IMG/VR virus record: IMGVR_UViG_3300035181_001203
Coordinates: 48,654 to 112,653 of that record
DNA: 64,000 nt
Strand: one strand, 5' to 3'
DNA from: a virus
In this document: one piece after another, positions 1 through 64,000 of the stretch
How the letters are laid out: each line of letters opens with the position of its first letter
Numbering within the stretch: the stretch's first letter is position 1
The notes under the pieces: model-generated
The model's input: the letters and a program-made list of their open reading frames with translations, nothing else
What the model was told of the DNA's origin: nothing
Database searches by the model: none
Translations under genes and position numbers: made by a program

Positions 1-2112
1 TGATATATTTATAGTTTCTATTAAATTCCATAATAAACCATCAGAAGATCCATAAATACCAAACTGCGAAATACTAGCAGAATAATATTTTAATCTAAAT
101 CTAATTCCTTGAATAATTGCTGGAGTTTTAAATTTAAATTGATAAAAAACACAATTAGGATCTGTTAAATCGTAATTCATGCTTGATGCTATATTTACAT
201 AAATTGGATAAGAATATGAACTATCATCAGCATACGTTATAAATAATTCTCTTAAGTTTGACTTAATTAAAGAACCCATATAATCTACTTTTGTTGGATC
301 AGCCACCCCATTATTAAAACCAGATGTTAATATGGGTCCAGCATATAATACTCTACCTTTAATTCGAGAATCTATATCTGGGATAGGTTCTGTTCCACTA
401 TAACTAATCTCAACACTTACATTATCTATTCGCGGTATTTCCTGTATAACCCTATTATAACCACCAGCAATATATAAATCTACAATTCCATCATGAATAT
501 ATACAGATAAATTTGCTCCATATCTTGCTCCCTTACTTAGAGGTCCATAAATAACAGTTTTGTTATTAATTATATCATAAATTTCATAATTTTCTCCACC
601 ACAAATTGCAATAAGACCAGGTTTATTAATCCCTTCAAGTTTTACACAACTTGCATGTAAATGGCCAAATTTAGTATTTCCAATACTAGATATAGAACAA
701 CTTTTTTTGTCATCACTCACAACGACTTTATATATTTTATTAGAAATAGGAGCATTCATCCAAGTTCTCGGACAAGTTGTTGCTCCACCAAAAATTAAAA
801 ATGTATTTAAATCAATTTGAATACAAGTAGATCCATATAATCCAACAGGCAAATTACCTATACTTCTCATTTCTAATGTCGTTTCATCAAACAAATGAAT
901 ACTATTAGAAATAGTTTCAGTTTTATATGGAATATACGTATAATTACTACTTGTATTTATTTTATATAATGGTGCAGATATTCCAGAAACAGCAACAAAC
1001 CAACCTTTAGCAGTTGTATATCCTCTTATGGGGGTTTCGCATGCGGGATTTGGAGTAAATGGTGGCATTCCCGGATCATTCCAATCAGTATCACCACTAC
1101 ATCTATATGTAGCATCACTCCACCCTTTAGTATCATTATCATAAGTTGCCGGATAAATTTTTACAACGCCAAAAACAGGAGTGGGTCTAGCATACTTCCA
1201 ATAAAAAGAATTATTAGTTTGATAAGGAGTAGAACCATATATTATATGACCTTGATATACAACTTGTGCATCTGCACTACCGCCACACGAATTACCTCCA
1301 CAAATATCATAATATTCGTTTTCTGTAATATCTCCATCACTTAATTGCATTTTTTGATCAACTTCAATTTCTGCTGTTTGTAATGTTGAATATGCTCCAC
1401 CTATAAATACCGTGCACGTATCTAATTTAACTTTACTTGGATTATATGGAGTATCAAAAAATTCATTATTCTTTGGCATTAACCCTTTTTTAACAAATTT
1501 GAAACCATCGTATAATTCCCAAAAATGATTTACTTTAACTATTATATCAATACTACGAATACTATTAATTAAATAAAAATTTTCACCAATAGTTGAAAAA
1601 TTACCACAAGCATTACCAAATGGATTATTATTACTTGCATCTGGTGGAAACATTATATATTGAAATCGTACCTGGTTAGAATAAATATCATATATATTAG
1701 TAGATCCATCTATAATTTTATAATCTGAAATATATGTAATATCCTGATACCCATTATTATAAGTTGAATAAATAGCTTTAATGTATTGTTCTTTAACAGT
1801 TATACTACCAAGGCTTTTACCAAAAGCTGAAAAATCTAACCAAAAACTAGCAGGCGTCGGAAGATTATTATTTTGTTGATATGGAGTCCATCCATCCCAC
1901 AACGTATAATCAGAATATGTTATTTGAAAAGTTACACTGTCACCTGGATATGTAATATTATAAGAAAAATAAAACTTTGCTAGTGCATTTGCTTCAAAAT
2001 GAACTGCTGATATATCCTGACGATAAACAATACTACTTAAAGTTCCTTTAAATCCATAAATCGCCTGGCTTGTCGAACTGATGTTATGAGATAATAAAAC
2101 ATAATTTTTCAT
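1..2112 (-). CDS. Large virion-type protein with Kelch-like beta-propeller repeats; runs off the window start
   Basis: Not in ORF track (no stop in window). ATG at 2112 overlaps the upstream TAA; frame reads open where checked; segments such as GNLPVGLYGSTCIQIDLNTFLIFGG, LIAICGGEN, LYIAGG resemble Kelch repeats. Confidence 0.6.
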   Translation of the reverse strand, partial: MKNYVLLSHNISSTSQAIYGFKGTLSSIVYRQDISAVHFEANALAKFYFSYNITYPGDSVTFQITYSDYTLWDGWTPYQQNNNLPTPASFWLDFSAFGKSLGSITVKEQYIKAIYSTYNNGYQDITYISDYKIIDGSTNIYDIYSNQVRFQYIMFPPDASNNNPFGNACGNFSTIGENFYLINSIRSIDIIVKVNHFWELYDGFKFVKKGLMPKNNEFFDTPYNPSKVKLDTCTVFIGGAYSTLQTAEIEVDQKMQLSDGDITENEYYDICGGNSCGGSADAQVVYQGHIIYGSTPYQTNNSFYWKYARPTPVFGVVKIYPATYDNDTKGWSDATYRCSGDTDWNDPGMPPFTPNPACETPIRGYTTAKGWFVAVSGISAPLYKINTSSNYTYIPYKTETISNSIHLFDETTLEMRSIGNLPVGLYGSTCIQIDLNTFLIFGGATTCPRTWMNAPISNKIYKVVVSDDKKSCSISSIGNTKFGHLHASCVKLEGINKPGLIAICGGENYEIYDIINNKTVIYGPLSKGARYGANLSVYIHDGIVDLYIAGGYNRVIQEIPRIDNVSVEISYSGTEPIPDIDSRIKGRVLYAGPILTSGFNNGVADPTKVDYMGSLIKSNLRELFITYADDSSYSYPIYVNIASSMNYDLTDPNCVFYQFKFKTPAIIQGIRFRLKYYSASISQFGIYGSSDGLLWNLIETINIS

Positions 2113-5024
2113 TAGGATAAAACCTCATATCCGGTTGTAACATTACATATCATTGGATACATAATACCATTAGAATCAAAACCATCTACGTTAGGATCAA
2201 ATCCACTATTAGGAACAAATACACGAGTATATAATATAGTTATTGAAAAATATTCTACATTTGAAACATTTGGAGTAGATATTTTAATTAAATTATAAGC
2301 ATATGGAGAGGGAGAAGCAGGATTCGTCGTAAAATCTTCACCACTTATATATAAAATATCTGAGCATGGTGGAACTAATGTTTTTGTATCTAAAATTGTT
2401 GTATATGTATTATCAGAATAAATATTAATTAATATAGAATAAAGTGAATTTGGTAAAATTATAGGTCCATTAATAGCACTTAAATTAGCTTTATAAAGAT
2501 TAGAAACCATTATATAACTACCATTTGTACTGAAAAAATATTCTTTATTTAATTCAAGAAATACATTCTCAGTAATAGCAAAAGCTGACTGATTGTTTGT
2601 TCCAGGGGTGTCATAGCCACATACAGCGTATGGATTAATCTTCATTCCATCTGATCTCATAACTATATACTCTTCTAAAACAGTAATATCAATATTAGTA
2701 TTGTAATAATAATGACATTCAATCTTATGCAATACGTTTGGATTTAATTGTACAGGTAGATCACTTAATTTAACATAATCAAAATAACCGCTTGTTATAG
2801 ACTGATATTCTCCATCATGTCCAAAATAATTAAATAACAAATTATTTGCAGTAGTATCCATTAATCGTACGTATGCAGTTTTAGGTATTTCGATACCATC
2901 AACAAAAGTTTTTGTTGTATATGTCCATAGTTGATCATTATCTCCAATTAGTGATGGACTAAGTGTTGTATCTGGCATTCTAATATATCCGGGCCATCTT
3001 AAAGGCCACGACGATAATGGTGCGCTGCTATAATTAGACTTAAATAAATATTTTAAACTATCTGAATAAGATAATTCATTATATATAAATGGAACTTTAG
3101 TAACTGGATTATCGAATCTTTTATATCCAGTTGTATATAAAGTATCTGTCGTATATAATGAATTTGTTCCAACAACTGAAGCTTCTTCAATATCTAAAGA
3201 AACAGTATATGGTGTATTGTTGATATCATAACCACTATCTAATATAAAATAAAATCCTGCATTAAAATTCAACGCAGCTTGTAACGAAGAGGATGCATCT
3301 GTTAAATTTTTAACATTATTATTAATATTTAAATTTGTCGCATTAATTATTGCTTGAATAATATATGTTCCATTAAAAAGAAAGTAATTACTATCTAAAG
3401 TTAAATCATCATTAATAACGCAATATGATAGATTGTTAAAAACTTGCTTCCCTTTCATGTAAATTATATAACCTTTAAAATTATTTAAGCTTGTTACTTT
3501 TAATTTAACTATTTTTTTATAAAAATTATCATGTTGATAATTAAACGGAGTAGATTTATTAACTTGTAAAGCTGAATCAAAAGTTGTTCCACCTAAAACG
3601 TTAGTATTTTTAATAAAATTCATTGTATATTTATGATAATAATTCTTATAAATATACCCTGAACCAAGATATTCAGTATTTATATTAAACACAAGTTGAT
3701 ATTTACCTTCTATAAACACATTCAATTTATCAAGATTTATAAATGTATTATGATAAATTCTTTCTGAAGCAACATAAAAGTTATGACTATTTATATAATT
3801 AGGAGAACCAATTGGTGCATCAACACTCAATAAAGTATAACTATCTATTCTAAAAATATATGTATTAAAACAATTTAAAATTAAATTTCCATTAAATCTT
3901 GAACTATATTTTGTGTTTCCACCATCTAAAATATTATTATGTAGCCTATAAACAACCGCAAGATAAGATTTTTCTCCACAATAAAAATTCTGGTCAACGC
4001 ATTGTATATAATTAATAGTTTCGAACAAATTTGGGCTTATTTGATTATAATAAACTTTCTTAATTGAGACTATTTCAACATAAATACAACCATTATTATC
4101 AATCATTCCATAATGCATTTCAATATTATGACTACTATTTATATAAAAACTAAGACTATCACTTATTGTATCATCCTGAATAACATTATTAACATAAATA
4201 TTTAATTTTAATGTATGTAAACTATTTATTGATAAATTAGAAATTAATGATGTTAAATCAATTTTACCTTCATAATTTGTAGAATAAACAGGAGCTACAG
4301 TTGTTGCTACACTATCTATAACAACTTCTATTTTAGTAATACTATTTTTATCTAACGTGTTAGAAAACAATCTAAGAGTTAAAATATTTAATAAATCTTT
4401 TTCTAACCAATATGATACTACGAATAAATCTGGTAGTGTTGAATCTGGGAAAGGTAATGTTACATTATCGGTATTCCTGTTTAATAAACTTACTGATGTT
4501 TTATTATTTCCTTCACTCACATCTGAAGATGATGAATTTATAGGTTGTAATTCTGAAATATCATTTGCTCCATAAAATTTTACAATGGTTGAACCATTAT
4601 CTGCTAATCGCTGATTAACTGGAACTAATTGTGGATTTAAATCTGTAGAAATAATACTTATATGACCACTATTAATATTTCCAATAACATTATAAACATA
4701 TTGATATCCATTCCATATTGTCGAACCACTTGGTAAATTAATGGCTATTGTCGCATAACATGAATTATTATTACATACAATATTATAGGCTATATCAATA
4801 TTATCTCCAACATATTGTTGGAATTTTGTAGCATAATCATTATATGATATGTTATTATTAAGATATTGAATATTATATGATGTTAAACCATTTATTACTG
4901 ATGTATATAAATCTTGATATTGATCAAATGGAGTTGAATCATCTAATGTTGTATAGAAATAGTTACCATTATTAAAATAGTTATTTGGTAATAAATACCC
5001 ATCATAAGCAATAAAAATACTCAT
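2112..5024 (-). CDS. Large Asn/Tyr/Ile-rich beta-type protein, probable virion/tail accessory protein
   Basis: 970 aa ORF translationally coupled to both neighbours; composition only, no catalytic motif. Confidence 0.5.
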   Translation of the reverse strand: MSIFIAYDGYLLPNNYFNNGNYFYTTLDDSTPFDQYQDLYTSVINGLTSYNIQYLNNNISYNDYATKFQQYVGDNIDIAYNIVCNNNSCYATIAINLPSGSTIWNGYQYVYNVIGNINSGHISIISTDLNPQLVPVNQRLADNGSTIVKFYGANDISELQPINSSSSDVSEGNNKTSVSLLNRNTDNVTLPFPDSTLPDLFVVSYWLEKDLLNILTLRLFSNTLDKNSITKIEVVIDSVATTVAPVYSTNYEGKIDLTSLISNLSINSLHTLKLNIYVNNVIQDDTISDSLSFYINSSHNIEMHYGMIDNNGCIYVEIVSIKKVYYNQISPNLFETINYIQCVDQNFYCGEKSYLAVVYRLHNNILDGGNTKYSSRFNGNLILNCFNTYIFRIDSYTLLSVDAPIGSPNYINSHNFYVASERIYHNTFINLDKLNVFIEGKYQLVFNINTEYLGSGYIYKNYYHKYTMNFIKNTNVLGGTTFDSALQVNKSTPFNYQHDNFYKKIVKLKVTSLNNFKGYIIYMKGKQVFNNLSYCVINDDLTLDSNYFLFNGTYIIQAIINATNLNINNNVKNLTDASSSLQAALNFNAGFYFILDSGYDINNTPYTVSLDIEEASVVGTNSLYTTDTLYTTGYKRFDNPVTKVPFIYNELSYSDSLKYLFKSNYSSAPLSSWPLRWPGYIRMPDTTLSPSLIGDNDQLWTYTTKTFVDGIEIPKTAYVRLMDTTANNLLFNYFGHDGEYQSITSGYFDYVKLSDLPVQLNPNVLHKIECHYYYNTNIDITVLEEYIVMRSDGMKINPYAVCGYDTPGTNNQSAFAITENVFLELNKEYFFSTNGSYIMVSNLYKANLSAINGPIILPNSLYSILINIYSDNTYTTILDTKTLVPPCSDILYISGEDFTTNPASPSPYAYNLIKISTPNVSNVEYFSITILYTRVFVPNSGFDPNVDGFDSNGIMYPMICNVTTGYEVLS

Positions 5025-5350
5025 TGTACAATAGTCCTAAAAAATGCACCTGTTATACCATTATTTAATACTAGTGTTGGTAAGACAATTGGCTTATAAG
5101 CTATAATTGGCTGTGTAATGTATATATTCGTTTCATATTGTGAAATCATGCCATTTGAATTATCTTTAACAGATAATAAAATATGTTTTACACCTAAAGA
5201 ATCAAATTTAACATAAATTTTTCTACCAGTAAGCGTAATTATATTAAGATGATCTAAATTTATTTGCCATGAATAACTATAATTTGCATTATGCTTAACT
5301 AAATCGTTAGCTATTAATAAAACTTTTGAAAATTGTGGAAAATATCTCAT
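5021..5350 (-). CDS. Small PKD/Ig-like protein
   Basis: YSYSW...VKFDSLGVKHILLSVKD resembles a PKD domain; ATGA overlaps. Confidence 0.45.
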   Translation of the reverse strand: MRYFPQFSKVLLIANDLVKHNANYSYSWQINLDHLNIITLTGRKIYVKFDSLGVKHILLSVKDNSNGMISQYETNIYITQPIIAYKPIVLPTLVLNNGITGAFFRTIVQ

Positions 5351-6372
5351 GAAATTTTAATTCCAGAAATAGGATTGGTGTCTAACTCACTGATATTAAT
5401 TCCAGCAGCTTTTCTATTTACAGAACTTGTATTGTCTATTATTTTAGCTTTTTGTCTTACTAAATTAGCGTTTCTTTCTATATCACCAGTTATATCTTCA
5501 TATAAATTACCATCAATCTGTCTTACAACATCACCTTTAATAATTTCTTTATATAATAATTGTCCACCCATTCCACCAATAGTTTTGTTGTAAATAGTGT
5601 TGTGTTGATCATCAACGATCACAGTTTCTATAATACCATTAGAAAATATATTATAAGTTATATAATTTCCACAAACTATTTGAATATCTCCAACTGGTTT
5701 TAAAATAATAGTTAAATTAGGATTTCTTTTTTTAGTTGTTGGGTCTATATCACCAACAAATACCGTTATTCCGGCTTGTGTAAAATCAATCTGATATTCA
5801 AAATTCTCAGACATAGCATCTTCATTATCGTTTGCGCCGTTAATAAAATTACGATCACTACCAGAGAAGCATAGTCTAGTAATTACTTCATCACCACTGT
5901 TAATAGAAAATACTCTAAAACCAGCCCCCATAGCATCGTAATTTTGACATACCGTGCGAATCAGACCCTCAAGACCCGAGTAAATCGTCTGACACAGGGG
6001 GCTAGACCCCATCATGCTTAATTTTCCGCGTAACAAGGATAAAAAAGCACCGTCTGGACCTGAAATCATACGGTCGCCGGGTAAATGTCTATTTAATGGC
6101 AAATTTCCACCAAAGCCTGATAAGAACTGCGTTAAGTTATTATCATCTCTAGATCTGCCGACATACCAACGAGAAATCTTTGATCCACCATCCTCGTCAG
6201 TAAAAATAACTGCTATATCACCTAATTCTGGATGGTGTAAGTCTCCAGACTGTTTTAAACTACATTCAGCATATGAAACATCTTCAGTGAAGAAATTACC
6301 ATCAATTGAGATAGTATCGCAACACAATCTGTTAACATCAACATAAATTATTCTAGCTTCATGATAACTCAT
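5347..6372 (-). CDS. Putative baseplate central spike (gp5/gpV-like)
   Basis: N-terminal PELGDIAVIF (OB-fold-like) and C-terminal 8-residue repeats IKGDVVRQ/IDGNLYED/ITGD typical of spike beta-helices. Confidence 0.45.
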   Translation of the reverse strand: MSYHEARIIYVDVNRLCCDTISIDGNFFTEDVSYAECSLKQSGDLHHPELGDIAVIFTDEDGGSKISRWYVGRSRDDNNLTQFLSGFGGNLPLNRHLPGDRMISGPDGAFLSLLRGKLSMMGSSPLCQTIYSGLEGLIRTVCQNYDAMGAGFRVFSINSGDEVITRLCFSGSDRNFINGANDNEDAMSENFEYQIDFTQAGITVFVGDIDPTTKKRNPNLTIILKPVGDIQIVCGNYITYNIFSNGIIETVIVDDQHNTIYNKTIGGMGGQLLYKEIIKGDVVRQIDGNLYEDITGDIERNANLVRQKAKIIDNTSSVNRKAAGINISELDTNPISGIKIS

Positions 6373-6752
6373 CTAAATTGACCTTTATCATCTATAATTT
6401 TAGGAATATCTGTTATTACTTTTGCATTAATTCTTTTATTACAGATAAGACTTGAAGGTTTTCCAATATAATTTTTAATAACTTTATCTTTTGATAATTC
6501 AAAAACTTTAAGACCCAAATCCTCATTTGAAATACCAGGGTCATTCATAATGATATCATGTATGTCAGAATCTTCATACAAAATATGAATATGTATATCT
6601 ATAAAATTATCAATATAATCACTAATCAAACTAGATAAGCTTTTCCCATATTTTTGCAAGATTCTTGTAATCAATAACCATTTTCCCATATTCATATGAA
6701 ATGAAGTTATTCTTCCCATCATTTCTGTCTTTTTAGTATTCTTAATTTTCAT
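6369..6752 (-). CDS. Hypothetical protein
   Basis: 127 aa ORF with ATGA overlap into the next gene. Confidence 0.5.
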   Translation of the reverse strand: MKIKNTKKTEMMGRITSFHMNMGKWLLITRILQKYGKSLSSLISDYIDNFIDIHIHILYEDSDIHDIIMNDPGISNEDLGLKVFELSKDKVIKNYIGKPSSLICNKRINAKVITDIPKIIDDKGQFR

Positions 6753-6900
6753 GACAGCATCTCGCGCGCTTTAAAAGCAACTACCACAAAAAGAAAAACC
6801 AGGGGTTGTTGCATATATGTTCGTATTAGCTGATATTTTATTATTCATGAGTATTAAAAAACCAATTAATGATTGTTTTAGATTTGTTAAAAGTGATAAA

Positions 6901-6980
6901 AATTTCTTTTAAAAAAAAAAAAAAAAAAAATAAAGAAAATAATAATAATAATAATATATTATTATATATAATATACTCTA
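6901..6980. repeat. A20 homopolymer plus (AAT)n/(AT)n low-complexity tract
   Basis: A20 at 6911-6930 followed by AATAATAATAATAATATATTATTATATATAATAT. Confidence 0.9.
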
Positions 6981-7011
6981 TCGCTACTCCCATCATTAAT
7001 CGAACCGACTA

Positions 7012-7346
7012 GAGCACAAGTCCAATGGATCTAAGATCTACACTGTTCATACCACCGTCCTACAATCATATTTGGGATGACCCTCACACGCGAAGGTGGA
7101 AAAAGGGAGGAATCCCAAAACTCGCCTCGCGCACGTAGCCGATTTTTGAAATACGATTGTAGGGCGGGGGTATGAAGGGTCGAAATACTGATTTTCATGG
7201 ACTTGTGCTCCCCCTGGAATCCATTATCAACATGAGTGTTGGACCCTTCAAACACGAAACCCCGACATTTGCCGGGGTTTCTACCAGATACTTGTGTTAC
7301 ACTAATCACTTGAGGTCGCTCCACTTTCGTAAAACTCTCAAACTTC
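7012..7346. other. GC-rich, extensively self-complementary non-coding element (structured RNA or origin element)
   Basis: GAGCACAAGTCCA(7012)/TGGACTTGTGCTC(7198); CCGTCCTACAATC/GATTGTAGGGCGG; TTTGGGAT/ATCCCAAA; GAAACCCCG/CGGGGTTTC. Confidence 0.6.
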
Positions 7347-7414
7347 AACAATAAGTGTCACACAATCTTGATATAAAGTCAACTTTTTTTTAAATATTGA
7401 AACCAATAATATAT

Positions 7415-7444
7415 TAGCAAAATATTAAGTCTTTTTGTTATAAC
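7415..7444 (+). promoter_or_regulatory. Promoter of the GCAA-N18-TATAAT family (variant -10)
   Basis: TAGCAA-18 nt-TATAAC with TG extension, then AGGAGG RBS. Confidence 0.6.
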
Positions 7445-7460
7445 AATATTAGGAGGAACA

Positions 7461-9128
7461 ATGAATATTGATATTGAAATTGAAAATGGAGTTGAAGAAT
7501 ATTCACTTTTTAATTATTTTTACATAAGTCAACGCTATTTTGCTTCAGGGATCAATAGAATCACTGGAGAAACTAAAAAATTTATCACAACAAAAGGTTT
7601 TGATCAAATTTTAATGTCCTCTAAAAAGGGAATTGAATATAATTTTACGAAAAAACATTTCAATCCATATTTATGTGATAAAGAGAAGCTGATTTTTAGG
7701 GAATCACAGCTTATTGAAAATCAAAAAATTATAAAAGATATAGGTCCATCTAATTTTAGTGGTAATTATGAAGTAGTTAAAAAAAATCAGCCATATAAAG
7801 ATAATTTTTATTTTGAGACAGTTCCTTTTAAGGTAGAAGGTTTTGATCTTTTTAGATATCAAAACGATGATTTGTATTTTACACAGTATCAATCAGATGC
7901 TAGAAATAAATTGCCTCAACTTGTGAATGTTTTTGATGCAAATTTGTATGAAAAAATTAATATAGTACATGCAGTTAATGATAATGGTGATGATTATTTT
8001 GATCTTAATTGTCTTATTCGTATTTGCGATGCAGAACTTGGATATCCAGATAAGAATTCATTCTATTCTATTATTAGAGCGGCAGGATTTGAAGGGGTTT
8101 TTAAACCCCATAAAATAGGTCCATTAGAATTTGTAAACTTAAAAGATATTTTACAGTTTAAAAATGATTGTGGCAACGCTTATATTCAAAAAAACATAAA
8201 TAAGAAGCTTTCTAAACGCAAATTTGCATTTAGATACTTATATGAATACTTTAAAATTATAGAATCTTTATGTTCTAAACGTAGAAAACAATCAATAGGC
8301 TCACAAACTGGGCCTAAAGAATATAAAAAGGAAGAATTTTTACCTATTTTTTACGATAATACAATTATGGATTTTAAAATTGTATATTTTAAAGATATTT
8401 TTACTATTGAACGTAAACATGAGCTTAAGAAGATTGTTCCAGGGGATCCAATCTTCTATATTGATGGTCATTATGACTTTAATACTGGAGCAGTATCCTT
8501 TTATAATTTCAAATCAACAGGTGAAATAGTTAAAAAAATAAAAGAGAAGTTAGGAACAACCACTTCAATTAGATTTGCTAAAGTTATATCTGAATGGCTT
8601 CCTAATACATTTGGATATATTCCCCTTATAGTTAAACTAAGTATGTCTCAAAAAGCAAATCCTTCTCCATTATCCGATAATCTCACTCTCTATACAATTC
8701 CGATTAGAGAAGAAGGTTCAAATGAGGTTTTTGGTGCTGAGACGTATGTAAATTTATTTGAGTATTTTGCTAACTTTGGCATACACATTCCACAAATACG
8801 TAATATGCTTAATGCAAATAGATTTAGTTCTAAGATCTTTACACTTCTCGATACAACATTTCCAGTTTATAACGTATGTAAGGATACTCGACGTAAAATA
8901 CATGAATTTGACGAGATAAATGATCAGGATAATGAGCTTATAAATCTAATGTTTCCAGTAAGTTACGGAGTCTTAGTAATTTCACACATTCTTGAAAAAG
9001 CTGGTATATCCAAAAACTCTTATTGGTATTCCAACCTTAATAGGCTCTGCCAATCCTTCCCCCCTGGAGATGCAATTTCAACCGTCTATACCCCTCCTGA
9101 ACTTCAGGAATATTTAAATGAGGAATAA
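7461..9128 (+). CDS. Hypothetical 555 aa protein next to the candidate origin
   Basis: Long ORF, AGGAGG RBS; no family recognised. Confidence 0.7.
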   Translation: MNIDIEIENGVEEYSLFNYFYISQRYFASGINRITGETKKFITTKGFDQILMSSKKGIEYNFTKKHFNPYLCDKEKLIFRESQLIENQKIIKDIGPSNFSGNYEVVKKNQPYKDNFYFETVPFKVEGFDLFRYQNDDLYFTQYQSDARNKLPQLVNVFDANLYEKINIVHAVNDNGDDYFDLNCLIRICDAELGYPDKNSFYSIIRAAGFEGVFKPHKIGPLEFVNLKDILQFKNDCGNAYIQKNINKKLSKRKFAFRYLYEYFKIIESLCSKRRKQSIGSQTGPKEYKKEEFLPIFYDNTIMDFKIVYFKDIFTIERKHELKKIVPGDPIFYIDGHYDFNTGAVSFYNFKSTGEIVKKIKEKLGTTTSIRFAKVISEWLPNTFGYIPLIVKLSMSQKANPSPLSDNLTLYTIPIREEGSNEVFGAETYVNLFEYFANFGIHIPQIRNMLNANRFSSKIFTLLDTTFPVYNVCKDTRRKIHEFDEINDQDNELINLMFPVSYGVLVISHILEKAGISKNSYWYSNLNRLCQSFPPGDAISTVYTPPELQEYLNEE

Positions 9129-9131
9129 AAA

Positions 9132-9341
9132 ATGAAAATTTTATTAAAAACCGATAATCGTAAAAGAATTACTTTACCAAAAGAAGCTAATATTAAATCT
9201 GGTGATGTTCTTTCTTTTGAAATTTTAGAAACAGGTCAAATTATGTTGACTCCAGTTGAAATTATTCCTAAGAGGTTAATTAAAGATGGAGTTTTTACAG
9301 AAACCAATGAATCCGTTCAAATTATTATTAAGGAAGATTAA
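9132..9341 (+). CDS. AbrB/MazE/SpoVT-family DNA-binding protein
   Basis: DNRKRITLPKE..IKSGDVLSFE....IMLTPV swapped-hairpin signature. Confidence 0.75.
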   Translation: MKILLKTDNRKRITLPKEANIKSGDVLSFEILETGQIMLTPVEIIPKRLIKDGVFTETNESVQIIIKED

Positions 9342-9365
9342 AATCTGTATTTTTCAGGAGAGATC

Positions 9366-9659
9366 TTGAGTAATCCAATAATTAAAACCAATCATCAGCC
9401 TAGACCAGTAATATTTTTTAGTGAAATTCCAGAAGCTATTAGAGTTAATGAATTTAATTATTATACTGAAAAAGATTATGTAGGATGTTTTTTTAAATAT
9501 AAAGGTTGTTATTATGATGTATTACAATTTGTACGTCTTAATAAAAATTCTTCTTTTCCAGGGTGGGATGGTATTATGAATCAAAGTTTCTTTTCTGGTT
9601 TATTACTTAAATGGTGCAATAATCCTGATTATGTTGTTATTGGAAGGTATTGCTTATGA
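9366..9659 (+). CDS. Hypothetical phage protein
   Basis: CAGGAG RBS, TTG start. Confidence 0.55.
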   Translation: MSNPIIKTNHQPRPVIFFSEIPEAIRVNEFNYYTEKDYVGCFFKYKGCYYDVLQFVRLNKNSSFPGWDGIMNQSFFSGLLLKWCNNPDYVVIGRYCL

Positions 9660-9836
9660 AACTTTTTCTATTAGCCTACTTCGCTGTAACAACTTGCACT
9701 ACGATTTATTGTTTTGAGAAAAAGAAGGTATATTTTGATATAGACTCTGTTATTGACTGGTTTTTCTTATTTATGATGTTGTCAGGTATTTCTATTTGTA
9801 TTGCTATAACAACAAAACAATCGAGGGTTAATCGAA

Positions 9837-10031
9837 ATGTTCTTTAAAACCTTAAAACGCATTGCTGTAGCATTAGAGCAAAACAATATTCTTCAAGAAC
9901 GGATCTTACAAGAAGTCACTGATCTTAAATTATATACTGTTGCCAATTATAAAATGCTTAAGGAAGATTTTGAATCTACTCATACAATACCTTATTCTGA
10001 AGCCAGTGAATCTAACCCTCAAAAGGATTAA
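9837..10031 (+). CDS. Hypothetical protein
   Basis: Operonic ORF, GAGG RBS. Confidence 0.5.
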   Translation: MFFKTLKRIAVALEQNNILQERILQEVTDLKLYTVANYKMLKEDFESTHTIPYSEASESNPQKD

Positions 10032-10036
10032 TTCAG

Positions 10037-10420
10037 ATGACTTATAATGATTTAGTAGTTGAAGTATTTCCTAATGCAACAACTGAAGATTGCGAAAAGC
10101 TTCTCTGGTATTGCAAAGCATTTCCTTTCTGTGATGTTGAACACACTAAGCGTCAGCTTAAAGAGATTTATGAGCGATCCGGCGGTAACGTCAGTGTCGC
10201 AATAGCCCTTGCTCATGATGATATTGATACAGCAATAACAGAGGCTCATCAATCGGAGATCAACGCAGCTATGGATATAAATCTATCTTATGATTATAAT
10301 AAAGATATTTACCTTCTCTGGTTAAAAAATATCCCACATGGAATCAATCATTGGGAAATGAGAAGATTAAATGAATTATGCCAACAAGCATATTTAATTA
10401 AGAATAAAGAAGCTTTATGA
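10037..10420 (+). CDS. Hypothetical protein
   Basis: AAGGA RBS, operonic. Confidence 0.55.
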   Translation: MTYNDLVVEVFPNATTEDCEKLLWYCKAFPFCDVEHTKRQLKEIYERSGGNVSVAIALAHDDIDTAITEAHQSEINAAMDINLSYDYNKDIYLLWLKNIPHGINHWEMRRLNELCQQAYLIKNKEAL

Positions 10421-10502
10421 GCGTATCTTTAATGATTATTTATCATAGTTTTATTAGAAATATAGAAGAATGAGATAAACCTAATTCAAATGGAGCAGAA
10501 AT

Positions 10503-10880
10503 ATGAGCGTGACATATTTTGGATTTGCCGCAATTTGGGAAGATGGTGTAAATCTTGGCTACTCAACAAACTTAATGGACATAGCGACTAACGCCGCATT
10601 AGTTAATCTTGCAGGACAAGAGGAAACTAAAGTAGGTATTATAACCAATATAGAGTTGTTTGAAGAGCTATTTAATGAATCTATTTTGTCTTCAGTAGAT
10701 GAAACAGATAATTCAGAAGATTATAAGATTGATAAGCTAGATAAGATTTATAAGAGAGCTTGTTCTCTCATTGAATCACAACCTGACGATAACTTTTACC
10801 TTGCATATATTGAACGAGAGCATGTTACATTATTCTATAATGGTAACTTAATGCCTTCCACTGAACAGGATGCAAAATGA
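10503..10880 (+). CDS. Hypothetical acidic protein
   Basis: GGAG RBS, ATGA overlap. Confidence 0.55.
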   Translation: MSVTYFGFAAIWEDGVNLGYSTNLMDIATNAALVNLAGQEETKVGIITNIELFEELFNESILSSVDETDNSEDYKIDKLDKIYKRACSLIESQPDDNFYLAYIEREHVTLFYNGNLMPSTEQDAK

Positions 10881-11227
10881 AAAAGATTATTGACAAAGGC
10901 CGTGAACCTGTGATACACTATTTCTGTGATGGTTGTAAAAGGCAGATAGCTAATCCTCCAGAGAATCTTAGTTACTCTCTACAAGTGGTCGGTAACTTTG
11001 GATTTGGTTCAGGGCATGATGGATTAATATTTAATCATGCATACTGTGAAGATTGTGGTATAAAAGCAATCAAAGCTATTGAATCATCTTTGAAAATTGA
11101 GATTAAAGCTGGTGACAATATTCTGTTCGATTGCGATACAGAAGATTGTGATACAGACGAAGCACAATCTCAACAAAATATTGATGAAGTTGGAATTCCT
11201 AAAGATGTATTAGAAGGATGGGATTAA
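10877..11227 (+). CDS. Zinc-ribbon protein
   Basis: CDGC...CEDC. Confidence 0.55.
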   Translation: MKKIIDKGREPVIHYFCDGCKRQIANPPENLSYSLQVVGNFGFGSGHDGLIFNHAYCEDCGIKAIKAIESSLKIEIKAGDNILFDCDTEDCDTDEAQSQQNIDEVGIPKDVLEGWD

Positions 11228-11228
11228 T

Positions 11229-11663
11229 ATGATTGGTCATTTACTTACTCCAAATCAAACAATGGAAGTTAATGTAGAACCTTTTAAAGTTACAGTTTTT
11301 GATGATACAACTTATGGGCTTCTTATTAGAGAAACTCCTGTTGAAAAACACGTTACTCACCAACTACTTCTTAAAAAAGAAAAATATATTGAGCTTATTA
11401 ATAATTTAGCTGCAAATATTAATATGTGTATTACTCCAGATCCTTCATCTAAACTGCGCGAGGATGATATTTTATCAGATCACAACTTTCTTGATTGTGA
11501 AATAGAGCTATCAAGAGCTTTAAACACAGAAGGTAAAGTTTCTTGGAATGATATGATTGCAATAGTTAAACGCCAACGAGAAACTTTACTTGCACTCGCT
11601 TGTCTTGGCAATGAAATGGCTAAAGATGGATTAAAGTGGTATCAATATGGATTAAATGCATAG
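11229..11663 (+). CDS. Hypothetical protein
   Basis: Operonic ORF. Confidence 0.55.
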   Translation: MIGHLLTPNQTMEVNVEPFKVTVFDDTTYGLLIRETPVEKHVTHQLLLKKEKYIELINNLAANINMCITPDPSSKLREDDILSDHNFLDCEIELSRALNTEGKVSWNDMIAIVKRQRETLLALACLGNEMAKDGLKWYQYGLNA

Positions 11664-11783
11664 ATAAACTTCCTCTAATTAACAAGTATATTTTAATTGT
11701 AGATAAAGAAGATTAAATAAAACTAGTTTATTGCTTTAATATTGAATTGTCTTCATTGTCTTCATTACCTTCAAAGGATTAAT

Positions 11784-12143
11784 ATGTCCTTCCCAACCTT
11801 AAAAGAAATGCAATTACAAATGGAAGTGGATCAACTTAGAGCAGAATTACGCAGAGCAGAGTCTAAGACGGTCCACATTACAAGAGATTACCTTAATGCT
11901 GATATGATGATTCATGATAATAAACATTATAGACTAAATCCTTATATAGAAGTACAAGGTAATTCAGCAATGCAACGTGGCGAAAACTTTATTGCACGTT
12001 GGAAACGATATGATGAAGAAAGTTATCATCAGATTTTATATAAAGCAGATTTTGTAACCATTACTCCAGAGGCAGCAGATCATATATTAGAAGATATGCT
12101 TAGAAGTTGTCTTATTCATATAATTAAATCGAAAGTAAATTAA
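11784..12143 (+). CDS. Hypothetical protein
   Basis: AAGGA RBS precedes ATG at 11784, downstream of the track start. Confidence 0.5.
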   Translation: MSFPTLKEMQLQMEVDQLRAELRRAESKTVHITRDYLNADMMIHDNKHYRLNPYIEVQGNSAMQRGENFIARWKRYDEESYHQILYKADFVTITPEAADHILEDMLRSCLIHIIKSKVN

Positions 12144-12191
12144 TGACAATAGAACGTAATATTAATATATTATTATTGGAATACTATCATC

Positions 12192-12782
12192 ATGAAGCAT
12201 AATAATGTAGAAATAGAACGTAAATATCTTTCTTATGCAGAAATGTATGAAGATAGTGTTCCTGATAAGATTTATTATAAAACATCGGTTTCACATGATC
12301 GTTATTATGTTACACCAAATGGACTTTTACGTTTACGTGATGATCAAGAAAAAGGTATTGAATTAACAGCTAAGACTTACAAAAATAATAATCTTCATAG
12401 AAGAGAAATTAATTTACCAATGATTGCAACAATTGATATTAAAGATTGTTTAGAATTTGCAGAGGTAGCTGGATGGACATTAAGACTTGAATTTAAGCAA
12501 GAACTACAGATTTGGATCTGTCCAACTGTCGTTGTTTCTCAAACAATTATTACAGATCTTGATGGAAAACCTTATAGATTTTCAAAAGAACTCAATTGCA
12601 TTACAGATCATTATGCTTTTAGAAAAGCTCAATTTGTAGAAATAGAAGCATTAGATTCAGCAGATGAAAAGTTTGCAATATCAGAAATTAGACGTTATCA
12701 AAAAATCTTGAATCTTAAATCTTCTGATATAATTAAATACTCTCTGGTGCAGCTCTTTGGCGCATTCCCGTTAAAAGGATAG
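12192..12782 (+). CDS. CYTH (triphosphate tunnel metalloenzyme) domain protein
   Basis: ExExK motif VEIERKY, LRLR, RREIN, FVEIE. Confidence 0.7.
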   Translation: MKHNNVEIERKYLSYAEMYEDSVPDKIYYKTSVSHDRYYVTPNGLLRLRDDQEKGIELTAKTYKNNNLHRREINLPMIATIDIKDCLEFAEVAGWTLRLEFKQELQIWICPTVVVSQTIITDLDGKPYRFSKELNCITDHYAFRKAQFVEIEALDSADEKFAISEIRRYQKILNLKSSDIIKYSLVQLFGAFPLKG

Positions 12783-12785
12783 ATT

Positions 12786-12995
12786 ATGGTAAACGCACAC
12801 TATTTTATTAAACTTGAAACTCCTAATTCTAATGAATACTTTTTGAGTATTAATGGAGCAGATATTAAGACAGTACCTGAAATGTCTGATGCTGTTCCAT
12901 TTGATACTCTTGAGTCTGCAACAGCTTTAATTAATTATGTTCTTCCTACTCCGTTAATGGGTTCTTGGAAAGTGGTGAAGAGTGGGACTAATTAA
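12786..12995 (+). CDS. Hypothetical protein
   Basis: AAGGA RBS. Confidence 0.45.
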   Translation: MVNAHYFIKLETPNSNEYFLSINGADIKTVPEMSDAVPFDTLESATALINYVLPTPLMGSWKVVKSGTN

Positions 12996-13479
12996 TTTAT
13001 TTATTTCTAAAAAATTATCAAAAGAAAAAAAGACCGAAATACCTTTAGAACCCTCTTCTATGGGGAGGGTTCTAAAGGAAATTTCTGAAGTAGGATTATC
13101 ACATACAGAAACTGAAATTCTTAAAAATCTTTATAAAACAGTTCTTGTAATACCTGAACAAAAAAATAGGTTGGAAATAATTCTTTATTTAAAGAAATTA
13201 ATTTTAGATGTTCCATTAACACCAGTAATAAATCCAATGGAAACTGGTGAGTTTATTTCTCATTCAAAAACAAATTTTCAATCATCACGCTGTAAATCTT
13301 TGTGGTCAATAGATGGTGGAAAAAATTGGTATGATGTAGATGGTTATATACCTTTGAAGTATAAAATTTATCGTTGGATACATAAAAATATTTTTCGCCT
13401 ATCACAGAAAACTCCTGCTTTTATAACATCACGAATGATACCTTATGTCAACTTCCCCTACATTAAAAATATCGAATAG
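12982..13479 (+). CDS. Hypothetical phage protein
   Basis: 165 aa ORF, QSSRC..LWSIDGGKNWYDVD. Confidence 0.5.
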   Translation: MGLINLFISKKLSKEKKTEIPLEPSSMGRVLKEISEVGLSHTETEILKNLYKTVLVIPEQKNRLEIILYLKKLILDVPLTPVINPMETGEFISHSKTNFQSSRCKSLWSIDGGKNWYDVDGYIPLKYKIYRWIHKNIFRLSQKTPAFITSRMIPYVNFPYIKNIE

Positions 13480-13625
13480 TATTATTCTAAGTAAGAACAA
13501 GCTATTTCCCTCTAAAATAGAAGGATATAAAGTTATTTATATAATGAAGAAAACCCATAAAACATATTGTAATGTTTGTGCTTCTAAATTTAAAGACGAT
13601 GTATTAACTGGAAAATTAGCTTTTT

Positions 13626-14078
13626 TTGAAGATGATCAAAACCTTAAATGTAATTATTGCAAGAAAGGAATTTGAAGTGGATGAATCAAACATTGAACAT
13701 ATCGTTGAGACAGTCAAAGATCGTCAACCAGATGTAGCTGAAGAAATTGTTTCTGCATTAACATTTCCAGGGGTTGACTTTATTTTTCAAATTTCAAGAG
13801 AAGAGACTTGGGAAGGAGAATGGATTTTCCGTGTTTATAATTTTACGCTGACAGCTTTTGATGAAATTAGTGAACTTAAATATATGCATTTAAGAGAATT
13901 AATGATGAATGCATTTACTTCTTATAATGATGGTGATATGTTATCATTAAAAGTTAAAATTGACGAAATGATGGATTACTGGAAACTTCAAGAGTTTAAG
14001 ATCAAGACAGCCTATAGGTCACAGAAAGATGGTGTTAATCTAAAACCACAGAAAGATGGTGTTAATATAAAACTATAA
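13626..14078 (+). CDS. Hypothetical protein (true start probably GTG ~13677)
   Basis: AAAGGA RBS before GTG. Confidence 0.5.
   Translation: MKMIKTLNVIIARKEFEVDESNIEHIVETVKDRQPDVAEEIVSALTFPGVDFIFQISREETWEGEWIFRVYNFTLTAFDEISELKYMHLRELMMNAFTSYNDGDMLSLKVKIDEMMDYWKLQEFKIKTAYRSQKDGVNLKPQKDGVNIKL
14020..14073 (+). repeat. 27-bp tandem duplication
   Basis: CACAGAAAGATGGTGTTAAT(C/A)TAAAAC x2, giving QKDGVNLKP/QKDGVNIKL. Confidence 0.85.
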
Positions 14079-14094
14079 CAATTAAGGATATTAT

Positions 14095-14400
14095 ATGGAT
14101 CCCATAACTATACAAGAAATGCACAATCATCATATAGAAGTTTACAATAAGCTAACAAGTTTTTGTGCTCCTATGGGCTATCCTAACATCCCACAATTTG
14201 ATAATCTTGTTCAAGAATTAGCTAAAAGTCAAACAATTCTTAAGCATATCCAAAATATGCTTTGTCATGAGTTTACTTCTATTGATTCAAAATTTGATCC
14301 ATTGATTCTTTGTAATGATTTTGATAAATGGAGAGATGTAATTTTGATTCTTCAACAAAAAATTTCTGGAGCATCAACAGTAGCAAAAAGGAATAGATAA
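14095..14400 (+). CDS. Hypothetical protein
   Basis: AAGGA RBS, TAATG coupling to dut. Confidence 0.5.
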   Translation: MDPITIQEMHNHHIEVYNKLTSFCAPMGYPNIPQFDNLVQELAKSQTILKHIQNMLCHEFTSIDSKFDPLILCNDFDKWRDVILILQQKISGASTVAKRNR

Positions 14401-14843
14401 TGTTTGAATTTATTAAAATGTATGATGATGTAGAATTACCACAATACAAAACAATGAAATCTAGCGGTCTTGATATTAAGGCTTACATTAAAAATGATTA
14501 TAATAAAATAATTATTCCTTCAATGAGTCATGCTTTAATTTCTACTGGATTAAAATTAAAATTTAAAACAGATGTTGGGACACTAAATGTTGAAGCACAA
14601 ATTAGAGGAAGATCTGGATTAGCGTTAAATCATCAAGTTATAGTCTTAAACTCCCCTGGAACTATTGACGAAGATTATGAGGGCGAGATTAAGATTATTT
14701 TATTCAATTTATCAGAAAGTCATTATACCGTTCGTCACGGTGATAGAATTGCACAAATAGTTTTTTGTAATATTTTACGTCATCATAAATATATCCAAAA
14801 TTCTATTCGTGGTGAAGGTGGTTTTGGATCAACTGGGAAATAA
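14400..14843 (+). CDS. dut: Trimeric dUTPase
   Basis: SGLDI, RGRSGLAL, GTIDEDYEGEI, GDRIAQ, RGEGGFGSTG. Confidence 0.95.
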   Translation: MFEFIKMYDDVELPQYKTMKSSGLDIKAYIKNDYNKIIIPSMSHALISTGLKLKFKTDVGTLNVEAQIRGRSGLALNHQVIVLNSPGTIDEDYEGEIKIILFNLSESHYTVRHGDRIAQIVFCNILRHHKYIQNSIRGEGGFGSTGK

Positions 14844-14882
14844 AATAACTGTAAATCATCTTATAATTAAGGAGATTGATTA

Positions 14883-15161
14883 ATGGACTTCTCACAAGCT
14901 TTAATCCTTTGTAAATCTGGCTCTAAAATTACTCGTACTGGTTGGAATGGTAAAAATATGTATGTAGTTTACCAGAAAGGCTATCCAGAAGGTATTAATA
15001 TTAATAAAAATACTGCTGAAGCTACCGGCATTCCGGAAGGAACGCTTTGCAAGTTTACCCCATATCTAATGATGAAAACCGCAGATACAGATCCCACCTT
15101 CTGCCCCTGGTTAGCTTCTCAAACTGATATTTTGGCTGAAGATTGGATTGTTTTACCATAA
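14883..15161 (+). CDS. DUF2829-family protein (Tad2-like nucleotide-signal sponge)
   Basis: MDFSQAL...G.KITRTGWNGKNMYV...PWLASQTDILAEDW. Confidence 0.8.
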   Translation: MDFSQALILCKSGSKITRTGWNGKNMYVVYQKGYPEGININKNTAEATGIPEGTLCKFTPYLMMKTADTDPTFCPWLASQTDILAEDWIVLP

Positions 15162-15592
15162 TGACTTGGGCAACCTATCAAAAAACTATTAGGACTGATT
15201 GTGGGTCCGTAAAAATTTGGTATAAACGAAAAGATGGAACGACTTTTTATTTAAATCCACATCTTATTAGAGAACGTAAAATTGGTTGGATGGCGATTAA
15301 AGGAATTGTTAAGGCTCATAAAGAAAAAGATGCAATTATTAATGCTATGATGTGCGTTCAAGTAAATCATATTAATATGATTAAGCATCTTAGACTTTTA
15401 GCTAAAGAAGTAACTAAAATTGAATATCGCTTACAGAAACTCTGGCATTTTAAAAAAGATAAAAAATTTCATCGTTTTTGGGAGTTACCTCATTGTAGTT
15501 GTCCACGCATGGATAATGAAGATCGTTATCCATCTAAGAACTACATAATTAACTATTCGTGTATTCTACATGGTAGTGTTAAAAAATGTTAA
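15161..15592 (+). CDS. Hypothetical phage protein
   Basis: LQKLWHF...HRFWELPHCSCPRMDNED...CILH. Confidence 0.55.
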   Translation: MTWATYQKTIRTDCGSVKIWYKRKDGTTFYLNPHLIRERKIGWMAIKGIVKAHKEKDAIINAMMCVQVNHINMIKHLRLLAKEVTKIEYRLQKLWHFKKDKKFHRFWELPHCSCPRMDNEDRYPSKNYIINYSCILHGSVKKC

Positions 15593-15831
15593 GAGTAAGT
15601 AATATAGACGTTCATCTTACAGATTTGTCGTGTTCTAGTTTTAATAAAGCTAAAACAAATTGCAAGTTTTTAACTTATGATTATAAAGGATCATTCTTTG
15701 TTATTATTATCCATTATGAAAATAATAGCATTCGAGAGGTAGCCTTTCCAGCCAATAAAATTGACTATATAGATTGTGTTCAAGAATATAGCAGACGTTA
15801 ATTTTTACTAAAATAGACAAAGGACAATCAA

Positions 15832-16080
15832 ATGAAAATCAGGATGTTATTAGAACGTAATTGCTCAGAGGAAATTATTTTTGAAGTAAAAGATTTAGAG
15901 CATTTAAAAGAACTTATGTTAGATAATAAGAAGTTGTCTACAATTTTTGATGAACAAGAAGCAGTATTTGAACAAATAGCAGAAGAAATAATTTGTACTA
16001 CATTTGAGAATATTGAAGGAACAGAAAGTTTTGAATTAGAAGAAAATAATTTATGTGTAGTGAAACATGAACATAATTAA
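15832..16080 (+). CDS. Hypothetical acidic protein
   Basis: AAGGA RBS. Confidence 0.45.
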   Translation: MKIRMLLERNCSEEIIFEVKDLEHLKELMLDNKKLSTIFDEQEAVFEQIAEEIICTTFENIEGTESFELEENNLCVVKHEHN

Positions 16081-16309
16081 TTATACGTTTTTACCAGAAG
16101 AATTTACTGCACATTTAAATGGTGCAAAAGATCTAATACTTGAAATACTTTTACGCGAAAATAAAATTTCAGAACAAGATTTTGAAAAATATACTCAAGA
16201 ATATGCTATTATTTTAGTAAATAAAAATAGTTTTTGGAATTTTTGCAAAAACTTATTTACAATAGAACAAGATAAAAAAACATCAATGGTTATAGTTAAA
16301 AGGGTTTAA
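16067..16309 (+). CDS. Hypothetical protein
   Basis: Operonic ORF. Confidence 0.45.
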   Translation: MNIINYTFLPEEFTAHLNGAKDLILEILLRENKISEQDFEKYTQEYAIILVNKNSFWNFCKNLFTIEQDKKTSMVIVKRV

Positions 16310-16665
16310 TGATGTTTTATTTAGGAATAGTAGGTTCTAGAGAATTTTAGAATAAAGAACTTTTATTTGATACTATTAATGAATATATTCATAATATAAA
16401 AGAACCAGTTACGATAGTTTCTTGTGGTGCGCGTGGAGCAGATTATTTTGCCGCTCTTTATGCTAAAGAACATTCATTAAACATTATTGAATATTTACCA
16501 GATTGGTCGATTGGTAAATATGCAGGGTTTATTCGTAATAGATTAATAATTGAAAAGCCAATCATATTATTACTTGTTTGGTTGAAGGTTTACCATGTAA
16601 AGGGACTAGACATTCAATTAGTCTTACTTCAGATTTAAATAAAGAAACAACTATCTTATCAACAA
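16309..16665 (+). pseudogene. SLOG/YspA (DUF2493)-family pseudogene
   Basis: GIVGSREF*NKEL...IVSCGARGAD...PDW..GKYAGFIRN; in-frame TAG at 16348-16350 and a frameshift near 16555 before KGTRHSI. Confidence 0.7.
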
Positions 16666-16716
16666 AACAGCATCCACCAGTAGCAAAAGGATTCTATATA
16701 TTTCTAGGGGATTACA

Positions 16717-17163
16717 ATGTCAACTCAAATAACAGAACATTTTACAAAAGAAGATTTAGAACGAAGTGCAACAGCTTCAGCACATAAGATTGATAATTCA
16801 ATTCCTGACAATCTTTATTATAAAGCTAAACGTCTTTGTAATGAAATGGAAGATATTCGTACATTTTTAGGTGAACAAGCTGGAGAAGAAGTTTTTATTT
16901 ATATAAATAGTGGTTATCGTTGTCCTGAACTTAATAGTTTAGTTCATGGTCAACCTACTTCACAACATATGGCATTAGAAGCAGTAGATTTTCATTGCTC
17001 TCATTATACTCCTGAAGAAGCATGGACTCTTATTAAAAATTCAAAATTACCTTATGATCAACTTATTTTAGAGCATGATGCTAATTCAATTTGGTGTCAT
17101 TATTCTGTTTCTAAAGAAAATGCAGAACCACGCCATATGGCATTTAAACTTACGAAGGTATAA
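16717..17163 (+). CDS. Peptidase M15-family endopeptidase (probable endolysin)
   Basis: HFTKEDL, SGYRCPELN, SQH...AVD, DQLILE..WCH. Confidence 0.85.
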   Translation: MSTQITEHFTKEDLERSATASAHKIDNSIPDNLYYKAKRLCNEMEDIRTFLGEQAGEEVFIYINSGYRCPELNSLVHGQPTSQHMALEAVDFHCSHYTPEEAWTLIKNSKLPYDQLILEHDANSIWCHYSVSKENAEPRHMAFKLTKV

Positions 17164-17166
17164 AAT

Positions 17167-17613
17167 ATGAGCGACGCAAACGATCGTTACAATCTCAAAC
17201 TGCAAACGTTTGCTAAGATGGCTCTACAAATTGCAGATCTTGGTACTTGTTGTCGCGCAAAGGTAGGAGCAGTTCTTTTGCGTCGTGATTGGTCTGTTGC
17301 AAGCTGTGGGTATAATGGTGCATTAGCTCATATGAGGCATTGCACACCAGAAACTTGTAATTCTGAAAACCGCTGTATTCATACTGTTCATGCTGAAGAA
17401 AACGCAATTTTCTTTAGTCAGGGCGATATTTATTATGCTTTTATTACTCATGAACCTTGCTTAAATTGCACTCGTATGTTAGCGAGACGCGGTGTGAAAT
17501 ATATTTATTTTGTTAAACCATATACTTCGATTCCTGAGAACGAAGCACGTGAGCGAACCGAGGTTCTTAAGTATCATGAAATTTTAATGCAGCCAGTAAT
17601 TATTACCAAATAA
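17167..17613 (+). CDS. dCMP deaminase
   Basis: KVGAVL, GYNG, HAEENA, PCLNC. Confidence 0.9.
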   Translation: MSDANDRYNLKLQTFAKMALQIADLGTCCRAKVGAVLLRRDWSVASCGYNGALAHMRHCTPETCNSENRCIHTVHAEENAIFFSQGDIYYAFITHEPCLNCTRMLARRGVKYIYFVKPYTSIPENEARERTEVLKYHEILMQPVIITK

Positions 17614-17671
17614 TATTCTTTGAATTGTTTAAAGAGTTTAATATATCATAATGTCGTCATCGGAGAATAAA

Positions 17672-17983
17672 ATGAAATTTGATAATCTGCAAGCCGAACT
17701 GATTCTTAACGATAAGCTTGATCTTCTTTCTGTGCAGCTTGAATTAAGCTTCCAGGGAGAGAATGTAGAATTGAAGAGGTTAATTGATAATTACTTCCAC
17801 GGTTGCAAAATAACCACACGTCTAGATACCCCTGAAATTAATCGTGTAGCTAATAAGGTTCCTCTTACCGATGATGGTAAGGAGTCAATCAAAATTATTG
17901 TTAAAGAACTTACTGAACTTGATAAACAATTTGCTGATCGTGCTAATTTGGTAGATGAATTCAAAAAGCTCTTAGAAGAATAA
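17672..17983 (+). CDS. Hypothetical protein
   Basis: GGAG RBS before ATG 17672. Confidence 0.5.
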   Translation: MKFDNLQAELILNDKLDLLSVQLELSFQGENVELKRLIDNYFHGCKITTRLDTPEINRVANKVPLTDDGKESIKIIVKELTELDKQFADRANLVDEFKKLLEE

Positions 17984-17993
17984 ATAATGTTTT

Positions 17994-18042
17994 AGATCCC
18001 TATGCTTGGTGATAAACAATTATATACCAAGCATAGGGATCT
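17994..18042. terminator. 17-bp perfect inverted repeat (terminator or processing hairpin)
   Basis: AGATCCCTATGCTTGGT / ACCAAGCATAGGGATCT. Confidence 0.65.
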
Positions 18043-18145
18043 TTAAATGGTTAGAGGAAGTGAAAAAATCATTATTATTTTGTTATAATATTAATGATTA
18101 GACCATTTCTCTTCAACCACAGCCATTTTCTCAAAGGAGAACTAT

Positions 18146-18517
18146 ATGGCACGTATTCAACTGCATCATTCCATGCAGGAAGCTCTCTTTAAGATGAGTG
18201 AAGGAAATCCGGGGGCGCTGACTGTTATGATAAAAATCTTGCAGGAAGCTCCTAATATTGATAAGTTGGATAATGGATTTAGCACTATCATTGGATTCGA
18301 TTTACTTGGATTATACGGATCCGAAATTTGGATGTTTTACAAAGATGTATGTAAAGAAAGTATTGTTCATACAATTGCGGCTATTCGTGGATGGCAATTA
18401 GGTCTTCTTACAGAATTGGAAGTACGAAATGGAAATTTCGTTCCTGAAGTTCTAACAAAGATAATTGAAGAGAAATTTTCGTCTCCGCAAACATCTAAAA
18501 ATTCTCCACCATCTTAG
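18146..18517 (+). CDS. Conserved-type hypothetical phage protein
   Basis: MSEGNPGALTV...LYGSEIWMFYKDVC; TGTTATAAT promoter at 18081 and AAGGAG RBS. Confidence 0.6.
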   Translation: MARIQLHHSMQEALFKMSEGNPGALTVMIKILQEAPNIDKLDNGFSTIIGFDLLGLYGSEIWMFYKDVCKESIVHTIAAIRGWQLGLLTELEVRNGNFVPEVLTKIIEEKFSSPQTSKNSPPS

Positions 18518-18533
18518 AATGGTGGAGTTTTTT
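18499..18533 (+). terminator. Rho-independent terminator
   Basis: CTCCACCAT/ATGGTGGAG + T run. Confidence 0.75.
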
Positions 18534-18552
18534 AACTCTTAAAGGAGAGTTA

Positions 18553-18894
18553 ATGTTAATAACAGATTTAAGAGAAATCATTATAAACGAACGTCCTTGC
18601 GAGCAGGGATTAGCATGGTTCGATAAAGTTTCAAGAGGCCATGTTAATACTACAAGTTTTTTTAAATCCTTAAAAAAGATAAAACATAATAAATCGTCTT
18701 TTACACCTCACTGTTATCTTCGTTGGATCTTTTACCATTGTCTAGATTGGAGCAATTTTAAAGAATCAACCTCTCGGTCTGTTTTCGGACCTAAATACTA
18801 TAAATTTATAAAAGAAAAATTTCATGTTACTTTTTTAGTAGATCTTCCTGTCTCAAAATTGTGTGACGCATTAATTCGCGCTTTTGAGGATTAA
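18553..18894 (+). CDS. Hypothetical protein
   Basis: AAGGAG RBS. Confidence 0.55.
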   Translation: MLITDLREIIINERPCEQGLAWFDKVSRGHVNTTSFFKSLKKIKHNKSSFTPHCYLRWIFYHCLDWSNFKESTSRSVFGPKYYKFIKEKFHVTFLVDLPVSKLCDALIRAFED

Positions 18895-18897
18895 ATA

Positions 18898-19074
18898 ATG
18901 AATATAACTAGAATAGATCTTTTTCATGCACATCTTGATTTGTGTTCTCAATGCAAGAATAATCCATTCAATCTTTGTTCAATAGGAGCAACTCTTTTAC
19001 TTCAAGCGTGGAAAAACCCATCAAAGGAGATTAAAAAGAATGCGTCTAATGTGTCTAATACAAGGAGGTTGTAA
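18898..19074 (+). CDS. Small His/Cys metal-binding protein (58 aa, below the track cutoff)
   Basis: MNITRIDLFHAHLDLCSQCKNNPFNLCSIG...; GAGGA RBS. Confidence 0.5.
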   Translation: MNITRIDLFHAHLDLCSQCKNNPFNLCSIGATLLLQAWKNPSKEIKKNASNVSNTRRL

Positions 19075-19270
19075 ATTAGAAACCATTCGAGAAGAATGGT
19101 TAAAACCAAAAAACAGTGATGATTATCCATCACTACTTAGATTTAGTGAATGCATTTATTGTCATGATGTGATAGCAACGATCACTCATCCAAATGATTT
19201 CAACTCTCGATGGTCCAAAGCTGGACGAGCATATCATCGAGTATCAGATCAAAAAGTAGTGAACGCCTAA
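19040..19270 (+). CDS. Hypothetical protein
   Basis: AAGGAG RBS, CxxC. Confidence 0.45.
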   Translation: MRLMCLIQGGCKLETIREEWLKPKNSDDYPSLLRFSECIYCHDVIATITHPNDFNSRWSKAGRAYHRVSDQKVVNA

Positions 19271-19356
19271 ATATGTTTACCAAATTCTTTGTCACAGAAC
19301 AAAAAAATCTTTCCTTCACCGGAGAGATTTTTTTTAAAAATTAAAGGAAATACATA

Positions 19357-19578
19357 ATGCAACTAGCAGAACGGGAATCAACCCCTGGATGCCCAGAAAT
19401 TATTGAGTTAAGTGGAAATCATAAATTAGTACTAAGAAAAAAAAGAATATATAATTCTATTGAAGATATATATGAATTTCATTGTGGTTTAAATATAGTT
19501 TCATTTGAAATCCCAAAAACAGCAATATCTAGTTATTATCACATATGTCCGTGGTGTCATCTTTTTATAAAAAAATAG
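19357..19578 (+). CDS. Hypothetical protein
   Basis: AAGGA RBS. Confidence 0.4.
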   Translation: MQLAERESTPGCPEIIELSGNHKLVLRKKRIYNSIEDIYEFHCGLNIVSFEIPKTAISSYYHICPWCHLFIKK

Positions 19579-19837
19579 GAATAGATACCTATGTCCATTA
19601 GCAAACGTTCAATGGGAGTTGAAGGATTTAAATCAGACCCTAGACCTGAATTAACTTTAGCCCAATTAATGAAATGGTTTTCTGATTATAGTATTACAGA
19701 AGATAAATCACACTTTATTATTAATGGCTGTAAACTTAAAAAGATTCGTATTGATGAAGCGTGTGATCGCAAACGTTATATTGAACAAAACATATAACAA
19801 AATTAAAATTGAGAATCTTAATTCATTTAGAGGAACT

Positions 19838-20098
19838 ATGATAAATCCCTATGAAGAACTTCGTGAGTGTATTGGCAAACTACGCTATGCCAAGAACCGT
19901 AGCGAAGAAGAGGTTGTAGAACTCCACGACCGCGCCATCAATGCCATAGATGTGATCGCCGCAATCAACCAAAATCTGCCGCTCTCGATTTGTAGTTTTA
20001 TCGGCCACCGCGTTGATTCTGAGTTGCCGCCCGTAACATTGGAAGTTTTGCAGGACGGAAAGCGCATCGGTCGCATTGAGAATATCGGCATTCGGTAG
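19838..20098 (+). CDS. Hypothetical protein (start at ATG 19838)
   Basis: GAGGA RBS; GC-rich 3' part. Confidence 0.45.
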   Translation: MINPYEELRECIGKLRYAKNRSEEEVVELHDRAINAIDVIAAINQNLPLSICSFIGHRVDSELPPVTLEVLQDGKRIGRIENIGIR

Positions 20099-20148
20099 CG
20101 CCCAACTACTGGTTAGGCGGCAAACACGAAAACGTAACAGGAGAAATA

Positions 20149-20394
20149 ATGAAATTCCGAAAGAAGCCAGTTGTGATTGACGCGGAACTCTATGATGGGA
20201 CAGCCGCAAGCGTGGAACGAGTGATAGAAATGGGAGGAACGCGGGGGATTAACAACAGCCCGGAAGGGCTTTACATCGTGACCCTCGAAGGGACGATGAG
20301 AGCGGATAAGGGCGATTGGATTATCAAGGGCGTGAAAGGGGAGTTGTACCCCTGCAAGCCTGACATTTTCGAGGCAACATACGAAGAAGCCTGA
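20149..20394 (+). CDS. Widespread small phage protein (KFRKKPVVI...TLEG...GDWIIKG...YPCKPDIF...YE type)
   Basis: Recognisable phage signature; AGGAG RBS; function not assigned. Confidence 0.75.
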   Translation: MKFRKKPVVIDAELYDGTAASVERVIEMGGTRGINNSPEGLYIVTLEGTMRADKGDWIIKGVKGELYPCKPDIFEATYEEA

Positions 20395-20487
20395 CGGCAT
20401 GCATAACCGGCTCGATAGCCGAGCCGGACATTCAAATAATATGGACCACAGCGGCTATCGGGTCCGAATTGATGCAGGAGTAGGCAG

Positions 20488-20685
20488 ATGTGGATGGAGA
20501 TGGAATACCAGGGGAAGACCTATAAAACGAAGGTAAATGAGAAAATTACCCAAGACAAGATGGTGAAAGAACTCTACGATAACTTCTCGAATATGGATAT
20601 TCTTCAAATGGAGCTTGAAGACGGTTCAATCATCGTTATTGGTAAGGGCGTCCTGCAATCGGCGGTTATCAGAATCTATGCCTAA
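20488..20685 (+). CDS. Hypothetical protein
   Basis: AGGAG RBS. Confidence 0.55.
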   Translation: MWMEMEYQGKTYKTKVNEKITQDKMVKELYDNFSNMDILQMELEDGSIIVIGKGVLQSAVIRIYA

Positions 20686-20724
20686 TAACCAGCTAATCGG
20701 TCATTTGGCCAGGAGGGACGAACT

Positions 20725-21072
20725 GTGAACCAAAAAAATGAACAGGCACAAGGGTCTGAGTTAAGTAATGGATTGAGCGCATTTGGAAATGCTGGGGCGA
20801 CTTGCGAGAAACCAAAATTTTATTCCGGAGTCGGTAAAGTGAAGTTTCGATCTGAGCCTAAAAACATAGTAGTATCCTTGCCAATGAGTATTTGGCATCA
20901 GGTTGAGATCTTCGAGGATGGGACTGAGCGCCATTCAATCGAGCATCCTTTGCACGGCATTTTTATTGGTAAGACGTTATCAGAAGCACTACACAATGCA
21001 ACCACTTCAACCGTAGCGTCTAACAATATAGACAAGAACAATGAAGATTGGGTCCGAATGATAAATTCTTAA
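20725..21072 (+). CDS. Hypothetical protein
   Basis: AGGAGG RBS, GTG start. Confidence 0.5.
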   Translation: MNQKNEQAQGSELSNGLSAFGNAGATCEKPKFYSGVGKVKFRSEPKNIVVSLPMSIWHQVEIFEDGTERHSIEHPLHGIFIGKTLSEALHNATTSTVASNNIDKNNEDWVRMINS

Positions 21073-21138
21073 TATTTAATCCCAATTGTCGCTGCGGTTA
21101 TTCTTCATGGATGAATTTTATTAGGAATGTGATTTCAG

Positions 21139-21585
21139 ATGCTCAACCAAGAAAAAATAATCTTAACTAAAGATTGGCTAAAAGCTAAATTAAAGAAGTC
21201 AAAAAAGCAACGTATTAAAGATGAGAAAAGAAGAAAGATTAGCCATAATAAATGGGCTAAGAAACTTATTCGACGTTATCAATCTGAAAATAAAGGTCAA
21301 AATCCGCTGCCTTTAATTCCAGATAATACTCCTTATTGCTATCATTATATTTCATTCAATTATGATAAAGATACAGACAAACCAATTATCAAAACAGTTT
21401 TATGTCCTTTTTGGTATGCAATTGAAATTCCAGATGATGAATTGGATGACTGTATTGGCATTGTAGCAGAAAATCAAACTCATATCGGTGGCTGTAAGCT
21501 TTTAAAGGAAACCGATAATGATATGGGTGGATGGGGATTACTTTGGGATCAGTGTAAAGAATGTGGTCTTAAAGATGAGCGATGA
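21139..21585 (+). CDS. Cys-rich hypothetical protein
   Basis: YCY, CPFW, GCKLL, LLWDQCKECG. Confidence 0.55.
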   Translation: MLNQEKIILTKDWLKAKLKKSKKQRIKDEKRRKISHNKWAKKLIRRYQSENKGQNPLPLIPDNTPYCYHYISFNYDKDTDKPIIKTVLCPFWYAIEIPDDELDDCIGIVAENQTHIGGCKLLKETDNDMGGWGLLWDQCKECGLKDER

Positions 21586-21724
21586 AACTAACAATTAAGC
21601 ATTTAGCGGATAGAGATATTTTTATGATTCAAATTAAAGATAATAGGTTTTATGGTCCTAATATGCTTAGACCTACAAATCTTTAGTAAAGAAAAATTAA
21701 ATCAATTTAAGGAGACTATTAGTA

Positions 21725-22096
21725 ATGTTCAAACAGATTTTTAGTCCTACAGTCACAAAAATAGATTCAGAACCAAAAAATCTTTTAATTATCTATGATG
21801 AAGATAATAAGGAAAAAGATCGTGTGCCATTACCTGCAAAATTTAATAATTTTTTAAGTGGTCACATAACAACAGAACTTTGTGAATTTATTAATTTTTG
21901 CAATAATATTATACATGAAAAACTAATTCTTATATATATTGATAAAGATGAAAATCCTAATATTATAGCTATTTTAAAAACGTTAGAATGTGTTGATACC
22001 GGAAGAAATCTTCCAATTAATACAACAAGCAAGCTTCCAGCAGGTTGTAGTTTGGTTCTTTTGTATAAAAATGATGTTGAAGTACATGTCTATTGA
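21725..22096 (+). CDS. Hypothetical protein
   Basis: AAGGAG RBS. Confidence 0.5.
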   Translation: MFKQIFSPTVTKIDSEPKNLLIIYDEDNKEKDRVPLPAKFNNFLSGHITTELCEFINFCNNIIHEKLILIYIDKDENPNIIAILKTLECVDTGRNLPINTTSKLPAGCSLVLLYKNDVEVHVY

Positions 22097-22346
22097 AAAA
22101 GAACATATAAATAATATCATTAAAGAAATAACTAAAGTTATCTTACCATGCCCTAATAATATTAAGAAAATTGAAGATAAAGTTAATGAAATTCTTTTAG
22201 AAAGAATGTCTTATCATAAAAAATTTAATATTCAAGTTTCATTAGAATATCATGAAGATTGTCAGATATTGGTGACTGGTGTAAAGTTATATAAAGATGG
22301 TGTAGAAGTAGAAATTCCACAGGAGCTAAAATATGGGAAGGCATGA
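22086..22346 (+). CDS. Hypothetical protein
   Basis: Operonic; likely start ATG 22086. Confidence 0.4.
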   Translation: MSIEKEHINNIIKEITKVILPCPNNIKKIEDKVNEILLERMSYHKKFNIQVSLEYHEDCQILVTGVKLYKDGVEVEIPQELKYGKA

Positions 22347-22731
22347 AGAACTTCTTAAGTCTTTTGAAATTCTAAAAACATTCAAACCTGAACATACTTC
22401 AGTTACTATTAATGGAGTTACTGCAAATAGTAGCGAAGTTGAAGTAGAAATTCTTAATGAAGATCCAGATTTTAATGGACCTGACGAATATGCTTCTGTT
22501 GTTGAAACATTTGATTTTGATGCAGATATTAGTGTTGAGGATGTCGGTATTGGAGCTTATGAATTTTGGGGATTTAAAGGCGTTGATTCCCATCTGCAAT
22601 ATGAAGTAAATAGTTTAAAACTTACTGATGAATGGCCTGAAGAATTAAAATGGTTAGCTGAAATTATTGAAGAACAAATCTATGATAGTATTACTGAATT
22701 ACGTGTTCATGATACTAGAGATTTTTACTAG
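22333..22731 (+). CDS. Acidic hypothetical phage protein
   Basis: AGGAG RBS; DVGIGAYEFWG motif. Confidence 0.55.
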   Translation: MGRHEELLKSFEILKTFKPEHTSVTINGVTANSSEVEVEILNEDPDFNGPDEYASVVETFDFDADISVEDVGIGAYEFWGFKGVDSHLQYEVNSLKLTDEWPEELKWLAEIIEEQIYDSITELRVHDTRDFY

Positions 22732-22766
22732 TTCTTATGTTATACTAGCTTAGTAGAGGAAGTTTT

Positions 22767-23309
22767 ATGGAAACTCTAAGCTTTGAAGAGTTAAAACCAG
22801 GGGATGTTCTTTTATTTGAGGATTCTCCATACTTTAGCTATTCATTATATAAGTTTTTACTAAGATCTAAATATCAAAGTTGTGCTTTAGTTGATACATT
22901 TAAATATGGTTATTACTGGATAATTGGAATGGGTGGTTTAAATTCTTGTGTTGATAATTCTTATACCTTAAAAGATATTGAGCAAAAATATAAGAAAATT
23001 CATGTAGCTAGAAATAAAAATATTAATTATAAAAGCCAAAAAACTTCTGTATTGCTTGATAAAAAATTTTCTTTAAGTATTTATTTTAATTTATTAATTA
23101 ATAAATTATTAATTAAATATGTTAATAAAAATCATAAATTCAAAAAATATTTTAATTCAAGTGATGATTGGACGGCTCCCTCGTTAGTTGCATATATCTT
23201 ATCTTTTCATTCAAATGCTAGGATAACAGAATATTATGAATTTATTGATCCAGATTATTTTTTAAATAATAAAGATTGGGAAATCTATCAATATAAGGGG
23301 CAATCTTGA
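22767..23309 (+). CDS. Permuted papain-like (YiiX/YebB-like) protein, catalytic residues apparently absent
   Basis: LKPGDVLLF...YQSCALV...WTAPSLVAYI...IDPDYF. Confidence 0.4.
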   Translation: METLSFEELKPGDVLLFEDSPYFSYSLYKFLLRSKYQSCALVDTFKYGYYWIIGMGGLNSCVDNSYTLKDIEQKYKKIHVARNKNINYKSQKTSVLLDKKFSLSIYFNLLINKLLIKYVNKNHKFKKYFNSSDDWTAPSLVAYILSFHSNARITEYYEFIDPDYFLNNKDWEIYQYKGQS

Positions 23310-23884
23310 TTAACGGAATTGGTTTTATAGGTAAGATGCGTAGCGGTAAAGATGAAGCTGCTACGTATATTAAAAATGTTTATGGTGGAAGGATTTTAAA
23401 ATTTGCCGATCCTTTGTACGAAATAGAAGCAGCAATCTTTAACATTGTCGGAGTTCCTATTCCAGAAGATAAGGCTAAACGAAGGAGACTTCTCCAGTTT
23501 ATCGGTACCGAATGGGGCAGACAAACTATTGATGATAATATTTGGGCAAATATTATGGATAATAAACTATCAAATCTTGATTTATTATCATATCCAGTTT
23601 TAAACCTTGTTACTGACGTTAGATTTCCTAATGAAATAGAAGTATTACGAAAGCATAATTTTAAAATCATTCGTATTCACAGACCTGAATCATTTAGAAT
23701 TATGGCTGGTGCTACTAATATAGATCATCCATCTGAAACTAGTTTAGATAATTATAATGATTGTGATGCTGAAATTTTTAATAATGTAAATTCACTTGAA
23801 TCATACCACAAAACGGTGAATGAAGTATTTACATCTATTCAAAATGAGACTCTAGTAAAAGGAATGCGTTATGTTACAAGTTAA
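23306..23884 (+). CDS. Deoxynucleoside monophosphate kinase
   Basis: GKMRSGKD P-loop, FADPL, RRLLQFIGTEWGR, TDVRFPNE, HPSE. Confidence 0.9.
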   Translation: MINGIGFIGKMRSGKDEAATYIKNVYGGRILKFADPLYEIEAAIFNIVGVPIPEDKAKRRRLLQFIGTEWGRQTIDDNIWANIMDNKLSNLDLLSYPVLNLVTDVRFPNEIEVLRKHNFKIIRIHRPESFRIMAGATNIDHPSETSLDNYNDCDAEIFNNVNSLESYHKTVNEVFTSIQNETLVKGMRYVTS

Positions 23885-23970
23885 CACGCTCTGCAAAACA
23901 ATTAATCTAGCAGGCAAAAAGATCGTAATATGAGTATATTTTATAGGTTTTATTTTCTGTAAAAAATATA

Positions 23971-24414
23971 ATGCCATGCTATATTAACAACAAAATAATT
24001 TTTGTAGAACTGCGGAGTTTAATTGTGACAAACCAAATTAATTTAGATCTATACAATGAAATAAGAGAAAAATTAGCTATTGCTGTAGAAACTCAACTTT
24101 TATTATTTCTTGATGATGATCAATTAGATTTTTCAGTCAGGTCTGTATATAATGACGTAGAAAGATTAAGGGATAAATCCCCTGGATGTGATCTTAATTT
24201 TTATACTTCGATTGAAAATGGAACTTTATTCATAGCAGTTTATAGTACAATATTTGATATATCATGTTTAATAGAAGAAGAAAGGATTATAAAAAGTACA
24301 TTAGCTATTTATAATTTTATGGTAAATCAACTAGCAAGAAAGTCTAATTTAAACACTCCTATAAAAACAAAAACCTATATGCAAGATAATAAGATTATTA
24401 CAGAATTCCTGTAA
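23971..24414 (+). CDS. Hypothetical protein
   Basis: 147 aa ORF followed by a terminator. Confidence 0.45.
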   Translation: MPCYINNKIIFVELRSLIVTNQINLDLYNEIREKLAIAVETQLLLFLDDDQLDFSVRSVYNDVERLRDKSPGCDLNFYTSIENGTLFIAVYSTIFDISCLIEEERIIKSTLAIYNFMVNQLARKSNLNTPIKTKTYMQDNKIITEFL

Positions 24415-24436
24415 ATAATCATTCACCTGAAATTTT

Positions 24437-24461
24437 AAGCCCTCTAAATGAGGGCTTTTTT
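24437..24461 (+). terminator. Rho-independent terminator
   Basis: AAGCCCTC/GAGGGCTT + T run. Confidence 0.75.
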
Positions 24462-24472
24462 ATTGGTGTAAA

Positions 24473-24970
24473 ATGGCTGAGAAGTATGAAGTTGTAAACA
24501 ATAATACAAAAGAAGTTGTTCGTTATGATGATAGAGGTTTAATTATTTTTATTAAAACTGTATTTCCTGAAGGTAATACAAAATTTTGGAATTATCTTTA
24601 TACTAAACGTTTGAAAAATTCACGCATTCCATATGTTAATGGAATTTTTACAATTACTTGTTTAAACAATAAAATTAAAAAGCATAAAAATTTAAATTTT
24701 GCTTCTAAATTTAATCTTGAACCTAATGAGAATCCAAACGCTTGCAGTAAAAAACGTTATAATCAATGGACAATATTTAATAAAAATACGGGTATGTATG
24801 AAACTTTCCATAATCTTGCAGCATTAGCAAGGTCTTTAAATTTAAAGTACGCTTGGTTATATTCTAATATTAGATATAAGACTTCTTTTGAACTTAAGGA
24901 TTATATTTTTACTTTTAATACTACTTTAGAGAGTGAATATTATAAGGAAAAGTTGCAAAAGCTTGTATGA
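24473..24970 (+). CDS. Protein with NUMOD1-like HTH segment
   Basis: ETFHNLAALARSLNLKYAWL. Confidence 0.4.
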   Translation: MAEKYEVVNNNTKEVVRYDDRGLIIFIKTVFPEGNTKFWNYLYTKRLKNSRIPYVNGIFTITCLNNKIKKHKNLNFASKFNLEPNENPNACSKKRYNQWTIFNKNTGMYETFHNLAALARSLNLKYAWLYSNIRYKTSFELKDYIFTFNTTLESEYYKEKLQKLV

Positions 24971-24982
24971 ATTCGTTATAAT
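24953..24982 (+). promoter_or_regulatory. Promoter TTGCAA-N18-TATAAT
   Basis: Member of the repeated promoter family. Confidence 0.8.
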
Positions 24983-25054
24983 ATATATGGTGGAGAGAAT
25001 AGTCTTTCTACACAACGACCCTCAAAAGAGGGCTTTCATGAAAGGAGTATTCCA

Positions 25055-25378
25055 ATGCTCATGAAGTTCAACAAGGCCGAAATCTGCTCCTTGCTTGGAA
25101 CAGAGGTGGTAAGCCTCAAAGAATTCAGAGGGATCGAATGGGCACAGGACGGTATGGTCCTACGGACCAGTCGTAACGTTTTCATGAACAGGCTCATTGT
25201 CAAAATTACTTGGCCGTGTGAATCGGCCAAGCATGCCACCAATCGGGAGCGTTTGATGATGGCAGTAACATATCTCTTCGCCCAGTGTGACGAAAGGTAT
25301 GTTAAGGCTGTCATGGCAAAGAAAGCAAAGACTTCTGCTTCTGCCGCCGCGCCCACGCCTGAACCTGCCAACGCCTAG
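25055..25378 (+). CDS. Hypothetical protein in a self-contained promoter-terminator cassette
   Basis: AAGGAG RBS, GC-rich, own promoter and terminator. Confidence 0.65.
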   Translation: MLMKFNKAEICSLLGTEVVSLKEFRGIEWAQDGMVLRTSRNVFMNRLIVKITWPCESAKHATNRERLMMAVTYLFAQCDERYVKAVMAKKAKTSASAAAPTPEPANA

Positions 25379-25397
25379 CACTAACCGTTCAACATAG

Positions 25398-25430
25398 AAA
25401 AAGCCCGGATACTACATCGGGCTTTTTCTT
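25398..25430 (+). terminator. Rho-independent terminator
   Basis: AAAAAGCCCG/CGGGCTTTTT. Confidence 0.75.
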
Positions 25431-25518
25431 TTGCTATTATATTTAACCATAACCGCCTCTCTTTTTTAACTATGCAAAAATCATTAAAGCGAAATCTAAA
25501 AATCTAGCTTTTTCAGAC

Positions 25519-25550
25519 AAAAAAATGCCCCATCGTAGGGGCATTTTTTT
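25519..25550 (-). terminator. Bidirectional terminator ending the minus-strand operon
   Basis: AAAAAAATGCCCC/GGGGCATTTTTTT. Confidence 0.8.
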
Positions 25551-25568
25551 AACTTTTTCTTCTTTTAA

Positions 25569-25910
25569 CTATTCTACTTTCTTTTTAAATCCACCATATG
25601 AAATTGCGGGTTCTACTGTTGAAAGAATACCGCCATAAATAGCACCTTGCCCTAAACCATGTTTAGCGGCTTTACCAATAGCTGCCCTTGTTCCATTAGT
25701 ATTATTTTTAAATGATGATAGACCACGCTTAAATGCGCCACTTTCACCACCGCCAATTTCCCGTAATTTATTAAACGAAGCTAGGCCAGCATCAGCCGCA
25801 GCTAAACCGCCAGTCAAAGCTACACCACTAGCAATAATTGGATGACGTTTAGCCCAACCAACAATACCAGTTTTCTGTTGTTGTTCTACTGCTAATTTAA
25901 TTAAACTCAT
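25569..25910 (-). CDS. MSLIKLA-tagged basic Gly/Ala-rich protein (putative virion cargo)
   Basis: MSLIKLAVE; hydrophobic Gly/Ala segments. Confidence 0.7.
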   Translation of the reverse strand: MSLIKLAVEQQQKTGIVGWAKRHPIIASGVALTGGLAAADAGLASFNKLREIGGGESGAFKRGLSSFKNNTNGTRAAIGKAAKHGLGQGAIYGGILSTVEPAISYGGFKKKVE

Positions 25911-26101
25911 TTTTTACGTTCCTTATGGTATAGATGAGTACCAATACCAAGGCCGGTTAATCCACCTATACCTAATAACATTTTACCTTTATGCCTATTA
26001 AGAAAACTTTTTGCTTTCATAGGCACAAATGTTGGAACAGCATTTTTAAGCCTCTCTGCGGCCTGTTCCATATCTTTACTTGCTAATTTAATGAGACTCA
26101 T
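25907..26101 (-). CDS. MSLIKLA-tagged small protein with Gly-zipper helix (64 aa; start re-called)
   Basis: MSLIKLASKD...LLGIGGLTGLGIGTHLYHKERKK. Confidence 0.7.
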   Translation of the reverse strand: MSLIKLASKDMEQAAERLKNAVPTFVPMKAKSFLNRHKGKMLLGIGGLTGLGIGTHLYHKERKK

Positions 26102-26381
26102 TTTTATGATCCTTATATTTTTTAGCTGCATAAGCAGCAATGCCAGTAATAATACTACCCACTCCAATTCTTTTAACCATTTTTCTTGCTTTTTCTTTTT
26201 TTATTTTTTGAATCATACTCTTATATCTACCTTGTGCTTTTTTAGCATGTTTATTAGAATTTAATAAAGCAATAAAATCATCAGGATCTTTACCTCTCAT
26301 ATAATGCATTTGTGATCTTGCAAGCACAGCATCATCACTAAGAGGTTTTTTATTATAAGCTGCAATTTTTATTAAGCCCAT
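26088..26381 (-). CDS. MGLIKIA-tagged basic protein with C-terminal hydrophobic helix
   Basis: MGLIKIAAY...IGVGSIITGIAAYAAKKYK. Confidence 0.7.
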   Translation of the reverse strand: MGLIKIAAYNKKPLSDDAVLARSQMHYMRGKDPDDFIALLNSNKHAKKAQGRYKSMIQKIKKEKARKMVKRIGVGSIITGIAAYAAKKYKDHKNESH

Positions 26382-27232
26382 TTTAATCTCTGCATTATCA
26401 TAGCTAATTTTTCAAACCAAGGACTATTTGAAATACTTTCCCAATCTGTAGAAAGTTTTTTAAATTTCTCAGTATTACCACCAGGCATATCTGGATGATA
26501 TTTTTTAGCTGCATCTTTATAAATTTTCTTTGCCTGAGCTTTTGTAGTAATCTTAGTATGATCTATACCGCCATATTCTTTAAAGAAAGATGCATGATCA
26601 GCAGTTGGTCTAGTTGGGGGAGGCGGGGGAGGACGATAGCCACTACCTCTTGAACTGCTATTTTCAAATCTTTTAAAGAAATCATCATAGAAATCATTGT
26701 GCTTGCTTGACCAACCATTTCCAAAACTGCTACGCTGATTAGATCTCTCACGCCGAAAGTTATTAGATTTTCTTATAAGATTTTTCAATCGCTTCTTATT
26801 TTCGTCAAATTTTCCAGCCTTAATTCCACCAACCGTTCCACCAATCGTTCCACCAACAGCAGCACCAATTAAAGATCTTTTTAACACACTTGCTCCTGGT
26901 TTTTTAACCGCTCTACCATTTTTCCATTCAATATTTCCATAAATATCTGTTTTGTATGCAGTTTTAGCACCAACACTAGCACCACTAAGAGCGCCAATAC
27001 TTGCCATAGTTCCTACAAATCCTTTATTTCTTTGAACTGGCCTAATCATTTGTTTAAAATTCATCGCAGCTAATTTAACAATGTTCTTAGCCTTTTTAAT
27101 TCCAGTAGCAATAGCTAGTCCTTCTGGTGATCCAGATTTACGCATAGCTTCAGCTATATGTATAGCCTTTTCTCTAATTTTAGGATCTAAATTTTTCATT
27201 GAATTCGGATAATCATCTTTAGACCAAGGCAT
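26372..27232 (-). CDS. Modular protein: YdaT-like N-terminus, Gly-zipper helices, C-terminal J-domain
   Basis: MPWSKDDYPNSMKNL...KAI.IA; GAAVGGTIGGTVGG; YKDAAKKYHPDMPGGNTEKFKKL. Confidence 0.75.
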   Translation of the reverse strand: MPWSKDDYPNSMKNLDPKIREKAIHIAEAMRKSGSPEGLAIATGIKKAKNIVKLAAMNFKQMIRPVQRNKGFVGTMASIGALSGASVGAKTAYKTDIYGNIEWKNGRAVKKPGASVLKRSLIGAAVGGTIGGTVGGIKAGKFDENKKRLKNLIRKSNNFRRERSNQRSSFGNGWSSKHNDFYDDFFKRFENSSSRGSGYRPPPPPPTRPTADHASFFKEYGGIDHTKITTKAQAKKIYKDAAKKYHPDMPGGNTEKFKKLSTDWESISNSPWFEKLAMIMQRLKWA

Positions 27233-27298
27233 ATTATCCTCTTACAAATTTAGAACATTCAATATTAGATTTTAATATTTTAGCATTGCTCGTTAAAC

Positions 27299-27493
27299 TC
27301 ATTTATGTTTCCATCCTCTAGAGACTTTAGCAAAGTTAAGTTTACGACGAATAGCTGGATCGGTTACAGTTTTTAATTTTTCTTCAATAAGACTAATAGG
27401 AATGGGTTCTCCTTTAGGAATGCCTAAATATTCGTGAAGGCTTCCTTCATGAGATTTTTTAATTTCAATAGAGGCTAATTTGATTAGGTTCAT
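27299..27493 (-). CDS. MNLIKLA-tagged small basic protein
   Basis: MNLIKLAS..GSLHEYLGIPKGEPIP...RRKLNFA; GAGGA RBS. Confidence 0.7.
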   Translation of the reverse strand: MNLIKLASIEIKKSHEGSLHEYLGIPKGEPIPISLIEEKLKTVTDPAIRRKLNFAKVSRGWKHK

Positions 27494-27534
27494 TTATTAT
27501 CCTCGTTTTTCTTAATTCTATAAGCAATTGCAAA

Positions 27535-27660
27535 TTATTGCAGCACCATTTTAATTTTAGTGGCAATAGCCATACCTTCATCACAAGCTTCAACGATTCT
27601 ATTTGCAATTGCGATAGCTTTACGTTGAATTTTAGGATGAAGGTATTTTACAAGGTATTT
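27535..27660 (-). pseudogene. Startless paralogue of the YdaT-like domain
   Basis: KYLHPKIQRKAIAIANRIVEACDEGMAIATKIK vs KNLDPKIREKAIHIAEAMRKSGSPEGLAIATGIK in 26372-27232. Confidence 0.6.
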
Positions 27661-28070
27661 TAATACCTATTATTTCTAATCAATATATCATGTGGAAGTC
27701 TAGCCATTTCTCTATAGTTTTCATCTATGTAAGCTTGTTCACCAACAAAATCATTATAGCTATTTAACTCATTTACAATTTTATGATAATTAGGTTCTTC
27801 CTTTTCAGCCTTTTTATGTGCTCTATTACTATGTATTAAATTAGCAATACCTAAACCAATAATAGCGCCACCAGCACCAGCTAAAGCACTATTAGTTAAT
27901 CCAGATTTGGTTGCAGCACCTAATCCAGCACCAGCAGCTAAACCAATTAAAGCACTTTTACCATAAGGGCCATCTGTAGCATTCATATGACGTTGAATCA
28001 TATTATCATATGATTTCTTAGCTTTAAAATGTTTAGATTGAAAATCTAATGCAATCTTAATAATAGACAT
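27660..28070 (-). CDS. MSIIKIA-tagged glycine-zipper protein
   Basis: ALIGLAAGAGLGAA...AGAGGAIIGLGIA; GGAGG RBS. Confidence 0.7.
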   Translation of the reverse strand: MSIIKIALDFQSKHFKAKKSYDNMIQRHMNATDGPYGKSALIGLAAGAGLGAATKSGLTNSALAGAGGAIIGLGIANLIHSNRAHKKAEKEEPNYHKIVNELNSYNDFVGEQAYIDENYREMARLPHDILIRNNRY

Positions 28071-28193
28071 TATTACCTCCAGTTATTCATATTTTGGAAT
28101 TTATGTTTTTATAATATAAAGAAGCGGTTAACATATTTCTACTATCTTGATTAATGCCAGTTCCATAAATCGTAGTTGTTGATATCCAACTCT

Positions 28194-28289
28194 TTATCTA
28201 AGTAATCCACGACGTTTGTTAGCAATACCAGTTAGTGTATGATATATTAAAACATTTGAGGTTATCTTTACCAGTTTAAATAAACTCAT
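28194..28289 (-). pseudogene. Short or decayed MSLFKLV-tagged ORF (31 aa)
   Basis: ATGA-coupled; MSLFKLVKITSNVLIYHTLTGIANKRRGLLR*. Confidence 0.35.
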
Positions 28290-28531
28290 ATTTTCTTCCA
28301 AGTCTGCGTGAACTCTTCTGGATTGAACAATGACCCCTGGACTCCATTATCCACTTTTTTAACCACCTTTTCAATAGTTTTCACGGCAGGAGTAATTTCA
28401 ACTCCAGATCGTCTAACTTCTCCCCAAGCCTTAGCAGCAGCATGTCCTGGTTTCATTCCACCTTTAACAAGATCATGAAATATTGCAGCTACTTGCGGTG
28501 GAAGTTTAGCCGATAGTTTAATTAAACTCAT
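28286..28531 (-). CDS. MSLIKLS-tagged ChaB-like protein
   Basis: LPPQVAAIF...AAAKAWGEVRR resembles the ChaB pattern. Confidence 0.6.
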   Translation of the reverse strand: MSLIKLSAKLPPQVAAIFHDLVKGGMKPGHAAAKAWGEVRRSGVEITPAVKTIEKVVKKVDNGVQGSLFNPEEFTQTWKKI

Positions 28532-28656
28532 TTTTATTTTCCATTAATTTATCAATATTAATTTTATTTTTATCAATAGTTTTTGAAAGAAATTAAAGTA
28601 TTTTTATTTTGATACCTAGGCATTATTTTTGTTACCGTATAGCCCCATAAATTCAT

Positions 28657-28851
28657 TTAGCTAAAGCTTGGATTTCTCCGATTTTTTTTTGTGTCATCTT
28701 TGAGATGCTTGACAGGAATTTCAATAGCTTGTTTAAATAAACCTTTAGCAATAGGAATATTCCAATTAGGCCCCATACCTTTTTTTACCTTAAAAGCATT
28801 AGGAATATCTGTTCTCGGGCCTGATTCGATAGCTAATTTAAATAAACTCAT
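28657..28851 (-). CDS. MSLFKLA-tagged small basic protein
   Basis: MSLFKLAIE with internal LFKQAIE; TAATG coupling. Confidence 0.65.
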   Translation of the reverse strand: MSLFKLAIESGPRTDIPNAFKVKKGMGPNWNIPIAKGLFKQAIEIPVKHLKDDTKKNRRNPSFS

Positions 28852-29165
28852 TATTTCTTTCCTTCACTTTTCTTATGCTTTAAATGTCTATGAAGTCCAT
28901 AAGCAGCAGCAGCTAAACCAACAGCACCAATTAAGCCACCAACTTTACGACTAGTTAATAGTTTTTTAACTGATTTTTTAGTTTCAACTTTAGGAGCGGC
29001 ACTAGGAGCGGCACTAGGAGCGGCACTAGGAATTGTAACTTTAGGTTTAATACCTGATTCATCTTGAGGATGAATTTCCCAAGGTCTAGTTTTTAAAGCT
29101 TCCGCATTAGCAGCATCCATTTCCGCTTGCGTAACTCGTTTACCGGCAAGTTTGATTAAGCTCAT
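28851..29165 (-). CDS. MSLIKLA-tagged protein with PSAA repeats and C-terminal hydrophobic helix (start re-called)
   Basis: MSLIKLAGK...VGGLIGAVGLAAAAYGL. Confidence 0.7.
   Translation of the reverse strand: MSLIKLAGKRVTQAEMDAANAEALKTRPWEIHPQDESGIKPKVTIPSAAPSAAPSAAPKVETKKSVKKLLTSRKVGGLIGAVGLAAAAYGLHRHLKHKKSEGKK
28991..29030. repeat. 12-bp tandem repeat x3 (encodes PSAA)
   Basis: (TAGGAGCGGCAC)x3. Confidence 0.9.
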
Positions 29166-29308
29166 TTCTTCATCCCCCAATTAAGAATGGTTTTATTAGG
29201 TTTAGTTCTCATTTGTGGCTTTTGTCTTTGAGTAGCTGGCAGTAAACGTGGATCTTGATCGTTTTGAGCTATAGTAGAAACTTCTAGGGCTAATTTAATA
29301 AGGCTCAT
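29162..29308 (-). CDS. MSLIKLA-tagged 48 aa protein missed by the ORF track
   Basis: MSLIKLALEVSTIAQNDQDPRLLPATQRQKPQMRTKPNKTILNWGMKK*; ATGA overlaps at both ends. Confidence 0.7.
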   Translation of the reverse strand: MSLIKLALEVSTIAQNDQDPRLLPATQRQKPQMRTKPNKTILNWGMKK

Positions 29309-29706
29309 GGCTCAATTCCTTTTAGTAACCAATCCATTGCTGGATCCATATAATTAGCATGTGTAAATGTTGATATATACCTACAATTTTTATTTATTCC
29401 ACCAGCATTAATTAAAGCTCTATTTAGTTCACTTAATTTTGCACTAGAATCATAAATTATAGCACTTCTATTTAATCCACGGCCAACTAGATAAGCATTT
29501 GCTATCGCCATTAGCTTAGCAGTATCACCACAAATATGTTCAATATTAATTAAATTTAATAGTAGCCCAAAATTCTTAGGTAATTTTTTTGTAATATTAT
29601 TTATAAATTCTTCTGGAATTGCTTCTAGGTCATGACGACAAATACGACCATGAAATTCAATACTTAATCCCCATTTATTTATATCTATTTTATAATTTTT
29701 ATTCAT
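29305..29706 (-). CDS. STAS/SpoIIAA-like protein
   Basis: IEFHGRI...FGLLLNL...GLNRSAII...AMDWL pattern. Confidence 0.45.
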   Translation of the reverse strand: MNKNYKIDINKWGLSIEFHGRICRHDLEAIPEEFINNITKKLPKNFGLLLNLINIEHICGDTAKLMAIANAYLVGRGLNRSAIIYDSSAKLSELNRALINAGGINKNCRYISTFTHANYMDPAMDWLLKGIEP

Positions 29707-30410
29707 GTTAATCCTCTATTATTTTTAGAAAGATATTCAGGATCAACAGAAATTCCTTTATAAGTAATTTTATTTAATTCACCATTAAGATCAATTAGAG
29801 TTTTCTTTGCATCTGATATTGTCCAGTTAATAACAACAACAACATAATCAAAAATTATTTTAGTTTTAATTGTATTATTTGTATATATATCATCATCGCA
29901 TACATCGTTAATAACATTATATAATTGTCTTATATGATCTGAATTCCAGTAATTAAATCTATCAATTACAACTTGTGGAATTTTTTGATCTAATGCTTTT
30001 GCTTCATATCTTCTTACAATTTCATTGATACATTCTAGCATTCTTGTATGATATGCTGTTGGAGTTAATTTTTCTAGATCACCTTTTTTTAGAAAATTTT
30101 CAAACGAATGTCTAATTGATGATAATTTAAAAATTAAAAAATCTTTAAAAATTGCATCACGAAGTCTTTCTGGAATATATAAATTTTGAATTTCATAACT
30201 TAAATATGTTTTCAAACTATAGAACATATGATGATCTATTAAATCTTTCTGTTTTATTATTATACTTCTCCTTGGTTTTTTTATTTTTATCCATAAATAT
30301 TTGAAAATTAATATATTTGCAAAAACAAAAGTTATCAAAAGTACATAAACTATAATATCATACATTGTATGCCAACTTAAAAAATCAATAATTAATTTTG
30401 TTAATTCCAT
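29703..30410 (-). CDS. Single-pass membrane protein (possible lysis regulator)
   Basis: N-terminal TM then soluble helical domain; next to holin/spanin-like genes. Confidence 0.45.
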   Translation of the reverse strand: MELTKLIIDFLSWHTMYDIIVYVLLITFVFANILIFKYLWIKIKKPRRSIIIKQKDLIDHHMFYSLKTYLSYEIQNLYIPERLRDAIFKDFLIFKLSSIRHSFENFLKKGDLEKLTPTAYHTRMLECINEIVRRYEAKALDQKIPQVVIDRFNYWNSDHIRQLYNVINDVCDDDIYTNNTIKTKIIFDYVVVVINWTISDAKKTLIDLNGELNKITYKGISVDPEYLSKNNRGLT

Positions 30411-30411
30411 T

Positions 30412-31179
30412 TTAATGATTCCTTGATCTATCTAATACATAATAAGTTATTGCGCCAGCTATAAATGACCCAACAATTTTATAAACAGTTTTTTTATTTT
30501 CAATTACTAATGTTTTTTGTAAATTTTTGATTTCTTGATCTGAAATTTTATCTTTATCCTTTAATGAAACTATAAGTACGTCTTGATTATTCTGTATATT
30601 TTTAAGATCTTGTATAAGAGAATCTTTTAGTCCCATTCCTTCTCTTAAAGCAAAATTTGACTTAAGAAGTATATTATTATTCTCTGTAAGAATAGGCCCA
30701 TTTACGTGCCAATTTTCTGCATCATAAACGAGATTATAGGTAGTAGGAGCAGTTAATAAAAATTTATTCTCAGGTGTAAATTCAACTTGTTTATCATTAT
30801 ACATTGCATATATTTTTTCTTTTACTTGTTCAGCATTTTTAGCCATTTCAATATGTTGTGTTTTTTGTAAATTATCTACTTGCTTATTAAGTACGGCTAT
30901 TTGAGCGTCCTTAACTATAACTAACTTTTCTTTATCTAATGCATTTTTCTTGATATCCGCAATAATTGATTCTTGTGCTTTTATTTGCACATCCTTTAAA
31001 TTTCTATCTTTTTCAAGTAATTGATAATTTGCATTCAAATTTTGTAATTTTTTATTAATATAATATCCATAAGTACCAGCAACTATTACTATAAAGGCAA
31101 CTATTACAATTCCATACTCATAAATTTTATTTTTAATTTTAAAGAAGACTTCAATTAGTCCTGTCATAATTATGTCCAC
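30412..31179 (-). CDS. Spanin-like membrane-anchored coiled-coil protein
   Basis: N-terminal TM, long coiled coil, C-terminal hydrophobic helix. Confidence 0.45.
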   Translation of the reverse strand: MDIIMTGLIEVFFKIKNKIYEYGIVIVAFIVIVAGTYGYYINKKLQNLNANYQLLEKDRNLKDVQIKAQESIIADIKKNALDKEKLVIVKDAQIAVLNKQVDNLQKTQHIEMAKNAEQVKEKIYAMYNDKQVEFTPENKFLLTAPTTYNLVYDAENWHVNGPILTENNNILLKSNFALREGMGLKDSLIQDLKNIQNNQDVLIVSLKDKDKISDQEIKNLQKTLVIENKKTVYKIVGSFIAGAITYYVLDRSRNH

Positions 31180-31565
31180 TAGGCAACTGGCGTATTTCCT
31201 GATTGATTAGAAGCAAATTTTAACTCATTAATTTTATTAACAACAGCCTGTAAACCACTGATTCCCATTCCACTACCCATCAGTACTAGAACTTCCCCTG
31301 GAATTTTTATTTCGCGTAAAGTAGTAACACAAATCAAAATAAAACCACCAATACCCCAAACCAAATTATTTATTCTAGTATGCGAATAAGCTCCATCGTT
31401 CCCAGTTAAAGCTTTATCTAATCGAGATATTATTCCTAAAAATATATTATTGATTAATCCTAAAAATTTTTCAAAATATATTCTTCCGGCACTAATATAT
31501 CCGGTGATCAATCCAATTAACAGATAAGCAACACAATATATGTATATACGCATAATTCCTCTCAT
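31179..31565 (-). CDS. Holin-like multi-pass membrane protein
   Basis: About 3 TM segments; SHTRI..LVW motif. Confidence 0.45.
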   Translation of the reverse strand: MRGIMRIYIYCVAYLLIGLITGYISAGRIYFEKFLGLINNIFLGIISRLDKALTGNDGAYSHTRINNLVWGIGGFILICVTTLREIKIPGEVLVLMGSGMGISGLQAVVNKINELKFASNQSGNTPVA

Positions 31566-31584
31566 TAAAATAGTATCATAGTTT

Positions 31585-31614
31585 AAGCAAAAATGCTATG
31601 AGTTTTGTTATAAT
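31585..31614 (+). promoter_or_regulatory. Promoter AAGCAA-N18-TATAAT
   Basis: Promoter family member followed by leader hairpin GATTAGCAAAT/ATTTGTTAATC. Confidence 0.7.
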
Positions 31615-31729
31615 CTATATAAGGAAGGATTAGCAAATTTTATTTGTTAATCTAAATCCTATAAAAAGGAGGAGTTATGTAATAAAAATTTTTTTAGAAG
31701 AGTAATAAAGAATAAAAAAGGAGGAAAGT

Positions 31730-31795
31730 ATGAAACCTTTCAGTCCACAAATTCCGTGGCATCCTTTTGAACCACCACCAAAGAAAAACTTTTAA
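31730..31795 (+). CDS. Pro-rich 21 aa micro-ORF
   Basis: AAAGGAGG RBS; MKPFSPQIPWHPFEPPPKKNF*. Confidence 0.4.
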   Translation: MKPFSPQIPWHPFEPPPKKNF

Positions 31796-32027
31796 AACTA
31801 CATTATCCAAAATGGATACGAATGTGGGATTTACGTTTAGTAAAAATAATTAAGAAAAACAAAGTAACATAAAGCATTGGCGCTATTTCTGATAGGAATT
31901 TTTCTTTAGAATCAATTTCATTAGCAAAATTTCAACAAAAATTAATCTTATACAAACATATATTTTTAGGAGTCCAATTGTAACATACGATCTAGATAAT
32001 CATAAAATTTATTAACTAGGAGTATTT

Positions 32028-32255
32028 ATGAATGCTATTCATGATTTAATTGATAAAGATCCTTTTTTTGTTTATACAGAAATTTACAATATGCGTCATA
32101 TTACAATTCGTCTTAAGCTTAAGATTATATCAGCATGTTTAAATGATCAGAAAAATATTTTCTTACATAAAATAGATTATAAAACTAGAAATTCAAAAAT
32201 TTATGACGCTGCTGAGTCTTTAGATAGAGTGATTTTGAAAAATAAAAAAGTATAG
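32028..32255 (+). CDS. Hypothetical protein
   Basis: AGGAG RBS. Confidence 0.5.
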   Translation: MNAIHDLIDKDPFFVYTEIYNMRHITIRLKLKIISACLNDQKNIFLHKIDYKTRNSKIYDAAESLDRVILKNKKV

Positions 32256-32303
32256 ACTCCCATGAAAGATGTGCTACAATAATAGCACAGAGGGAGTTAT
32301 GAA

Positions 32304-32480
32304 ATGGAACCATCTAAAATATGCCGTAGGAAGTTTATAACCTGTAGAGTATCTAAAGAAGAGAAAGAAATTATTGATAGCAATGCGTTGAAATCTGGTA
32401 AAGATATATCAACGTTTGTTAGAGATAGGCTTCTTCTTACGGACAAAGAATTTTTAAAAGAGTTGCTACAAAAAGCGTAA
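32304..32480 (+). CDS. Ribbon-helix-helix DNA-binding protein (58 aa, missed by the track)
   Basis: RRKFITCRVSKEEKEIIDSNALKSGKDISTFVRDRLL; GGGAG RBS. Confidence 0.7.
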   Translation: MEPSKICRRKFITCRVSKEEKEIIDSNALKSGKDISTFVRDRLLLTDKEFLKELLQKA

Positions 32481-32557
32481 GTAGATTCGCTATATAGAAA
32501 TATCTACATTACACGAATCATGTTATAAGCATGATTCTATAAGCTATGAGGCTTATT

Positions 32558-33007
32558 ATGTCAATGAATAAAATCATCATTCATGGATTTCTTGGACAAG
32601 ATCCAAAAACTAAGACTTTGGCAGACGGAAAAATCGTCTGCCAGTTTTCGGTTGCCACCACAGAGAATTGGAAGAATCAGGCTGGCGAAAAGCAAAGCAA
32701 GACTGAGTGGCACAACGTGGTGGCGTGGGGCAAGCAAGCCGAAGTTATTGGAAAGTCCTTTGTTAAAGGACAAGAAATTATTGTTGAAGGAAAAATGGAA
32801 TATAAGAAAGATAAGCAGGATGAAAAGAAGATTTGGCCTACCATCAGGCTTATTAATTTTGATTTTTGCGGAAAGAAAGGATCTAGTTCAAGCGGTTATG
32901 TTCCTGATTCTAGTGATAGTGGTCCTGATTATGGAAGCGATAATCATGATCATGGATCATCGTCAATTTCCACTCCATCAAATGATGATGATGATATCCC
33001 ATTTTGA
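32558..33007 (+). CDS. ssb: Single-stranded DNA-binding protein
   Basis: MNKIIIHGFLGQDP, TEWHNVVAWGKQAE, acidic tail DDDDIPF. Confidence 0.95.
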   Translation: MSMNKIIIHGFLGQDPKTKTLADGKIVCQFSVATTENWKNQAGEKQSKTEWHNVVAWGKQAEVIGKSFVKGQEIIVEGKMEYKKDKQDEKKIWPTIRLINFDFCGKKGSSSSGYVPDSSDSGPDYGSDNHDHGSSSISTPSNDDDDIPF

Positions 33008-33023
33008 AGTAATTAATTAACTG

Positions 33024-33053
33024 AAAACGCCCCCGGTTAAGGGGGCGTTTTTT
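33024..33053 (+). terminator. Rho-independent terminator
   Basis: AAAACGCCCCC/GGGGGCGTTTT. Confidence 0.8.
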
Positions 33054-33067
33054 ATTTTGGAGTTCCT

Positions 33068-33700
33068 ATGAATACCTCTTGGTATAACACCAGGGCAGGT
33101 AGAGAATGGCGTATCTTAATGCAAGATATGACAAATGTTTTCCCTGGAAACAACAACAAATACATTGAATCTTTTGCTACATTAATTGGAGCTTTTTGTG
33201 GCATTAGTCCTAACGTTATTCTTGGATGGATTGTTGATGGAAAAATACCATCTATTGATAACCTACAAAAGACATTAGACATATTTGTTGAAAGAATGAA
33301 ATACCGTCCACGAACTATGGAATTAATCATTGAATCTACTCGTCATTTCAAGAAGGAAATAAGAGAACAGCCTTATCTTGAAGATAAGATTGAACGTTTG
33401 AATAAATATCTTAGAAAGAATACTCTTTTATTGGATCGTCTTGTTGAAAAGTATTGTGATCCTCCAATTTTAATTACAGCTAGAATTACTGCTTTTAATA
33501 GTAATACAAATAAATATCATGTTCATTTTTATAATTTTAAAAAAAGTAATACAGCTTTCATGAGAGAAAGAATCAATACTTATAATCAAATTAAAAATCT
33601 TATTGAAAGTACTTCAGTCCGTGATCAAGTTGCAGGACATATTAAAAATAAGAACTTTGTCATTAACCTAGATCTTGAAAATTCTATAAAGGAAAAATAA
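33068..33700 (+). CDS. Hypothetical protein with possible N-terminal HTH
   Basis: GAFCGISPNVILGWIVDGKIP. Confidence 0.5.
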   Translation: MNTSWYNTRAGREWRILMQDMTNVFPGNNNKYIESFATLIGAFCGISPNVILGWIVDGKIPSIDNLQKTLDIFVERMKYRPRTMELIIESTRHFKKEIREQPYLEDKIERLNKYLRKNTLLLDRLVEKYCDPPILITARITAFNSNTNKYHVHFYNFKKSNTAFMRERINTYNQIKNLIESTSVRDQVAGHIKNKNFVINLDLENSIKEK

Positions 33701-33703
33701 CAA

Positions 33704-34072
33704 ATGGATATTAATCTTGCGACTTCTTTAATTAATGATAGAAAGTTAATTTTCTCATATATTCGCAATCCTACAACTAACAAAAAAGTTGGAATGTTAG
33801 TTGCATGGAAAGCTGAAGAGGTTGTACAAATCTCTTATAGTCTAGTAAATCCAGGGGATAAATTTGATAGGATGCAGGGTATTCTTGAAGCATCCAATAA
33901 GATTTTTGATGACTCATATCTATTATCAGAAAATAAGATAGTTCAGATTGATCATGAGCTTACACTTAGTTTTCTTAGAAGAACTATTCAATATTTTAAA
34001 ACATCAAATATTTGTATTCATCTTCCAATTTTAAAAAGGATTTCTCATGCTAAAGCTTCATCCGAGTCTTGA
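33704..34072 (+). CDS. Hypothetical phage protein
   Basis: YSLVNPGDKFDR motif; AAGGA RBS. Confidence 0.5.
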   Translation: MDINLATSLINDRKLIFSYIRNPTTNKKVGMLVAWKAEEVVQISYSLVNPGDKFDRMQGILEASNKIFDDSYLLSENKIVQIDHELTLSFLRRTIQYFKTSNICIHLPILKRISHAKASSES

Positions 34073-34406
34073 GAAATTCCTTAATAATAATTATAAATAC
34101 TCTAGGGTTCTAATTTCAGCTATAGAAATTAAAGGAATTTTACATCTTCTCGTACCATCACAGTGTCCTTGCTGTGATGGTATGGGAAAGTATCTTTGCG
34201 AATCTATGAGGGATCATGTTTTTACACAAGAAGATCTTCAGAAAGATCCAAATTTTCATGAAGATATGATTCGAGGAAAATATGATGTTCCTTGCGAAGT
34301 TTGTATGGCTGAAGGCTATGTAATGACATTGGCACATGATGAAATAAATAAAGATTTGTTAAATGGCTGGCATAGACAAATTCAAATAGAAATGGGAGAA
34401 TTATGA
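34047..34406 (+). CDS. Zinc-finger protein
   Basis: CPCCDGMG...YDVPCEVC..G. Confidence 0.55.
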   Translation: MLKLHPSLEKFLNNNYKYSRVLISAIEIKGILHLLVPSQCPCCDGMGKYLCESMRDHVFTQEDLQKDPNFHEDMIRGKYDVPCEVCMAEGYVMTLAHDEINKDLLNGWHRQIQIEMGEL

Positions 34407-35350
34407 CTTCAATTATTTTTCATTCTAGCTGCCCTGATGGAATCGTCGCAAAAGAAATGATGCGATCTTCTGCGGATCTTTTGAACTATATCTCGATTGA
34501 ATGTGTCCCTTTTCAATATGGAGGAAAAATTGCAGATCGTCATTTAAATTTTCAAAGTATTTGGGTAGATTGCTGCCCTGAAGATGAGGAAGACTTTTAC
34601 AATGGTCTTACTCATGGCTGCATCTATATTGATCACCATGAAACAGTAAAAACCAAGTTTCAGAAATGGTATTCTAAGTTTCCTGAGCAACTTATTTTTG
34701 GCGAAACTGCATTTGGAAATAGTGGATCAAGTTTAACCTACGATTATCTCATTAAGCAGTTCCGTAAAGAAAACGTTGACAATAGAGATATCAAGGATTT
34801 TGATGAAATCTACCTTGATATTAAGAAACTTGTCGCATTAGCTGATACTTGGCAAGTTGATCATAAGGATTTCAAAAAGGCTCGGGCAATGTCATCACTT
34901 ATTGCTACGGTTGGTAATGAAATTGATATTCCTAAATGTCATCATGGTCTTTTGAACATGGCTCTTGCCTTTGAAAAGAATAAGCAACAGCAAGATGCTC
35001 GTAAAGCTGAAAATATTCATCTTCATGCTATTGGCAATTTGAATGTTGCGATTCTGAACGATAACCATATTTCAGATATTGCAGAAATTCTTAGAAATAG
35101 AGAAGAAAATCACGCTGACTTAATTGTTGGCTTTTTTTATGTCCCTGATGGGGATACTTTTAAAGTAGTTTATTCATTGCGATCAAATGATGTATTTGAT
35201 TGCAGTAAATATGCTAAATCAAACAACGGTGGCGGTCATGTTAAAGCTGCTGGTTTTTCAGTCAGAATTGGATATACTGATACTATATTTGATCCAATTA
35301 ATTATTTCAAAACTAATCTTTCAACATATTTAAAAGAGACTCTATCCTAA
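34403..35350 (+). CDS. DHH/DHHA1-family phosphoesterase
   Basis: IFHSSCPDG, WVD, YIDHH, YSLRS, GGGHVKAAGF. Confidence 0.9.
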   Translation: MTSIIFHSSCPDGIVAKEMMRSSADLLNYISIECVPFQYGGKIADRHLNFQSIWVDCCPEDEEDFYNGLTHGCIYIDHHETVKTKFQKWYSKFPEQLIFGETAFGNSGSSLTYDYLIKQFRKENVDNRDIKDFDEIYLDIKKLVALADTWQVDHKDFKKARAMSSLIATVGNEIDIPKCHHGLLNMALAFEKNKQQQDARKAENIHLHAIGNLNVAILNDNHISDIAEILRNREENHADLIVGFFYVPDGDTFKVVYSLRSNDVFDCSKYAKSNNGGGHVKAAGFSVRIGYTDTIFDPINYFKTNLSTYLKETLS

Positions 35351-35464
35351 AAAGGAAATGTATTGAACTTTTAGAATCTGTGGGACAAGAAACAAATCAA
35401 TTAGTCTTGCGTCATTACGGCGACAAGACAATCTCTTAAACCAGCGCAATAGGGGAAATCTAAT

Positions 35465-35737
35465 ATGCAGATTTCTAGTTTAGATGCAGAAAAATTTATT
35501 AAAAATATTATGCATAGCAATAGTTTTACGACAAAGCAAATTCTAAAGATCTTGGCTACTTCAGCAGATGAATTAGAATTTCCATTTCCCTATGAACAAA
35601 TTATGATGAGTCCAACTAGTCGTAAGGATAGTTTTATACTTTATATTAAAAACGACTCATCTAAAACAGGGGATTTAAAACTGAAAAAGCTGGTTAAAGA
35701 GATACTTGAAGAGAATAATCATCCAATTTTCATCTAA
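35465..35737 (+). CDS. Hypothetical protein
   Basis: 90 aa ORF ending at a hairpin. Confidence 0.5.
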   Translation: MQISSLDAEKFIKNIMHSNSFTTKQILKILATSADELEFPFPYEQIMMSPTSRKDSFILYIKNDSSKTGDLKLKKLVKEILEENNHPIFI

Positions 35738-35769
35738 ACTATTGGCTCCCGAAAGGGAGCCAATAGTTT
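35736..35769 (+). terminator. 15-bp GAAA-capped hairpin (terminator)
   Basis: AAACTATTGGCTCCC-GAAA-GGGAGCCAATAGTTT. Confidence 0.75.
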
Positions 35770-35773
35770 AGCT

Positions 35774-35803
35774 ATGCAATTTATTGTATTTATTTGTTAT
35801 AAT
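35774..35803 (+). promoter_or_regulatory. Promoter ATGCAA-N18-TATAAT
   Basis: Promoter family member. Confidence 0.75.
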
Positions 35804-35809
35804 ATATAT

Positions 35810-36052
35810 GAAGAACGGTTTAGGGAATAACCGGCCTTGATTCCTGCGTTCTCAGGAATAAAGAAATTGGGTTATTGACCCAAAGGGTCAACCTAATTCC
35901 CTATAGAGTAGGCGATCTCTATAAATCCTAAAAAGGAAAAAAAGACGCAGCTTGGATTAGGCGAGTGGGATAGCTGATCACAAGTAGTTAGACGGGAACC
36001 ACCGACCCGGCCAATGGCGAAGTTTTATAAAGCGGTGTCCCATTTTTCTTTT
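35810..36052 (+). ncRNA. Putative ~240 nt structured non-coding RNA
   Basis: Own promoter, no credible ORF, GC-rich, several stems, ends in GGGA..CACCG/CGGTGTCCC + U-tract. Confidence 0.55.
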
Positions 36053-36101
36053 AAAAAAAAGGATTAGCATTTTTTTAACCTTTTATATCTCGGGAGATAA
36101 A

Positions 36102-36548
36102 ATGGAACGTCAAACTATTATAATGTTCGATCTTGAACAAACGATTATAGATAGCTGGAATTCTGGTTGTCCACTATTTAAGAAAATAACATTTATGAAT
36201 AATTATATAAATCAGTTATCATTAGATAGCATAAAATTTGGTATCTTTTCATTTGCAATTGATCTCGAACATGAAAAACAAGAGGGAATTAATTTAGCAT
36301 CACATATAAATCGTAATATTGATCCTAAGTTTGTTACTTGCTGGAAAGAATTAGAAGATCTTTGTAAATTTAAGACTGATTCATTACAAAAATGGGAAAT
36401 TGTAAATCTATTTGGAAAAGATGGTATGTTTCTTCTTTGGAGTAATCAATTTCCTGATTTTGATTTTATTCTTTTTGATGATGCTCTCAATTTTAAAAAA
36501 CAAATTATTCAACGTGATGGGCAGACAATCACTATGATAAGAGTTTAG
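36102..36548 (+). CDS. HAD-superfamily-like protein
   Basis: IMFDLEQT...FSFA...GK...ILFDD. Confidence 0.55.
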   Translation: MERQTIIMFDLEQTIIDSWNSGCPLFKKITFMNNYINQLSLDSIKFGIFSFAIDLEHEKQEGINLASHINRNIDPKFVTCWKELEDLCKFKTDSLQKWEIVNLFGKDGMFLLWSNQFPDFDFILFDDALNFKKQIIQRDGQTITMIRV

Positions 36549-36706
36549 GAGTTTTTTATGAAAAGAATTAATTTTTTTACCAACATAAAAAATCAAGAAA
36601 ACTTTAATTGTTGGTTAAAAGTAATCAATAGTTTTGTAATAAATATTTAATTCAATATTGTATGATTTATGGATATTTTATTTTTAAAAGGCCAAAGCAA
36701 TAAATA

Positions 36707-36736
36707 ATGCAAAACAACCTATCTCTTTGTTATAAT
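36707..36736 (+). promoter_or_regulatory. Promoter ATGCAA-N18-TATAAT
   Basis: Promoter family member; leader nearly identical to 24975-25011. Confidence 0.8.
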
Positions 36737-36780
36737 ATATATGGTGGAGAGAATAGGCTTTCTACCATTATGGAGGGGAC

Positions 36781-36972
36781 ATGCACTCTCGCGCTAAGAC
36801 ATGGTGCATCGCCGGGAACGGTGTGGTCTTTGAGGTGGTGAACCTCAAGGGCTTCATCAACATGACCTTCCCCACCCTAAAAATGGGGGGATTTGTGCCG
36901 CGATTTCGCGGCACAAGCAGTACATTCTCCCGAACGGCTTTGTCGTTCGGGAGAAGAAGAATGGCTGAATAA
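36781..36972 (+). CDS. 63 aa cassette protein, partial paralogue of 25055-25378
   Basis: GGAGG RBS; EVVNLKGF vs EVVSLKEF. Confidence 0.55.
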   Translation: MHSRAKTWCIAGNGVVFEVVNLKGFINMTFPTLKMGGFVPRFRGTSSTFSRTALSFGRRRMAE

Positions 36973-36994
36973 GCCATTTTTTTAACTATTACAT

Positions 36995-37024
36995 TTGCAA
37001 AATACTATATTTATTTGTTATAAT
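36995..37024 (+). promoter_or_regulatory. Promoter TTGCAA-N18-TATAAT
   Basis: Promoter family member. Confidence 0.8.
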
Positions 37025-37068
37025 ATATATGGAAAGGCTTATCTTTCCCAACCTTCATGGAGCCAAAA

Positions 37069-37461
37069 ATGGCTATTTTGAATACTATCCAACATCCCCT
37101 CACCGAAGTTCAGATATCCCAACTCGAAATGCTGGGCGAGCAAGAAACTATTATACATTTAAGGAATTCCAACCCCGAGCTTTTTAATCATATTGCAAAC
37201 TCTCCAGCCGATGAGTATTTACTCACGTTATTAGCCGATAAGTTGGTACAAGTGGTGATTAACGAAGGTTTCAGTAGTGTGATCCTTCCACTGGGATCAC
37301 CAGCCTTCATGTTTGAACTTGGCAAGATTATTGGAAAGCGTGGGCTTAACCATAAAAACTTCTTTGCTCATACGGAAAGGAGGTCAACTGAGGAAGTGCA
37401 GGATGATGGATCGGTAAAGAAAGTCTCGCTGTTTGAGCATGTAAAATGGCTGAGGCTGTAA
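37069..37461 (+). CDS. Csx20-like putative cyclic-oligoadenylate ring nuclease
   Basis: QHPLTEVQ at N-terminus and AHTERRSTEEVQDDGSVKKVSLFEHVKW at C-terminus; GGAG RBS before ATG 37069. Confidence 0.55.
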   Translation: MAILNTIQHPLTEVQISQLEMLGEQETIIHLRNSNPELFNHIANSPADEYLLTLLADKLVQVVINEGFSSVILPLGSPAFMFELGKIIGKRGLNHKNFFAHTERRSTEEVQDDGSVKKVSLFEHVKWLRL

Positions 37462-37463
37462 GC

Positions 37464-37489
37464 AACAGGGGCGCAAGCCCCTTTGTTTT
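37464..37489 (+). terminator. Rho-independent terminator
   Basis: AGGGGC-GCAA-GCCCCT + T-rich tail. Confidence 0.8.
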
Positions 37490-37493
37490 AGCT

Positions 37494-37523
37494 CTGCAAA
37501 AGACTTTTATATTATGTTATAAT
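37494..37523 (+). promoter_or_regulatory. Promoter CTGCAA-N18-TATAAT
   Basis: Promoter family member followed by a structured ~110 nt leader. Confidence 0.75.
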
Positions 37524-37641
37524 ATATATGGAGAAGGATTAGCTACCTTCCTAGTTTCGGCTCTCGATTAGCGAGGGATTTAGGCCATTCATTTCGCCTA
37601 CCGAAAAAAAGAAATGATAACCATCCCAAAAGGGAGGAAGT

Positions 37642-37932
37642 ATGTCATTGAAATTCGTTTGTAATAACCCGATCTTCGGAGAGGGGACGCAAAACCTCTT
37701 GTCCTGTGAAAAGGACTATGAGGCAACAAACTACAACGGAAACGAAAACTTTGTCGTTTCCGTCAAAGAGGGAGTCGTTTTAATCCCTCTAGGAGAAGAT
37801 CACACCAACAACGGTGTGTACTGTCACTATAGAGTTGAAAAAGAGGGGTTCATTCCCCGTATCCTTTCCCTCTACATAGACCGCTGGCAAGGCGGTCGGG
37901 ACAAATGGGAGTTGGTCCCATTAAAAAACTAA
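37642..37932 (+). CDS. Hypothetical cassette protein
   Basis: GGAGG RBS, GC-rich. Confidence 0.6.
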   Translation: MSLKFVCNNPIFGEGTQNLLSCEKDYEATNYNGNENFVVSVKEGVVLIPLGEDHTNNGVYCHYRVEKEGFIPRILSLYIDRWQGGRDKWELVPLKN

Positions 37933-38100
37933 CAAACCAAAACCCGTCAGTTTCTTCCAGAACTGGCGGGTTTCCATTATGCTTCCCGGTAATAAATAAC
38001 GGGATATATTTCATCGTGCCCAAGATGAAATGAAAGTGTCGGGCCTCACGAAAGGAGGAAATGATGCTACATTGGCGTCCTCCTACTGAATAGAATGAAT

Positions 38101-38133
38101 AGAGGGGGATAAGCAGTTCCCCCTTTTTCTTTT
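38101..38133 (+). terminator. Rho-independent terminator
   Basis: AGGGGGA/TCCCCCT + T run. Confidence 0.7.
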
Positions 38134-38173
38134 AACTATATTTAACTCACACTTTTTAGCTATTGGGAGGTTC

Positions 38174-38368
38174 ATGAGCTATAAAGTTGTATTAACTTAT
38201 TTAAATCTTGAACAAAGAAAAACAACCTTACATACTGGTCTTACTTTAATTGAAGCTCAAAATATTTGCGAAAATAGAGAATCTTCATGGCAAAGTTGCA
38301 CAAAGAAATATCTTAAAGAAAGAACTAGAAAGCGCGGCCCCTGGTTTTTAGTTTATACAAAGGAATAA
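38174..38368 (+). CDS. Small phage protein
   Basis: GGAGG RBS; TGLTLIEAQ.IC....SS...GPWF..Y. Confidence 0.6.
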   Translation: MSYKVVLTYLNLEQRKTTLHTGLTLIEAQNICENRESSWQSCTKKYLKERTRKRGPWFLVYTKE

Positions 38369-38457
38369 ACAGAATCATTTGAATCTAGTCACACAAAGTT
38401 TGTAGAAGCGGATAAACTTTATTTAATTTAAGTAAATTGTTCATTGAGGAATAATAA

Positions 38458-38865
38458 ATGCCAATCAAACATTGCACACATTTAATTACCCGCAAGGAAC
38501 TTAAAGATAACCCAAATGTTATCTATGTCTTTGGCGATAATATGATTCGTCAAGGATATGGTGGACAGGCTAAGGAAATGCGTGGTGAACCTAATGCAGT
38601 TGGTATTCCAACTAAATATAGTCCATCACTAGCTCCCCATGCTTTCTTTACAAACAAGTCATTAGAAGAAAAAGCAGTTAAAGATGCTATTGATGAAGCT
38701 TTTGCTAGACTTGAAGAACGATTACTTCATAAACAAATAGTAGTCATTCCTGCTGGCATTGGAACAGGATTAGCAGATCTTCCAAAACGCGCACCTTTAG
38801 TCCATCTATATATCATGAATAAGATTCAAGAATTGGAAACTAAATATGGTTGCTACAAAGTCTAA
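38458..38865 (+). CDS. Macro-like-fold phage protein
   Basis: IYVFGDN...GYGGQA...PNAVGIPTK...GIGTGLA. Confidence 0.55.
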   Translation: MPIKHCTHLITRKELKDNPNVIYVFGDNMIRQGYGGQAKEMRGEPNAVGIPTKYSPSLAPHAFFTNKSLEEKAVKDAIDEAFARLEERLLHKQIVVIPAGIGTGLADLPKRAPLVHLYIMNKIQELETKYGCYKV

Positions 38866-39424
38866 AAAAGAATTAACACTTAAACAATTAGAAAAATTAA
38901 AATTATCTGAATTACATCAAAAATATTTGCAAGATCGTAAAGGTATTGTTGAAGAATTTAATATTATGAAAACTCTTGGAAAATATAAAATTATAATTTC
39001 TCATCATAGAGGAATAATTAGTTTCAGTTTTTCTGCCGATGATTTTTGGAGTAAATATGGAGGCTTTATTCCAGCAGATAAGAATCTTTTAGAAAAATTA
39101 CTTAAACTTTATCCTCCGGAACCTATTTATTATCATAAATCAACTTTTACTGGTATTCGTAGAGAAAATGATCCAGAAATCAGAAAAGATGGTAAGACAG
39201 AATTAATTTTCCCAATTTATCTTAGCACTCAAAAAAATTACCATAGTAATCTTATTGGGATTAAATGGAAAACAAAAACTCACGATATTACCATTGAACT
39301 AGAACGTAATAAAACAACTTTCAATAAAATTATTCCACAATTTTCTATCAACTATTCAGATGGATATTCTATTATTTATTTTCCATACAGAGAAGATCTA
39401 AATATTTTGGAGTATATCCAATGA
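38846..39424 (+). CDS. Hypothetical protein
   Basis: Operonic 192 aa ORF. Confidence 0.5.
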   Translation: MVATKSKKELTLKQLEKLKLSELHQKYLQDRKGIVEEFNIMKTLGKYKIIISHHRGIISFSFSADDFWSKYGGFIPADKNLLEKLLKLYPPEPIYYHKSTFTGIRRENDPEIRKDGKTELIFPIYLSTQKNYHSNLIGIKWKTKTHDITIELERNKTTFNKIIPQFSINYSDGYSIIYFPYREDLNILEYIQ

Positions 39425-39747
39425 TGGCAGCAATTAAAAATCCAGGTATGGATTGGATTCAAGTTAAAATTGATAAAAATAAGGTTTATGAATTTATATC
39501 TGAATCTATAAATGGATTTTTTGAACTAGTTCCAAACTTTCATACTAAAGCAACTCTTTATTGTGATGAAGAAGGTAAATTAAAAAATCTTCCTATCAAT
39601 TTTCCATTATTAAATGAAGATAATAGTATTGTAGATGTTGTTGTTGGACCCGTAGTAATGTTTGGTCCTACAAATGAAGAGGGTGAGGAAACTGAATTAA
39701 CACAAGAACTTTTTGAAGAAACTAAAAAATATTTTAGTGGAGAATAA
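39421..39747 (+). CDS. DUF3846-family protein
   Basis: GFFELV..LYCDEEGKLKNLPIN..DVVVGPVV. Confidence 0.7.
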   Translation: MMAAIKNPGMDWIQVKIDKNKVYEFISESINGFFELVPNFHTKATLYCDEEGKLKNLPINFPLLNEDNSIVDVVVGPVVMFGPTNEEGEETELTQELFEETKKYFSGE

Positions 39748-40180
39748 ATGTCACAATCTATAATTCTTTATGCTTCTCATAAATGCTTGACAAGTGATTC
39801 TCAACCAATCAGAGTTGGGAAATCAGTTATTTGGATTAGAGTAGAAGATGTTGGAGAAGATACTCTTTTAGAAGCTTTAAATAAGGCTAATCCATTTCCA
39901 GAAGAAATAGTTTTAAATACGATCAATAAAACCGTAATGAAAGAAACTACAAGTCTTAAAAAAAGGAATAGATAGAATGACTAAAAAGCATGATCATATT
40001 GGAATTGTAGTTAATATGTATAATCCAAAGTCAGATACATCTATGATGTTTCTTCATAACGTAGATCTTATCTCTAAAAAAAATTCTATTTATGGTCCAT
40101 TTGATACATCTAGCGAACTTATGGAATTTGCTGCATTCAATAATATTAAAGTACAATGATTATTAATGAGGTAATGAAAA

Positions 40181-40570
40181 ATGAGCAATAGTAATTACGC
40201 AGGACGTTCAAATCGAGTAAAAGTTAAAGACTTAGAAGGTCTTAAAAAATCTTTGAAACAATTTGATTGGTTATCTCTTTTTGAGGAAGATGGTAAATAT
40301 TATATTTCCACAGAGGATTATGATCCATTCTTTCAAACTGCATATCTTGAAGATGTAGAAATTGAATTCGATCCACAAATTCATATTATTCCATATTTAG
40401 AAGATAAAGAAATTCTTATTATTATAGAAGTTTCAAACGAAAAGCTTCAATATATTTACGGAGCAGCATATGCTTATATGAAAGGCAAAACTCGCATTTG
40501 TGTTAATCTTGATCATATTCATAGAATGATTGAGCAACAGTGGAATACTAATGAATATGATTCTTTTTAA
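40181..40570 (+). CDS. Hypothetical phage protein
   Basis: GRSNRVKVKD...EVSNEKLQYIYGAA. Confidence 0.55.
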   Translation: MSNSNYAGRSNRVKVKDLEGLKKSLKQFDWLSLFEEDGKYYISTEDYDPFFQTAYLEDVEIEFDPQIHIIPYLEDKEILIIIEVSNEKLQYIYGAAYAYMKGKTRICVNLDHIHRMIEQQWNTNEYDSF

Positions 40571-40579
40571 AGGATAACA

Positions 40580-41290
40580 ATGAGCGATCTAATTAAAGAT
40601 AAAATTAGGAAACTTCTCGCATTAGCAGCTTCTGATAGTGTAGAAGAAGCTGAATTAGCAATGGTGAAGGCTCAAGAATTAATGGATCGTTATAATCTGA
40701 ATATGGCAGAAATGAGCCAATCAGAAGCGGTCAATATTGAGCCAGTCATTGAAGATAAAGATCCATTCTACGAAGCTGGACGTATCCGTAAATGGAAAAC
40801 CAGACTTGCCCACATTCTTGCTACTCACAATAATTGTGTAATTTTAACATTTAAATCAGGCGACAGACGCACTCCAAAATCATCAATTAAAATTTTTGGT
40901 CGCCAAGCAGATATTGATAATACTCGATTTTTATTTGCTTATGCCTTAACACAGTTAACTAAGTTATCGGTATTACCTTGTATCGGTTCTGGCATTGCTT
41001 ATAAGGATAGTTGGTATACTGGAGCAGTTGCAGGTATCCATGAAAAACTTAAAGAAATGAAAGCTAAAGTTAAAGCTGAATTTTCTACATTCGCTATTGT
41101 CAAATATGATAGTTGGCTTAAAGAAACTAATGATTTTATACGCAGCAAGTATCGCGTAACTACTGCGCCACAAACCCATAAATCATTAAATTCAGAAGCT
41201 TATAATAGTGGACATAAGGCTGGTCGTGAAATAGACCTTGGTAGTAAGAGTCGGCTTGGTCAGAAATCTACGATTGGAATGATAAAATGA
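40580..41290 (+). CDS. DUF2786-domain protein
   Basis: KIRKLLALA..EEAELAMVKAQELMDRYNL; AYNSGHKAG. Confidence 0.8.
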   Translation: MSDLIKDKIRKLLALAASDSVEEAELAMVKAQELMDRYNLNMAEMSQSEAVNIEPVIEDKDPFYEAGRIRKWKTRLAHILATHNNCVILTFKSGDRRTPKSSIKIFGRQADIDNTRFLFAYALTQLTKLSVLPCIGSGIAYKDSWYTGAVAGIHEKLKEMKAKVKAEFSTFAIVKYDSWLKETNDFIRSKYRVTTAPQTHKSLNSEAYNSGHKAGREIDLGSKSRLGQKSTIGMIK

Positions 41291-41511
41291 TAACTAAAGA
41301 AATAGCAGAAACCCTTCCTAACGGAACAATTCTTTATCATAAAAAAGTTAAGAATTCCAGGGGAGAACCATATAAATGTAGAGTTAATGGCAAATGCAAA
41401 GTTTGGAAAACTCGACCCCTGGACTTTAAACTTCCAATAAAGTCTGGACTTTATGAATATGGATATATTACAAATCTTAATGCTGATGAATGGAGTCTAG
41501 ATGCCAACTAA
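41287..41511 (+). CDS. Small phage protein
   Basis: CRVNGKCKVWKTRP.DF.LPIK.GLY. Confidence 0.55.
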   Translation: MITKEIAETLPNGTILYHKKVKNSRGEPYKCRVNGKCKVWKTRPLDFKLPIKSGLYEYGYITNLNADEWSLDAN

Positions 41512-41776
41512 ATTAAGAAGTCTAAAAAAACAAGCAATTATGTCTTGTACAAAACGATTGCATATGATGAAGAATTTTGAAGCAGTATTAGAATTTTCTC
41601 CCCATCAATTATATCCATCTACAAATCATTTTCGTTCATATTGTAAATGTTGTAATATGTATGTTGATGTAATCCTTAAACCATTACCTAATGAAATTAA
41701 TATTAGTGGTGATGCAGTAGCAATTACTTGTCCATCAGTTCCATATGCAAGGATTAAGAATCCGATTATTTCATGA
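41501..41776 (+). CDS. Hypothetical Cys-containing protein
   Basis: Operonic; GGAG RBS. Confidence 0.45.
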   Translation: MPTKLRSLKKQAIMSCTKRLHMMKNFEAVLEFSPHQLYPSTNHFRSYCKCCNMYVDVILKPLPNEINISGDAVAITCPSVPYARIKNPIIS

Positions 41777-41883
41777 GCAATTATGGATATAAAAAATTAT
41801 TTAGTGACACAATAGCAAAGTTGTGATACAATTATTCTATAGTGCAACACTTGTTCTGAGTGTCTGCAACTTAGGAGATTTTA

Positions 41884-44800
41884 ATGTTATATAATAATCT
41901 TGGTATACATACTGATTTAACGCTTGGCAAATCTGCAATTCAATTTAAAGATTTAAAAGATATAAAATTTAACACTCCAATAGCTATCTGTGATAACGGA
42001 AATATCTCACAATTAGTTAAATCATTAAAACTTAATAAAAACAATATTCCAGCAGTAGAATTATTCGTTATTAAATCATATGCAGAGAAACGAACTCCGA
42101 TTTATAGAGCGCGTTTCTTTGCATTTGATTTAATAGCATATGAATCAATATGTAAAATGATTAATATAGCATCGTTGAATAAATACTATTCTCATAGGAT
42201 TGAGATTAAAGATTTAATTTTAAATGGAGATATAATAATTATTGTTGATTCTGATTTTCTTTTTATTGATCAACTTCCATATGAAAAAACCTATGTTGCG
42301 ATTAATGCAAATACAGATTTAAGTAGTGCAAATATATTAAAATATAAACCTATTTTTTATTATGACTCATATGCTATACACAAAAAGGACATTTCTAAGG
42401 TAGAATTATTGTCAGCTAGAGGTTTCAAACATAATAATAAAGTTTGGTATTATGATGATTCTCACTATCATACAGCTTCATTGATACCAGAGTCAATTAC
42501 AAATTATCTGAATCTACTTAAGAAGGCTGATCACCCTATTATTAAGTTTGAAAATAGATATCCAATCTATTGTGAAGGTTCAGAAGATTATTTTGACGTA
42601 TTAGTATATGCTGGATTTAAGCGAAAGTATCCAAATGCAACACAACAGGAGATTGAAAGATTAGATTATGAAGTCTCAATCATTAAGAAACTTGGATATC
42701 AAGATTATTTTCTCATTAATTGGGACTTTATTAATTGGAGTCGTAATAGAAATATTCCTATTGGTCCAGGTAGAGGTTCAGCCGCAGGTTCTATCGTTGC
42801 TTATTGTCTTGATATCACTAAACTTGATCCTATTGCTAACGGCCTCTATTTTGAGAGATTCTTAAATCCAGAACGAGTAAGTCCTCCAGATATTGATACA
42901 GATATAAGCGATATTGATAGAGCGGAAGTTATTGATTATATACGTCAAAGATATGGAAAAGAAAAAGTTTCTCAAATCATAACTTTTTCTGAATTAAAAT
43001 CAAAATCTGCTTTAAAAGATGCTGCGCGTTTACATGAAATGGATGCGTCAGAAGTTAATAGAATAACATCATATTTTCCACCATCAAAATTTGGTATACC
43101 TCCTACTCTTGAAGAAGCATATAATGTTGAACTTGTTCGATCTTGGGCAGATTCACATGCTAGTATTTGGAATGAAGCAAAAGCACTAGAAGGGTTCGTA
43201 AGACAAGTTGGAATCCATGCGGCTGGACTAATTATTGCTCCTAAAGAAATAAATACTCTTACTGGAATCCAGTATGCTAATGGTGAAGCTATATGCCAGT
43301 TTGATAAAGATGATGCAGAAAAATTTGGTCTACTTAAAATGGATTTCTTGGGTTTAGCAACTTTAGGTCTTATAAAAAAGACTCAAGAATTATTAGGTAA
43401 ATCATATTATGATATGGAAAAAGTTCCATTAGATGACTGGAAAGTTTATGATGCGTTTTCCAGGGGCGATACTCATGGAGTTTTTCAATTTGAATCTGAT
43501 GGAATGAGAAAATTACTTAAACGTATTAAGCCAACATCATTTGCCGATATTGCTGCTGCTACCGCTTTATATAGACCAGGCCCATTAATGTCTGGATTAA
43601 CAGAAAATTATATTCACAATAAACATTCTATTAATCCAGAATATTTAATTCCAGAATTTCAAGAGCTTCTGAGTGAAACTTATGGGATATTTGCATATCA
43701 AGAACAAGTAATGCTAGTATCACAAAAAATTGCTGGATTTACATTATCTAGAGCAGATAATTTACGAAAAGCAATTGGTAAAAAAGATAGAAATTTAATG
43801 AAAACTATGGAAGAAGAATTTATTTCTGGTTGTTTGGCTGGTGGACAGACTAGTGAGAAGGCAGAAAAATTATGGACACAGATAGTATCATTCGCAGATT
43901 ATTGTTTTAATAAATCACACTCATATGCTTATGCTTTAATTTCTTATTGGACGATGTATTTAAAATTAAATTATCCAAAAGAATTTGCAGTTTCATTATT
44001 ATCATTAGATATGAAAGATAGTTCTGCGCTCCGTTCTCATTTCTTTGCCTTCAAAGACAAAATCAACTTTATCCCTCCATATATTAATAAAGGTGGAGAG
44101 GGTTTTAAGATTTGTGATAATGGTATTATGATGGGATTTGGTTCTATTAAAGGAATGGGTAATAGTTCTTCGTCTATAGAAAATAATCAACCATATAAAA
44201 ATATCTCAGATGTAGTCATTAAAAATAATTTAGATAAAACACAATTAACTACATTAATCTATAGTGGTGCATTTGATGAAATGGAGCCTGATAAATCGGT
44301 TCTATTAGGAAATTTAGAACGTCTTTTAAAATTTGGAAAAGAAAATAAGACTTCTGAAATTTTTAATATTTTTGATCCTTCAGAAGTATTTAATTTGGAT
44401 AGAAGCAGAAAAATTAAATTACCGATTGAAGGATACATGGAGAAAGCCTGTTATGGCTTTAATATTTATCATGGATTCGTAGGAAAAAATAAATGGTTGA
44501 TTGATTCATTAGAATCAGATTCTATAATTGGAACTATCATAGAAATTAAAAGAGCCAAAACTAAAGTAAAACAACAAGATATGGCCATTCTAACAATTGA
44601 GACAGCTAAAGGTAATATGAAAGCTGTTTTATTCCCAAATATATATGATAAATTTTCAGTTCAATTAGCAAAAGAAGAAACTTATGCATTTAGAGGCGAA
44701 TTGAAATATGGTAAAAATAATGAAGGTGATGAAGAAGCATCTTTAATTGTTTCAGATATGTTAATAGAATCTGGAATTGTAATTAATGAAGTTAAACTAG

Positions 44801-45012
44801 AAAAAGAAGAAGCAATAACGCAAGGAGAATTTAACAATATCTTGGATAGATGTTATGTTGGAAATGGATATACTACAGTAAAAGTTTTTGAAATACAAAA
44901 TGATGGAGATAGTCATTTTCTTTTTAAACATGAACAATCTATTGATTATACAGAATCTATACATAAAATTCTATTAGATAATAGATTTGATATTTTAATA
45001 AAAATCTTCTAA
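41884..45012 (+). CDS. dnaE: DNA polymerase III alpha subunit (C-family)
   Basis: GPGRGSAAGS, FERFLNPER..PPDIDTD, HAAG, KMDFLGL, FQFES, FNKSHS.AY, C-terminal OB fold. Confidence 0.97.
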   Translation: MLYNNLGIHTDLTLGKSAIQFKDLKDIKFNTPIAICDNGNISQLVKSLKLNKNNIPAVELFVIKSYAEKRTPIYRARFFAFDLIAYESICKMINIASLNKYYSHRIEIKDLILNGDIIIIVDSDFLFIDQLPYEKTYVAINANTDLSSANILKYKPIFYYDSYAIHKKDISKVELLSARGFKHNNKVWYYDDSHYHTASLIPESITNYLNLLKKADHPIIKFENRYPIYCEGSEDYFDVLVYAGFKRKYPNATQQEIERLDYEVSIIKKLGYQDYFLINWDFINWSRNRNIPIGPGRGSAAGSIVAYCLDITKLDPIANGLYFERFLNPERVSPPDIDTDISDIDRAEVIDYIRQRYGKEKVSQIITFSELKSKSALKDAARLHEMDASEVNRITSYFPPSKFGIPPTLEEAYNVELVRSWADSHASIWNEAKALEGFVRQVGIHAAGLIIAPKEINTLTGIQYANGEAICQFDKDDAEKFGLLKMDFLGLATLGLIKKTQELLGKSYYDMEKVPLDDWKVYDAFSRGDTHGVFQFESDGMRKLLKRIKPTSFADIAAATALYRPGPLMSGLTENYIHNKHSINPEYLIPEFQELLSETYGIFAYQEQVMLVSQKIAGFTLSRADNLRKAIGKKDRNLMKTMEEEFISGCLAGGQTSEKAEKLWTQIVSFADYCFNKSHSYAYALISYWTMYLKLNYPKEFAVSLLSLDMKDSSALRSHFFAFKDKINFIPPYINKGGEGFKICDNGIMMGFGSIKGMGNSSSSIENNQPYKNISDVVIKNNLDKTQLTTLIYSGAFDEMEPDKSVLLGNLERLLKFGKENKTSEIFNIFDPSEVFNLDRSRKIKLPIEGYMEKACYGFNIYHGFVGKNKWLIDSLESDSIIGTIIEIKRAKTKVKQQDMAILTIETAKGNMKAVLFPNIYDKFSVQLAKEETYAFRGELKYGKNNEGDEEASLIVSDMLIESGIVINEVKLEKEEAITQGEFNNILDRCYVGNGYTTVKVFEIQNDGDSHFLFKHEQSIDYTESIHKILLDNRFDILIKIF

Positions 45013-45017
45013 TAAGA

Positions 45018-45046
45018 GAAGCCCATTTTAAATGGGCTTTTTTTTA
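45018..45046 (+). terminator. Rho-independent terminator
   Basis: AAGCCCATTT/AAATGGGCTT + T run. Confidence 0.8.
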
Positions 45047-45079
45047 GATATTCAATATTTAATTAAAACTCAATAGCTA

Positions 45080-45543
45080 GTGAATATTCCATCTTATTTT
45101 ATTAAGAGGTTTTTAAGCTTTCGCCAAAGACGCTATTCCACGTCTCAAAATATTAATAGCCGCATTAATATCTCGATCCAAAATTAAACCGCAAGAACAT
45201 TCATGGATTCTATCTGATAATTTTTTATCAATTATTTTTCCACATCTAGAACATTCTTTAGTTGTATTTTTTGGATTAATTAGAACTACTCTTTTACCGG
45301 CCCATTCTGCCTTCTATAAATTTAACAAAGATTTGAATTAGAAATTTTCCATTGCGTGAGATATGTAGATAAATCATATAAAGAAATGTTTTTCTTATCT
45401 TTTTCCAATGCATTTTTATGAAGTTCTAAAGTTTTATTATAAATATATCTACATCCTTCTAATGTAGCTTCTAACTTACTGAGTTGCAACTTCGTAGGAT
45501 ATAGTCTATATTTGAAAAATTTATGCAAGTAAGACATCAGCAT
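45080..45543 (-). mobile_element. tnpB: Internally deleted IS200/IS605-family tnpB remnant
   Basis: N-terminal KYRLYPT...GCRYIYN joined out of frame to KAEWAG...TTKECSRCG...HECSCGLILDRDINAAINIL (stop at 45113); right-end-like TTCAC ending at 45080. Confidence 0.85.
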
Positions 45544-45623
45544 AACGTTATCTTAAAAATTTTCAAGGAAGATTCTCTTATATTTTTAAGCATAATATGT
45601 TAAACTACATCAAGGTAGGCCAA

Positions 45624-46523
45624 ATGGAATATTCTATTCAAGAACTTATCGAAAATGTAACAACAGCTAGTATAAATAGAATGATACCTATTCTAATAGG
45701 CCAAAGTAAATCTATCTATAAAGAAACTTTAAATTTTATTGATGTTAATAAAACTCAATTACAATTATCAAATATAAATGATTCTTTAATAGATGAAACA
45801 ACTATATCTGTAAATATAAAATCATGGAATTTAAAAACAAGTCAATTTTCTATTACTAATACGATAGTTGGGATAAATCAAATTGAAATAAATATACCAG
45901 TAATAGGAAGATTACCTAACACATCTATTTTTGTTGTAGTAGATATAAACAATAACATATTATTTTCTTCAACTATAAATAATTTTATTTACAAACAAAC
46001 TAATTTAAATCAAATTAATATAGATATTCCGCTAACATTAACAGGTACATTAATTTGTTATATTGTGAATGTAGAAACTACTACTATAACTGGTAGTTTT
46101 AATTCATTGTCTAATATTTTGACTGTTGATACAAGTTTTATATTTAAAACACCGTCTTTTAATTCTATATATAATACTTCATACGTTTCATATATAGGAT
46201 CATCTAAAATCTATTCAGTTAATACTTATACAAATATATCACAAGATATAATTGATGCTGAACAAAATATTGGAATAAAGAGTGGTTTAATTTTAGGACA
46301 AGATGCAGTAGTAATATCATATCCTAATAATACTTACATAACTTCATTATTAGAAGATTTAGATAAATTAAATACTGGATATTATATAGTTCCAATTAAT
46401 TTAGACATAGAACAAACATTAGCTTCATATATAAATAATAAATTTTATCAATTATTAATTTCACCAAGTAATTTTAATCCATTAGTTAAAGTAGTATCGG
46501 GTGAAACTTATAGATTACCATAG
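45624..46523 (+). CDS. Putative structural protein
   Basis: Asn/Ile/Thr-rich; first gene of the morphogenesis block. Confidence 0.5.
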   Translation: MEYSIQELIENVTTASINRMIPILIGQSKSIYKETLNFIDVNKTQLQLSNINDSLIDETTISVNIKSWNLKTSQFSITNTIVGINQIEINIPVIGRLPNTSIFVVVDINNNILFSSTINNFIYKQTNLNQINIDIPLTLTGTLICYIVNVETTTITGSFNSLSNILTVDTSFIFKTPSFNSIYNTSYVSYIGSSKIYSVNTYTNISQDIIDAEQNIGIKSGLILGQDAVVISYPNNTYITSLLEDLDKLNTGYYIVPINLDIEQTLASYINNKFYQLLISPSNFNPLVKVVSGETYRLP

Positions 46524-46592
46524 GTATATAAGAGATAATATATTATTTAAAATGTTACAAAATATTATCAAAATTTATGAACTGGTGATGAT

Positions 46593-48077
46593 ATGAGTTT
46601 GATCAAATTAGCTAAAAAAGAAAAAGAAAAAGAAAAAGAAAAGCTTAAAGAACAAAAATTCAAACCCCAAAAACATCAAATAAGTGCTGTTAAAAAATTT
46701 GAAAAAAGTAAATCAGAAATATTTTTTCACGGTTTAGGAAGTGGCAAAACATTAACTAGTATTATGGCAGGTGAGAGAACCCCTGGAAATAAATTAGTGT
46801 TAACTCCAGCTTCTCTTGCTCATAATTTTAGAAAAGAATTACATAAATTTAATATATCAGATCAAAATTATAAACTTGTATCTTATGAAAAGTTTAGACG
46901 TAATCCAGATAAATTTATAGATAAATATAAACCATCTATGATTATTGCTGATGAATTCCATAGAGCAAATAATATGGATTCTCTTACTGGTGATTCATTA
47001 AGAAAAGCTAGATTGAAAACCAAAAAGTTTATAGGTTTGACTGGATCTTTAGCTCAAAATAGACCATCAGAAATTGGTGAGTTATTACATACTGCAACCG
47101 GAAAACCAGTATTAGGAAATAATCAAGAAGAGTTTGATAAAAAATTTATTAAAAATCGTATAATTAAACCTAGTTTATTTGGTCGTTTCATAGGTATAAA
47201 ACCAGGGGCTATTGAAGAACCTAAGAATTTAGATAAATTTAAAACTATTGCTGACCAGTATATTAGTACGTTTGCTGGTGATGAAGAATATAAAAAACAT
47301 TTACCTATTGTAGAAAGAGATGTTGTTAGAATAAAAATGGACAAGCCTCAACAAAAAATTTACGACTACACTTTTGGTAAGGCTCCAGCGTGGGTTAAAT
47401 TTAAAATAAGACATAATATGCCGACATCTAAGCGTGAGTCCGTTAATATTAACTCTTTTTTAATGGGTAGTAGGCAGGCGTCAACAGCTATTCAGCCATT
47501 CGGGGTACAATCTAGTACCCCAAAACTCAATGCAGTTTTGCATGACTTAGAACATGGAATAAAAACTGATAAGAATTTTAAAGGTGTAGTTTACTCAAAC
47601 TTCCTTGAAGGTGGATTACTGCCTCTTGGAGAAAAATTAAAAAAACATAATATTCCATATGGATCATTCACTGGACAACAAACGCATTCTGAACGAAATT
47701 CAATGATTCATGATTATAATAAAGGAAAATTAAAAGTATTATTGTTATCACAGGCTGGCGGTGAAGGTCTTGATCTTAAAGGTACAAAATATTTAGGTAT
47801 AATGGATCCTTCATGGAATCCTGAAAAAACTGAGCAAGTAGTAGGAAGAATAGCAAGATTTAAATCACATGAAATGCTGCCAGAAAATGAACGTAAAGTA
47901 ATAGTTAAAGAATATTTATCTGAACCAAAATTAGGATTACTAGGTAAAATCAAAAAAGTATTTAAACCAGAAACACATGCAATTGGAACTGATGAATATA
48001 TTCGTAATAGATCTCTTGAGAAAAAAAATCTAAATGATAAATTTACAAACATTCTGAAAGGAATGTCGAATGTCTGA
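46593..48077 (+). CDS. SNF2-like SF2 helicase/ATPase with N-terminal MSLIKLA tag
   Basis: HGLGSGKT, DEFH, LTGS, AGGEGLDL, WNP..EQVVGRIAR. Confidence 0.9.
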   Translation: MSLIKLAKKEKEKEKEKLKEQKFKPQKHQISAVKKFEKSKSEIFFHGLGSGKTLTSIMAGERTPGNKLVLTPASLAHNFRKELHKFNISDQNYKLVSYEKFRRNPDKFIDKYKPSMIIADEFHRANNMDSLTGDSLRKARLKTKKFIGLTGSLAQNRPSEIGELLHTATGKPVLGNNQEEFDKKFIKNRIIKPSLFGRFIGIKPGAIEEPKNLDKFKTIADQYISTFAGDEEYKKHLPIVERDVVRIKMDKPQQKIYDYTFGKAPAWVKFKIRHNMPTSKRESVNINSFLMGSRQASTAIQPFGVQSSTPKLNAVLHDLEHGIKTDKNFKGVVYSNFLEGGLLPLGEKLKKHNIPYGSFTGQQTHSERNSMIHDYNKGKLKVLLLSQAGGEGLDLKGTKYLGIMDPSWNPEKTEQVVGRIARFKSHEMLPENERKVIVKEYLSEPKLGLLGKIKKVFKPETHAIGTDEYIRNRSLEKKNLNDKFTNILKGMSNV

Positions 48078-49296
48078 TTCACAATTTTTATTTAATTATC
48101 TTCCATCATTTTATCAGAACTTTATGAATGATAAAGATGGGAATAATTTAATTGCTCCAATCTTTGATATTTATTTAAATAGTATTAGCGATGCAATATT
48201 CCAGGGGCAGCAAATTGGGGCTGTTCCTTTTATAGAATTATGTGATCCTATTATTGTTGAATTATTTTCTACTATTGATGTAACAATAAATAATAAATAT
48301 TTAGATGGTTATATTATAGATAATGAAATAATTAAACTAGAAGGATTATATCTCGATGGTAATTTTACAAAACCAGTATTAGGAACATATTCAATTAAAC
48401 ATAATATTTCAAATAATATTCGTTATATAGTTTTTGATACGCAATTACCGTTAACTCAATCAAATATTTTTATTCAAAAAGTTTATAGAGATAAACAGAT
48501 TCTACAAAATATTTGGGGAAATTTAATTAATTACAAAAAACAGATTCCTGATTATAATACTTTATCAGATGGATTTATAGTAGATTTCACATCTATTCAA
48601 TCTGACTTAATTTCATATAAAAATCAGATTATAGCTTTATATTATGGTCTTATTAATGGACCTTCTATTAATTCAATGCGTAATGGATTAGGAATATTTC
48701 TTGGTTTAAAATATGCAACATTTGATGGTATTGTGACAGATTTGAGTAGTGGTGTTACTATAGAATCTTTAGATAGATTGACAACATATAACGCTCCATG
48801 TATTCCAAGAACAGATTTAATAATTGGATCATTAGTTAAAAAATATGATTTACTTGAACAGCCTACATATACTTTTTATGATATTTATAATAATCCAGCA
48901 GCATTTACACAAATTCTTTTAGAAGGACAAGCTGATAAATATTTTACCCTATTAAATATAGATACGGCTAATCAAGAACAATATGCTCATTTAACTTTTG
49001 ATTCGACTATTTCATTCGATGATGTTAATATTTATTGGGATATGGGCAATGGGACTGGACTTGTTAAAGATTTGACAGGCACTACATTGACACCAAAATA
49101 TGACCCACTAACGCCAGAAACAAGATTTGATTCATGGGTTTCACCTTTATTTAATAATGAAAAAATATATGAAATGTTTAGAAATTTATTTATAGTTAGA
49201 GTTGATTCAGCTACAAATGCTAATGCTGATTTTACATATTATCTTAATAGAATAAAACCAATTTGGACAAAATATATTACTTCAGTGTATGTTTAG
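48070..49296 (+). CDS. Putative baseplate wedge-type protein
   Basis: FLFNYLPSFY N-terminus, GPSINSM, YLNRIKP; context. Confidence 0.45.
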   Translation: MSDSQFLFNYLPSFYQNFMNDKDGNNLIAPIFDIYLNSISDAIFQGQQIGAVPFIELCDPIIVELFSTIDVTINNKYLDGYIIDNEIIKLEGLYLDGNFTKPVLGTYSIKHNISNNIRYIVFDTQLPLTQSNIFIQKVYRDKQILQNIWGNLINYKKQIPDYNTLSDGFIVDFTSIQSDLISYKNQIIALYYGLINGPSINSMRNGLGIFLGLKYATFDGIVTDLSSGVTIESLDRLTTYNAPCIPRTDLIIGSLVKKYDLLEQPTYTFYDIYNNPAAFTQILLEGQADKYFTLLNIDTANQEQYAHLTFDSTISFDDVNIYWDMGNGTGLVKDLTGTTLTPKYDPLTPETRFDSWVSPLFNNEKIYEMFRNLFIVRVDSATNANADFTYYLNRIKPIWTKYITSVYV

Positions 49297-49304
49297 GATA
49301 ATGT

Positions 49305-49526
49305 ATGTTAAAAATATCTAATTTAGGATTTGCAGCTTTTCTCATGCTGAAAGAGAAGAGACTTTTAGCTACTCCAACAAAAGATACAAATGGAAAGTTT
49401 GAATTCTATTTCGATATAGCACAAGATAATTATGATGCTTTACTTCACGAGTATGCTACAAGTGATTTTTCTAAGTTTGATAATAATCTCATAAATCTTA
49501 AAAAAATGTTATCTGGAAGAAAATAA
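49305..49526 (+). CDS. DUF5659-like small protein
   Basis: ISNLGFAAFLML...FEFYF. Confidence 0.45.
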   Translation: MLKISNLGFAAFLMLKEKRLLATPTKDTNGKFEFYFDIAQDNYDALLHEYATSDFSKFDNNLINLKKMLSGRK

Positions 49527-49527
49527 T

Positions 49528-49902
49528 ATGAGTGTCACATTAAACAAAGCTACAGATCAATTCATTATTTTTAAAATATATGATGATTATATGTCTAAAA
49601 ATCCTGTAGATTTAACTTCATATATTGATATTATTTGTGCTATAACAGAAGATGGTAGATTACTTTTAGAAAAAAAATATAGTGAAAATGCATTTCAATT
49701 TTCAACCGATTTATCTAGTGGAACTTTATATATTGCAACATTATCAATTGCAAAAAAAGATACTGAATCTCTTACCATAAATCCACAATACGAAGAAAGA
49801 ACAAGATATATAGAATTATTTGGAATTGATAAAAATAGAAAAGTTGTAAGATTTATTAAAACAGAATTCTATCTTGAAGGGTCTGGATATTATGTACATT
49901 GA
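49528..49902 (+). CDS. Ig-like baseplate/fibre-associated protein
   Basis: PVDLT...LLEK...DTESL pattern; context. Confidence 0.4.
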   Translation: MSVTLNKATDQFIIFKIYDDYMSKNPVDLTSYIDIICAITEDGRLLLEKKYSENAFQFSTDLSSGTLYIATLSIAKKDTESLTINPQYEERTRYIELFGIDKNRKVVRFIKTEFYLEGSGYYVH

Positions 49903-49941
49903 GATAATTGTTGGTCCTAATTTTTACGTTGAGGTAGAAGT

Positions 49942-50901
49942 ATGTTAAAATTTTTAGAGAATAATTTAAAATTTGACGCATCCGGTCTTACAATTGGACC
50001 TGGTTCAACTAGTAATCTATCTACTCACTTAACAATTGATCAAACAAGCACTATACCTACTACATTTACTATAGCAGTAAGTGGTTCTCCTTTTACTCCA
50101 GTTTTAACAAAATTAACTGATCAAGATTGTTTATTAACAATTACTTTTGATCAACCATTAACTAATTTACAATTCAATACAAATCATGTTTTAGTTATTA
50201 CTGCAAATACTGGAGATACTTTTAATCTTAATGTTGAAATTAATTATGCAAATGATTTTTCTTTATCTAATTGGACGAATTCAGCAGATGCTGTTTCTGT
50301 AAATGACATAGATTTCAAAGGCCCTTTAACTTCAATAAGCATAAACAATAAATTCAGATCAATTTTAACTAATGCAATTAATGCCTTAAATCAAGCTAGA
50401 TTAAATATGCAGTATTACTTCTTTAAAGAAAAATATCTTTCTGATATTATTGAATTTGCAATCGAAGCTGGATCTACTCTAGAAAATTCAAATGCAGTTA
50501 TAACATATAATTCTGATGGAACAATTAATTATATCATTAAAACTTACACTACTTCCAGGGGTAGAAACCAACAAGTAAAAATAACATACACTTATGGAAA
50601 TTTTAATATTATTAGAATACAAAAACGTGGGAATGTAGAAATACAGCTAGAAACAACTGTAGCAAGTTTAATTACTGGATTTAAAATTGATGCATTAAAT
50701 AATTCTGGAGCATTAATTTATTCATTAGGATCAGTAGCAATTAATAGAAGCGCATCTCCAACATTATATTCAATTCCGTATTTACATGATTATTTAGATA
50801 CTGGTAATCCTACTATTGATGCTATTAATCCAGATAATATAATGGCAGATTATAAATATTATAGAACTAATACTATTACTGGATGGACGGTAACTGTATG
50901 A
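49942..50901 (+). CDS. Putative structural (fibre-associated) protein
   Basis: Thr/Asn-rich beta protein; GAGG RBS. Confidence 0.5.
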   Translation: MLKFLENNLKFDASGLTIGPGSTSNLSTHLTIDQTSTIPTTFTIAVSGSPFTPVLTKLTDQDCLLTITFDQPLTNLQFNTNHVLVITANTGDTFNLNVEINYANDFSLSNWTNSADAVSVNDIDFKGPLTSISINNKFRSILTNAINALNQARLNMQYYFFKEKYLSDIIEFAIEAGSTLENSNAVITYNSDGTINYIIKTYTTSRGRNQQVKITYTYGNFNIIRIQKRGNVEIQLETTVASLITGFKIDALNNSGALIYSLGSVAINRSASPTLYSIPYLHDYLDTGNPTIDAINPDNIMADYKYYRTNTITGWTVTV

Positions 50902-52877
50902 ACTTAGATTCATTTAATAGTCTAGAATCATTTAAGCTTTTTTTTAAATCTGTATATGATTCTATACGAAATGTAGCTTCTATAGCTCAATCTGCTGCAA
51001 ATAGTTATGCAGATTTACAAGATGCTTTTGATCGTAGAGTAGTAATATCAGAAGAGTATAATGGTAGACAATCTCAAAATATTAATATATCAACAACATT
51101 TGGTGATGATGTTGGTGGACTAAATTCAAAAGAATTTAGATTTTTATATGGATCTACTTTAAAATATGACAGAGTACTACCAATAGACCATCAAGATACA
51201 TCAGAAGTTGTAAATCTTCAAACACTTATAAATTTATTATCATCTAATCCTAACACTTATTTAAAAAATACGGGTGATACTGCAACTGGATCTTATACTT
51301 TTGGTCCAGATCCATTATTACCAAATACGACAATAACATTAAATGATGTTTTATTATCATTAAATGCGGGTGGTAATACTGCAATAGTCGGGCCAGAAGC
51401 AACGGCTATTATGAACAGATCTGCTGTGCAAGCATTAATTGCTGCAATTCCTCCTTCAAGCGTAAGCGAAAATACTATTACTATAGGTGCTGGTAGCACC
51501 GCTAATAGTGGATATGCTTCATTAGGATCAGATTTAGCTATAGCTTGGGTGACTGGTCCATCTACTTTTTTTAGTGGTTCTACAAATCCAGAAATAACTC
51601 TAAATACTCCAGTTACATTTGATACTATTTATAGTTATTCATTATCAAGTGAAAACGCTGAAACAAATTCATTAATTTCTGATAATGATGCATGGTGGCA
51701 GATGGTTGATGCACCATCTGGAAATAGTTTTAATCTTATATTACAAGCTGTTGGAGGAACCGTTTCTGGATATATGATTCCAAAATTAATTGTTATTGGA
51801 AAATTAGTATCAACAGCATTAAGTATAACTACTCAAGATAAAAGTATAATGGCCGCAAATGGTCAAGTATATCCAATGTTAGCATATTTAACATTAACAT
51901 CAAGTGGTGGAGTAGCTCCTATTACATGGACTTTATTAACTTCAGATTACTCAGCACAATTTGCCCCCGGATACTCTAACATTGTTCAAATTAGTGTTCC
52001 TAGCACCGGATTATACCCAATATCAGTAAAGGCTACAGATGCAAATGGAGAAGTAGCATCTCGTATAATTAATATAACAATTACAGATTATACAGTAGTA
52101 ACATTAGTAATTACAAATGTAGATCAATCCGTTACTGCTGATACTTATCCATTTAATATTACCACATTATTAAATTATACTGGTGGTACGGCACCTATAA
52201 CTTGGGTAATATCAAGTTATACTGCATTAACAACAGCACCAACTATTACTAGCGGTAATCAATTAAATGTAAGTTTCCCTAGTGCTGGTACATATACAAT
52301 TACAGTTCAAGCTACAGATAGTGCTAATACTCCACAGGTTGTTTCAAAAACAATAACATTTACCGTAAGTAATTATGTTACACCACCGCCACCACCATGC
52401 TTTGAATCGGATGAAACGTATATTCTTTTAGAAGATGGATCATCTAAACTTTTAAAAGATATGAGAGCTGGTGATAAAATTTTAACCATAAGTGAAGCTT
52501 GTTTAAAAACTAAACTTTTGTCTGTAACTTCATCCACCGTAACTGGAGTAACATTAATTCCTTCTAATGATCCAAAAGGCAGCATTACTTGTCATAATAT
52601 AAAGGCTACGTTAGGACATCCTTGGTCAACAATAGATGATCCTGATGGTAATTTATGGATAAGAAGTGAAGCAATTATTCCAACAACCAAATTAATAGAA
52701 GTTTTTAAAGACACAAATAGTTATCGTGGAAGAATTACAGAAGCATCAACAACAAGTAAAACTGGTGTTATTAGAGTTGCTGGTAATATGACAACTTTAG
52801 CTTCAACTTATTGCGTAAGCTCTAGTCCTATTGGACCGTGGTTTGTAGTGCATAATATGATATCCACAACGTGTTAA
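50898..52877 (+). CDS. Tail fibre/adhesin with Ig-like repeats and C-terminal Hint domain
   Basis: Two GG.APITW...G.Y.I.V.ATD repeats; PPPPP-CF...ATLGHP...VVHN; ATGA-coupled start at 50898. Confidence 0.75.
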   Translation: MNLDSFNSLESFKLFFKSVYDSIRNVASIAQSAANSYADLQDAFDRRVVISEEYNGRQSQNINISTTFGDDVGGLNSKEFRFLYGSTLKYDRVLPIDHQDTSEVVNLQTLINLLSSNPNTYLKNTGDTATGSYTFGPDPLLPNTTITLNDVLLSLNAGGNTAIVGPEATAIMNRSAVQALIAAIPPSSVSENTITIGAGSTANSGYASLGSDLAIAWVTGPSTFFSGSTNPEITLNTPVTFDTIYSYSLSSENAETNSLISDNDAWWQMVDAPSGNSFNLILQAVGGTVSGYMIPKLIVIGKLVSTALSITTQDKSIMAANGQVYPMLAYLTLTSSGGVAPITWTLLTSDYSAQFAPGYSNIVQISVPSTGLYPISVKATDANGEVASRIINITITDYTVVTLVITNVDQSVTADTYPFNITTLLNYTGGTAPITWVISSYTALTTAPTITSGNQLNVSFPSAGTYTITVQATDSANTPQVVSKTITFTVSNYVTPPPPPCFESDETYILLEDGSSKLLKDMRAGDKILTISEACLKTKLLSVTSSTVTGVTLIPSNDPKGSITCHNIKATLGHPWSTIDDPDGNLWIRSEAIIPTTKLIEVFKDTNSYRGRITEASTTSKTGVIRVAGNMTTLASTYCVSSSPIGPWFVVHNMISTTC

Positions 52878-52941
52878 TGTATTATTGAAAAAATATAATT
52901 AATATGATATTCTATATATTGTCAGCTTTACTGGATTTTAA

Positions 52942-54114
52942 ATGAACCTTAGTGAACTTCAAGCTTTAGAAAAAATTCAAATTGGCGATATTAAATCTGC
53001 TATAGATCAGATTAAATATTTAATTATTCAAAATAATCAGACTCAAGCAAATTTAAATAAAATATTTCAAGAATTAGACACTAAGGTTAATTTACAATCT
53101 GAGTATTTAACTGCGTTAGATCCGATTCTTAAGATTGGATCAGGAACAGTTTCCGCTAATGGAATTAATGTTACTGGAATTGGAACATTATTTACAAGAG
53201 AAATAAGTGTTGGAAATAGTATTAAAATTGGAACTGAAACACAAGTAGTAGCAACTATTGTAGATGATTTAAATTTGACAGTAGTATCAGCTTTTACCTC
53301 AACTTCAGTTAATCAAGTTTATGGAGTATTAAAATTATTAAGTAAAGAAGTATTAACTGGCAACTTTGAATTTGGTGTTACAAACGGTACACCATTTGCA
53401 GGAGTTGTTAATCAGGGAAGTGTATTTCAGTATTATGGAAGAATGACAGATCCATATGATATAATTAATGTACAGTTTGCTCAAAGATTGTTTACTCCAG
53501 CCATGATAAGAGCAGCTAATTCAATACTAAGAACCGGCGATACTGTTGGTGATGCATCTTTAGTTTATGAATATCTTTTTAAAAATGTAAATTGGACTTT
53601 TGATACTTCTTCCAGCGTTTATTATGATGGTCCTATTACGCAGCCTAATCATTTAGCTACATTAAAGACGGTTCAAGATTATGTTACTACTGCTACTACA
53701 AAACGATATATTAAATCAATAGATAATACATTAACAGAATTAGTTGCAAATAAATTAGAGTTTTATGGTCCTGACTTCTTTCAGATTACAGGTCCAACAG
53801 AATTTACAATTCACGCGCCTGTTGGCGAATATCAACTTCTTATTGTTGTATCTGCAACGGCTGAGACAACTCATGGAGCGCATGATGACCATGTTGGAGT
53901 TGAATTAAGTGTAAGTAAAAATGGACAACAAATTGGGTATAGCTATGAAAGAATGGAAACAACTGTTCATGATAGAGATATGGAATTGTATGGTAATATG
54001 ACTGCTACAGTTACTACCACAACTACTGTCATTAATGGTGATACAATTTCTTTCAATAGAATTAATACTTGGGGAACTTTTCAACACTATAATTTAATGA
54101 TTACTACTTTATAG
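52942..54114 (+). CDS. Putative tail fibre protein
   Basis: GTVSANGINVTGIGTLFT..ISVG; HLATLKTVQDYV. Confidence 0.5.
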   Translation: MNLSELQALEKIQIGDIKSAIDQIKYLIIQNNQTQANLNKIFQELDTKVNLQSEYLTALDPILKIGSGTVSANGINVTGIGTLFTREISVGNSIKIGTETQVVATIVDDLNLTVVSAFTSTSVNQVYGVLKLLSKEVLTGNFEFGVTNGTPFAGVVNQGSVFQYYGRMTDPYDIINVQFAQRLFTPAMIRAANSILRTGDTVGDASLVYEYLFKNVNWTFDTSSSVYYDGPITQPNHLATLKTVQDYVTTATTKRYIKSIDNTLTELVANKLEFYGPDFFQITGPTEFTIHAPVGEYQLLIVVSATAETTHGAHDDHVGVELSVSKNGQQIGYSYERMETTVHDRDMELYGNMTATVTTTTTVINGDTISFNRINTWGTFQHYNLMITTL

Positions 54115-54126
54115 GGATAAGATCAT

Positions 54127-55053
54127 ATGTTCACAGACCATATTCATGATCAAATTGGAAAATATAGAGTTGGAGTTATTGTTGACTCTATGCCTGATTT
54201 TGTAAAAGAAGCAGAAGAAAAAATTGTTACAGAAGATTTAACAAAACTCCCTGATGGTGCTTTTGCTTATTCTGATGGCGTAAATAGATTTTTCCCTATT
54301 CATACTCCTGAACATACTTGGCTTAGTCATGCATATTTTGAAAAATTTGCCAGTCAAATTGATGAATCTATTAGATCCGAGATTGAAGATCGAATTGATG
54401 ATGCATATTTAGCCTTTGAACTTCCACTGAATAATTTAGTAAAATTTGCTTCTCAAGAAGATCATATTGATGCTTTACATAGTCTTTCTATTGAAATGAA
54501 TAACTTTATTGATAATTATAAAAGATTACCAGTTCGTCAAAGGCGCAATAAAGCTAAAGAAATTTTAGCAAGAGCATTTGCTTTAGGCAAAGCAGAACAT
54601 ATGCATGATCTTATTAAACAATATGCTGGACATAATTTAAATCCAAATTATTCTCAAGCTTTTGCTTCGAGGATGAAATACTTCAAAGAGAATGCTCCTG
54701 AAAGAAAAATTTTAATGCAAATGCAAGATGAAGTTCCAAATCATCTGGCAGAAAGAGTAGCAGAAGCATTACAAATTTTTGATGAAAAAACAGGATTACA
54801 TAAATATTACGATAATGAAATTATGGATCCTTACTATGAACTCCTATCCCCTGGAGAAATTTCTGAATCTCCAATATATTTTGATGGTGAAACAATCCTT
54901 CCATCAAAATTAAAAAATTTTGATCACACTTCTTTATCAGATATTCTTAATGATCATTTATTAGGTGGCTTGAAACTTGATCCAATCAATACTTTAAAAA
55001 ACATGAATCCAAACGTTAGAATTATTGTCATTAAAAGAATTAATCATGCATAA
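54127..55053 (+). CDS. Putative head assembly/core protein
   Basis: LPDGAFA...RFFPIHT; two KFASQ sites; upstream of portal. Confidence 0.4.
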   Translation: MFTDHIHDQIGKYRVGVIVDSMPDFVKEAEEKIVTEDLTKLPDGAFAYSDGVNRFFPIHTPEHTWLSHAYFEKFASQIDESIRSEIEDRIDDAYLAFELPLNNLVKFASQEDHIDALHSLSIEMNNFIDNYKRLPVRQRRNKAKEILARAFALGKAEHMHDLIKQYAGHNLNPNYSQAFASRMKYFKENAPERKILMQMQDEVPNHLAERVAEALQIFDEKTGLHKYYDNEIMDPYYELLSPGEISESPIYFDGETILPSKLKNFDHTSLSDILNDHLLGGLKLDPINTLKNMNPNVRIIVIKRINHA

Positions 55054-55495
55054 CATGGATAATGAAACCATCGTTTTAATTAATGATAATAAACTTTCTG
55101 AACAAGAATTAGAAAAAGTTTTTGCATTGAAAGCATTACAAGAAAACCCTGGTATTTTAGGGAATGTTTTTGCATTTGAAAAACTTTGCTATGTATTAAA
55201 TAATTTAAAACCTAACACAACAGCACTTCAACCTCCAACCATATTACATCTTGCCAAAGCTATTCAATTTTTACAAAAAGAATATCCCGAACATCATTGG
55301 CATAGAGAAGTTAAAGAATATATTGCACAAATTGCATTAGATGAGGGATGGTATTTACTTCCGTCAATTTTAAATTTTGCTCAAAAAGAATTAGATGCAA
55401 TTTCTTACAAAAAAGAAGAATTAGATGAAGATCAAAAAAAGCTGCAAGAATTAAAACACTTAGCTGTTAATAAGTATTTAGCTTTGGATAATTAA
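55046..55495 (+). CDS. Hypothetical head-region protein
   Basis: AFEKLCYVLN...EVKEYIA; start probably ATG 55046 or 55055. Confidence 0.45.
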   Translation: MHNMDNETIVLINDNKLSEQELEKVFALKALQENPGILGNVFAFEKLCYVLNNLKPNTTALQPPTILHLAKAIQFLQKEYPEHHWHREVKEYIAQIALDEGWYLLPSILNFAQKELDAISYKKEELDEDQKKLQELKHLAVNKYLALDN

Positions 55496-55496
55496 A

Positions 55497-57338
55497 ATGA
55501 GCAATATATCGAATACTAGCGTCGTCGCACCAGAGAATAGTAGACGCTACCCATCGAATGGCATAGATTATCCACTTAGGTTTTTCAATATGCTCCATTT
55601 TCAGCGTCCTAAAACGCTGAATGAAATATTTAAGTGGTGCATAATTTTAAATGAATCACACGGTCTTTTAGATCGTATAACAGATACTATGGCAAGATAT
55701 CCAGTTACCCATATTGTAGTAACTGGAGACACTGGAGAAAATAATTCATTTTGGTCAGATCATCTTAACGAAACTGTAAGTATTCAAAATGAATTAGTTC
55801 AAAATGGTAAAGATTATTATACATTTGGCAACTGCATAGTAACTATTGTACCTCCATTCAAAAGATATTTAGTTTGCCCAAAATGTAATACTTATAAACG
55901 TCATTGTATTAATGAAGATAATTCAGATGATAGAATTGACTGGAAATTTCATAATTTTAATTTTATTTCAAAATGTAAAAATAAAGAGTGTAAATATAAT
56001 GGTATAATGGAAGTTAAAGACGAATTGTTAACTGGTGAAGAATTTGCAAATAATGTAAAAATTCAAAGATGGCCTATTGCTCATATTAAAATTAGGGATT
56101 TAAGTATTGCTGGTAAAAAACGTATTTATTATAAAATAGAAGATAAATATCGTAAGCCAATTTTAAGTGGAGATAAGTTTGTTGTAGCTAATGTCCCATA
56201 TACATTTATATTAGCTTGTAAACAAAATAAAAATTCAGCAATTATAGAACTTCCACCTGAATTAACATTCCATTATAAATATGAATCTATTACAGAACCA
56301 GAATGGGAAGGATTATCTAAACCATTTTTCTTCTCTGCATGGAAAGATATCTTCATGAGTTTTGTTTTACGAAAAGCTCAAGAATGTATTGCTTCAGATC
56401 ATTTAATTCCAAATCGTTTTATATTTCCTACCGCTACCACTGGTGGTACAGATCCCTTAAGTAAAATTGACGGATCTGCATGGGTTCAAACAGTTACAAC
56501 GCAATTAAAGAGACAACAAAATGATCCAAATGAAATTGGAATCGTTCCCTTTCCATTAGGATATCAAGCTTTAGGTGGTCAAGGCAAAGCTATGTCTCTT
56601 AGGGAAGAAATTGAACTTCAAGATCGTAGAATTCTTACACAAATGGGTATTCCGCCAGAATTAATTTATGGTGGTATGACTTGGAGTGGAAGTAATATAT
56701 CATTAAGAATGCTTGAAAATTTATTTATGTATTACATTGGTAAGCATAATCAATTTATCAAGTTTTATACAAATTATGTATCTAGAGTTTCTGGGATTAA
56801 AGCACCAACAAAAGCTATGTTATCACCATTCAAGATGGCTGATGATATTCAACAAATGAATGCCCTTAGTGCATTAGGCGCACAAGGTAGAATAAGTGAA
56901 ACTACTGCTTTAAGTCAAGTTGGAAATGGCATTAATCTTTCTCATGAAGCAGATCAAGCTGAAAAAGATGCAGATAGTATGAAGCGTTTACTTAGAGCAA
57001 GACAAATGATGAATACTGAAGTAACTAATGAAATTAATAAAATTAATCAACTTGAGAATGTTGATTTACAAGGTGAAGCTATTTTAGAACAAGGTAAAAT
57101 TCAACAAGCAGCAGGTAGTCAATTGGTTAATGGCATTACAGCTTCGACAACTCAAGGAATTGTAAATCAATTAAATAATGTTAAAGATCCATTAGAACGA
57201 AGATCTTTACTGATAGAGCTTCAATCAAAAGACTCGCAAAAATATAATGAAATAGTATCTGCATTAAATGGCGTTTCTAATAATTCATTACCAGAAGCTA
57301 AGTTCGCTAAATCTACGCCAGAAAAGGCTAAAGTATGA
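55497..57338 (+). CDS. Portal protein with Cys-rich insertion
   Basis: DYYTFGNCIV, GLSKPF, ILTQMGIPPELIYGG..WSGSNISLRMLEN, ISETT; position before neck/tail genes. Confidence 0.7.
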   Translation: MSNISNTSVVAPENSRRYPSNGIDYPLRFFNMLHFQRPKTLNEIFKWCIILNESHGLLDRITDTMARYPVTHIVVTGDTGENNSFWSDHLNETVSIQNELVQNGKDYYTFGNCIVTIVPPFKRYLVCPKCNTYKRHCINEDNSDDRIDWKFHNFNFISKCKNKECKYNGIMEVKDELLTGEEFANNVKIQRWPIAHIKIRDLSIAGKKRIYYKIEDKYRKPILSGDKFVVANVPYTFILACKQNKNSAIIELPPELTFHYKYESITEPEWEGLSKPFFFSAWKDIFMSFVLRKAQECIASDHLIPNRFIFPTATTGGTDPLSKIDGSAWVQTVTTQLKRQQNDPNEIGIVPFPLGYQALGGQGKAMSLREEIELQDRRILTQMGIPPELIYGGMTWSGSNISLRMLENLFMYYIGKHNQFIKFYTNYVSRVSGIKAPTKAMLSPFKMADDIQQMNALSALGAQGRISETTALSQVGNGINLSHEADQAEKDADSMKRLLRARQMMNTEVTNEINKINQLENVDLQGEAILEQGKIQQAAGSQLVNGITASTTQGIVNQLNNVKDPLERRSLLIELQSKDSQKYNEIVSALNGVSNNSLPEAKFAKSTPEKAKV

Positions 57339-58255
57339 GTTTAATTAAATTAGCAGGATTACAATCTTTAATTATGCCAACCGTAGGAACTACTGCTGCT
57401 ATGAGTGGAAGTCCTTTTTCATGGTTAATGAAAAAGAGTCCTAAACAAAAGATTTTTGGATTTATTCCAAAGCCTAGTTTAAGAAGAAATGTTCAGGAAA
57501 TAAATATATCAACAATAGCAAATGCTATTAATAATATTAGAGATGGAAAAGTGCAAGATTCTACTAGATTCCTATCTGGATTAGCCGATTCTACAATAGG
57601 TCATGCTGGCAAATTAGGAATTGGAATTGCTGAGAAATTAAATAAAACTCCAGGGGTTTCTAAATTATATAAATATTTAACAAATAGAGTTATATCAAGA
57701 GATGGAAAAATACAAATAGATCAATTAGAAAAACTATTAAAAACTGGTAAAAAAATTAATGATATTAGTTCTAAAATTAGCAATAATCCATTAACATTGT
57801 ATGGAGCAGGTATTGGTTCTATAGTGGGTGGTTCTAAAACTCCAACTGATGATAATTCAAGATTAAAAAATACTTTAAAAGGATTTATGGTTGGTGGAAG
57901 TGTTGGTTTTGGAGCTAAGAAAATAGCAAATTCAGTAAAAAATAAAACAAATCCATTGGCATCTATACATAAACATTATTTTGCTGATGATTATTGGAAG
58001 GAAAGAATACAAGGAGCAAACAAAAGTGTTATTGGTCCTGTATTAGCAAATGCTTTTACATCTTCTCCAGAAAGTAGAGCAAATCGAATTAAGAGATTTA
58101 ATGCGTGGCGTGATTTTAACCAGGATGTTTTTAATAAAAATAAATTTGTAAATTTATTCAATACCACAAAAGATAGTTTTAAAACAAAAAATAAAAACAA
58201 GAGAACACTTATTGGCTCATTAGGTAATAAACTATTTGGTGAAGATGAAAAATGA
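57335..58255 (+). CDS. MSLIKLA-tagged basic protein with Gly-rich hydrophobic helices
   Basis: MSLIKLAGL...GAGIGSIVGG...GFMVGGSVGFGA. Confidence 0.7.
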   Translation: MSLIKLAGLQSLIMPTVGTTAAMSGSPFSWLMKKSPKQKIFGFIPKPSLRRNVQEINISTIANAINNIRDGKVQDSTRFLSGLADSTIGHAGKLGIGIAEKLNKTPGVSKLYKYLTNRVISRDGKIQIDQLEKLLKTGKKINDISSKISNNPLTLYGAGIGSIVGGSKTPTDDNSRLKNTLKGFMVGGSVGFGAKKIANSVKNKTNPLASIHKHYFADDYWKERIQGANKSVIGPVLANAFTSSPESRANRIKRFNAWRDFNQDVFNKNKFVNLFNTTKDSFKTKNKNKRTLIGSLGNKLFGEDEK

Positions 58256-58701
58256 CTCCAAAATCTAATTTAACTTCTCATTCAAAATTTTTAAGTCTCA
58301 CTAATACTGAGAGTTTATCAGCTTATTGTTTACTTTTAGATAAAGTTATTGGAAGTCCAAATAAATACAATATTGTAAATAATGATATTGAATATGATCC
58401 ATTTGGGAATCCTTATGTAATTTTTCAGTATTATGAAAAACCCGAAGAAGAAGAACGTAAAATTAAAAAAATGTCTTTCTTCGCAGAGATTGTTGATGTT
58501 CATGATTTAGAAAGATATGATTCATTAGTAAATTCTCATCTTAAAAATGATATTAAACTTGTTTTTATTAAGAATTGCGTAGAAAAATTAAAAGATAATT
58601 TTAGAATATATTATATACTTATATATATAAAAGCTTTAGAAGGATATATTATTGATGAAGGTGAATTAAAAAAGATAGCTCCTAAAGAAAAAACCAGATA
58701 G
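58252..58701 (+). CDS. Hypothetical protein
   Basis: ATGA-coupled. Confidence 0.5.
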   Translation: MTPKSNLTSHSKFLSLTNTESLSAYCLLLDKVIGSPNKYNIVNNDIEYDPFGNPYVIFQYYEKPEEEERKIKKMSFFAEIVDVHDLERYDSLVNSHLKNDIKLVFIKNCVEKLKDNFRIYYILIYIKALEGYIIDEGELKKIAPKEKTR

Positions 58702-58714
58702 GAGGATAAATATA

Positions 58715-59200
58715 ATGTCGTCGCGTTTATCATCTTTAAAAGATAATTTAAATATAAATGGTGGAAAAATTACTGCCAAAGAAAAAGATCAATTATTAAA
58801 ATTTGCTTCAGATAAATTTGTGAATGAAGAAGTTCCAGAAATTCTTTCAGAAGAAATGGTATGCTTTACTTTTGAAGCCGTAATCAGACCAATGGATAAA
58901 GCTTTAGTTATACATTTGAAACATCTTCCTCCTGCACTTCGTAATCCAAAGTTCTTTGATTTTGCTACAGAATTTATTAGAGATAGAATTGGAAAATTTG
59001 AATCTTTAAACGCAAGTTTTATTGGTGAATTAGATTCTGTAAATAAATTAAATAGTCTAGACCTAATGTTCACAAAATATTTTCCAGCATTAATGGGTGA
59101 TATAGAATTTATTAAATCCCATTCTTTTAAAATTGGGAAACAATTAGATGAATTACTTGTACAAGAATTAGGACAATATGCGAATAAATCTAGAAATTAG
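58715..59200 (+). CDS. Hypothetical protein
   Basis: AGGAGG RBS; LLKFAS motif. Confidence 0.55.
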   Translation: MSSRLSSLKDNLNINGGKITAKEKDQLLKFASDKFVNEEVPEILSEEMVCFTFEAVIRPMDKALVIHLKHLPPALRNPKFFDFATEFIRDRIGKFESLNASFIGELDSVNKLNSLDLMFTKYFPALMGDIEFIKSHSFKIGKQLDELLVQELGQYANKSRN

Positions 59201-60002
59201 AAATGTAGATTATAATAAAACTATTCTAGCTTGGACGGTTGAATTAGATTTTAAAGAAAATCTATATAATTTTTTATATTTAGTTGAAATATCTGAATCA
59301 GAAAATGGTCCATGGATTCCTCTATTTCTAGATCCTATTTATGCCTTTGGCTTTGTAGATACTATGACTCAAAGAGGAATGATAGATCAAAGATTATATT
59401 ATCGTGTAAAAGCTATAGATTCTCAAGGTAATGAATTCTTTTCAGATAATAAATCTATTATAGAAGAAGATGATAATTATATTGCTAATTATGTAGCGAG
59501 ACAACAACAACTTCTTTTAGAAAGATATAATGGTCAAGAATTTTTGCATTATGCAAGAAAAAAATTTGGTCCACGATGTAGTAATTGTTATTTAGAAACT
59601 GAAAGAAAAACTTTTATGTCTAAATGTCCAGTATGCTTTGGGACTACATATGAAGGTGGATATTTTGCTCCAGTAAAAATATCTTTAAATAAAGACCCTC
59701 AATTAAAAGGAATAGACAAAGATGCTCATGGAGTCAATGAAGCTAAAAATGCTGTATTCTTAACATCAAATGAAGTTATTATTGAAGCAGATGACCTATT
59801 AGTTGCATTGAAAAAAACTGACCAAAGATATTTTGTAACACAAATAGTTCCAGTTAGCTTACATGATAGAACTACTAGTCAAAGAGTAATCACAGAACAA
59901 GTGAAATCTGATAACCCCGCACAATTAGTCCCTGTTGATCTAAATGCATACACTTTAGAAGAATTTAATGTCTTTCGTCGTGACTGGAAGATAATCAGAT
60001 GA
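59178..60002 (+). CDS. Putative neck/head-closure protein
   Basis: FN3-like N-terminus (YYRVKAID), RCSNC...CPVCFGTTYEGGYF; context. Confidence 0.55.
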   Translation: MRINLEIRNVDYNKTILAWTVELDFKENLYNFLYLVEISESENGPWIPLFLDPIYAFGFVDTMTQRGMIDQRLYYRVKAIDSQGNEFFSDNKSIIEEDDNYIANYVARQQQLLLERYNGQEFLHYARKKFGPRCSNCYLETERKTFMSKCPVCFGTTYEGGYFAPVKISLNKDPQLKGIDKDAHGVNEAKNAVFLTSNEVIIEADDLLVALKKTDQRYFVTQIVPVSLHDRTTSQRVITEQVKSDNPAQLVPVDLNAYTLEEFNVFRRDWKIIR

Positions 60003-60634
60003 ATCAAAAAGATTTTACATTAAGTAGAAATTTTAATACTGGACTTTATGGAGTTAGAGCAGTTGTGCTTTTCTTAAGGGAAATGTTCACAGCAAATCCA
60101 GATTTAGGTTTTAATATTTATACTGATGATCTAGCAAAAGCAGATGCATTTTTAAGTTTACATATCACCACTAAACATGACTGGGAAACTAAATACAGAG
60201 GGAAGCGTCCTATTATCTTTGTTTCCAGGGGCAATTTAATAACGGGAGTAAATAATACTCAGGGTATTGGAAGAGTTCTTTCTATAACAAATAATGGACA
60301 AGTTACCTCATATTCTGATTTGATTTCGTTCCCAATTGTGGTAGAATGTTTATCAGAGAGCGATATTGAATCGGAAACGTTATCATCCATAGTCCTAACA
60401 TTATTGACTGGTGATACAAGAGCATTAAGAAGTTTAGGATTACAGATACAAGGAAATCCTATACAAACGCCTACACAGTTATTCGAGAAAGTAAATAATT
60501 CTTTTATTTCTTCAGTAATTATTCAAGTTCAAGTCCAAAGACAAATGAGAGCAATAAGAACACCAAAAAATTTATTAGAAAGTATAGAATTTAAAATTAA
60601 TGATGGTTTAGAAGTTAACATAAAAGAGGATTAA
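59999..60634 (+). CDS. Putative tail completion/terminator protein
   Basis: KRPIIFVSRG, ECLSESDIESE; immediately before sheath. Confidence 0.5.
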   Translation: MNQKDFTLSRNFNTGLYGVRAVVLFLREMFTANPDLGFNIYTDDLAKADAFLSLHITTKHDWETKYRGKRPIIFVSRGNLITGVNNTQGIGRVLSITNNGQVTSYSDLISFPIVVECLSESDIESETLSSIVLTLLTGDTRALRSLGLQIQGNPIQTPTQLFEKVNNSFISSVIIQVQVQRQMRAIRTPKNLLESIEFKINDGLEVNIKED

Positions 60635-60636
60635 TT

Positions 60637-61602
60637 ATGTCATATTTACCGCCTCATGTTTCAGTAACTCAGATTCTTACTAGAGCTAGTCAGAATCTTG
60701 TTAATAGTGAACTATTGCCTACTTATGTAGGATCTCTTAATCAAGTTGTAAATAATACTCCAATTTCTTTGATTTATCCTGTTACAAATACTACGATTAG
60801 CTATTTAGGACTAAAGGCTGGTGCAATAGTTAACCAGTCAAGTGTTCGTATTACAGTTAATAATGCAATAGTACAAGTATCAACAAATACAATATCAGCA
60901 GGAGTTTTTACCGCTGGATCCGCAATAGTTAATCAGACTGGAGCATTTGTAAATACTAAAGCTGGAGATTTATTAGTTCTACCTAATAATGGTGGAACCT
61001 ATACAGTTCAATCAGTAACTAGTAATGATAGCTTAGTGCTAACTACCCCAACTAGTTATGCTCCAACCACGGGAAGTTATACAATACAAAGATTAATTCC
61101 TTCAGTAAATGCTGATTTTGGAACTGCTGTTTATAATAGTGGATCATTTACAATTACACAATTACAATATTCTGGAATGGATATTCTTTCCGGCTCTGCG
61201 TCATTAAGTTATGTTGCTTTAAGAAAAGATTTAACTGGATTTTATTCAGTAACAAATTATGATCAACTCGTAGCTGATATGGACATTGAACCTGAAAGTG
61301 GTATTGGTTTTTATCTTGGTCAAATTGCACTAGCAGCTAATGGCGGAACTACAGTATTAGCTTATATAACCCCAGATAATACTCTTGCAAGCTTTAACAA
61401 AGCTTGGAGCGAATTAGCAGTTAGACCTGATGTTTATTTTGTGGTTCCAATTAGTACTGATCCTACGATTAATGCTGGGGCAGCTTCTCATGCAATAGCA
61501 ATGGCCGATCCTGATATTGCTTACTTTAGAATGGCAATTGTAAACGCACCAATTACTTTAAATAAAACTTTAGTATCTAATGATTCATTTACTAAAGCTT
61601 AA
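60637..61602 (+). CDS. Tail sheath protein, N-terminal part
   Basis: MSYLPPHVSVTQ (sheath-type N-terminus), DVYFVVPIS..AASHA..M..FRMAIV. Confidence 0.65.
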   Translation: MSYLPPHVSVTQILTRASQNLVNSELLPTYVGSLNQVVNNTPISLIYPVTNTTISYLGLKAGAIVNQSSVRITVNNAIVQVSTNTISAGVFTAGSAIVNQTGAFVNTKAGDLLVLPNNGGTYTVQSVTSNDSLVLTTPTSYAPTTGSYTIQRLIPSVNADFGTAVYNSGSFTITQLQYSGMDILSGSASLSYVALRKDLTGFYSVTNYDQLVADMDIEPESGIGFYLGQIALAANGGTTVLAYITPDNTLASFNKAWSELAVRPDVYFVVPISTDPTINAGAASHAIAMADPDIAYFRMAIVNAPITLNKTLVSNDSFTKA

Positions 61603-61613
61603 TCGGAGATAAA

Positions 61614-62585
61614 ATGAGTATTTTAATTACAGTACCCGGTGAAACCTTTTTAACAAAAGGTGTAAGAATTGGAGATACTGTTAAAATATTAACAGTAAAT
61701 GGCTCAGATGTAGATTCTACTCATTATCTTTTAAAGAGTGGATCTAACCAATTAGACTATGACGCTCTTTTAGTTTCTGAAGTTGTAAGTGAAACATCTT
61801 TCAATATGGAAGCTTATAAAAATGGCGTTACTTTAGACATTGATGCCACGATGTTGAATTTAGCATCGAAACAATCCTTTACTTTTGATATTATTCATAA
61901 TCTTTCAAAAGATGAACAAGTTGATCAAATTTGTGCAATAGCACAAGGATATGCAAATAAGCGTGTAGTATTAGTTTGGCCTCCAAAAGCAGATTATATT
62001 ATTAATAGTAAAAAAGTTACAGTAGATGGATCTGCTTTAGCTGCTGCTTTAGCTGCTGCTAAATCAATTTATCCTGCTCAACAGTCAATGACTAATATGC
62101 CTTTTGCTGGCCCTTATCAACTTTACTATTCAAATAATTATTTTACACCAACACAACTAAATAGATTGAGTGATGCTGGTGTATTAGTTTTAGTTCAAGA
62201 TGCTGTTGGTGCTGATATTTATGCCAGACACCAAAAAACTACAAGCAATGTATCAATTCAAGAACAAGAAATGAGTATTACAAATGCTATTGATAAAATA
62301 TCAATTGATATAGCAGCAATAGGAAAACCCTTCATAGGTAAATTTAATATTACTCAAGATTTACTTACGCAATTACAAGATGTATTTAATACTTATTTAT
62401 TTAATGCTCAAAGTCATAAATCTCCATATTGTGGAAGTTTAATTTTAAGTTATACTGCTCCTGTACTTAGAGCAAATTTAGATGGTCAAAATACAGATTT
62501 ACCCCCTGGAAGACTTCAAGTATCCTTAACAGTTGAAATTGGTTATCCAGCTAATTATATTGATATTCTTGTTTACATTCAATAA
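61614..62585 (+). CDS. Tail sheath protein, C-terminal part
   Basis: RVVLVWP, QLNRLSDAGV, RHQKTT, EMSIT, FIGKFNIT, YPANYIDI. Confidence 0.75.
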   Translation: MSILITVPGETFLTKGVRIGDTVKILTVNGSDVDSTHYLLKSGSNQLDYDALLVSEVVSETSFNMEAYKNGVTLDIDATMLNLASKQSFTFDIIHNLSKDEQVDQICAIAQGYANKRVVLVWPPKADYIINSKKVTVDGSALAAALAAAKSIYPAQQSMTNMPFAGPYQLYYSNNYFTPTQLNRLSDAGVLVLVQDAVGADIYARHQKTTSNVSIQEQEMSITNAIDKISIDIAAIGKPFIGKFNITQDLLTQLQDVFNTYLFNAQSHKSPYCGSLILSYTAPVLRANLDGQNTDLPPGRLQVSLTVEIGYPANYIDILVYIQ

Positions 62586-62598
62586 AAGGTGATTAATT

Positions 62599-63327
62599 AT
62601 GGCAAATCAACTTTCAATTAAAGATTTACTTGGCGCAAATGGTGATGGCGCAAGTAGCTGGAATTGGAGAGAGTCATTCGTTCAATTAGACGAAAATATG
62701 GCTACTCCAGGCTTATTCATTGCTTCTGAATCTACACTAATTGCTTTTGGTCCTGCTTCAGCAACCGCAGCATTTGATGTAGTGAAAGTTGGTTTGACTC
62801 CTAATATTTCTATTAGTCAGCAAATTCCACAGCAAAGATTACCTGAAATTGGATCAGTTAGAGTTCATATCTTGAATGGTGTACCTATTGGTGGTGGCAC
62901 AATATCACGCTTAGTTTATAATGGTCCATCACTTATGAGATATGCTTATGGTAATCTTTATGATGATCAAGGTAATCCAACAGCATTAGCTTTACAAGGT
63001 ATGGCAACTGGCGCCGGACCCGCACAAGACTTTACCACAAATCTCTTTAAGAGAATTATGTTAAAGCCTGATAAAATTATGCAGGGTAATAAAGATACGC
63101 AACTTTGGTTATCAGCTTGGGATACAAGATTACGAACGCCTTTCGGCATTTGTATGTATTTCCAAGATATTGCTGGTAATGCCGTTGGTGGTGTTTATGC
63201 CGAAGGTGCTAAAATTAACTCTCATAATATGTCTCAATCTGCTGGACAGTTAATCATGGTTGAAGGCATCACTTTCGCTTTTGATCGTTTAGTTCCTGTC
63301 CGTGGTATTGGTAATTCACAATTATAG
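62599..63327 (+). CDS. Tail tube protein
   Basis: Follows sheath; QRLPEIGS, ISRL..NGPSL, EGITFAFDR. Confidence 0.65.
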   Translation: MANQLSIKDLLGANGDGASSWNWRESFVQLDENMATPGLFIASESTLIAFGPASATAAFDVVKVGLTPNISISQQIPQQRLPEIGSVRVHILNGVPIGGGTISRLVYNGPSLMRYAYGNLYDDQGNPTALALQGMATGAGPAQDFTTNLFKRIMLKPDKIMQGNKDTQLWLSAWDTRLRTPFGICMYFQDIAGNAVGGVYAEGAKINSHNMSQSAGQLIMVEGITFAFDRLVPVRGIGNSQL

Positions 63328-63337
63328 AGGTGAGCAG

Positions 63338-63622
63338 ATGAGTTTAATTAAAATTGCTGCAAGAGGCGATGTTTTATTTAGAAATGGAATTTTAGCTGCA
63401 ACAAAAGAAGCTGGAACCCCAGGGGTTAATGCAGCTTCTAGAATACTTAGATATTTACCAAAGTTCAAAGATTCAAATAATTTAAAAGTAATTAAAGACG
63501 TTGACAATATTGGCAATGCTGTTGATAAGTATGTAAAAAATGCAAAAATATCTAACACATCATCAATGAGTAATTTTAGAAAAGCTGTAGCAAAAAATCC
63601 GAAACTTGGTAAATTACTTTAG
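63338..63622 (+). CDS. MSLIKIA-tagged small basic protein (start re-called)
   Basis: GAGGTG RBS before ATG 63338; MSLIKIAARG. Confidence 0.7.
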   Translation: MSLIKIAARGDVLFRNGILAATKEAGTPGVNAASRILRYLPKFKDSNNLKVIKDVDNIGNAVDKYVKNAKISNTSSMSNFRKAVAKNPKLGKLL

Positions 63623-63647
63623 ATTAAGATTTAATTCATTAAATGAT

Positions 63648-63670
63648 AAGGCCCTTTCGGGGCCTTTTTT
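63648..63670. terminator. Terminator between convergent genes
   Basis: AAGGCCC-TTTC-GGGGCCTTTTT. Confidence 0.75.
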
Positions 63671-63672
63671 AT

Positions 63673-64000
63673 TTATAGATTTAGAGTATATTTAGCATGA
63701 CCGCAATCCCAAATTCTTATATATCCATTCAATAACATATTTGTTACTTCTGTTTTATTTGGATCAAATCTATCTCCTAATAGTTTTGGAAGATTCTGTT
63801 TCATTGCATTTCTGCGAGGAATTAAAATATCATTTTTACACCACCAATAATTTGGGTCTGTTATTTTTTCTAGTTGAAATCCATTTTTAGAATAAATATT
63901 ATTTTCTATATCAGACCAACATAAATCAGCATAAGATATAATCTGTTTTAAATATGGATGATATTTTTTTACATGATTTAATATTTTTTGCATAGATCCA
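63673..64000 (-). CDS. C-terminal part of a homing-endonuclease-associated phage protein (truncated by window end)
   Basis: IISYADLCWS..Y..NGF...PNYWW...TE..NM..NGYIRIWDCG. Confidence 0.55.
   Translation of the reverse strand, partial: GSMQKILNHVKKYHPYLKQIISYADLCWSDIENNIYSKNGFQLEKITDPNYWWCKNDILIPRRNAMKQNLPKLLGDRFDPNKTEVTNMLLNGYIRIWDCGHAKYTLNL

Follow-up and report, generated by a model that had tools for sequence, protein, structure and literature searches.

Primase-helicases of the DnaG/TOPRIM type read short, asymmetric words on single-stranded template. T7 gp4 recognizes 5'-(G/T)(G/T)GTC-3', and AtTwinkle, a gp4-type primase, recognizes 5'-(G/C)GGA-3' together with a cryptic element of two nucleotides (PMC5737085); both words occur on both strands (PMC5737085; PMC2910064). 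Such sites give a GC-rich primer and have a degenerate far-end letter and cryptic 3' letters. The viral word described here is likewise asymmetric and present on both strands, and we propose for it the same site features and a reader that is also a primase-helicase fusion. The T7 and AtTwinkle sites are 4 to 5 nt long and about 1.4-fold enriched, whereas this word is 8 nt long, 13-fold enriched, and evenly spaced. The helicase partner also differs, being of the Rep/Cch (DUF927) type here, as predicted from sequence and fold, and of the DnaB/gp4 type in T7.

Chi in the lambdoid phages LLS and MD8 is likewise an 8-nt, asymmetric, G-rich, genic word under selection, at one copy per 2 to 3 kb (PMC12315714; PMC3784561). 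Its density is one per 4.6 kb in E. coli and one per 1.86 kb in LLS (PMC12315714). Chi-rich phages copy a known host word, cluster it at the genome ends, orient it almost entirely one way (20/23 copies in LLS and 32/32 in MD8), and characteristically have no Rec module of their own (PMC12315714; PMC3784561). The lineage studied here, in contrast, has balanced orientation, even spacing, and its own Rec module.

Origin iterons, as in SaPI Rep, SCCmec Cch, and phage P4 alpha, are short asymmetric words bound by replication initiators. They cluster in one or two places, whereas the copies here are spread genome-wide, though inverted pairs occur. DNA uptake sequences of the Pasteurellaceae and Neisseriaceae recur about once per 1 to 2 kb in both orientations, sit in tolerant peptides, and turn over in position. 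Their genome statistics resemble those of our word, but their role is DNA uptake by competent bacteria; a phage of virulent type that encodes its own RNA polymerase has no reason to carry an uptake sequence, and no such host is known. The words TGTGGGCA and AGTACT of unrelated phages are also dispersed 6- to 8-mers kept by selection, although the words themselves differ.

Enrichment and exact form of the word

The source contig (G000), from a large uncultured phage, is 112,653 bp long with 31.8% GC, and the window, the whole 64,000-nt stretch analyzed, covers its positions 48654 to 112653. A first-pass annotation had listed 28 copies of CCAGGGG in the window, usually as WCCAGGGG. We confirmed the coordinate and strand of every copy. 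T precedes the heptamer in 21 copies, A in 6, and C in 1, which agrees with the WCCAGGGG form given there. One variant copy was absent from that list. The sites, in window coordinates, are as follows.

2601..2608, plus strand, TCCAGGGG, antisense within an ORF (T-P-G)
6798..6805, plus strand, ACCAGGGG, the sole intergenic copy
7211..7218, minus strand, TCCAGGGG
8438..8445, plus strand, TCCAGGGG, sense (V-P-G-D)
9061..9068, minus strand, TCCAGGGG
9557..9564, plus strand, TCCAGGGT, the variant copy added here
13766..13773, plus strand, TCCAGGGG
14653..14660, minus strand, TCCAGGGG
15104..15111, minus strand, ACCAGGGG
19382..19389, minus strand, TCCAGGGG
20507..20514, plus strand, ACCAGGGG
22796..22803, plus strand, ACCAGGGG
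24179..24186, minus strand, TCCAGGGG
28334..28341, minus strand, TCCAGGGG
31295..31302, minus strand, TCCAGGGG
33850..33857, plus strand, TCCAGGGG
38338..38345, minus strand, ACCAGGGG
41356..41363, plus strand, TCCAGGGG, left member of a convergent pair (spacing, 60 bp) immediately upstream of DnaE
41416..41423, minus strand, TCCAGGGG, right member of that pair
43459..43466, plus strand, TCCAGGGG in DnaE, F-S-R-G-D (relatives FSNGD, FASGD, FARAE)
46780..46787, minus strand, TCCAGGGG, SNF2 helicase gene
47201..47208, plus strand, ACCAGGGG, SNF2 helicase gene
48200..48207, plus strand, TCCAGGGG, I-F-Q-G-Q (relatives LYQSQ, IYETQ)
50554..50561, plus strand, TCCAGGGG
54848..54855, minus strand, TCCAGGGG
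57649..57656, plus strand, TCCAGGGG
60224..60231, plus strand, TCCAGGGG, common to G001
62503..62510, minus strand, TCCAGGGG, common to G001
63418..63425, plus strand, CCCAGGGG

Dinucleotide shuffles of the window gave 1.12 ± 1.12 copies of CCAGGGG (maximum, 4) against the real 28. The whole contig holds 45 (25 plus, 20 minus), with a mean spacing of 2.5 kb over both strands. We ran two controls suggested by the first-pass annotation. Codon-preserving shuffles did not reproduce the count, giving 5.7 ± 2.0 copies (maximum, 12) when synonymous codons were shuffled within genes and 3.7 ± 1.5 (maximum, 9) when they were drawn from a genome-wide pool. No comparable GC-rich heptamer came near it; of the 512 different 7-mers that contain six or more G/C, the runner-up unrelated to the word has 11 copies versus 3.6 expected.

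The unit is the asymmetric 8-mer TCCAGGGK, and its flanks carry no information. Pooled over four genomes, TCCAGGGG was observed 70 times versus 5.2 expected (13.6-fold) and TCCAGGGT 32 times versus 5.0 (6.5-fold). The A/CCCAGGGG forms showed a mild excess (2.5- to 5-fold) in the same pool, where small counts put the remaining one-letter variants at or close to expectation, none above 5-fold. The synonymous neighbor TCCAGGaG was depleted (4 versus 14.9 expected). The core CCWGG occurs 111 times in G000 versus 95.6 expected and, outside the 8-mer, falls below expectation. Read from the sequence only, the complementary strand of the word is 5'-MCCCTGGA-3', with the triplet CTG inside.

Coding context and turnover among relatives

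As first noted, the word occurs in every codon frame and without strand bias. In the contig, 23 of the 45 CCAGGGG copies are sense with respect to transcription, 21 are antisense, and 1 is intergenic. Pooled copies (42 sense, 57 antisense) lack the transcription-tied orientation of stoperator or repressor sites, known from Cluster A mycobacteriophages. Pro-Gly is spelled by 28/44 genic copies, as CCA-GGG-G in sense and NCC-CCT-GGA in antisense. GGG accounts for 7.5% of Gly codons overall and for 38% within Pro-Gly-[GAVDE]. The word spells 36% of P-G-[GAVDE] and 50% of [STPA]-P-G tripeptides in G000; the corresponding figures are 0 to 6% in the outgroup G004, where the word is not enriched.

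All nine related phage records tested (9/9) carry the word. G000 has 4/11 sites in common with G001, 3/27 with G002, and 0/14 with G003, yet the word is enriched in each of these three independently. At the codons aligned with 46780..46787 in the SNF2 helicase gene, G001 has TCCAGGGT on the opposite strand. Relative to the relatives' proteins, amino acids at word sites have been replaced in ways that fit the word. Positions are thus rarely common among relatives while residues are altered to spell the word, which indicates that its density, and not its position, is selected. The codon-preserving shuffles, the lineage-wide enrichment with site turnover, and the amino acid changes together strongly support the initial proposal of a selected dispersed DNA signal. 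The present analysis shows the word to be real, density selected, lineage-wide, and spaced per strand.

Spacing and strand behavior

Per strand, the word occurs about once per 4.5 to 5.6 kb. Spacing in G000 is regular on each strand (coefficient of variation [CV] 0.55 and 0.52; P = 0.001 and 0.002) rather than overall (CV 0.77 with strands combined). The minus strand of G003 is more even than random (CV 0.32), on that one strand. In the complete genome, G002, spacing regularity was not found, and one 34-kb stretch lacks any copy. Same-strand sites repel each other; neighbors less than 1 kb apart lie on opposite strands in 26 cases versus 5 on the same strand (permutation P = 1e-4). This repulsion indicates that the word is read strand-specifically, a point against both methylation marks and DNA binders that are blind to orientation.

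Across four genomes, opposite-strand copies come within 21, 26, 53, 56, and 60 bp of each other. Convergent pairs less than 1 kb apart number 17 versus 10.3 expected (P = 0.014, uncorrected for multiple tests), and those within 300 bp number 8 versus 3.1. The excess of convergent pairs is absent in G001 and in G003, each taken alone. Orientation in G000 is 25:20, with no polarity along the genome.

A primase-helicase as candidate reader

The reading we rank first, and tentatively favor, is one that the first-pass annotation did not raise: the word would mark preferred priming or loading sites for the phage's own primase-helicase. We infer recognition of the word by this enzyme, the choice of template strand, and the occurrence of priming rather than helicase loading. 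The candidate, 1,100 residues long, fuses a DnaG-type primase, with a zinc-ribbon-like domain and a TOPRIM RNA-polymerase domain, to a Rep/Cch-type initiator helicase. In G002 it is encoded by ORF 59271-62609, which has DnaG motifs in its alignment consensus. The AlphaFold model of this enzyme matches DnaG of Aquifex, S. aureus, B. subtilis, and E. coli and the primase domains of T4 gp61 and T7 gp4, while its C-terminal half matches the SCCmec Cch and SaPIbov1 Rep helicases. Pfam DUF927 matches 19/20 members. The G003 orthologue is 43% identical, and five further contigs, all word bearing, encode clade homologues that are 55 to 69% identical. The gene is not on the G000 contig (CheckV, 72% complete); relatives point to its presence in that phage. 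G004 has a homologue with 24% identity without an enriched word; thus, gene presence alone is insufficient, and a change of specificity must be assumed.

In the proposed mechanism, the fusion would read TCCAGGGK strand-specifically, and selection would maintain the per-strand density of about one word per 4.5 to 5.6 kb. In 5'-MCCCTGGA-3', a run of C would accompany CTG, the classical start triplet of DnaG, so that as template it would yield a stable primer rich in G, pppAGGG(G/U), in a genome otherwise rich in AT (32% GC). The degenerate letter K would sit at the last primer position, as in T7, where (G/T)GGTC sites give pppACC(C/A). Presence on both strands at 4.5 to 5.6 kb per strand is compatible with Okazaki fragments, a pattern from which G002 departs; its 34-kb gap and irregular spacing indicate that the word is not essential for lagging-strand priming in that genome.

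Site length and enrichment count against priming. We know of no primase that needs 8 nt, known sites being 3 to 5 nt long. That the known primase pentamers of T7 are 1.3- to 1.6-fold enriched over synonymous shuffles (z about 4) is a precedent in favor of priming, but the 13-fold enrichment here is far above that roughly 1.4-fold level. It is possible, if doubtful, that the lineage evolved an unusually long, 8-nt code for its DnaG-Rep primase-helicase and rewrote its genes, amino acids included, so that each strand has one start or loading site per 5 kb or so. If true, the genome would carry self-written replication punctuation, undescribed for any replicon.

Alternative readings

The main rival, which we consider unlikely, is a Chi-like signal that a translocating helicase-nuclease would read in single-stranded DNA and that would turn this enzyme from degrading DNA to recombining or protecting it. 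The reader would be host RecBCD or AddAB, or a phage RecD2-like helicase with a PD-(D/E)XK nuclease, and copies in both orientations would serve breaks from either side. The word looks the part: 8 nt, asymmetric, 3'-G-rich, one per 2.5 kb, genic in any frame, and turning over in position. Same-strand repulsion with independence of opposite-strand sites suits a directional reader, and even spacing per strand is explained by a Chi-like signal as well as by priming sites. Both G002 and G003 have genes for a RecD2-like SF1 helicase and an SbcC-like ATPase, as well as for a PDDEXK_1/DUF2800 nuclease. All phage tRNAs read A/U-ending codons, which hints at a GC-richer host, perhaps with GC-rich words. 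The word may mirror a host motif, as the first-pass annotation suggested; no enrichment of it was found in five arbitrary bacterial genomes, 121 sampled Flavobacteriales, or 400 kb of G044. The first-pass suggestion of a Chi-like mark keeps some probability, but the strong orientation bias and terminal clustering of Chi-rich phages are absent, and the lineage has a rich recombination module of its own. Moreover, G004 has the same RecD2/nuclease module without the word, and regulation by Chi is not known for RecD2-type helicases that work with Cas4-like nucleases.

Dispersed double-strand binding or loading sites are a rather improbable explanation. They would serve either the Rep/Cch-like initiator part of the fusion, as mini-origins often in inverted pairs, or a phage protein that organizes or compacts the genome. 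SaPI Rep and SCCmec Cch are the structural matches of the fusion's C-terminal half, the SaPI origin has short iterons to which Rep binds, and convergent pairs are somewhat over-represented, one lying just upstream of DnaE (41356/41416). The pairing signal is weak, however, and missing in two genomes taken separately, and known iterons cluster at one origin, unlike copies every 2.5 kb. An orientation-blind binder, such as the DNA-organizing protein suggested in the first-pass annotation might be, predicts regularity of all sites combined and is disfavored by regularity per strand. The genomes yielded no candidate DNA binder; the ORF of 308 aa that adjoins DnaE and is restricted to the lineage is a beta-sandwich with no match among known folds.

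Very unlikely, in our view, is a covalent DNA transaction at the word, whether site-specific methylation or other modification, as also first suggested, or nicks of the T5 or tf type. The word contains the Dcm/EcoRII core CCWGG, and the genes of the lineage include those for an ATP-dependent ligase and an HNH endonuclease. The core itself is not enriched, though, and six-frame HMM scans of G000 to G004, with positive controls, detected no C5, N6/N4, or D12 methyltransferase; PF00145 (C5 methyltransferase) was absent from these five and present in control genomes, though a host enzyme might act at the word. A modification target explains neither the 13-fold enrichment nor the strand-wise spacing, nicking both of two opposite-strand copies 21 to 60 bp apart would make double-strand breaks, and the HNH gene adjoins terminase, which fits its usual packaging role.

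A neutral by-product of biased repair or mutation that turns near-matches into the word, in the manner of very-short-patch repair, credited with enriching CCWGG-related words in E. coli, is scarcely credible: no methyltransferase partner was found, same-strand repulsion is not predicted by a neutral process, a 13-fold excess with amino acid replacements lies far beyond known repair biases, and the depletion of TCCAGGaG, which would suit it, is expected equally under selection.

Identification of the selected word

An exact DNA search recovered all 28 copies of the heptamer CCAGGGG that the first-pass annotation had reported in the window, with position and strand agreeing in every case. T precedes the heptamer in 21 of these copies, A in 6, and C in 1, consistent with the WCCAGGGG form described as usual, and nothing else is conserved within a 47-nt frame around them. 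The window covers positions 48654-112653 of the phage genome under study (G000), a single virus contig of 112,653 bp and 31.8% GC. G000 holds 45 copies, and the reported lack of strand bias extends to the whole contig (25 plus, 20 minus). CCAGGGG is the top 7-mer of G000 against both dinucleotide and third-order Markov expectations. Its over-representation also stood up to shuffling: dinucleotide shuffles gave 1.12 copies (maximum, 4) against 28 in the window, codon-preserving shuffles within genes gave 5.7 ± 2.0 (maximum, 12) against 45, and a genome-wide codon pool shuffle gave 3.7 ± 1.5 (maximum, 9) against 45 in the contig. Comparable GC-rich heptamers are not equally enriched; in the set of 512 distinct 7-mers having six or more G/C, the runner-up among unrelated words reached 11 copies against 3.6 expected. 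Thus, based on the codon shuffles and this comparison, the enrichment is a DNA-level effect unique to the word.

We determined the exact motif by pooling four genomes and comparing counts with synonymous shuffles. The last of the word-related sequences 5'-CCCCTGGA-3', 5'-ACCCTGGA-3', and 5'-TCCAGGGG-3' is the top 8-mer of G000, with 34 copies against 0.9 to 1.6 expected (dinucleotide/third-order Markov). In the pooled set, TCCAGGGG was observed 70 times against 5.2 expected (13.6-fold) and TCCAGGGT 32 times against 5.0 (6.5-fold). ACCAGGGG and CCCAGGGG were in mild excess (2.5- to 5-fold), the remaining one-letter variants were at or near expectation (small counts, none above about 3.4-fold), and the synonymous neighbor TCCAGGaG was depleted (4 against 14.9 expected). 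A logo of 102 sites has information at eight positions and none outside them. Single-substitution counts and logo together define the selected unit as the asymmetric 8-mer TCCAGGGK. The lack of flanking information rules out a repeat element, and the palindromic Dcm core is ruled out as the unit, as CCWGG as such is not enriched in G000 (111 against 95.6).

Three other words, GCATTTG, CTAATGC, and CTAAAG (47, 43, and 139 copies), exceed third-order expectation about 2.5-fold and are spread across all of G000, an example being window 341-347 (from the contig 48994 region onward). These three may represent a promoter element or a codon-level effect, and related words head the word list of the outgroup, G004.

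The word within genes

Our gene calls were crude (156 longest nonoverlapping ORFs, standard code, 92% coding). These ORFs hold 44 of the 45 heptamer copies, 23 sense and 21 antisense, and all codon frames are used, as previously noted. Pro-Gly is spelled by 28 copies, either as CCA-GGG-G (sense) or as NCC-CCT-GGA (antisense); GGG makes up 7.5% of glycine codons overall. The word spells 36% of the Pro-Gly-[GAVDE] tripeptides and 50% of the [STPA]-Pro-Gly tripeptides of the G000 contig, compared to 0 to 6% of the same tripeptides in G004. In the G000 DnaE, FSRGD spells the word where relatives have FSNGD, FASGD, and FARAE, and in a second protein IFQGQ does so where relatives have LYQSQ and IYETQ. 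By such comparisons, the protein sequence of G000 has been changed in several places to spell the word.

Relatives and turnover of the word

No close DNA relative was found among cultured phages (megablast of 20 kb against a phage collection). A DnaE polymerase lacking the PHP domain defines a clade of metagenomic proteins with 43 to 87% identity, and we obtained whole records for four members.

Table. The phage and its DnaE-clade relatives
Genome; length; DnaE identity; TCCAGGGK copies
G000 (phage under study); 112,653 bp, fragment; query; 39
G001 (relative); 33 kb, fragment; 67%; 15
G002 (relative); 157,395 bp, complete; 63%; 26
G003 (relative); 85 kb, fragment; 56%; 22
G004 (outgroup); 168.6 kb, complete; 42%; 4 (background)

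TCCAGGGK heads the 8-mer ranking of G000 and of G003 and is one of the highest-ranked 8-mers of G001; the signal of G002 is weaker, and one 34-kb stretch of that genome lacks any copy. In five more clade contigs, found via the primase-helicase alignment described below and amounting to 65 kb, the word occurs 21 times and a reversed-word control 0 times. The preferred last letter varies by genome; G000 and G003 favor G, and in G001 and G002 it is G or T. Few G000 sites are shared at orthologous codons (4 of 11 with G001, 3 of 27 with G002, and 0 of 14 with G003), despite which each of these relatives has its own high word density. Together with the residue changes, this shows that selection, or some directional process, acts on word abundance and not on particular positions. 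The first-pass proposal of a selected dispersed DNA signal is strongly supported by the excess over shuffles, the changed residues, and the density kept across relatives.

Clade contigs L286 (2878/3130) and L287 (6376/6628) provide one of the few cases of positional conservation: both have a divergent word pair with a spacing of exactly 252 bp, which is probably orthologous and conserved. The top word of G002, GCCATNGCC, was ruled out as a dispersed signal; it stems from a single array of tandem hexamers within a gene, which accounts for the top-ranked 9-mers of G002 and is unrelated to TCCAGGGK.

The G000 contig is 72% complete by CheckV and lacks about 46 kb present in G002 that carries RNR, ligase, clamp, nuclease, helicase, primase, terminase, and capsid genes. 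The G000 assembly runs across the start/end point of the G002 record. Features of these genomes are as follows.

Window 12192-12782 (+): CYTH-domain protein, among early and middle genes
Window 23306-23884 (+): dNMP kinase (PF21448), among early and middle genes
Window 34403-35350 (+): DHH phosphoesterase, among early and middle genes
Window 41884-45012 (+): clade DnaE without PHP domain (PF02811), which all cellular homologues in the match list have
Window 45322-45543 (-): 55-aa remnant-like TnpB match, between DnaE and the next ORF
Window 45597-46523: 308-aa lineage-restricted ORF
G002 31.5-78 kb: segment missing from G000
G002 32502-35008 (+): class II (B12-dependent) ribonucleotide reductase with intein
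G002 47630-48709 (-): TnpB (OrfB_IS605/Cas12f-like TNB) gene, with a homologue in G004
G002 49032-49607: separate DnaQ-like exonuclease
G002 59271-62609 (-) (L276:272-3610:-): primase-helicase ORF, 1,112 residues
G002 112817-113026: about 35 tandem hexamer (GCCATN) copies inside a gene

Strand arrangement and spacing

Relative to transcription, the pooled sites are 42 sense and 57 antisense. Transcription-linked operators would follow gene orientation, which the word does not. No polarity was seen along G000, and an apparent orientation polarity in G002 was dropped because it depends on arbitrarily placed assembly ends and has no counterpart in G000. Taken strand by strand, the copies in G000 are spaced more evenly than chance predicts (CV 0.55 and 0.52; p = 0.001 and 0.002), and much less so with both strands together (CV 0.77). 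The minus strand of G003 has a CV of 0.32, G001 shows a trend as in G000, and G002 shows no regularity. Neighbors less than 1 kb apart are on opposite strands in 26 cases versus the same strand in 5 (label permutation P = 1e-4), with opposite-strand copies down to 21 to 60 bp apart. An over-representation of convergent pairs is suggestive only (17 versus 10.3 expected; P = 0.014, uncorrected for multiple tests and inconsistent across genomes). Of several spacing tests, strong results came only from the same- versus opposite-strand comparison and the per-strand CVs of G000. From these we infer that the word is read strand-specifically or directionally, with a second nearby same-strand copy adding little.

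A predicted primase-helicase

Comparing gene presence in word-positive genomes with G004 failed to single out a reader, because G004, too, has the complete replication/recombination module. PHROGs and Pfam searches with about 50 window and left-arm proteins recognized almost nothing relevant, and phmmer/profile searches against PDB sequences gave no match for ORFs of 555, 408, and 308 aa. The model of the 308-aa ORF is a beta-sandwich for which no fold match was significant, and the ORF was dropped as word reader.

The primase-helicase ORF of G002 lies in the segment missing from the G000 contig. Its 20 homologues (43 to 88% identity) align well, and their consensus has the DnaG motif FPLYNLDGALCGLRFRQL, a DHD motif, and the TOPRIM box IVEGEMNLVAY, in which two glutamates are invariant. 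The N-terminal segment is zinc-ribbon-like with the Cys and His ligands lost, and Walker A (GQSGSYKTT) and Walker B (DDLK) boxes are found further along. Pfam detected DUF927 only, in 19 of the 20 members, and Pfam and PDB sequence searches with the alignment missed the primase part entirely, so that its identity was revealed only by consensus motifs and fold. In an AlphaFold2 model (mean pLDDT 73.7; N-terminal 470 residues mostly 70 to 90), the N-terminal half matched by Foldseek to the Aquifex primase ZBD+RPD (2au3, E 4e-8), the DnaG cores of S. aureus, B. subtilis, E. coli, P. aeruginosa, and M. tuberculosis (target TM 0.50 to 0.67), T4 gp61, the T7 gp4 primase fragment, and a DnaG zinc-binding domain (1d0q, TM 0.72). 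The C-terminal half matched the SCCmec Cch and SaPIbov1 Rep initiator helicases. Based on these motifs and modeled folds, the lineage is predicted to encode a fusion of a DnaG-type primase with a helicase of the Rep/Cch type. An orthologue is found in G003 (43% identical, match from about 73315) and clade homologues on all five extra word-bearing contigs; the G004 homologue is very divergent (24%).

Possible functions of the word

The explanation we rank first, tentatively and with less than even confidence, is that the word is the site read by this primase-helicase. CTG is the classical DnaG triplet, and the complement of the word, 5'-MCCCTGGA-3', presents CTG and then a C-run, from which pppAGGG(G/U) would be copied. 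In that primer, the sole degenerate letter would be the last base, as it likewise is in T7, where (G/T)GGTC sites give pppACC(C/A). This CTG argument is a reading of the sequence, not a test. Recognition of short, asymmetric words on single-stranded template by the zinc-binding domain is established for DnaG-type primases (T7 gp4, E. coli DnaG, and others; PMC2910064), and AtTwinkle shows that primases of the gp4 type can have cryptic elements of several nucleotides (5'-(G/C)GGA-3'; PMC5737085). In our T7 control, primase pentamers were 1.3- to 1.6-fold enriched (z about 4, synonymous shuffles), which sets a precedent in direction for a phage genome selected to carry primase sites. A GC-rich site in a 32% GC genome would have to be made by selection, evenly per strand, which matches the observed arrangement. 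Our confidence is limited by several points: we know of no primase site as long as eight nucleotides, the enrichment is ten times that of T7 primase sites, G004 has the enzyme family without the word, G002 tolerates its 34-kb gap, and the G000 copy of the gene is presumed.

The main rival reading, somewhat less probable, is that the word is a Chi-like signal for a phage-encoded or host helicase-nuclease, although it would be an atypical one. The Chi-like mark suggested at first pass fits in length, G-richness, density, and turnover, but not in arrangement. Sites in this lineage are balanced in orientation and evenly spread, whereas those of described Chi-rich phages share one orientation (20 of 23 in LLS, 32 of 32 in MD8) and cluster near one end, in a phage class without its own recombination module (PMC12315714; PMC3784561). 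This lineage has recombination genes of its own; the 46-kb segment in relatives encodes a RecD2-like SF1 helicase, a PD-(D/E)XK (DUF2800) nuclease, an SbcC-like ATPase, and an SF2 helicase, along with a clamp, a DnaQ-like exonuclease, and a ligase.

Dispersed sites for loading or binding on duplex DNA seem improbable, and a modification or nicking target more so. The methylation site proposed earlier is disfavored, as CCWGG is at 111 against 95.6 and six-frame HMM scans, which detected control genomes, found no C5, N6/N4, or D12 methyltransferase in G000 to G004. Modification would explain neither the enrichment nor the strand-wise spacing, and nicks opposed at 21 to 60 bp would presumably break AT-rich DNA. 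Least likely is a neutral process such as repair bias, which predicts neither same-strand repulsion nor amino acid replacement. These readings together do not take up all of the probability.

A literature search with the bare word returned primers only, and we found no published account of it, or of anything comparable for this phage group. Selected words dispersed through phage genomes are known as a kind of feature; new here are the balanced, per-strand-even arrangement, the rapid turnover, and the association with a primase-Rep fusion. Words of this kind, among them Chi, KOPS, uptake sequences, and primase sites, offer a rare view of the enzymes that read a genome. This is a very clean case, an 8-mer with one degenerate letter at 13-fold over codon-aware expectation, gained and lost quickly with density and per-strand spacing kept, in an uncultured large-phage lineage encoding its own multisubunit RNA polymerase. 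If the primase-helicase is the reader, primase specificity would be long enough to shape the coding sequence of a whole genome; if a helicase-nuclease is, this would be a Chi-like system of balanced orientation in a virulent-type phage. Either way, the word is a ready metagenome marker for members of the lineage, possibly also for host finding.

Host

The phage resembles the RNAP-encoding Caudovirales described in PMC7481178, a paper that mentions neither hosts nor DNA words. Phage-like enrichment of the word was absent from five arbitrary bacterial genomes and, in a 10-mer search, from 121 sampled Flavobacteriales. The mild 10-mer excess in a few Flavobacteriales genomes is a GC-content effect, and one of the sampled genomes, G044, has 12 copies of TCCAGGGG against 19.8 expected. 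A scan of genome contigs with the DnaE alignment gave cellular DnaE only, at 41% identity or less, and no clue to the host. Upstream of the window, contig 14960-18375 (L001) carries six tRNA genes (Ser-TGA, Arg-TCT, Leu-TAA, Lys-TTT, Met, and Gln-TTG), which, except for tRNA-Met (anticodon CAT), read A/U-ending codons, suggesting a host GC-richer than the phage.

Follow-up and report, generated by a model that had tools for sequence, protein, structure and literature searches.

The window analysed here is a stretch of 64,000 nucleotides that forms part of a 112.6 kb IMG/VR record (IMGVR_UViG_3300035181_001203), estimated to be about 72% complete, from a phage that encodes a DnaE-type polymerase and a helicase and has no cultured relatives. 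Between the minus-strand structural/tail-side genes on the left and the plus-strand early genes on the right lies an island with a GC content of 47-52% (positions 6975-7345), compared with about 25% in the flanks and 32% in the whole record. The following features are found at and around this strand switch:

5347..6372, minus strand: left-flank gene coding for a 341-aa protein.
6905..6975, no strand assigned: pure A/T tract in which A20 at 6911-6930, T20 when read on the minus strand, precedes (AAT)n and TATA-rich DNA.
6976..7255, minus strand: GC-rich body of about 280 nt (47-52% GC), which in this phage folds as a nested long hairpin (7012-7210).
7012-7024/7198-7210: closing stem of that hairpin, GAGCACAAGTCCA/TGGACTTGTGCTC, 13 bp.
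7046-7073/7149-7176: inner stem, with 28-nt arms that are 89% complementary.
Apical stem, read from the sequence: TTTGGGAT/ATCCCAAA.
7177..7193: conserved box, AATCAGTATTTCGACCC on the minus strand and GGGTCGAAATACTGATT on the plus strand, within the internal bubble of the long hairpin.
7256..7281, minus strand: stable GC hairpin GAAACCCCGG..CGGGGTTTC (GAAACCCCG...CGGGGTTTC), after which the minus strand has a weak U tract, GUGUUUG.
7294..7302, minus strand: leader box GTGTAACAC (consensus CGTAACAC), defined by the conserved columns of an alignment of five leaders (A3).
7034..7357, minus strand: stop-free frame of 107-108 codons, with a possible GTG start near 7306 after GGAG.
7347..7382, minus strand: predicted leftward promoter P_L, with -35 TTGACT (7382-7377), a 17-nt spacer and -10 GACACT (7359-7354).
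7415..7444, plus strand: predicted rightward early promoter P_R of the 555-aa gene, with TAGCAA, 18 nt and TG-T-TATAAC.
7461..9128, plus strand: 555-aa orphan gene, a neighbour of the boundary module described below and not a part of it.

The initial annotation of this DNA, made from the letters, had listed the nested stems, the A20/AT tract and the leftward promoter, and a reading of the sequence recovers each of them at the positions it gave. An alternative pairing that it had suggested, between TGAAGGGTC at 7173 and GACCCTTCA at 7242, is likewise available, the latter element lying within a GTGTT/AACAC hairpin at 7235-7254. For the fold of the 371-nt island z is -5.55 (plus strand) and -5.29 (minus strand), and none of 100 dinucleotide shuffles equals it, which puts the observed structure well beyond chance. 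The remark that wobble pairs leave the transcribed strand unsettled also holds, given that the body fold contains 10 G-U pairs on either strand, and the G-U counts across the related modules do not pick a strand either. No other local hairpin of this module reaches the stability of the GC hairpin at 7256-7281, which is put at -20 kcal/mol, the runner-up being at -10 or weaker.

The A20 run is the only homopolymer run of at least 10 nt in the 112-kb record, and windows over the tract are among the lowest-GC 80-nt windows of the record. A T4-type late promoter motif, TATAAATA, can be read within the A/T tract; it was set aside, as the motif is scattered genome-wide on both strands. Database comparisons place the island outside known elements: a tRNA/tmRNA scan found none, the phages in GenBank gave no DNA similarity match, and an exact-word search of IMG/VR returned no match to the DNA of the stretch. 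Similarly, no Rfam family reached its gathering score in the 64 kb, and the only Rfam matches are sub-threshold, terminator-like hits on the hairpin at 7256-7281.

The protein encoded by the adjacent 555-aa gene has 22 homologues, of which P0002-P0007 are 67-81% identical to it; the relatives compared at the DNA level are those in which the homologue is 41-47% identical. L006 and L007 (which represent the same phage), L008 and L009 have the same layout upstream of the homologue, and P_R is conserved ahead of it in L007, L008 and L009. P_R contains the palindromic TGTTATAACA; promoters of its class, TTGCAA-N18-TGTTATAAT, number about 10 on the plus strand. Together with L026 and G001, the latter a complete, terminally redundant genome of 157 kb, the window and its relatives represent a small clade of phages known from lake and peat metagenomes, uncultured and with genomes of about 157 kb. 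Six modules were thus compared, that of the window and those of five distinct distant relatives (L007, L008, L009, L026 and G001). The module occurs once per genome, at the switch between the leftward structural block and the rightward early block, and the six are alike in order and spacing. On the minus strand this order is P_L, a leader of about 70 nt containing the CGTAACAC box, the GC hairpin, the GC-rich body, the A/T tract and the structural operon. Primary sequence differs almost throughout between modules; in the body, neither sequence nor fold is kept as well as GC content and length, the latter being 269-301 nt in all modules but L009, where it is 352 nt. A pattern scan of IMG/VR for the promoter plus the box gave 70 matches, with an A/T tract downstream only in two loci that were already known, and no further modules were found in IMG/VR or in the species genomes. 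These observations indicate that the element found at the strand switch is real, conserved and non-protein-coding, and the boundary module that it defines belongs to no described family.

The A/T tract has an equivalent at the same place in all six modules, with runs of A12, A20, A26 or A32, or T14 plus A8 in the case of G001, and with a total length of 70-110 bp of pure A/T; that of L008 is cut off by the end of the contig. In the complete genome of G001 it is the most extreme A/T stretch and holds the only run of at least 10 nt. The A-runs lie 36-67 nt ahead of the start of the GC-rich body in six of six modules. A practical consequence is that the tract breaks metagenome assemblies of these phages, with three contigs ending inside it.

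P_L is conserved in 6/6 modules and always oriented towards the T-run, as the initial annotation had supposed of the single copy that it saw. Five modules can be aligned to give the invariant columns TTGAC..A...TG..ACA.T, with a -10 of the form nACAmT; the counterpart in L009 is GTGACA-N17-TAGAAT. A TG at -15/-14 might provide an extended -10 element, and the inferred start would lie near 7347. A simple consensus scan for promoters and terminators omits P_L and performs no better than on shuffled sequence, and the case for the predicted promoter is its conservation in the relatives. Promoters of the P_L type are few in either genome and precede other minus-strand genes, and both genomes keep a second promoter-hairpin mini-unit at another site.

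In five of the six modules the -35 and the start of the stable GC hairpin are 101-109 nt apart, and in as many this hairpin is the top local one (-16 to -20 kcal/mol, the next best being -8 to -11). Its stem sequence differs in every module, with 2-4 pair types observed at each stem position. No consensus structure of the leader was obtained with RNAalifold because MAFFT set the hairpins out of register, and the hairpin was tabulated module by module instead of from that alignment. On the minus strand it is followed by a U tract in L007, L008 and G001, weakly so in the window and not at all in L026. Further downstream, the box at 7177-7193 aligns in register with AATCAGCACTTAC..GCAGACC of L007 and L008, and related ..CTTAC motifs occur in G001 and L026, so that a box of the type AATCAG(C/T)A(C/T)TT(A)C is found about 57-75 nt after the conserved hairpin in all five modules that carry it. 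Beyond the low complexity of the A/T DNA there are no direct repeats or iterons in any of the six modules, and no tandem repeats.

The folding of the body itself is far more variable. The z scores are as follows:

Window: -6.0 on the plus strand, -3.7 on the minus strand.
L009: -5.0 (plus), -6.1 (minus).
L026: -2.8 (plus), -4.4 (minus).
L008: -3.0 (plus), -1.6 (minus).
L007: -0.8 (plus), -0.6 (minus).
G001: +0.5 (plus), -0.3 (minus).

The long nested hairpin of about 200 nt is thus strong in the window, L009 and L026, weak in L008 and absent in L007 and G001. The plus strand of the body has more G than C in five of the six modules and gives the more stable fold in four.

A further feature common to 6/6 modules is a single minus-strand frame without stops over 97-184 codons, which spans the leader, the hairpin and the body and leaves 52-70 nt between its end and the A/T tract. 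When any of the six frames is allowed, dinucleotide shuffles reach such a length with P = 0.065, 0.091, 0.073, 0.0007, 0.026 and 0.069 in the individual modules, which combine by Fisher's method to 2.5e-5 (1.7e-3 without L009). In five modules a frame of 86-98 codons could begin from a Shine-Dalgarno-like sequence with an ATG, GTG or TTG situated 28-40 nt ahead of the hairpin. Codon periodicity is nevertheless lacking (p = 0.09-0.98 singly and 0.26 pooled over 1842 nt), against a positive control in which 14 of 16 ORFs of similar size give p < 0.01, and the GC3 of about 46% compares with 15% in real genes. The six frames share no pairwise protein similarity save one pair over the hairpin region, and a six-frame comparison and Pfam search of the island were negative. 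Among 5.8 billion proteins the product has no homologue, though close relatives of the neighbouring gene occur there. We conclude that the stop-free frame is no ordinary gene, and a frame that is kept free of stops yet is non-coding is an oddity; our guess would be that translation as such, and not the peptide, matters.

Genomic context separates the module from the 555-aa gene, which the initial annotation had put forward as a candidate initiator of replication. In G001 this gene lies about 16 kb from the module inside the early block and in the L026 record it is 5-10 kb away, implying that the module belongs to the early/late boundary and not to that gene. Homologues of the 341-aa protein that are 44-48% identical, on the other hand, adjoin the module in L007, G001 and L026. 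The module therefore travels with the strand switch and the 341-aa gene and not with the 555-aa gene, and with this the latter's only claim to be an initiator falls. The 555-aa protein also bears no replication-protein signature and has no match in Pfam, PHROG, PDB sequences, GenBank phages or the Atlas. The structure prediction that had been proposed for 7461-9128 (AF2, mean pLDDT 79) lends no support to an initiator: a Foldseek search with the model returned nothing, and VIA-align recovered winged-helix, APSES or Dachshund-like matches over residues 386-530 at Z 5.4, which is below a meaningful level. The predicted fold is confident but unmatched.

The above observations lead us to favour, tentatively and at somewhat less than even confidence, the proposal that the module specifies a leftward non-coding leader, driven by the host polymerase, which gates read-through into the structural operon. 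Host RNA polymerase would start at the sigma-70-like, TG-extended P_L, most polymerases would be stopped or paused by the GC hairpin and the U-run, and passage into the structural genes would be gated. Gating could come from ribosomes that translate the stop-free frame through the hairpin, as in pyrBI-type attenuation, or alternatively from a phage factor, as in the antitermination by lambda Q or HK022 put. The firing of P_L, the leftward continuation of its transcripts and the gating are all steps that we infer. The structural genes are tightly packed, with about 9 kb of minus-strand genes downstream of the island showing no gap of at least 45 nt and no other recognisable promoter; P_L being the sole recognisable conserved promoter into the structural block, the island is best read as a 5' leader that is long, rich in GC and in part structured. 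In L026 the T32 run stops 17 nt before the ATG of the first left gene, so that the transcript of this gene must start to the right of the run. The reading as a leader is also favoured by the like order and spacing of the six modules, the invariance of P_L and the fixed offset of a hairpin whose stems covary. Likewise, it is on the minus strand that the hairpin has the better U tract (L007, L008 and G001), the open frame keeps to that strand throughout and is without coding signal, and P_L-type promoters stand ahead of other minus-strand genes.

Certain observations sit less comfortably with such a leader. As its U tract is absent in L026 and weak in the window, the hairpin may not be a terminator, and neither an antiterminator gene nor an alternative antiterminator pairing was found. 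The absence of a fold signal in the bodies of L007 and G001 counts against it, as does the bias of the plus strand towards G and stabler folding, which could indicate an RNA on that strand. Nor does the model call for a pure A/T tract with a homopolymer run, which would better suit a DNA unwinding element.

The architecture proposed for the leader is reminiscent of two well-studied regulatory arrangements. In lambda, the pR'-6S transcript-tR' region with Q antitermination, and in HK022 the put RNA, combine a constitutive host-type promoter, a terminator hairpin and a cis-acting leader RNA. The module resembles these in having a (predicted) host-type promoter before a very long structural operon, with a hairpin about 100-200 nt downstream of the promoter and a putative, partly structured leader. 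It differs in that no Q-like gene or Q-binding element was identified and the neighbouring proteins are without family matches. Moreover, the U tract of the hairpin is missing from one phage and poor in the window, and the leader is much longer, GC-rich and ends in an A/U tract. In attenuation of the pyrBI type a 44-codon leader frame runs through the terminator hairpin, the peptide is not conserved and the leader contains U-rich runs. All three properties have counterparts here, with the difference that the frame would be of about 90 codons and continue for about 230 nt past the hairpin; a link to nucleotide pools, and translation itself, would be hypothetical here. A specific version of this possibility is a leader that is translated but non-coding, in which a frame of about 90 codons is kept open irrespective of its peptide and the ribosome would melt the hairpin and protect the transcript; we regard it as unlikely.

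An origin of replication activated by transcription is a less likely but serious alternative. Here the A/T tract would serve as the unwinding element, and either the P_L transcript or a plus-strand transcript from the A/T-GC border would activate or prime replication. This reading and that of the leader are not mutually exclusive. The single copy per genome at a divergent early/late switch, the extreme A/T tract of G001 with the only long homopolymer run, and a conserved promoter aimed at that tract are all as might be expected of an origin, and the window holds no better candidate. The closest documented precedent is the ori of Lactococcus phage c2. The ori of Ceduovirus is a non-coding region between the divergent early and late blocks, its promoter-driven non-coding transcript is thought to be essential, and the ori types share function and not sequence (PMC7150918). 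The modules of the six phages resemble it in being several-hundred-bp non-coding regions between divergent early and late blocks, with a flanking promoter and a transcript that here are predicted and without coding signal, in being GC-enriched relative to the genome, in being followed by an early promoter with TGTTATAAT, and in that the sequence differs between modules as it does between the Ceduovirus ori types. The c2 transcript region has a z of -0.28, i.e. it lacks a fold signal just as L007 and G001 do, and weak folding thus does not exclude an origin.

There are also clear differences from c2. The early genes lie ahead of PE1 in c2 (where EP1 and EP2 both face in the early direction), whereas P_L is aimed at the late, structural genes, and a stop-free frame with Shine-Dalgarno-like starts, unexpected in a primer RNA, persists here whereas the c2 transcript has no ORF or RBS. 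Moreover, c2 has neither a pure A/T tract bearing a long homopolymer nor a GC hairpin at a fixed position, and its replication function is shown, while the module is known from its sequence. More generally, the T7 primary origin, oriF and oriG of T4 and the RNA II region of ColE1 combine a promoter with A/T-rich, easily melted DNA downstream, and in ColE1 the pre-primer RNA is structured. The module shares the arrangement of promoter and readily melted downstream DNA; it differs in the distance between promoter and tract, about 370 nt, and in the hairpin that intervenes. An RNA made over the tract would be rich in U and therefore a poor partner in a stable hybrid; as rU:dA is the weakest hybrid, an R-loop, hypothetical here, is disfavoured at the tract.

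Of the origin inferred in the initial annotation, the layout (A/T tract and promoter) stands and the linked initiator does not: no initiator gene accompanies the module, and the replication genes are 35-40 kb away. Iterons or other direct repeats and a skew signal independent of gene strand are lacking too. The cumulative GC skew, which had been named as a check, does reach its minimum at the module, but gene orientation alone explains this. Block by block, the skew tracks the gene strand; its magnitude is the same in co-oriented as in head-on blocks, the latter showing no replication component.

One or two stand-alone, trans-acting small RNAs, including a 6S-like RNA polymerase decoy, are distinctly unlikely. 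The candidates would be an RNA of about 95-100 nt from P_L to the conserved hairpin and an added plus-strand RNA of about 280-300 nt from the A/T-GC border to the same hairpin, with the A-run acting as an UP element. The promoter and the hairpin at a fixed distance from it do define a unit of about 95 nt, and the promoter-hairpin mini-unit elsewhere in both genomes could be another such unit. The A-runs sit where an UP element would in 6/6 modules, the G excess and the stabler folds of the plus strand would fit the longer RNA, and structured RNA genes typically appear as GC islands in AT-rich DNA. However, there is scant conserved sequence to serve as a seed or a protein site, the A/T tract has no recognisable -35, most modules have no U tract after the hairpin on the plus strand (L026 having none on either), and the minus-strand open frame across both putative RNAs would be left unaccounted for. 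The stem-bubble-stem outline had been likened to that of 6S RNA, and in this phage a closing stem, a large internal loop and a long inner stem do make up a hairpin of about 200 nt. The likeness does not extend further: a search of 6700-7500 that admitted E values up to 10 gave no 6S covariance-model match, and one of the five relatives with E values up to 0.1 matched no Rfam family, 6S among them. The 6S reading falls on this lack of an Rfam match and on the loss of the outline, with its long hairpin and bubble, in the relatives (z about -0.8 in L007 and +0.5 in G001).

A small, fast-evolving protein gene of about 90-100 codons, expressed on the minus strand from P_L, is very improbable: the frame that is stop-free in all six modules, the similarly placed starts in five and an N-terminal M-[LI]-x-[RH]-x-T common to four are outweighed by the missing codon periodicity, a GC3 unlike that of real genes, the want of a conserved product, Pfam match or database homologue, and the fact that the best conserved DNA box falls in different frames in L007 and L008. 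There is equally little likelihood that the island acts purely as DNA, as a cruciform-forming inverted repeat or as a GC clamp next to the A/T tract that insulates the two gene blocks in supercoiling or transcription, since the long hairpins that are equally good on both strands, the equal G-U counts and the preferential conservation of body GC and length would fit such an element, but it leaves the promoter, the strand-specific open frame, the U tracts and the boxes unexplained, and the inverted repeat is absent in L007 and G001.

Should the module be a gated leader of the structural operon, as we tentatively favour, it would represent a new attenuator or antiterminator design for a very long structural operon. 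In the version in which the leader is translated, the ribosome would carry the host polymerase over about 370 nt to the A/U tract, where the polymerase would activate the structural operon of about 50 kb or lay a replication primer, and the leader would then be a phage timing device that senses the translational state of the host. If the module is instead an origin, the little-studied origins with a non-coding transcript of the c2 type would extend to large phages with their own DnaE polymerase. Nearly all early proteins of these phages are orphans, and a conserved non-coding landmark at the early/late boundary is the best available handle on their regulation or replication.

The -10 element of P_L, the leftward promoter of the non-coding module at the early/late strand switch, is overlapped by a small palindrome of the form TGTG-N-CACA, with equivalent sites in two relatives' records that carry the module, L007 and L026. 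This palindrome may represent an operator.

Window 7351-7366: palindrome at the P_L -10, GTGTGACAC
L007: equivalent palindrome, TTGTGTCACAA
L026: equivalent palindrome, TGTGCCACA

The module region also bears insertions in two relatives (L026:1-3600, reverse strand, and L009:410-700). In the L026 record an HNH endonuclease gene is situated between P_L and the early promoter. The insert in L009 is a 290-nt AT-rich segment, in which an ATG lies directly after P_L, in the position of a leaderless start and in frame with the stop-free minus-strand frame across the module.

Three metagenome contigs (L006:1, L008:1 and L009:1) terminate within the module's A/T tract or its A-run; the tract thus breaks metagenome assemblies, and its run length may be heterogeneous. 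Inspection by eye of the region to the left of the A-run identified a minus-strand motif, AACAACCCCTGG (window 6806-6817), common to the window, the complete 157-kb relative genome G001 and L026, with a looser form in L007. The window copy falls within an ORF of 25 codons, which precedes the annotated start of the 127-aa gene.

The source record contains about ten plus-strand promoters of a single family, TTGCAA-N18-TGTTATAAT, which are often followed by ATATATGG. GC-rich stretches were observed downstream of those at 35.8-37.5 kb.

Window 7415-7444, 18081, 31606, 35795, 36728, 37016 and 37515, plus strand: promoters of this family, with four more in the part of this record to the left of the window

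A second promoter-hairpin mini-unit, comprising TTGACA-N14-TGnTAGACT and a strong GC hairpin 12 nt further on, is conserved between the source phage record (G000) and G001, and may either encode an RNA of very short length or act as a promoter-proximal terminator.

G000, minus strand, ~47.9 kb to the left of the first window position: mini-unit, one of the conserved pair
G001:32400, plus strand: mini-unit, the other of the pair

In the early region of G001, an Rfam search recovered a sub-threshold match to isrG (41 bits against a gathering score of 100, E = 1e-7).

L024:1496-1756 (G001 ~137.5 kb), minus strand: sub-threshold isrG match

Directly after the 555-aa orphan gene, the window encodes a 69-aa protein (9132-9341) with a sub-cut-off match to the MazE/AbrB-type (SpoVT-AbrB) DNA-binding domain, its Pfam score of 23.7 bits falling just below the cut-off of 24.7 bits. 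This protein is a candidate early regulator.

Follow-up and report, generated by a model that had tools for sequence, protein, structure and literature searches.

A seven-residue N-terminal tag shared by unrelated basic proteins of an uncultured phage as a candidate signal for loading and clipping in the head

Introduction

Why would a phage begin so many of its proteins, otherwise without resemblance to one another, with the same seven residues? The question is raised by a window of 64,000 nucleotides (positions 48,654 to 112,653 of the IMG/VR record IMGVR_UViG_3300035181_001203) belonging to an uncultured freshwater/peat phage; among cultured phages, no carrier of the tag was found. In the initial annotation, made from the window alone, 12 ORFs starting with variants of MSLIKLA were listed, and the shared peptide was proposed to be an independent packaging tag, analogous to the capsid-targeting sequence (CTS) of phage T4 and cleaved after K-L-A, with its carriers loaded into the head and delivered together with the DNA.

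Results

All 12 listed ORFs start with M-[SGN]-[LI]-[IF]-K-[LI]-[AS], nine of them on the minus strand (starts at 25910, 26101, 26381, 27493, 28070, 28531, 28851, 29165 and 29308) and three on the plus strand (46593, 57335 and 63338). Scanning of the whole genome and of its relatives, suggested in the same annotation, revealed further tagged ORFs in the contig and the presence of the tag in relatives as well. The 112.6-kb contig holds at least 16 tagged ORFs with unrelated bodies, comprising the 12 listed, a doubtful one of 31 aa and three beyond the window (genome positions 9959, 10433 and 10872), while 0.0012 would be expected by chance among 143 ORFs. At internal positions of proteins of this contig, the strict core [LI][IFV]K[LI]A was seen once against 0.7 expected. 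Conservation was confirmed to act on the peptide, as synonymous codons vary (AGT/AGC/TCT for Ser, TTA/TTG/CTN for Leu), and identity within the tag reaches 81% at codon positions 1 and 2 and 51% at position 3, compared with 28-38% in the flanking 21 nt. The asserted divergence right behind the tag was equally evident across the clade, where positions 1-7 are near-invariant and those from position 8 onward variable, and where 60-64 distinct proteins, stripped of the tag, fall into 45 families. The tag is not strictly N-terminal, as had been supposed, because conserved internal copies exist, at residue 51-52 of g089/h155 and behind extensions of 12-17 residues in h091 and h031.

The main array of tagged ORFs lies on the minus strand. 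In order of coordinates, it begins with ORFs of 113 aa (25569..25910; MSLIKLAV..., pI 10.2, with a glycine-zipper segment and a tagged orthologue of 55% identity in the relative G001), 64 aa (25907..26101; MSLIKLAS..., with a C-terminal Gly-rich hydrophobic helix and a basic tail) and 97 aa (26088..26381; MGLIKIAA..., with a C-terminal Gly-rich helix and a basic tail). Next comes a 286-aa J-domain protein (26372..27232), in which about 50 N-terminal residues precede an internal copy of the tag (NIVKLAA, residues 51-57) and a glycine zipper, and which ends in an HPD-containing J domain, with a DnaJ match (E 2e-5) under the Pfam cut-off. Its G001 orthologue retains the internal copy as GLVKLAS, and the homologue in L068 carries MSLVKLA right at the start. 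The array continues with ORFs of 64 aa (27299..27493; MNLIKLAS...), 136 aa (27660..28070; MSIIKIAL..., with a central glycine zipper), the doubtful 31 aa (28194..28289; MSLFKLVK..., with a low coding score, possibly a remnant), 81 aa (28286..28531; MSLIKLSA...), 64 aa (28657..28851; MSLFKLAIE...), 104 aa (28851..29165; MSLIKLAG..., with the same kind of C-terminal helix and tail as the 97-aa ORF) and 48 aa (29162..29308; MSLIKLALE..., with a tagged G001 orthologue of 72% identity). Four untagged genes stand at the head of the same block (29305..31565, minus strand); no confident family match was found for any of them, and three have N-terminal hydrophobic segments that are holin-/spanin-like by shape only. 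The location of this array, far from head genes and behind genes for membrane-protein-like products, speaks against loading.

Such surroundings bring up the possibility that the small tagged proteins act on membranes of the infected cell, in lysis, exclusion or host takeover, and that the tag serves for sorting, for contact with a chaperone (DnaK/J) or for degradation, for instance as a ClpX-type N-terminal degron, without a role in the virion. The main array indeed follows genes with holin-/spanin-like hydrophobic segments and includes the J-domain protein, the C-terminus of many tagged proteins is formed by a Gly-rich hydrophobic helix with a basic tail, and S-L-I-K-L would fit the ClpX N-motif (polar-hydrophobic-hydrophobic-basic-hydrophobic). 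We nevertheless hold a signal acting in the cell to be quite improbable, given that tagged ORFs are found within the head module, directly 5′ of the protease gene, in five species, that the conserved sites of the major capsid protein (MCP) and the protease share the core motif, and that a soluble helicase bears the tag. The ClpX degron itself was considered and rejected: it calls for a free N-terminus, with which the conserved internal copies in g089/h155, h091 and h031 do not agree, and the core is also internal in head proteins. Small variable ORFs behind a constant leader further resemble an array of precursors, with the tag as a leader for a modifying enzyme of RiPP or radical-SAM style. 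This reading is barely plausible, as seven residues are very short for a leader, the tag is also carried by proteins of 300-500 aa and its motif is common to head proteins; no modifying enzyme was found among the neighbours of the tagged arrays searched with Pfam and PHROGs.

As a class, the tagged proteins are coherent, being both basic and glycine-rich. In this genome, pI exceeds 9.3 in 16 of 16 tagged proteins versus 12.6% of the untagged ones (Mann-Whitney p 3e-10), glycine is enriched as well (p 5e-5), and many contain glycine zippers; clade-wide, 93% of tagged proteins have a pI above 9. Membership in the class is fluid, since about 15-16 tagged ORFs are found in each of G000 and G001, with only about five orthologues in common. 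The plainest case is a 494-aa SNF2-family helicase (46593..48077, plus strand), the body of which is preceded by the tag and a Lys/Glu-rich linker of about 22 aa in this genome only, its homologues, at 60% identity in G001 and at 35% in Gp217 of Salmonella phage Arash, being untagged. Comparison of these genomes shows the tag to be modular, with gains and losses. Its natural gain by the helicase, together with the linker, is only suggestive of the tag sufficing to load a foreign protein. The helicase also bears on the earlier statement that all carriers lie in lysis and morphogenesis blocks and none among early genes. The latter part stands, in that no tagged gene occurs in the 36-gene block of small genes or in the 23-gene replication block; the former does not, as the helicase sits at the junction of replication and virion genes and belongs to neither category, and the label of a lysis block for the array derives only from its membrane-protein-like neighbours.

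Mass spectrometry of Arash virions detected Gp217 in abundance, with 38 peptides and 1148 spectra, together with the RNA polymerase, among 116 listed virion proteins (PMC10585845), from a preparation that was probably not stringent. The untagged homologue being present in virions, the tag is dispensable for that cargo in Arash.

Other tagged genes of the plus strand accompany structural ones. Directly 3′ of the portal gene (55497..57338; homologue of Arash Gp204) lies a tagged, basic, all-helical protein of 306 aa (57335..58255), whose family was present and tagged in every relative examined, with an invariant tag, then 3-40 variable linker residues and then a conserved body. Upstream of the portal gene, an untagged acidic protein of 308 aa (54127..55053, plus strand) has three internal hydrophobic-x-K-x-A sites (residues 25, 71 and 104), all three column-conserved with G001. 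It probably belongs, as substrate or partner, to the machinery that would recognise the tag. Further downstream, two adjoining ORFs of 321 and 323 aa (60637..62585, plus strand) both match the Arash sheath protein gp236 and precede the tail tube gene (62599..63327, plus strand; homologue of Arash gp237), 3′ of which a tagged ORF of 94 aa is found (63338..63622, plus strand; MSLIKIAA...). Tagged ORFs hold the same position in L003/L004 and L015, and the three tagged ORFs beyond the window follow a gp6-like baseplate wedge gene. Both placements would suit loading into the tail, be it the tube lumen or the baseplate, in the manner of the N-terminal signals of extracellular contractile injection systems. 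Those signals are tens of residues long, while the tag has only seven; moreover, the conserved cluster adjoins the prohead protease and the motif is common to head proteins, so we regard loading into the tail instead of the head as very unlikely.

The contig of this phage is truncated and for that reason lacks the head module with protease, MCP and terminase, so the link between the tag and this module rests on relatives with 65-87% portal identity. A prohead protease, for which the initial annotation had called, was found in these relatives adjoining tagged ORFs, while being absent from the truncated contig of the window. In the complete 157-kb relative G001, as in four further species, a 574-aa protease is directly preceded by 2-5 tagged basic ORFs without relation to one another, and the gene order in G001, L074, L075, L076 and L046/L067 is TerL, two motif-rich proteins, 2-5 tagged basic ORFs, protease, acidic proteins and MCP; the protease gene itself was found in the complete G001 and in L074-L076. 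The G001 protease, h093, matches phrog_18299 "head maturation protease" over residues 105-241 (E 3.4e-11). Its AF2 model aligns by VIA-align with T4 gp21 (5jbl_A) at Z 9.4 (rmsd 2.7 Å, 125 aligned residues) and with the herpesvirus proteases of VZV (1vzv_A), CMV and KSHV at Z 8.4, 6.3 and 6.0, respectively, the best unrelated fold reaching Z 6.9; Foldseek alone gave no significant match with this model. Going by the predicted structure, the 574-aa protease is of the T4 gp21/herpes assemblin fold. Among 25 homologues (26-71% identity), H123, S176 and S187, possible catalytic residues, are invariant, and on the flanks of the protease domain K30, A32, K245 and A247 show at least 90% conservation. 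Immediately behind the domain stands a conserved LEKVA-S (243-248), after which come a helical part and another site close to the C-terminus.

These flanking sites belong to a wider pattern. Strong enrichment of the core hydrophobic-x-K-x-A at conserved positions was seen in acidic scaffold-like proteins (pI 4.2-4.7), in the N-arm of the capsid protein and on both flanks of the protease domain. Compared with shuffled sequences, G001 contains 9 copies versus 1.2 in h088, 10 versus 1.5 in h087, 4 versus 0.28 in h096 and 6 versus 1.3 in the protease, and Arash 9 versus 0.76 in gp220, 8 versus 0.82 in gp223 and 6 versus 0.52 in gp225. Column conservation extends to all six sites in g003/h035 and to all three in g131/h111. 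The MCP retains MEKVA at residues 20-24, where E-K-x-A, conserved family-wide, could be structural. The conserved positions in head proteins are putative cut sites. All gp21-type proteases characterised so far (T4, phiKZ, 201phi2-1 and SPN3US) cut after Glu (PMC5694885), at L/I-x-E, S/A/G-x-E or A-x-E, whereas the motif recurring here has K and A fixed. Glu is frequent before K in distant relatives (32%), and A-x-[ED] follows the motif in only 11 of 60 tags. Lacking an invariant Glu, the motif may therefore be a docking site instead of a cut site.

Discussion

We consider it rather probable that MSLIKLA is a signal for loading and clipping like the T4 CTS, written in a new code. The analogy with T4 has gained strong comparative support, with tagged ORFs directly 5′ of a gp21/assemblin-fold protease in relatives and with the core motif at conserved capsid, protease and scaffold-like sites. 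What does not survive is the idea of an independent tag: a large protease family uses the motif throughout, the peptide being its N-terminal form, and the tag is hence tied to the head machinery. MSLIKLA would be the N-terminal version of hydrophobic-x-Lys-x-Ala, a short linear motif read by the head-assembly machinery of this lineage, most likely by the prohead protease. Late in infection, tagged proteins, small, very basic and often glycine-zippered, together with the SNF2 helicase and the J-domain protein, would be captured into the prohead core along with the acidic scaffold-like proteins bearing many copies of the motif. The protease would then cut at or next to the motif, thereby trimming the N-arm of the MCP, freeing itself from its own flanks, shredding the scaffold and removing the tag, and the basic cargo would remain with the DNA and be ejected into the next host. 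In this scheme, the binding of the tag, the cleavage with its exact site, the packaging and the ejection into the host are all predictions.

Since the motif is used throughout the protease family, the tag could also be only a clip site and not an address. The motif would then be a mark of maturation, its seven residues a minimal propeptide, and cargo would enter the prohead by charge, through contacts of basic cargo with acidic scaffold, or by other contacts. Such an explanation would account for the core being internal in scaffold-like proteins, MCP and protease, where addressing is needless, for all cargo being basic and the scaffold-like proteins acidic at pI 4.2-4.7, and for the untagged helicase homologue in Arash virions. 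On the other hand, that an enzyme gained the tag together with its linker and that about 45 unrelated families strictly retain it suggests that the tag itself confers something, and T4 uses one peptide for both roles (PMC3012670). We therefore find a clip site alone unlikely and continue to favour a tag that both loads and is clipped. A bolder extension, advanced only tentatively and with the balance of our judgement against it, is that an undescribed large branch of the gp21/assemblin fold reads hydrophobic-x-Lys-x-Ala, probably cutting after Ala like herpes assemblins and not at the Glu-ending motifs of characterised phage relatives, and that one clade has turned this into a seven-residue N-terminal address, which would be the shortest known. 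In each genome of that clade, it would bring into the head, for later injection, 15-20 interchangeable proteins that are basic, membrane-active or enzymatic, an SNF2 helicase and a J-domain protein among them.

Among known systems, T4 offers the nearest model of a shared peptide. Its CTS is common to diverse internal proteins that share nothing else (IPI-III, Alt) and is removed by gp21 (PMC3012670, PMC5694885). Likewise, a short N-terminal peptide is here common to unrelated, fast-turnover basic proteins and an enzyme, the tagged genes adjoin a protease with the fold of gp21, and the motif within the peptide recurs at putative processing positions of head proteins. However, the tag has 7 residues versus about 10 for the CTS, without sequence similarity, and its core is hydrophobic-x-K-x-A instead of L/I-x-E. 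The protease is a 574-aa protein of multiple parts, and the tagged genes, a handful in T4, number at least 16 here although the contig is incomplete, packaging and cleavage being predictions in the present case.

In giant phages (phiKZ gp175, 201phi2-1, SPN3US gp245), N-terminal propeptides are cut at S/A/G-x-E, and virion RNA polymerase and ejection proteins are involved (PMC5694885); in SPN3US, the N-terminal 15 residues of the paralogues gp53 and gp54 are identical (PMC5694885, PMC10052503). Similarly, the gp21-fold protease described here seems to be self-processing, many copies of the motif occur in propeptides and scaffold-like proteins, and the cultured relative Arash packages RNA polymerase and helicase in the virion. 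In contrast, the motif class has no fixed Glu, the tag is carried by unrelated families and not by paralogues, and the genomes, of 113-157 kb, are not jumbo.

The herpesvirus assemblin precursor (pUL26) is arranged as protease domain, R-site, scaffold and M-site and is cut after Ala, as in the pseudorabies R and M sites YLQA-T and VQA-S (PMC4498786). The host here is bacterial, sequence similarity is absent, and Lys two residues before Ala is not a herpes pattern. Nonetheless, the fold matches, and the architecture is similar in that the conserved site directly behind the protease domain ends in Ala-Ser and precedes the helical part and the C-terminal site.

Occurrence and conservation of the tag

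In regard to the shared start of otherwise unrelated proteins, all 12 ORFs for which the initial annotation proposed a common heptapeptide begin M-[SGN]-[LI]-[IF]-K-[LI]-[AS], most simply written as MSLIKLA. A census across the contig and its relatives raised the number to 16 ORFs on the contig, and found about 15 in G001, a complete relative. The four further ORFs on the contig are three located beyond the window and a doubtful 31-aa ORF at 28289(-), and one conserved internal copy of the tag is present at residue 51 of ORF 26372-27232(-). By chance, 0.0012 tagged ORFs would be expected. Serine in the tag is written with both codon families and leucine with five codons, while identity across the tag amounts to 81% at codon positions 1 and 2 and 51% at third positions, and the flanking DNA is at background level (28-38%). 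As had been suggested, synonymous variation and background-level flanks show that selection acts on the peptide and that the tag is no DNA repeat. The exact 20-nt tag DNA is restricted to the MSLIKLA clade (13 IMG/VR and 18 metagenome stretches), the string MSLIKLA was found in no paper in a literature search, and no shared N-terminal tag was found on the proteins of Arash, a cultured Salmonella phage and distant relative.

The proposed absence of the tag from early genes was also borne out, as it is missing from all 36 small plus-strand genes (7461-25378) and from all 23 replication genes. On the other hand, the statement that all tagged ORFs belong to the lysis and morphogenesis blocks has to be corrected, since the tagged 494-aa protein is a helicase and belongs to neither. 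The heptamer CCAGGGG is present in 25 copies, with 20 of its complement, on the contig (window span 2602-63425); it was rejected as a promoter or an element of tagged genes, as the copies lie nearly all inside ORFs, on either strand, with no link seen.

Genomic context and relatives

The window represents the last 64 kb of one virus contig of 112,653 bp with a GC content of 31.8%. It encodes a DNA polymerase III alpha subunit (41884-45012), an SNF2 helicase (46593-48077), a portal protein (55497-57338), two sheath-like ORFs (60637-62585) and a tail tube protein (62599-63327), and the same contig carries, outside the window, a 1993-aa fused beta-beta' RNA polymerase and a sigma factor (genome 3592-9573), together with baseplate or fibre genes. 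Neither terminase, capsid protein nor head protease is encoded on the contig. The contig is truncated, its first gene being cut by the contig end and aligning to just residues 1-206 of a 346-residue homologue in a relative, which explains why searches of the window by PHROGs, Pfam, the ESM Atlas and hhalign (against Arash proteins) recovered neither the capsid protein nor the protease. The truncation point (window 63673-64000; genome position 1-607) coincides exactly with the head module of the relatives, comprising terminase, tagged ORFs, protease, scaffold-like proteins and capsid protein, so that 16 tagged ORFs are a lower bound.

The closest cultured relatives, Salmonella phage Arash and Vibrio phages D69, D148 and D181, are distant (portal identity 24-27%), and uncultured relatives in IMG/VR reach 65-87%. 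Among the latter, G001 is a complete genome of 157,395 bp with terminal repeats. The adjacent sheath-like ORFs 60637-61602 and 61614-62585 (~320 aa each) have matches (E 4e-8 and 6e-40) to one and the same Arash protein, its single sheath protein of 706 aa, and the same pair is found in G001; the sheath gene seems to have been split or duplicated in this lineage. A 55-aa ORF at 45322-45489 (-), 66% identical to residues 15-67 of a 367-aa G001 ORF, is probably what is left of a longer gene, possibly of mobile-element origin. In the virion block, a 659-664-aa protein with PKD/Ig-like domains (50883-52877) is conserved in G001 only over its first 130 residues, a pattern seen typically in decoration or fibre proteins whose distal part has been exchanged.

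Modularity of the tag and chemistry of the cargo

Only about five of the tagged ORFs of G001 are orthologous to those of the window's contig. All fetched loci together hold 60 reliable distinct tagged proteins, which fall into about 45 families once the tag is removed. Positions 1-7 are near-invariant among them (M 60, S 55, L 55, I 52, K 60, L 55, A 56), position 8 takes a small or hydrophobic residue, and there is no conservation beyond it. The SNF2 helicase is untagged both in G001 (60% identity, with G001 residue 4 aligning to residue 23 here) and in Arash Gp217 (35% identity), and these alignments indicate that the window's genome gained MSLIKLA and a Lys/Glu-rich linker on this protein. 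Every relative has a tag on the protein whose gene follows that of the portal; between this tag and a conserved body lie 3-40 unalignable residues. In the J-domain protein and its G001 orthologue a copy of the tag is located at residue 51-52, after a conserved domain of 50 residues, and the homologue in the relative's locus L068 begins directly with the tag; in two G001 proteins the tag is preceded by 12-17 extra residues. Judging from these arrangements, the tag also works away from the N-terminus. In L068, a long (Ala-Met)n / (Gly-Tyr/Asp)n simple repeat with two open frames (2036-2294) adjoins the tagged array.

Chemically, the tagged cargo forms one coherent class. A pI above 9.3 is found in all 16 tagged proteins (median 10.25), compared with 12.6% of untagged proteins (median 6.0; p 3e-10), and they are Gly-rich and poor in acidic residues, also when compared with size-matched small proteins. 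In many of them the C-terminus consists of a weakly hydrophobic, Gly-rich helix with a basic tail after it; several show sub-threshold glycine-zipper matches. PHROGs and Pfam searches of the tagged proteins returned only weak glycine-zipper matches and the helicase, and a phmmer search of the contig protein g098 against PDB gave no match. Among the genes searched near the tagged arrays, none was found to encode a radical-SAM enzyme. For the tagged protein following the portal, AF2 produced an all-helical model of middling confidence, for which the fold search gave no significant match; a likeness to alpha-pore toxins was dismissed (weak rows, E about 0.1, TM 0.25). Within the tagged array, the ORF at 26372-27232 (-) encodes a J-domain (HPD) protein with a glycine zipper, N-terminally tagged in one relative, and this protein could possibly act as an injected co-chaperone recruiting host DnaK. 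A ChaB-like N-terminal domain, considered for the same protein, was dropped since Pfam reported none.

The head module and its protease

The prohead protease, sought as a counterpart of the tag, is absent from the window's own contig and present in G001, which carries the head module that the contig lacks. There, the large terminase (phrog_675, E 2e-55) is followed by a 399-aa protein, a 225-aa acidic protein, four basic ORFs that are tagged or tag-like, a protein of 574 aa with a match to the PHROG 'head maturation protease' (E 3.4e-11), three acidic proteins with one further protein, and the major capsid protein (phrog_2522, E 7e-7; Pfam Phage_capsid, E 0.004). The same order is kept in loci L074, L075, L076 and L046/L067, whose proteases are 60-72% identical and are directly preceded by 2-5 basic tagged ORFs that are unrelated in sequence; L074 in addition has a tag on the acidic protein that follows the protease. 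A minority alternative is an intracellular, membrane-related role of the cargo, and it is retained because the main array of the window (25569-29308) comes after genes for proteins with hydrophobic N-termini and has no head genes beside it.

The AF2 model of the G001 protease, built from 25 homologues (pLDDT 72.6, core above 90), best matches T4 gp21 (5jbl_A; Z 9.4, rmsd 2.7 A over 125 residues), followed by the varicella-zoster protease (Z 8.4), with the cytomegalovirus and KSHV proteases lower and the first unrelated fold at 6.9; Foldseek alone gave nothing significant. More than 500 IMG/VR loci encode this protease family. Just past a conserved VSMG stretch, the family (G001 gene at L032:11248-12969) has invariant cysteines C186, C189 and C200, which look like a zinc-binding insert, and some distant homologues contain inteins (Hint and LAGLIDADG Pfam domains).

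Recurrence of the tag core in head proteins

The L-I-K-L-A of the tag corresponds to a core, [LIVMFY]-x-K-x-A, that is enriched far above shuffled sequences in G001, in the 225-aa acidic protein (9 observed, 1.2 in shuffled sequences), the 399-aa protein (10, 1.5), another acidic protein (4, 0.28) and the protease (6, 1.3). The same holds on the window's contig for g003, encoded beyond the window (6, 0.87), and a 308-aa protein at 54127-55053 (3, 0.42), and all nine core sites of these two proteins are column-aligned with G001 despite differing neighbour residues. In the protease, K30, A32, K245 and A247 are at least 90% conserved among 25 homologues of 26-71% identity, and the two sites bracket the gp21-like domain (residues 51-248); residues 482-574, past the last site, resemble the tagged cargo (pI 10.2, 15% Gly). 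In the GC-rich genome of Arash, gp220 (9, 0.76), gp223 (8, 0.82) and gp225 (6, 0.52) are likewise enriched, with sites in protease gp222 at 28 and 216 and in MCP gp226 at 25. Among 73 distant loci encoding the protease family, gathered by an IMG/VR search with the protease alignment, K-x-A density is 2-2.7x higher in residues 13-36 than further in, with the consensus [ED][ED][LM][E]K[TLVI]A[ASE]. In three species, M-E-K-V-A is retained at residues 20-24 of the capsid protein; since E-K-x-A in the capsid N-arm is conserved throughout the whole family, it could be structural. By its recurrence at these sites, the tag core is seen as a head-module motif.

Proposed mechanism and comparison with known systems

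While the observation of the shared tag is confirmed, its interpretation as a T4-like signal for loading and clipping is partly supported, by the recurrence of the core in head proteins and by the tagged ORFs adjoining a gp21-fold protease in relatives. The pattern closely parallels the T4 system, in which unrelated internal proteins have only the capsid targeting sequence in common, removed by gp21, and in which many copies of the same motif are cut sites in the scaffold (PMC3012670, PMC5694885). By this analogy, basic tagged proteins would likely join the prohead core alongside the acidic, motif-rich scaffold-like proteins, the protease would then likely process the motif, and the cargo would likely remain with the DNA. 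Less probably, the tag may be a clip site or a docking site instead of the address, and the cargo may be carried in the tail instead of the head.

Particles of Arash contained RNA polymerase subunits, a sigma factor and the helicase homologue (38 peptides, 1148 spectra) (PMC10585845). The virion list holds 116 proteins (PMC10585845), and the preparation may for this reason not be clean. These findings support, by analogy, virion enzymes in the window's lineage. All three proteins, abundant in Arash virion mass spectrometry of this possibly impure preparation, have homologues in the window's phage, which suggests that a transcription apparatus including a RapA-like helicase is injected.

If the loading and clipping interpretation is true, the T4 principle of address and clip would apply also to a phage lineage that is unrelated and widespread in the environment and whose code is different and very short, and a new substrate specificity would be predicted for a protease fold shared with herpesviruses. 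Dozens of unknown small basic proteins would be flagged as probable injected effectors, candidates for a part in anti-defence, membrane channels or host takeover. Cultured Arash and Vibrio phages D69, D148 and D181 have the same motif at head-protein sites and thus make this half of the claim directly testable, and a tag of seven residues would give laboratory systems a compact handle for loading proteins into phage heads.

Compared with known systems, the code with its K-x-A core differs from that of the characterised gp21-type proteases, which all cut after Glu (PMC5694885), the tag has only 7 residues, and the number and uniformity of the cargo differ as well. In the herpes assemblin precursor, a protease domain is combined with a release site that ends in Ala, a scaffold portion and a maturation site (PMC4498786); as a lead rather than a result, a cut after Ala at the tag core would resemble these assemblins.
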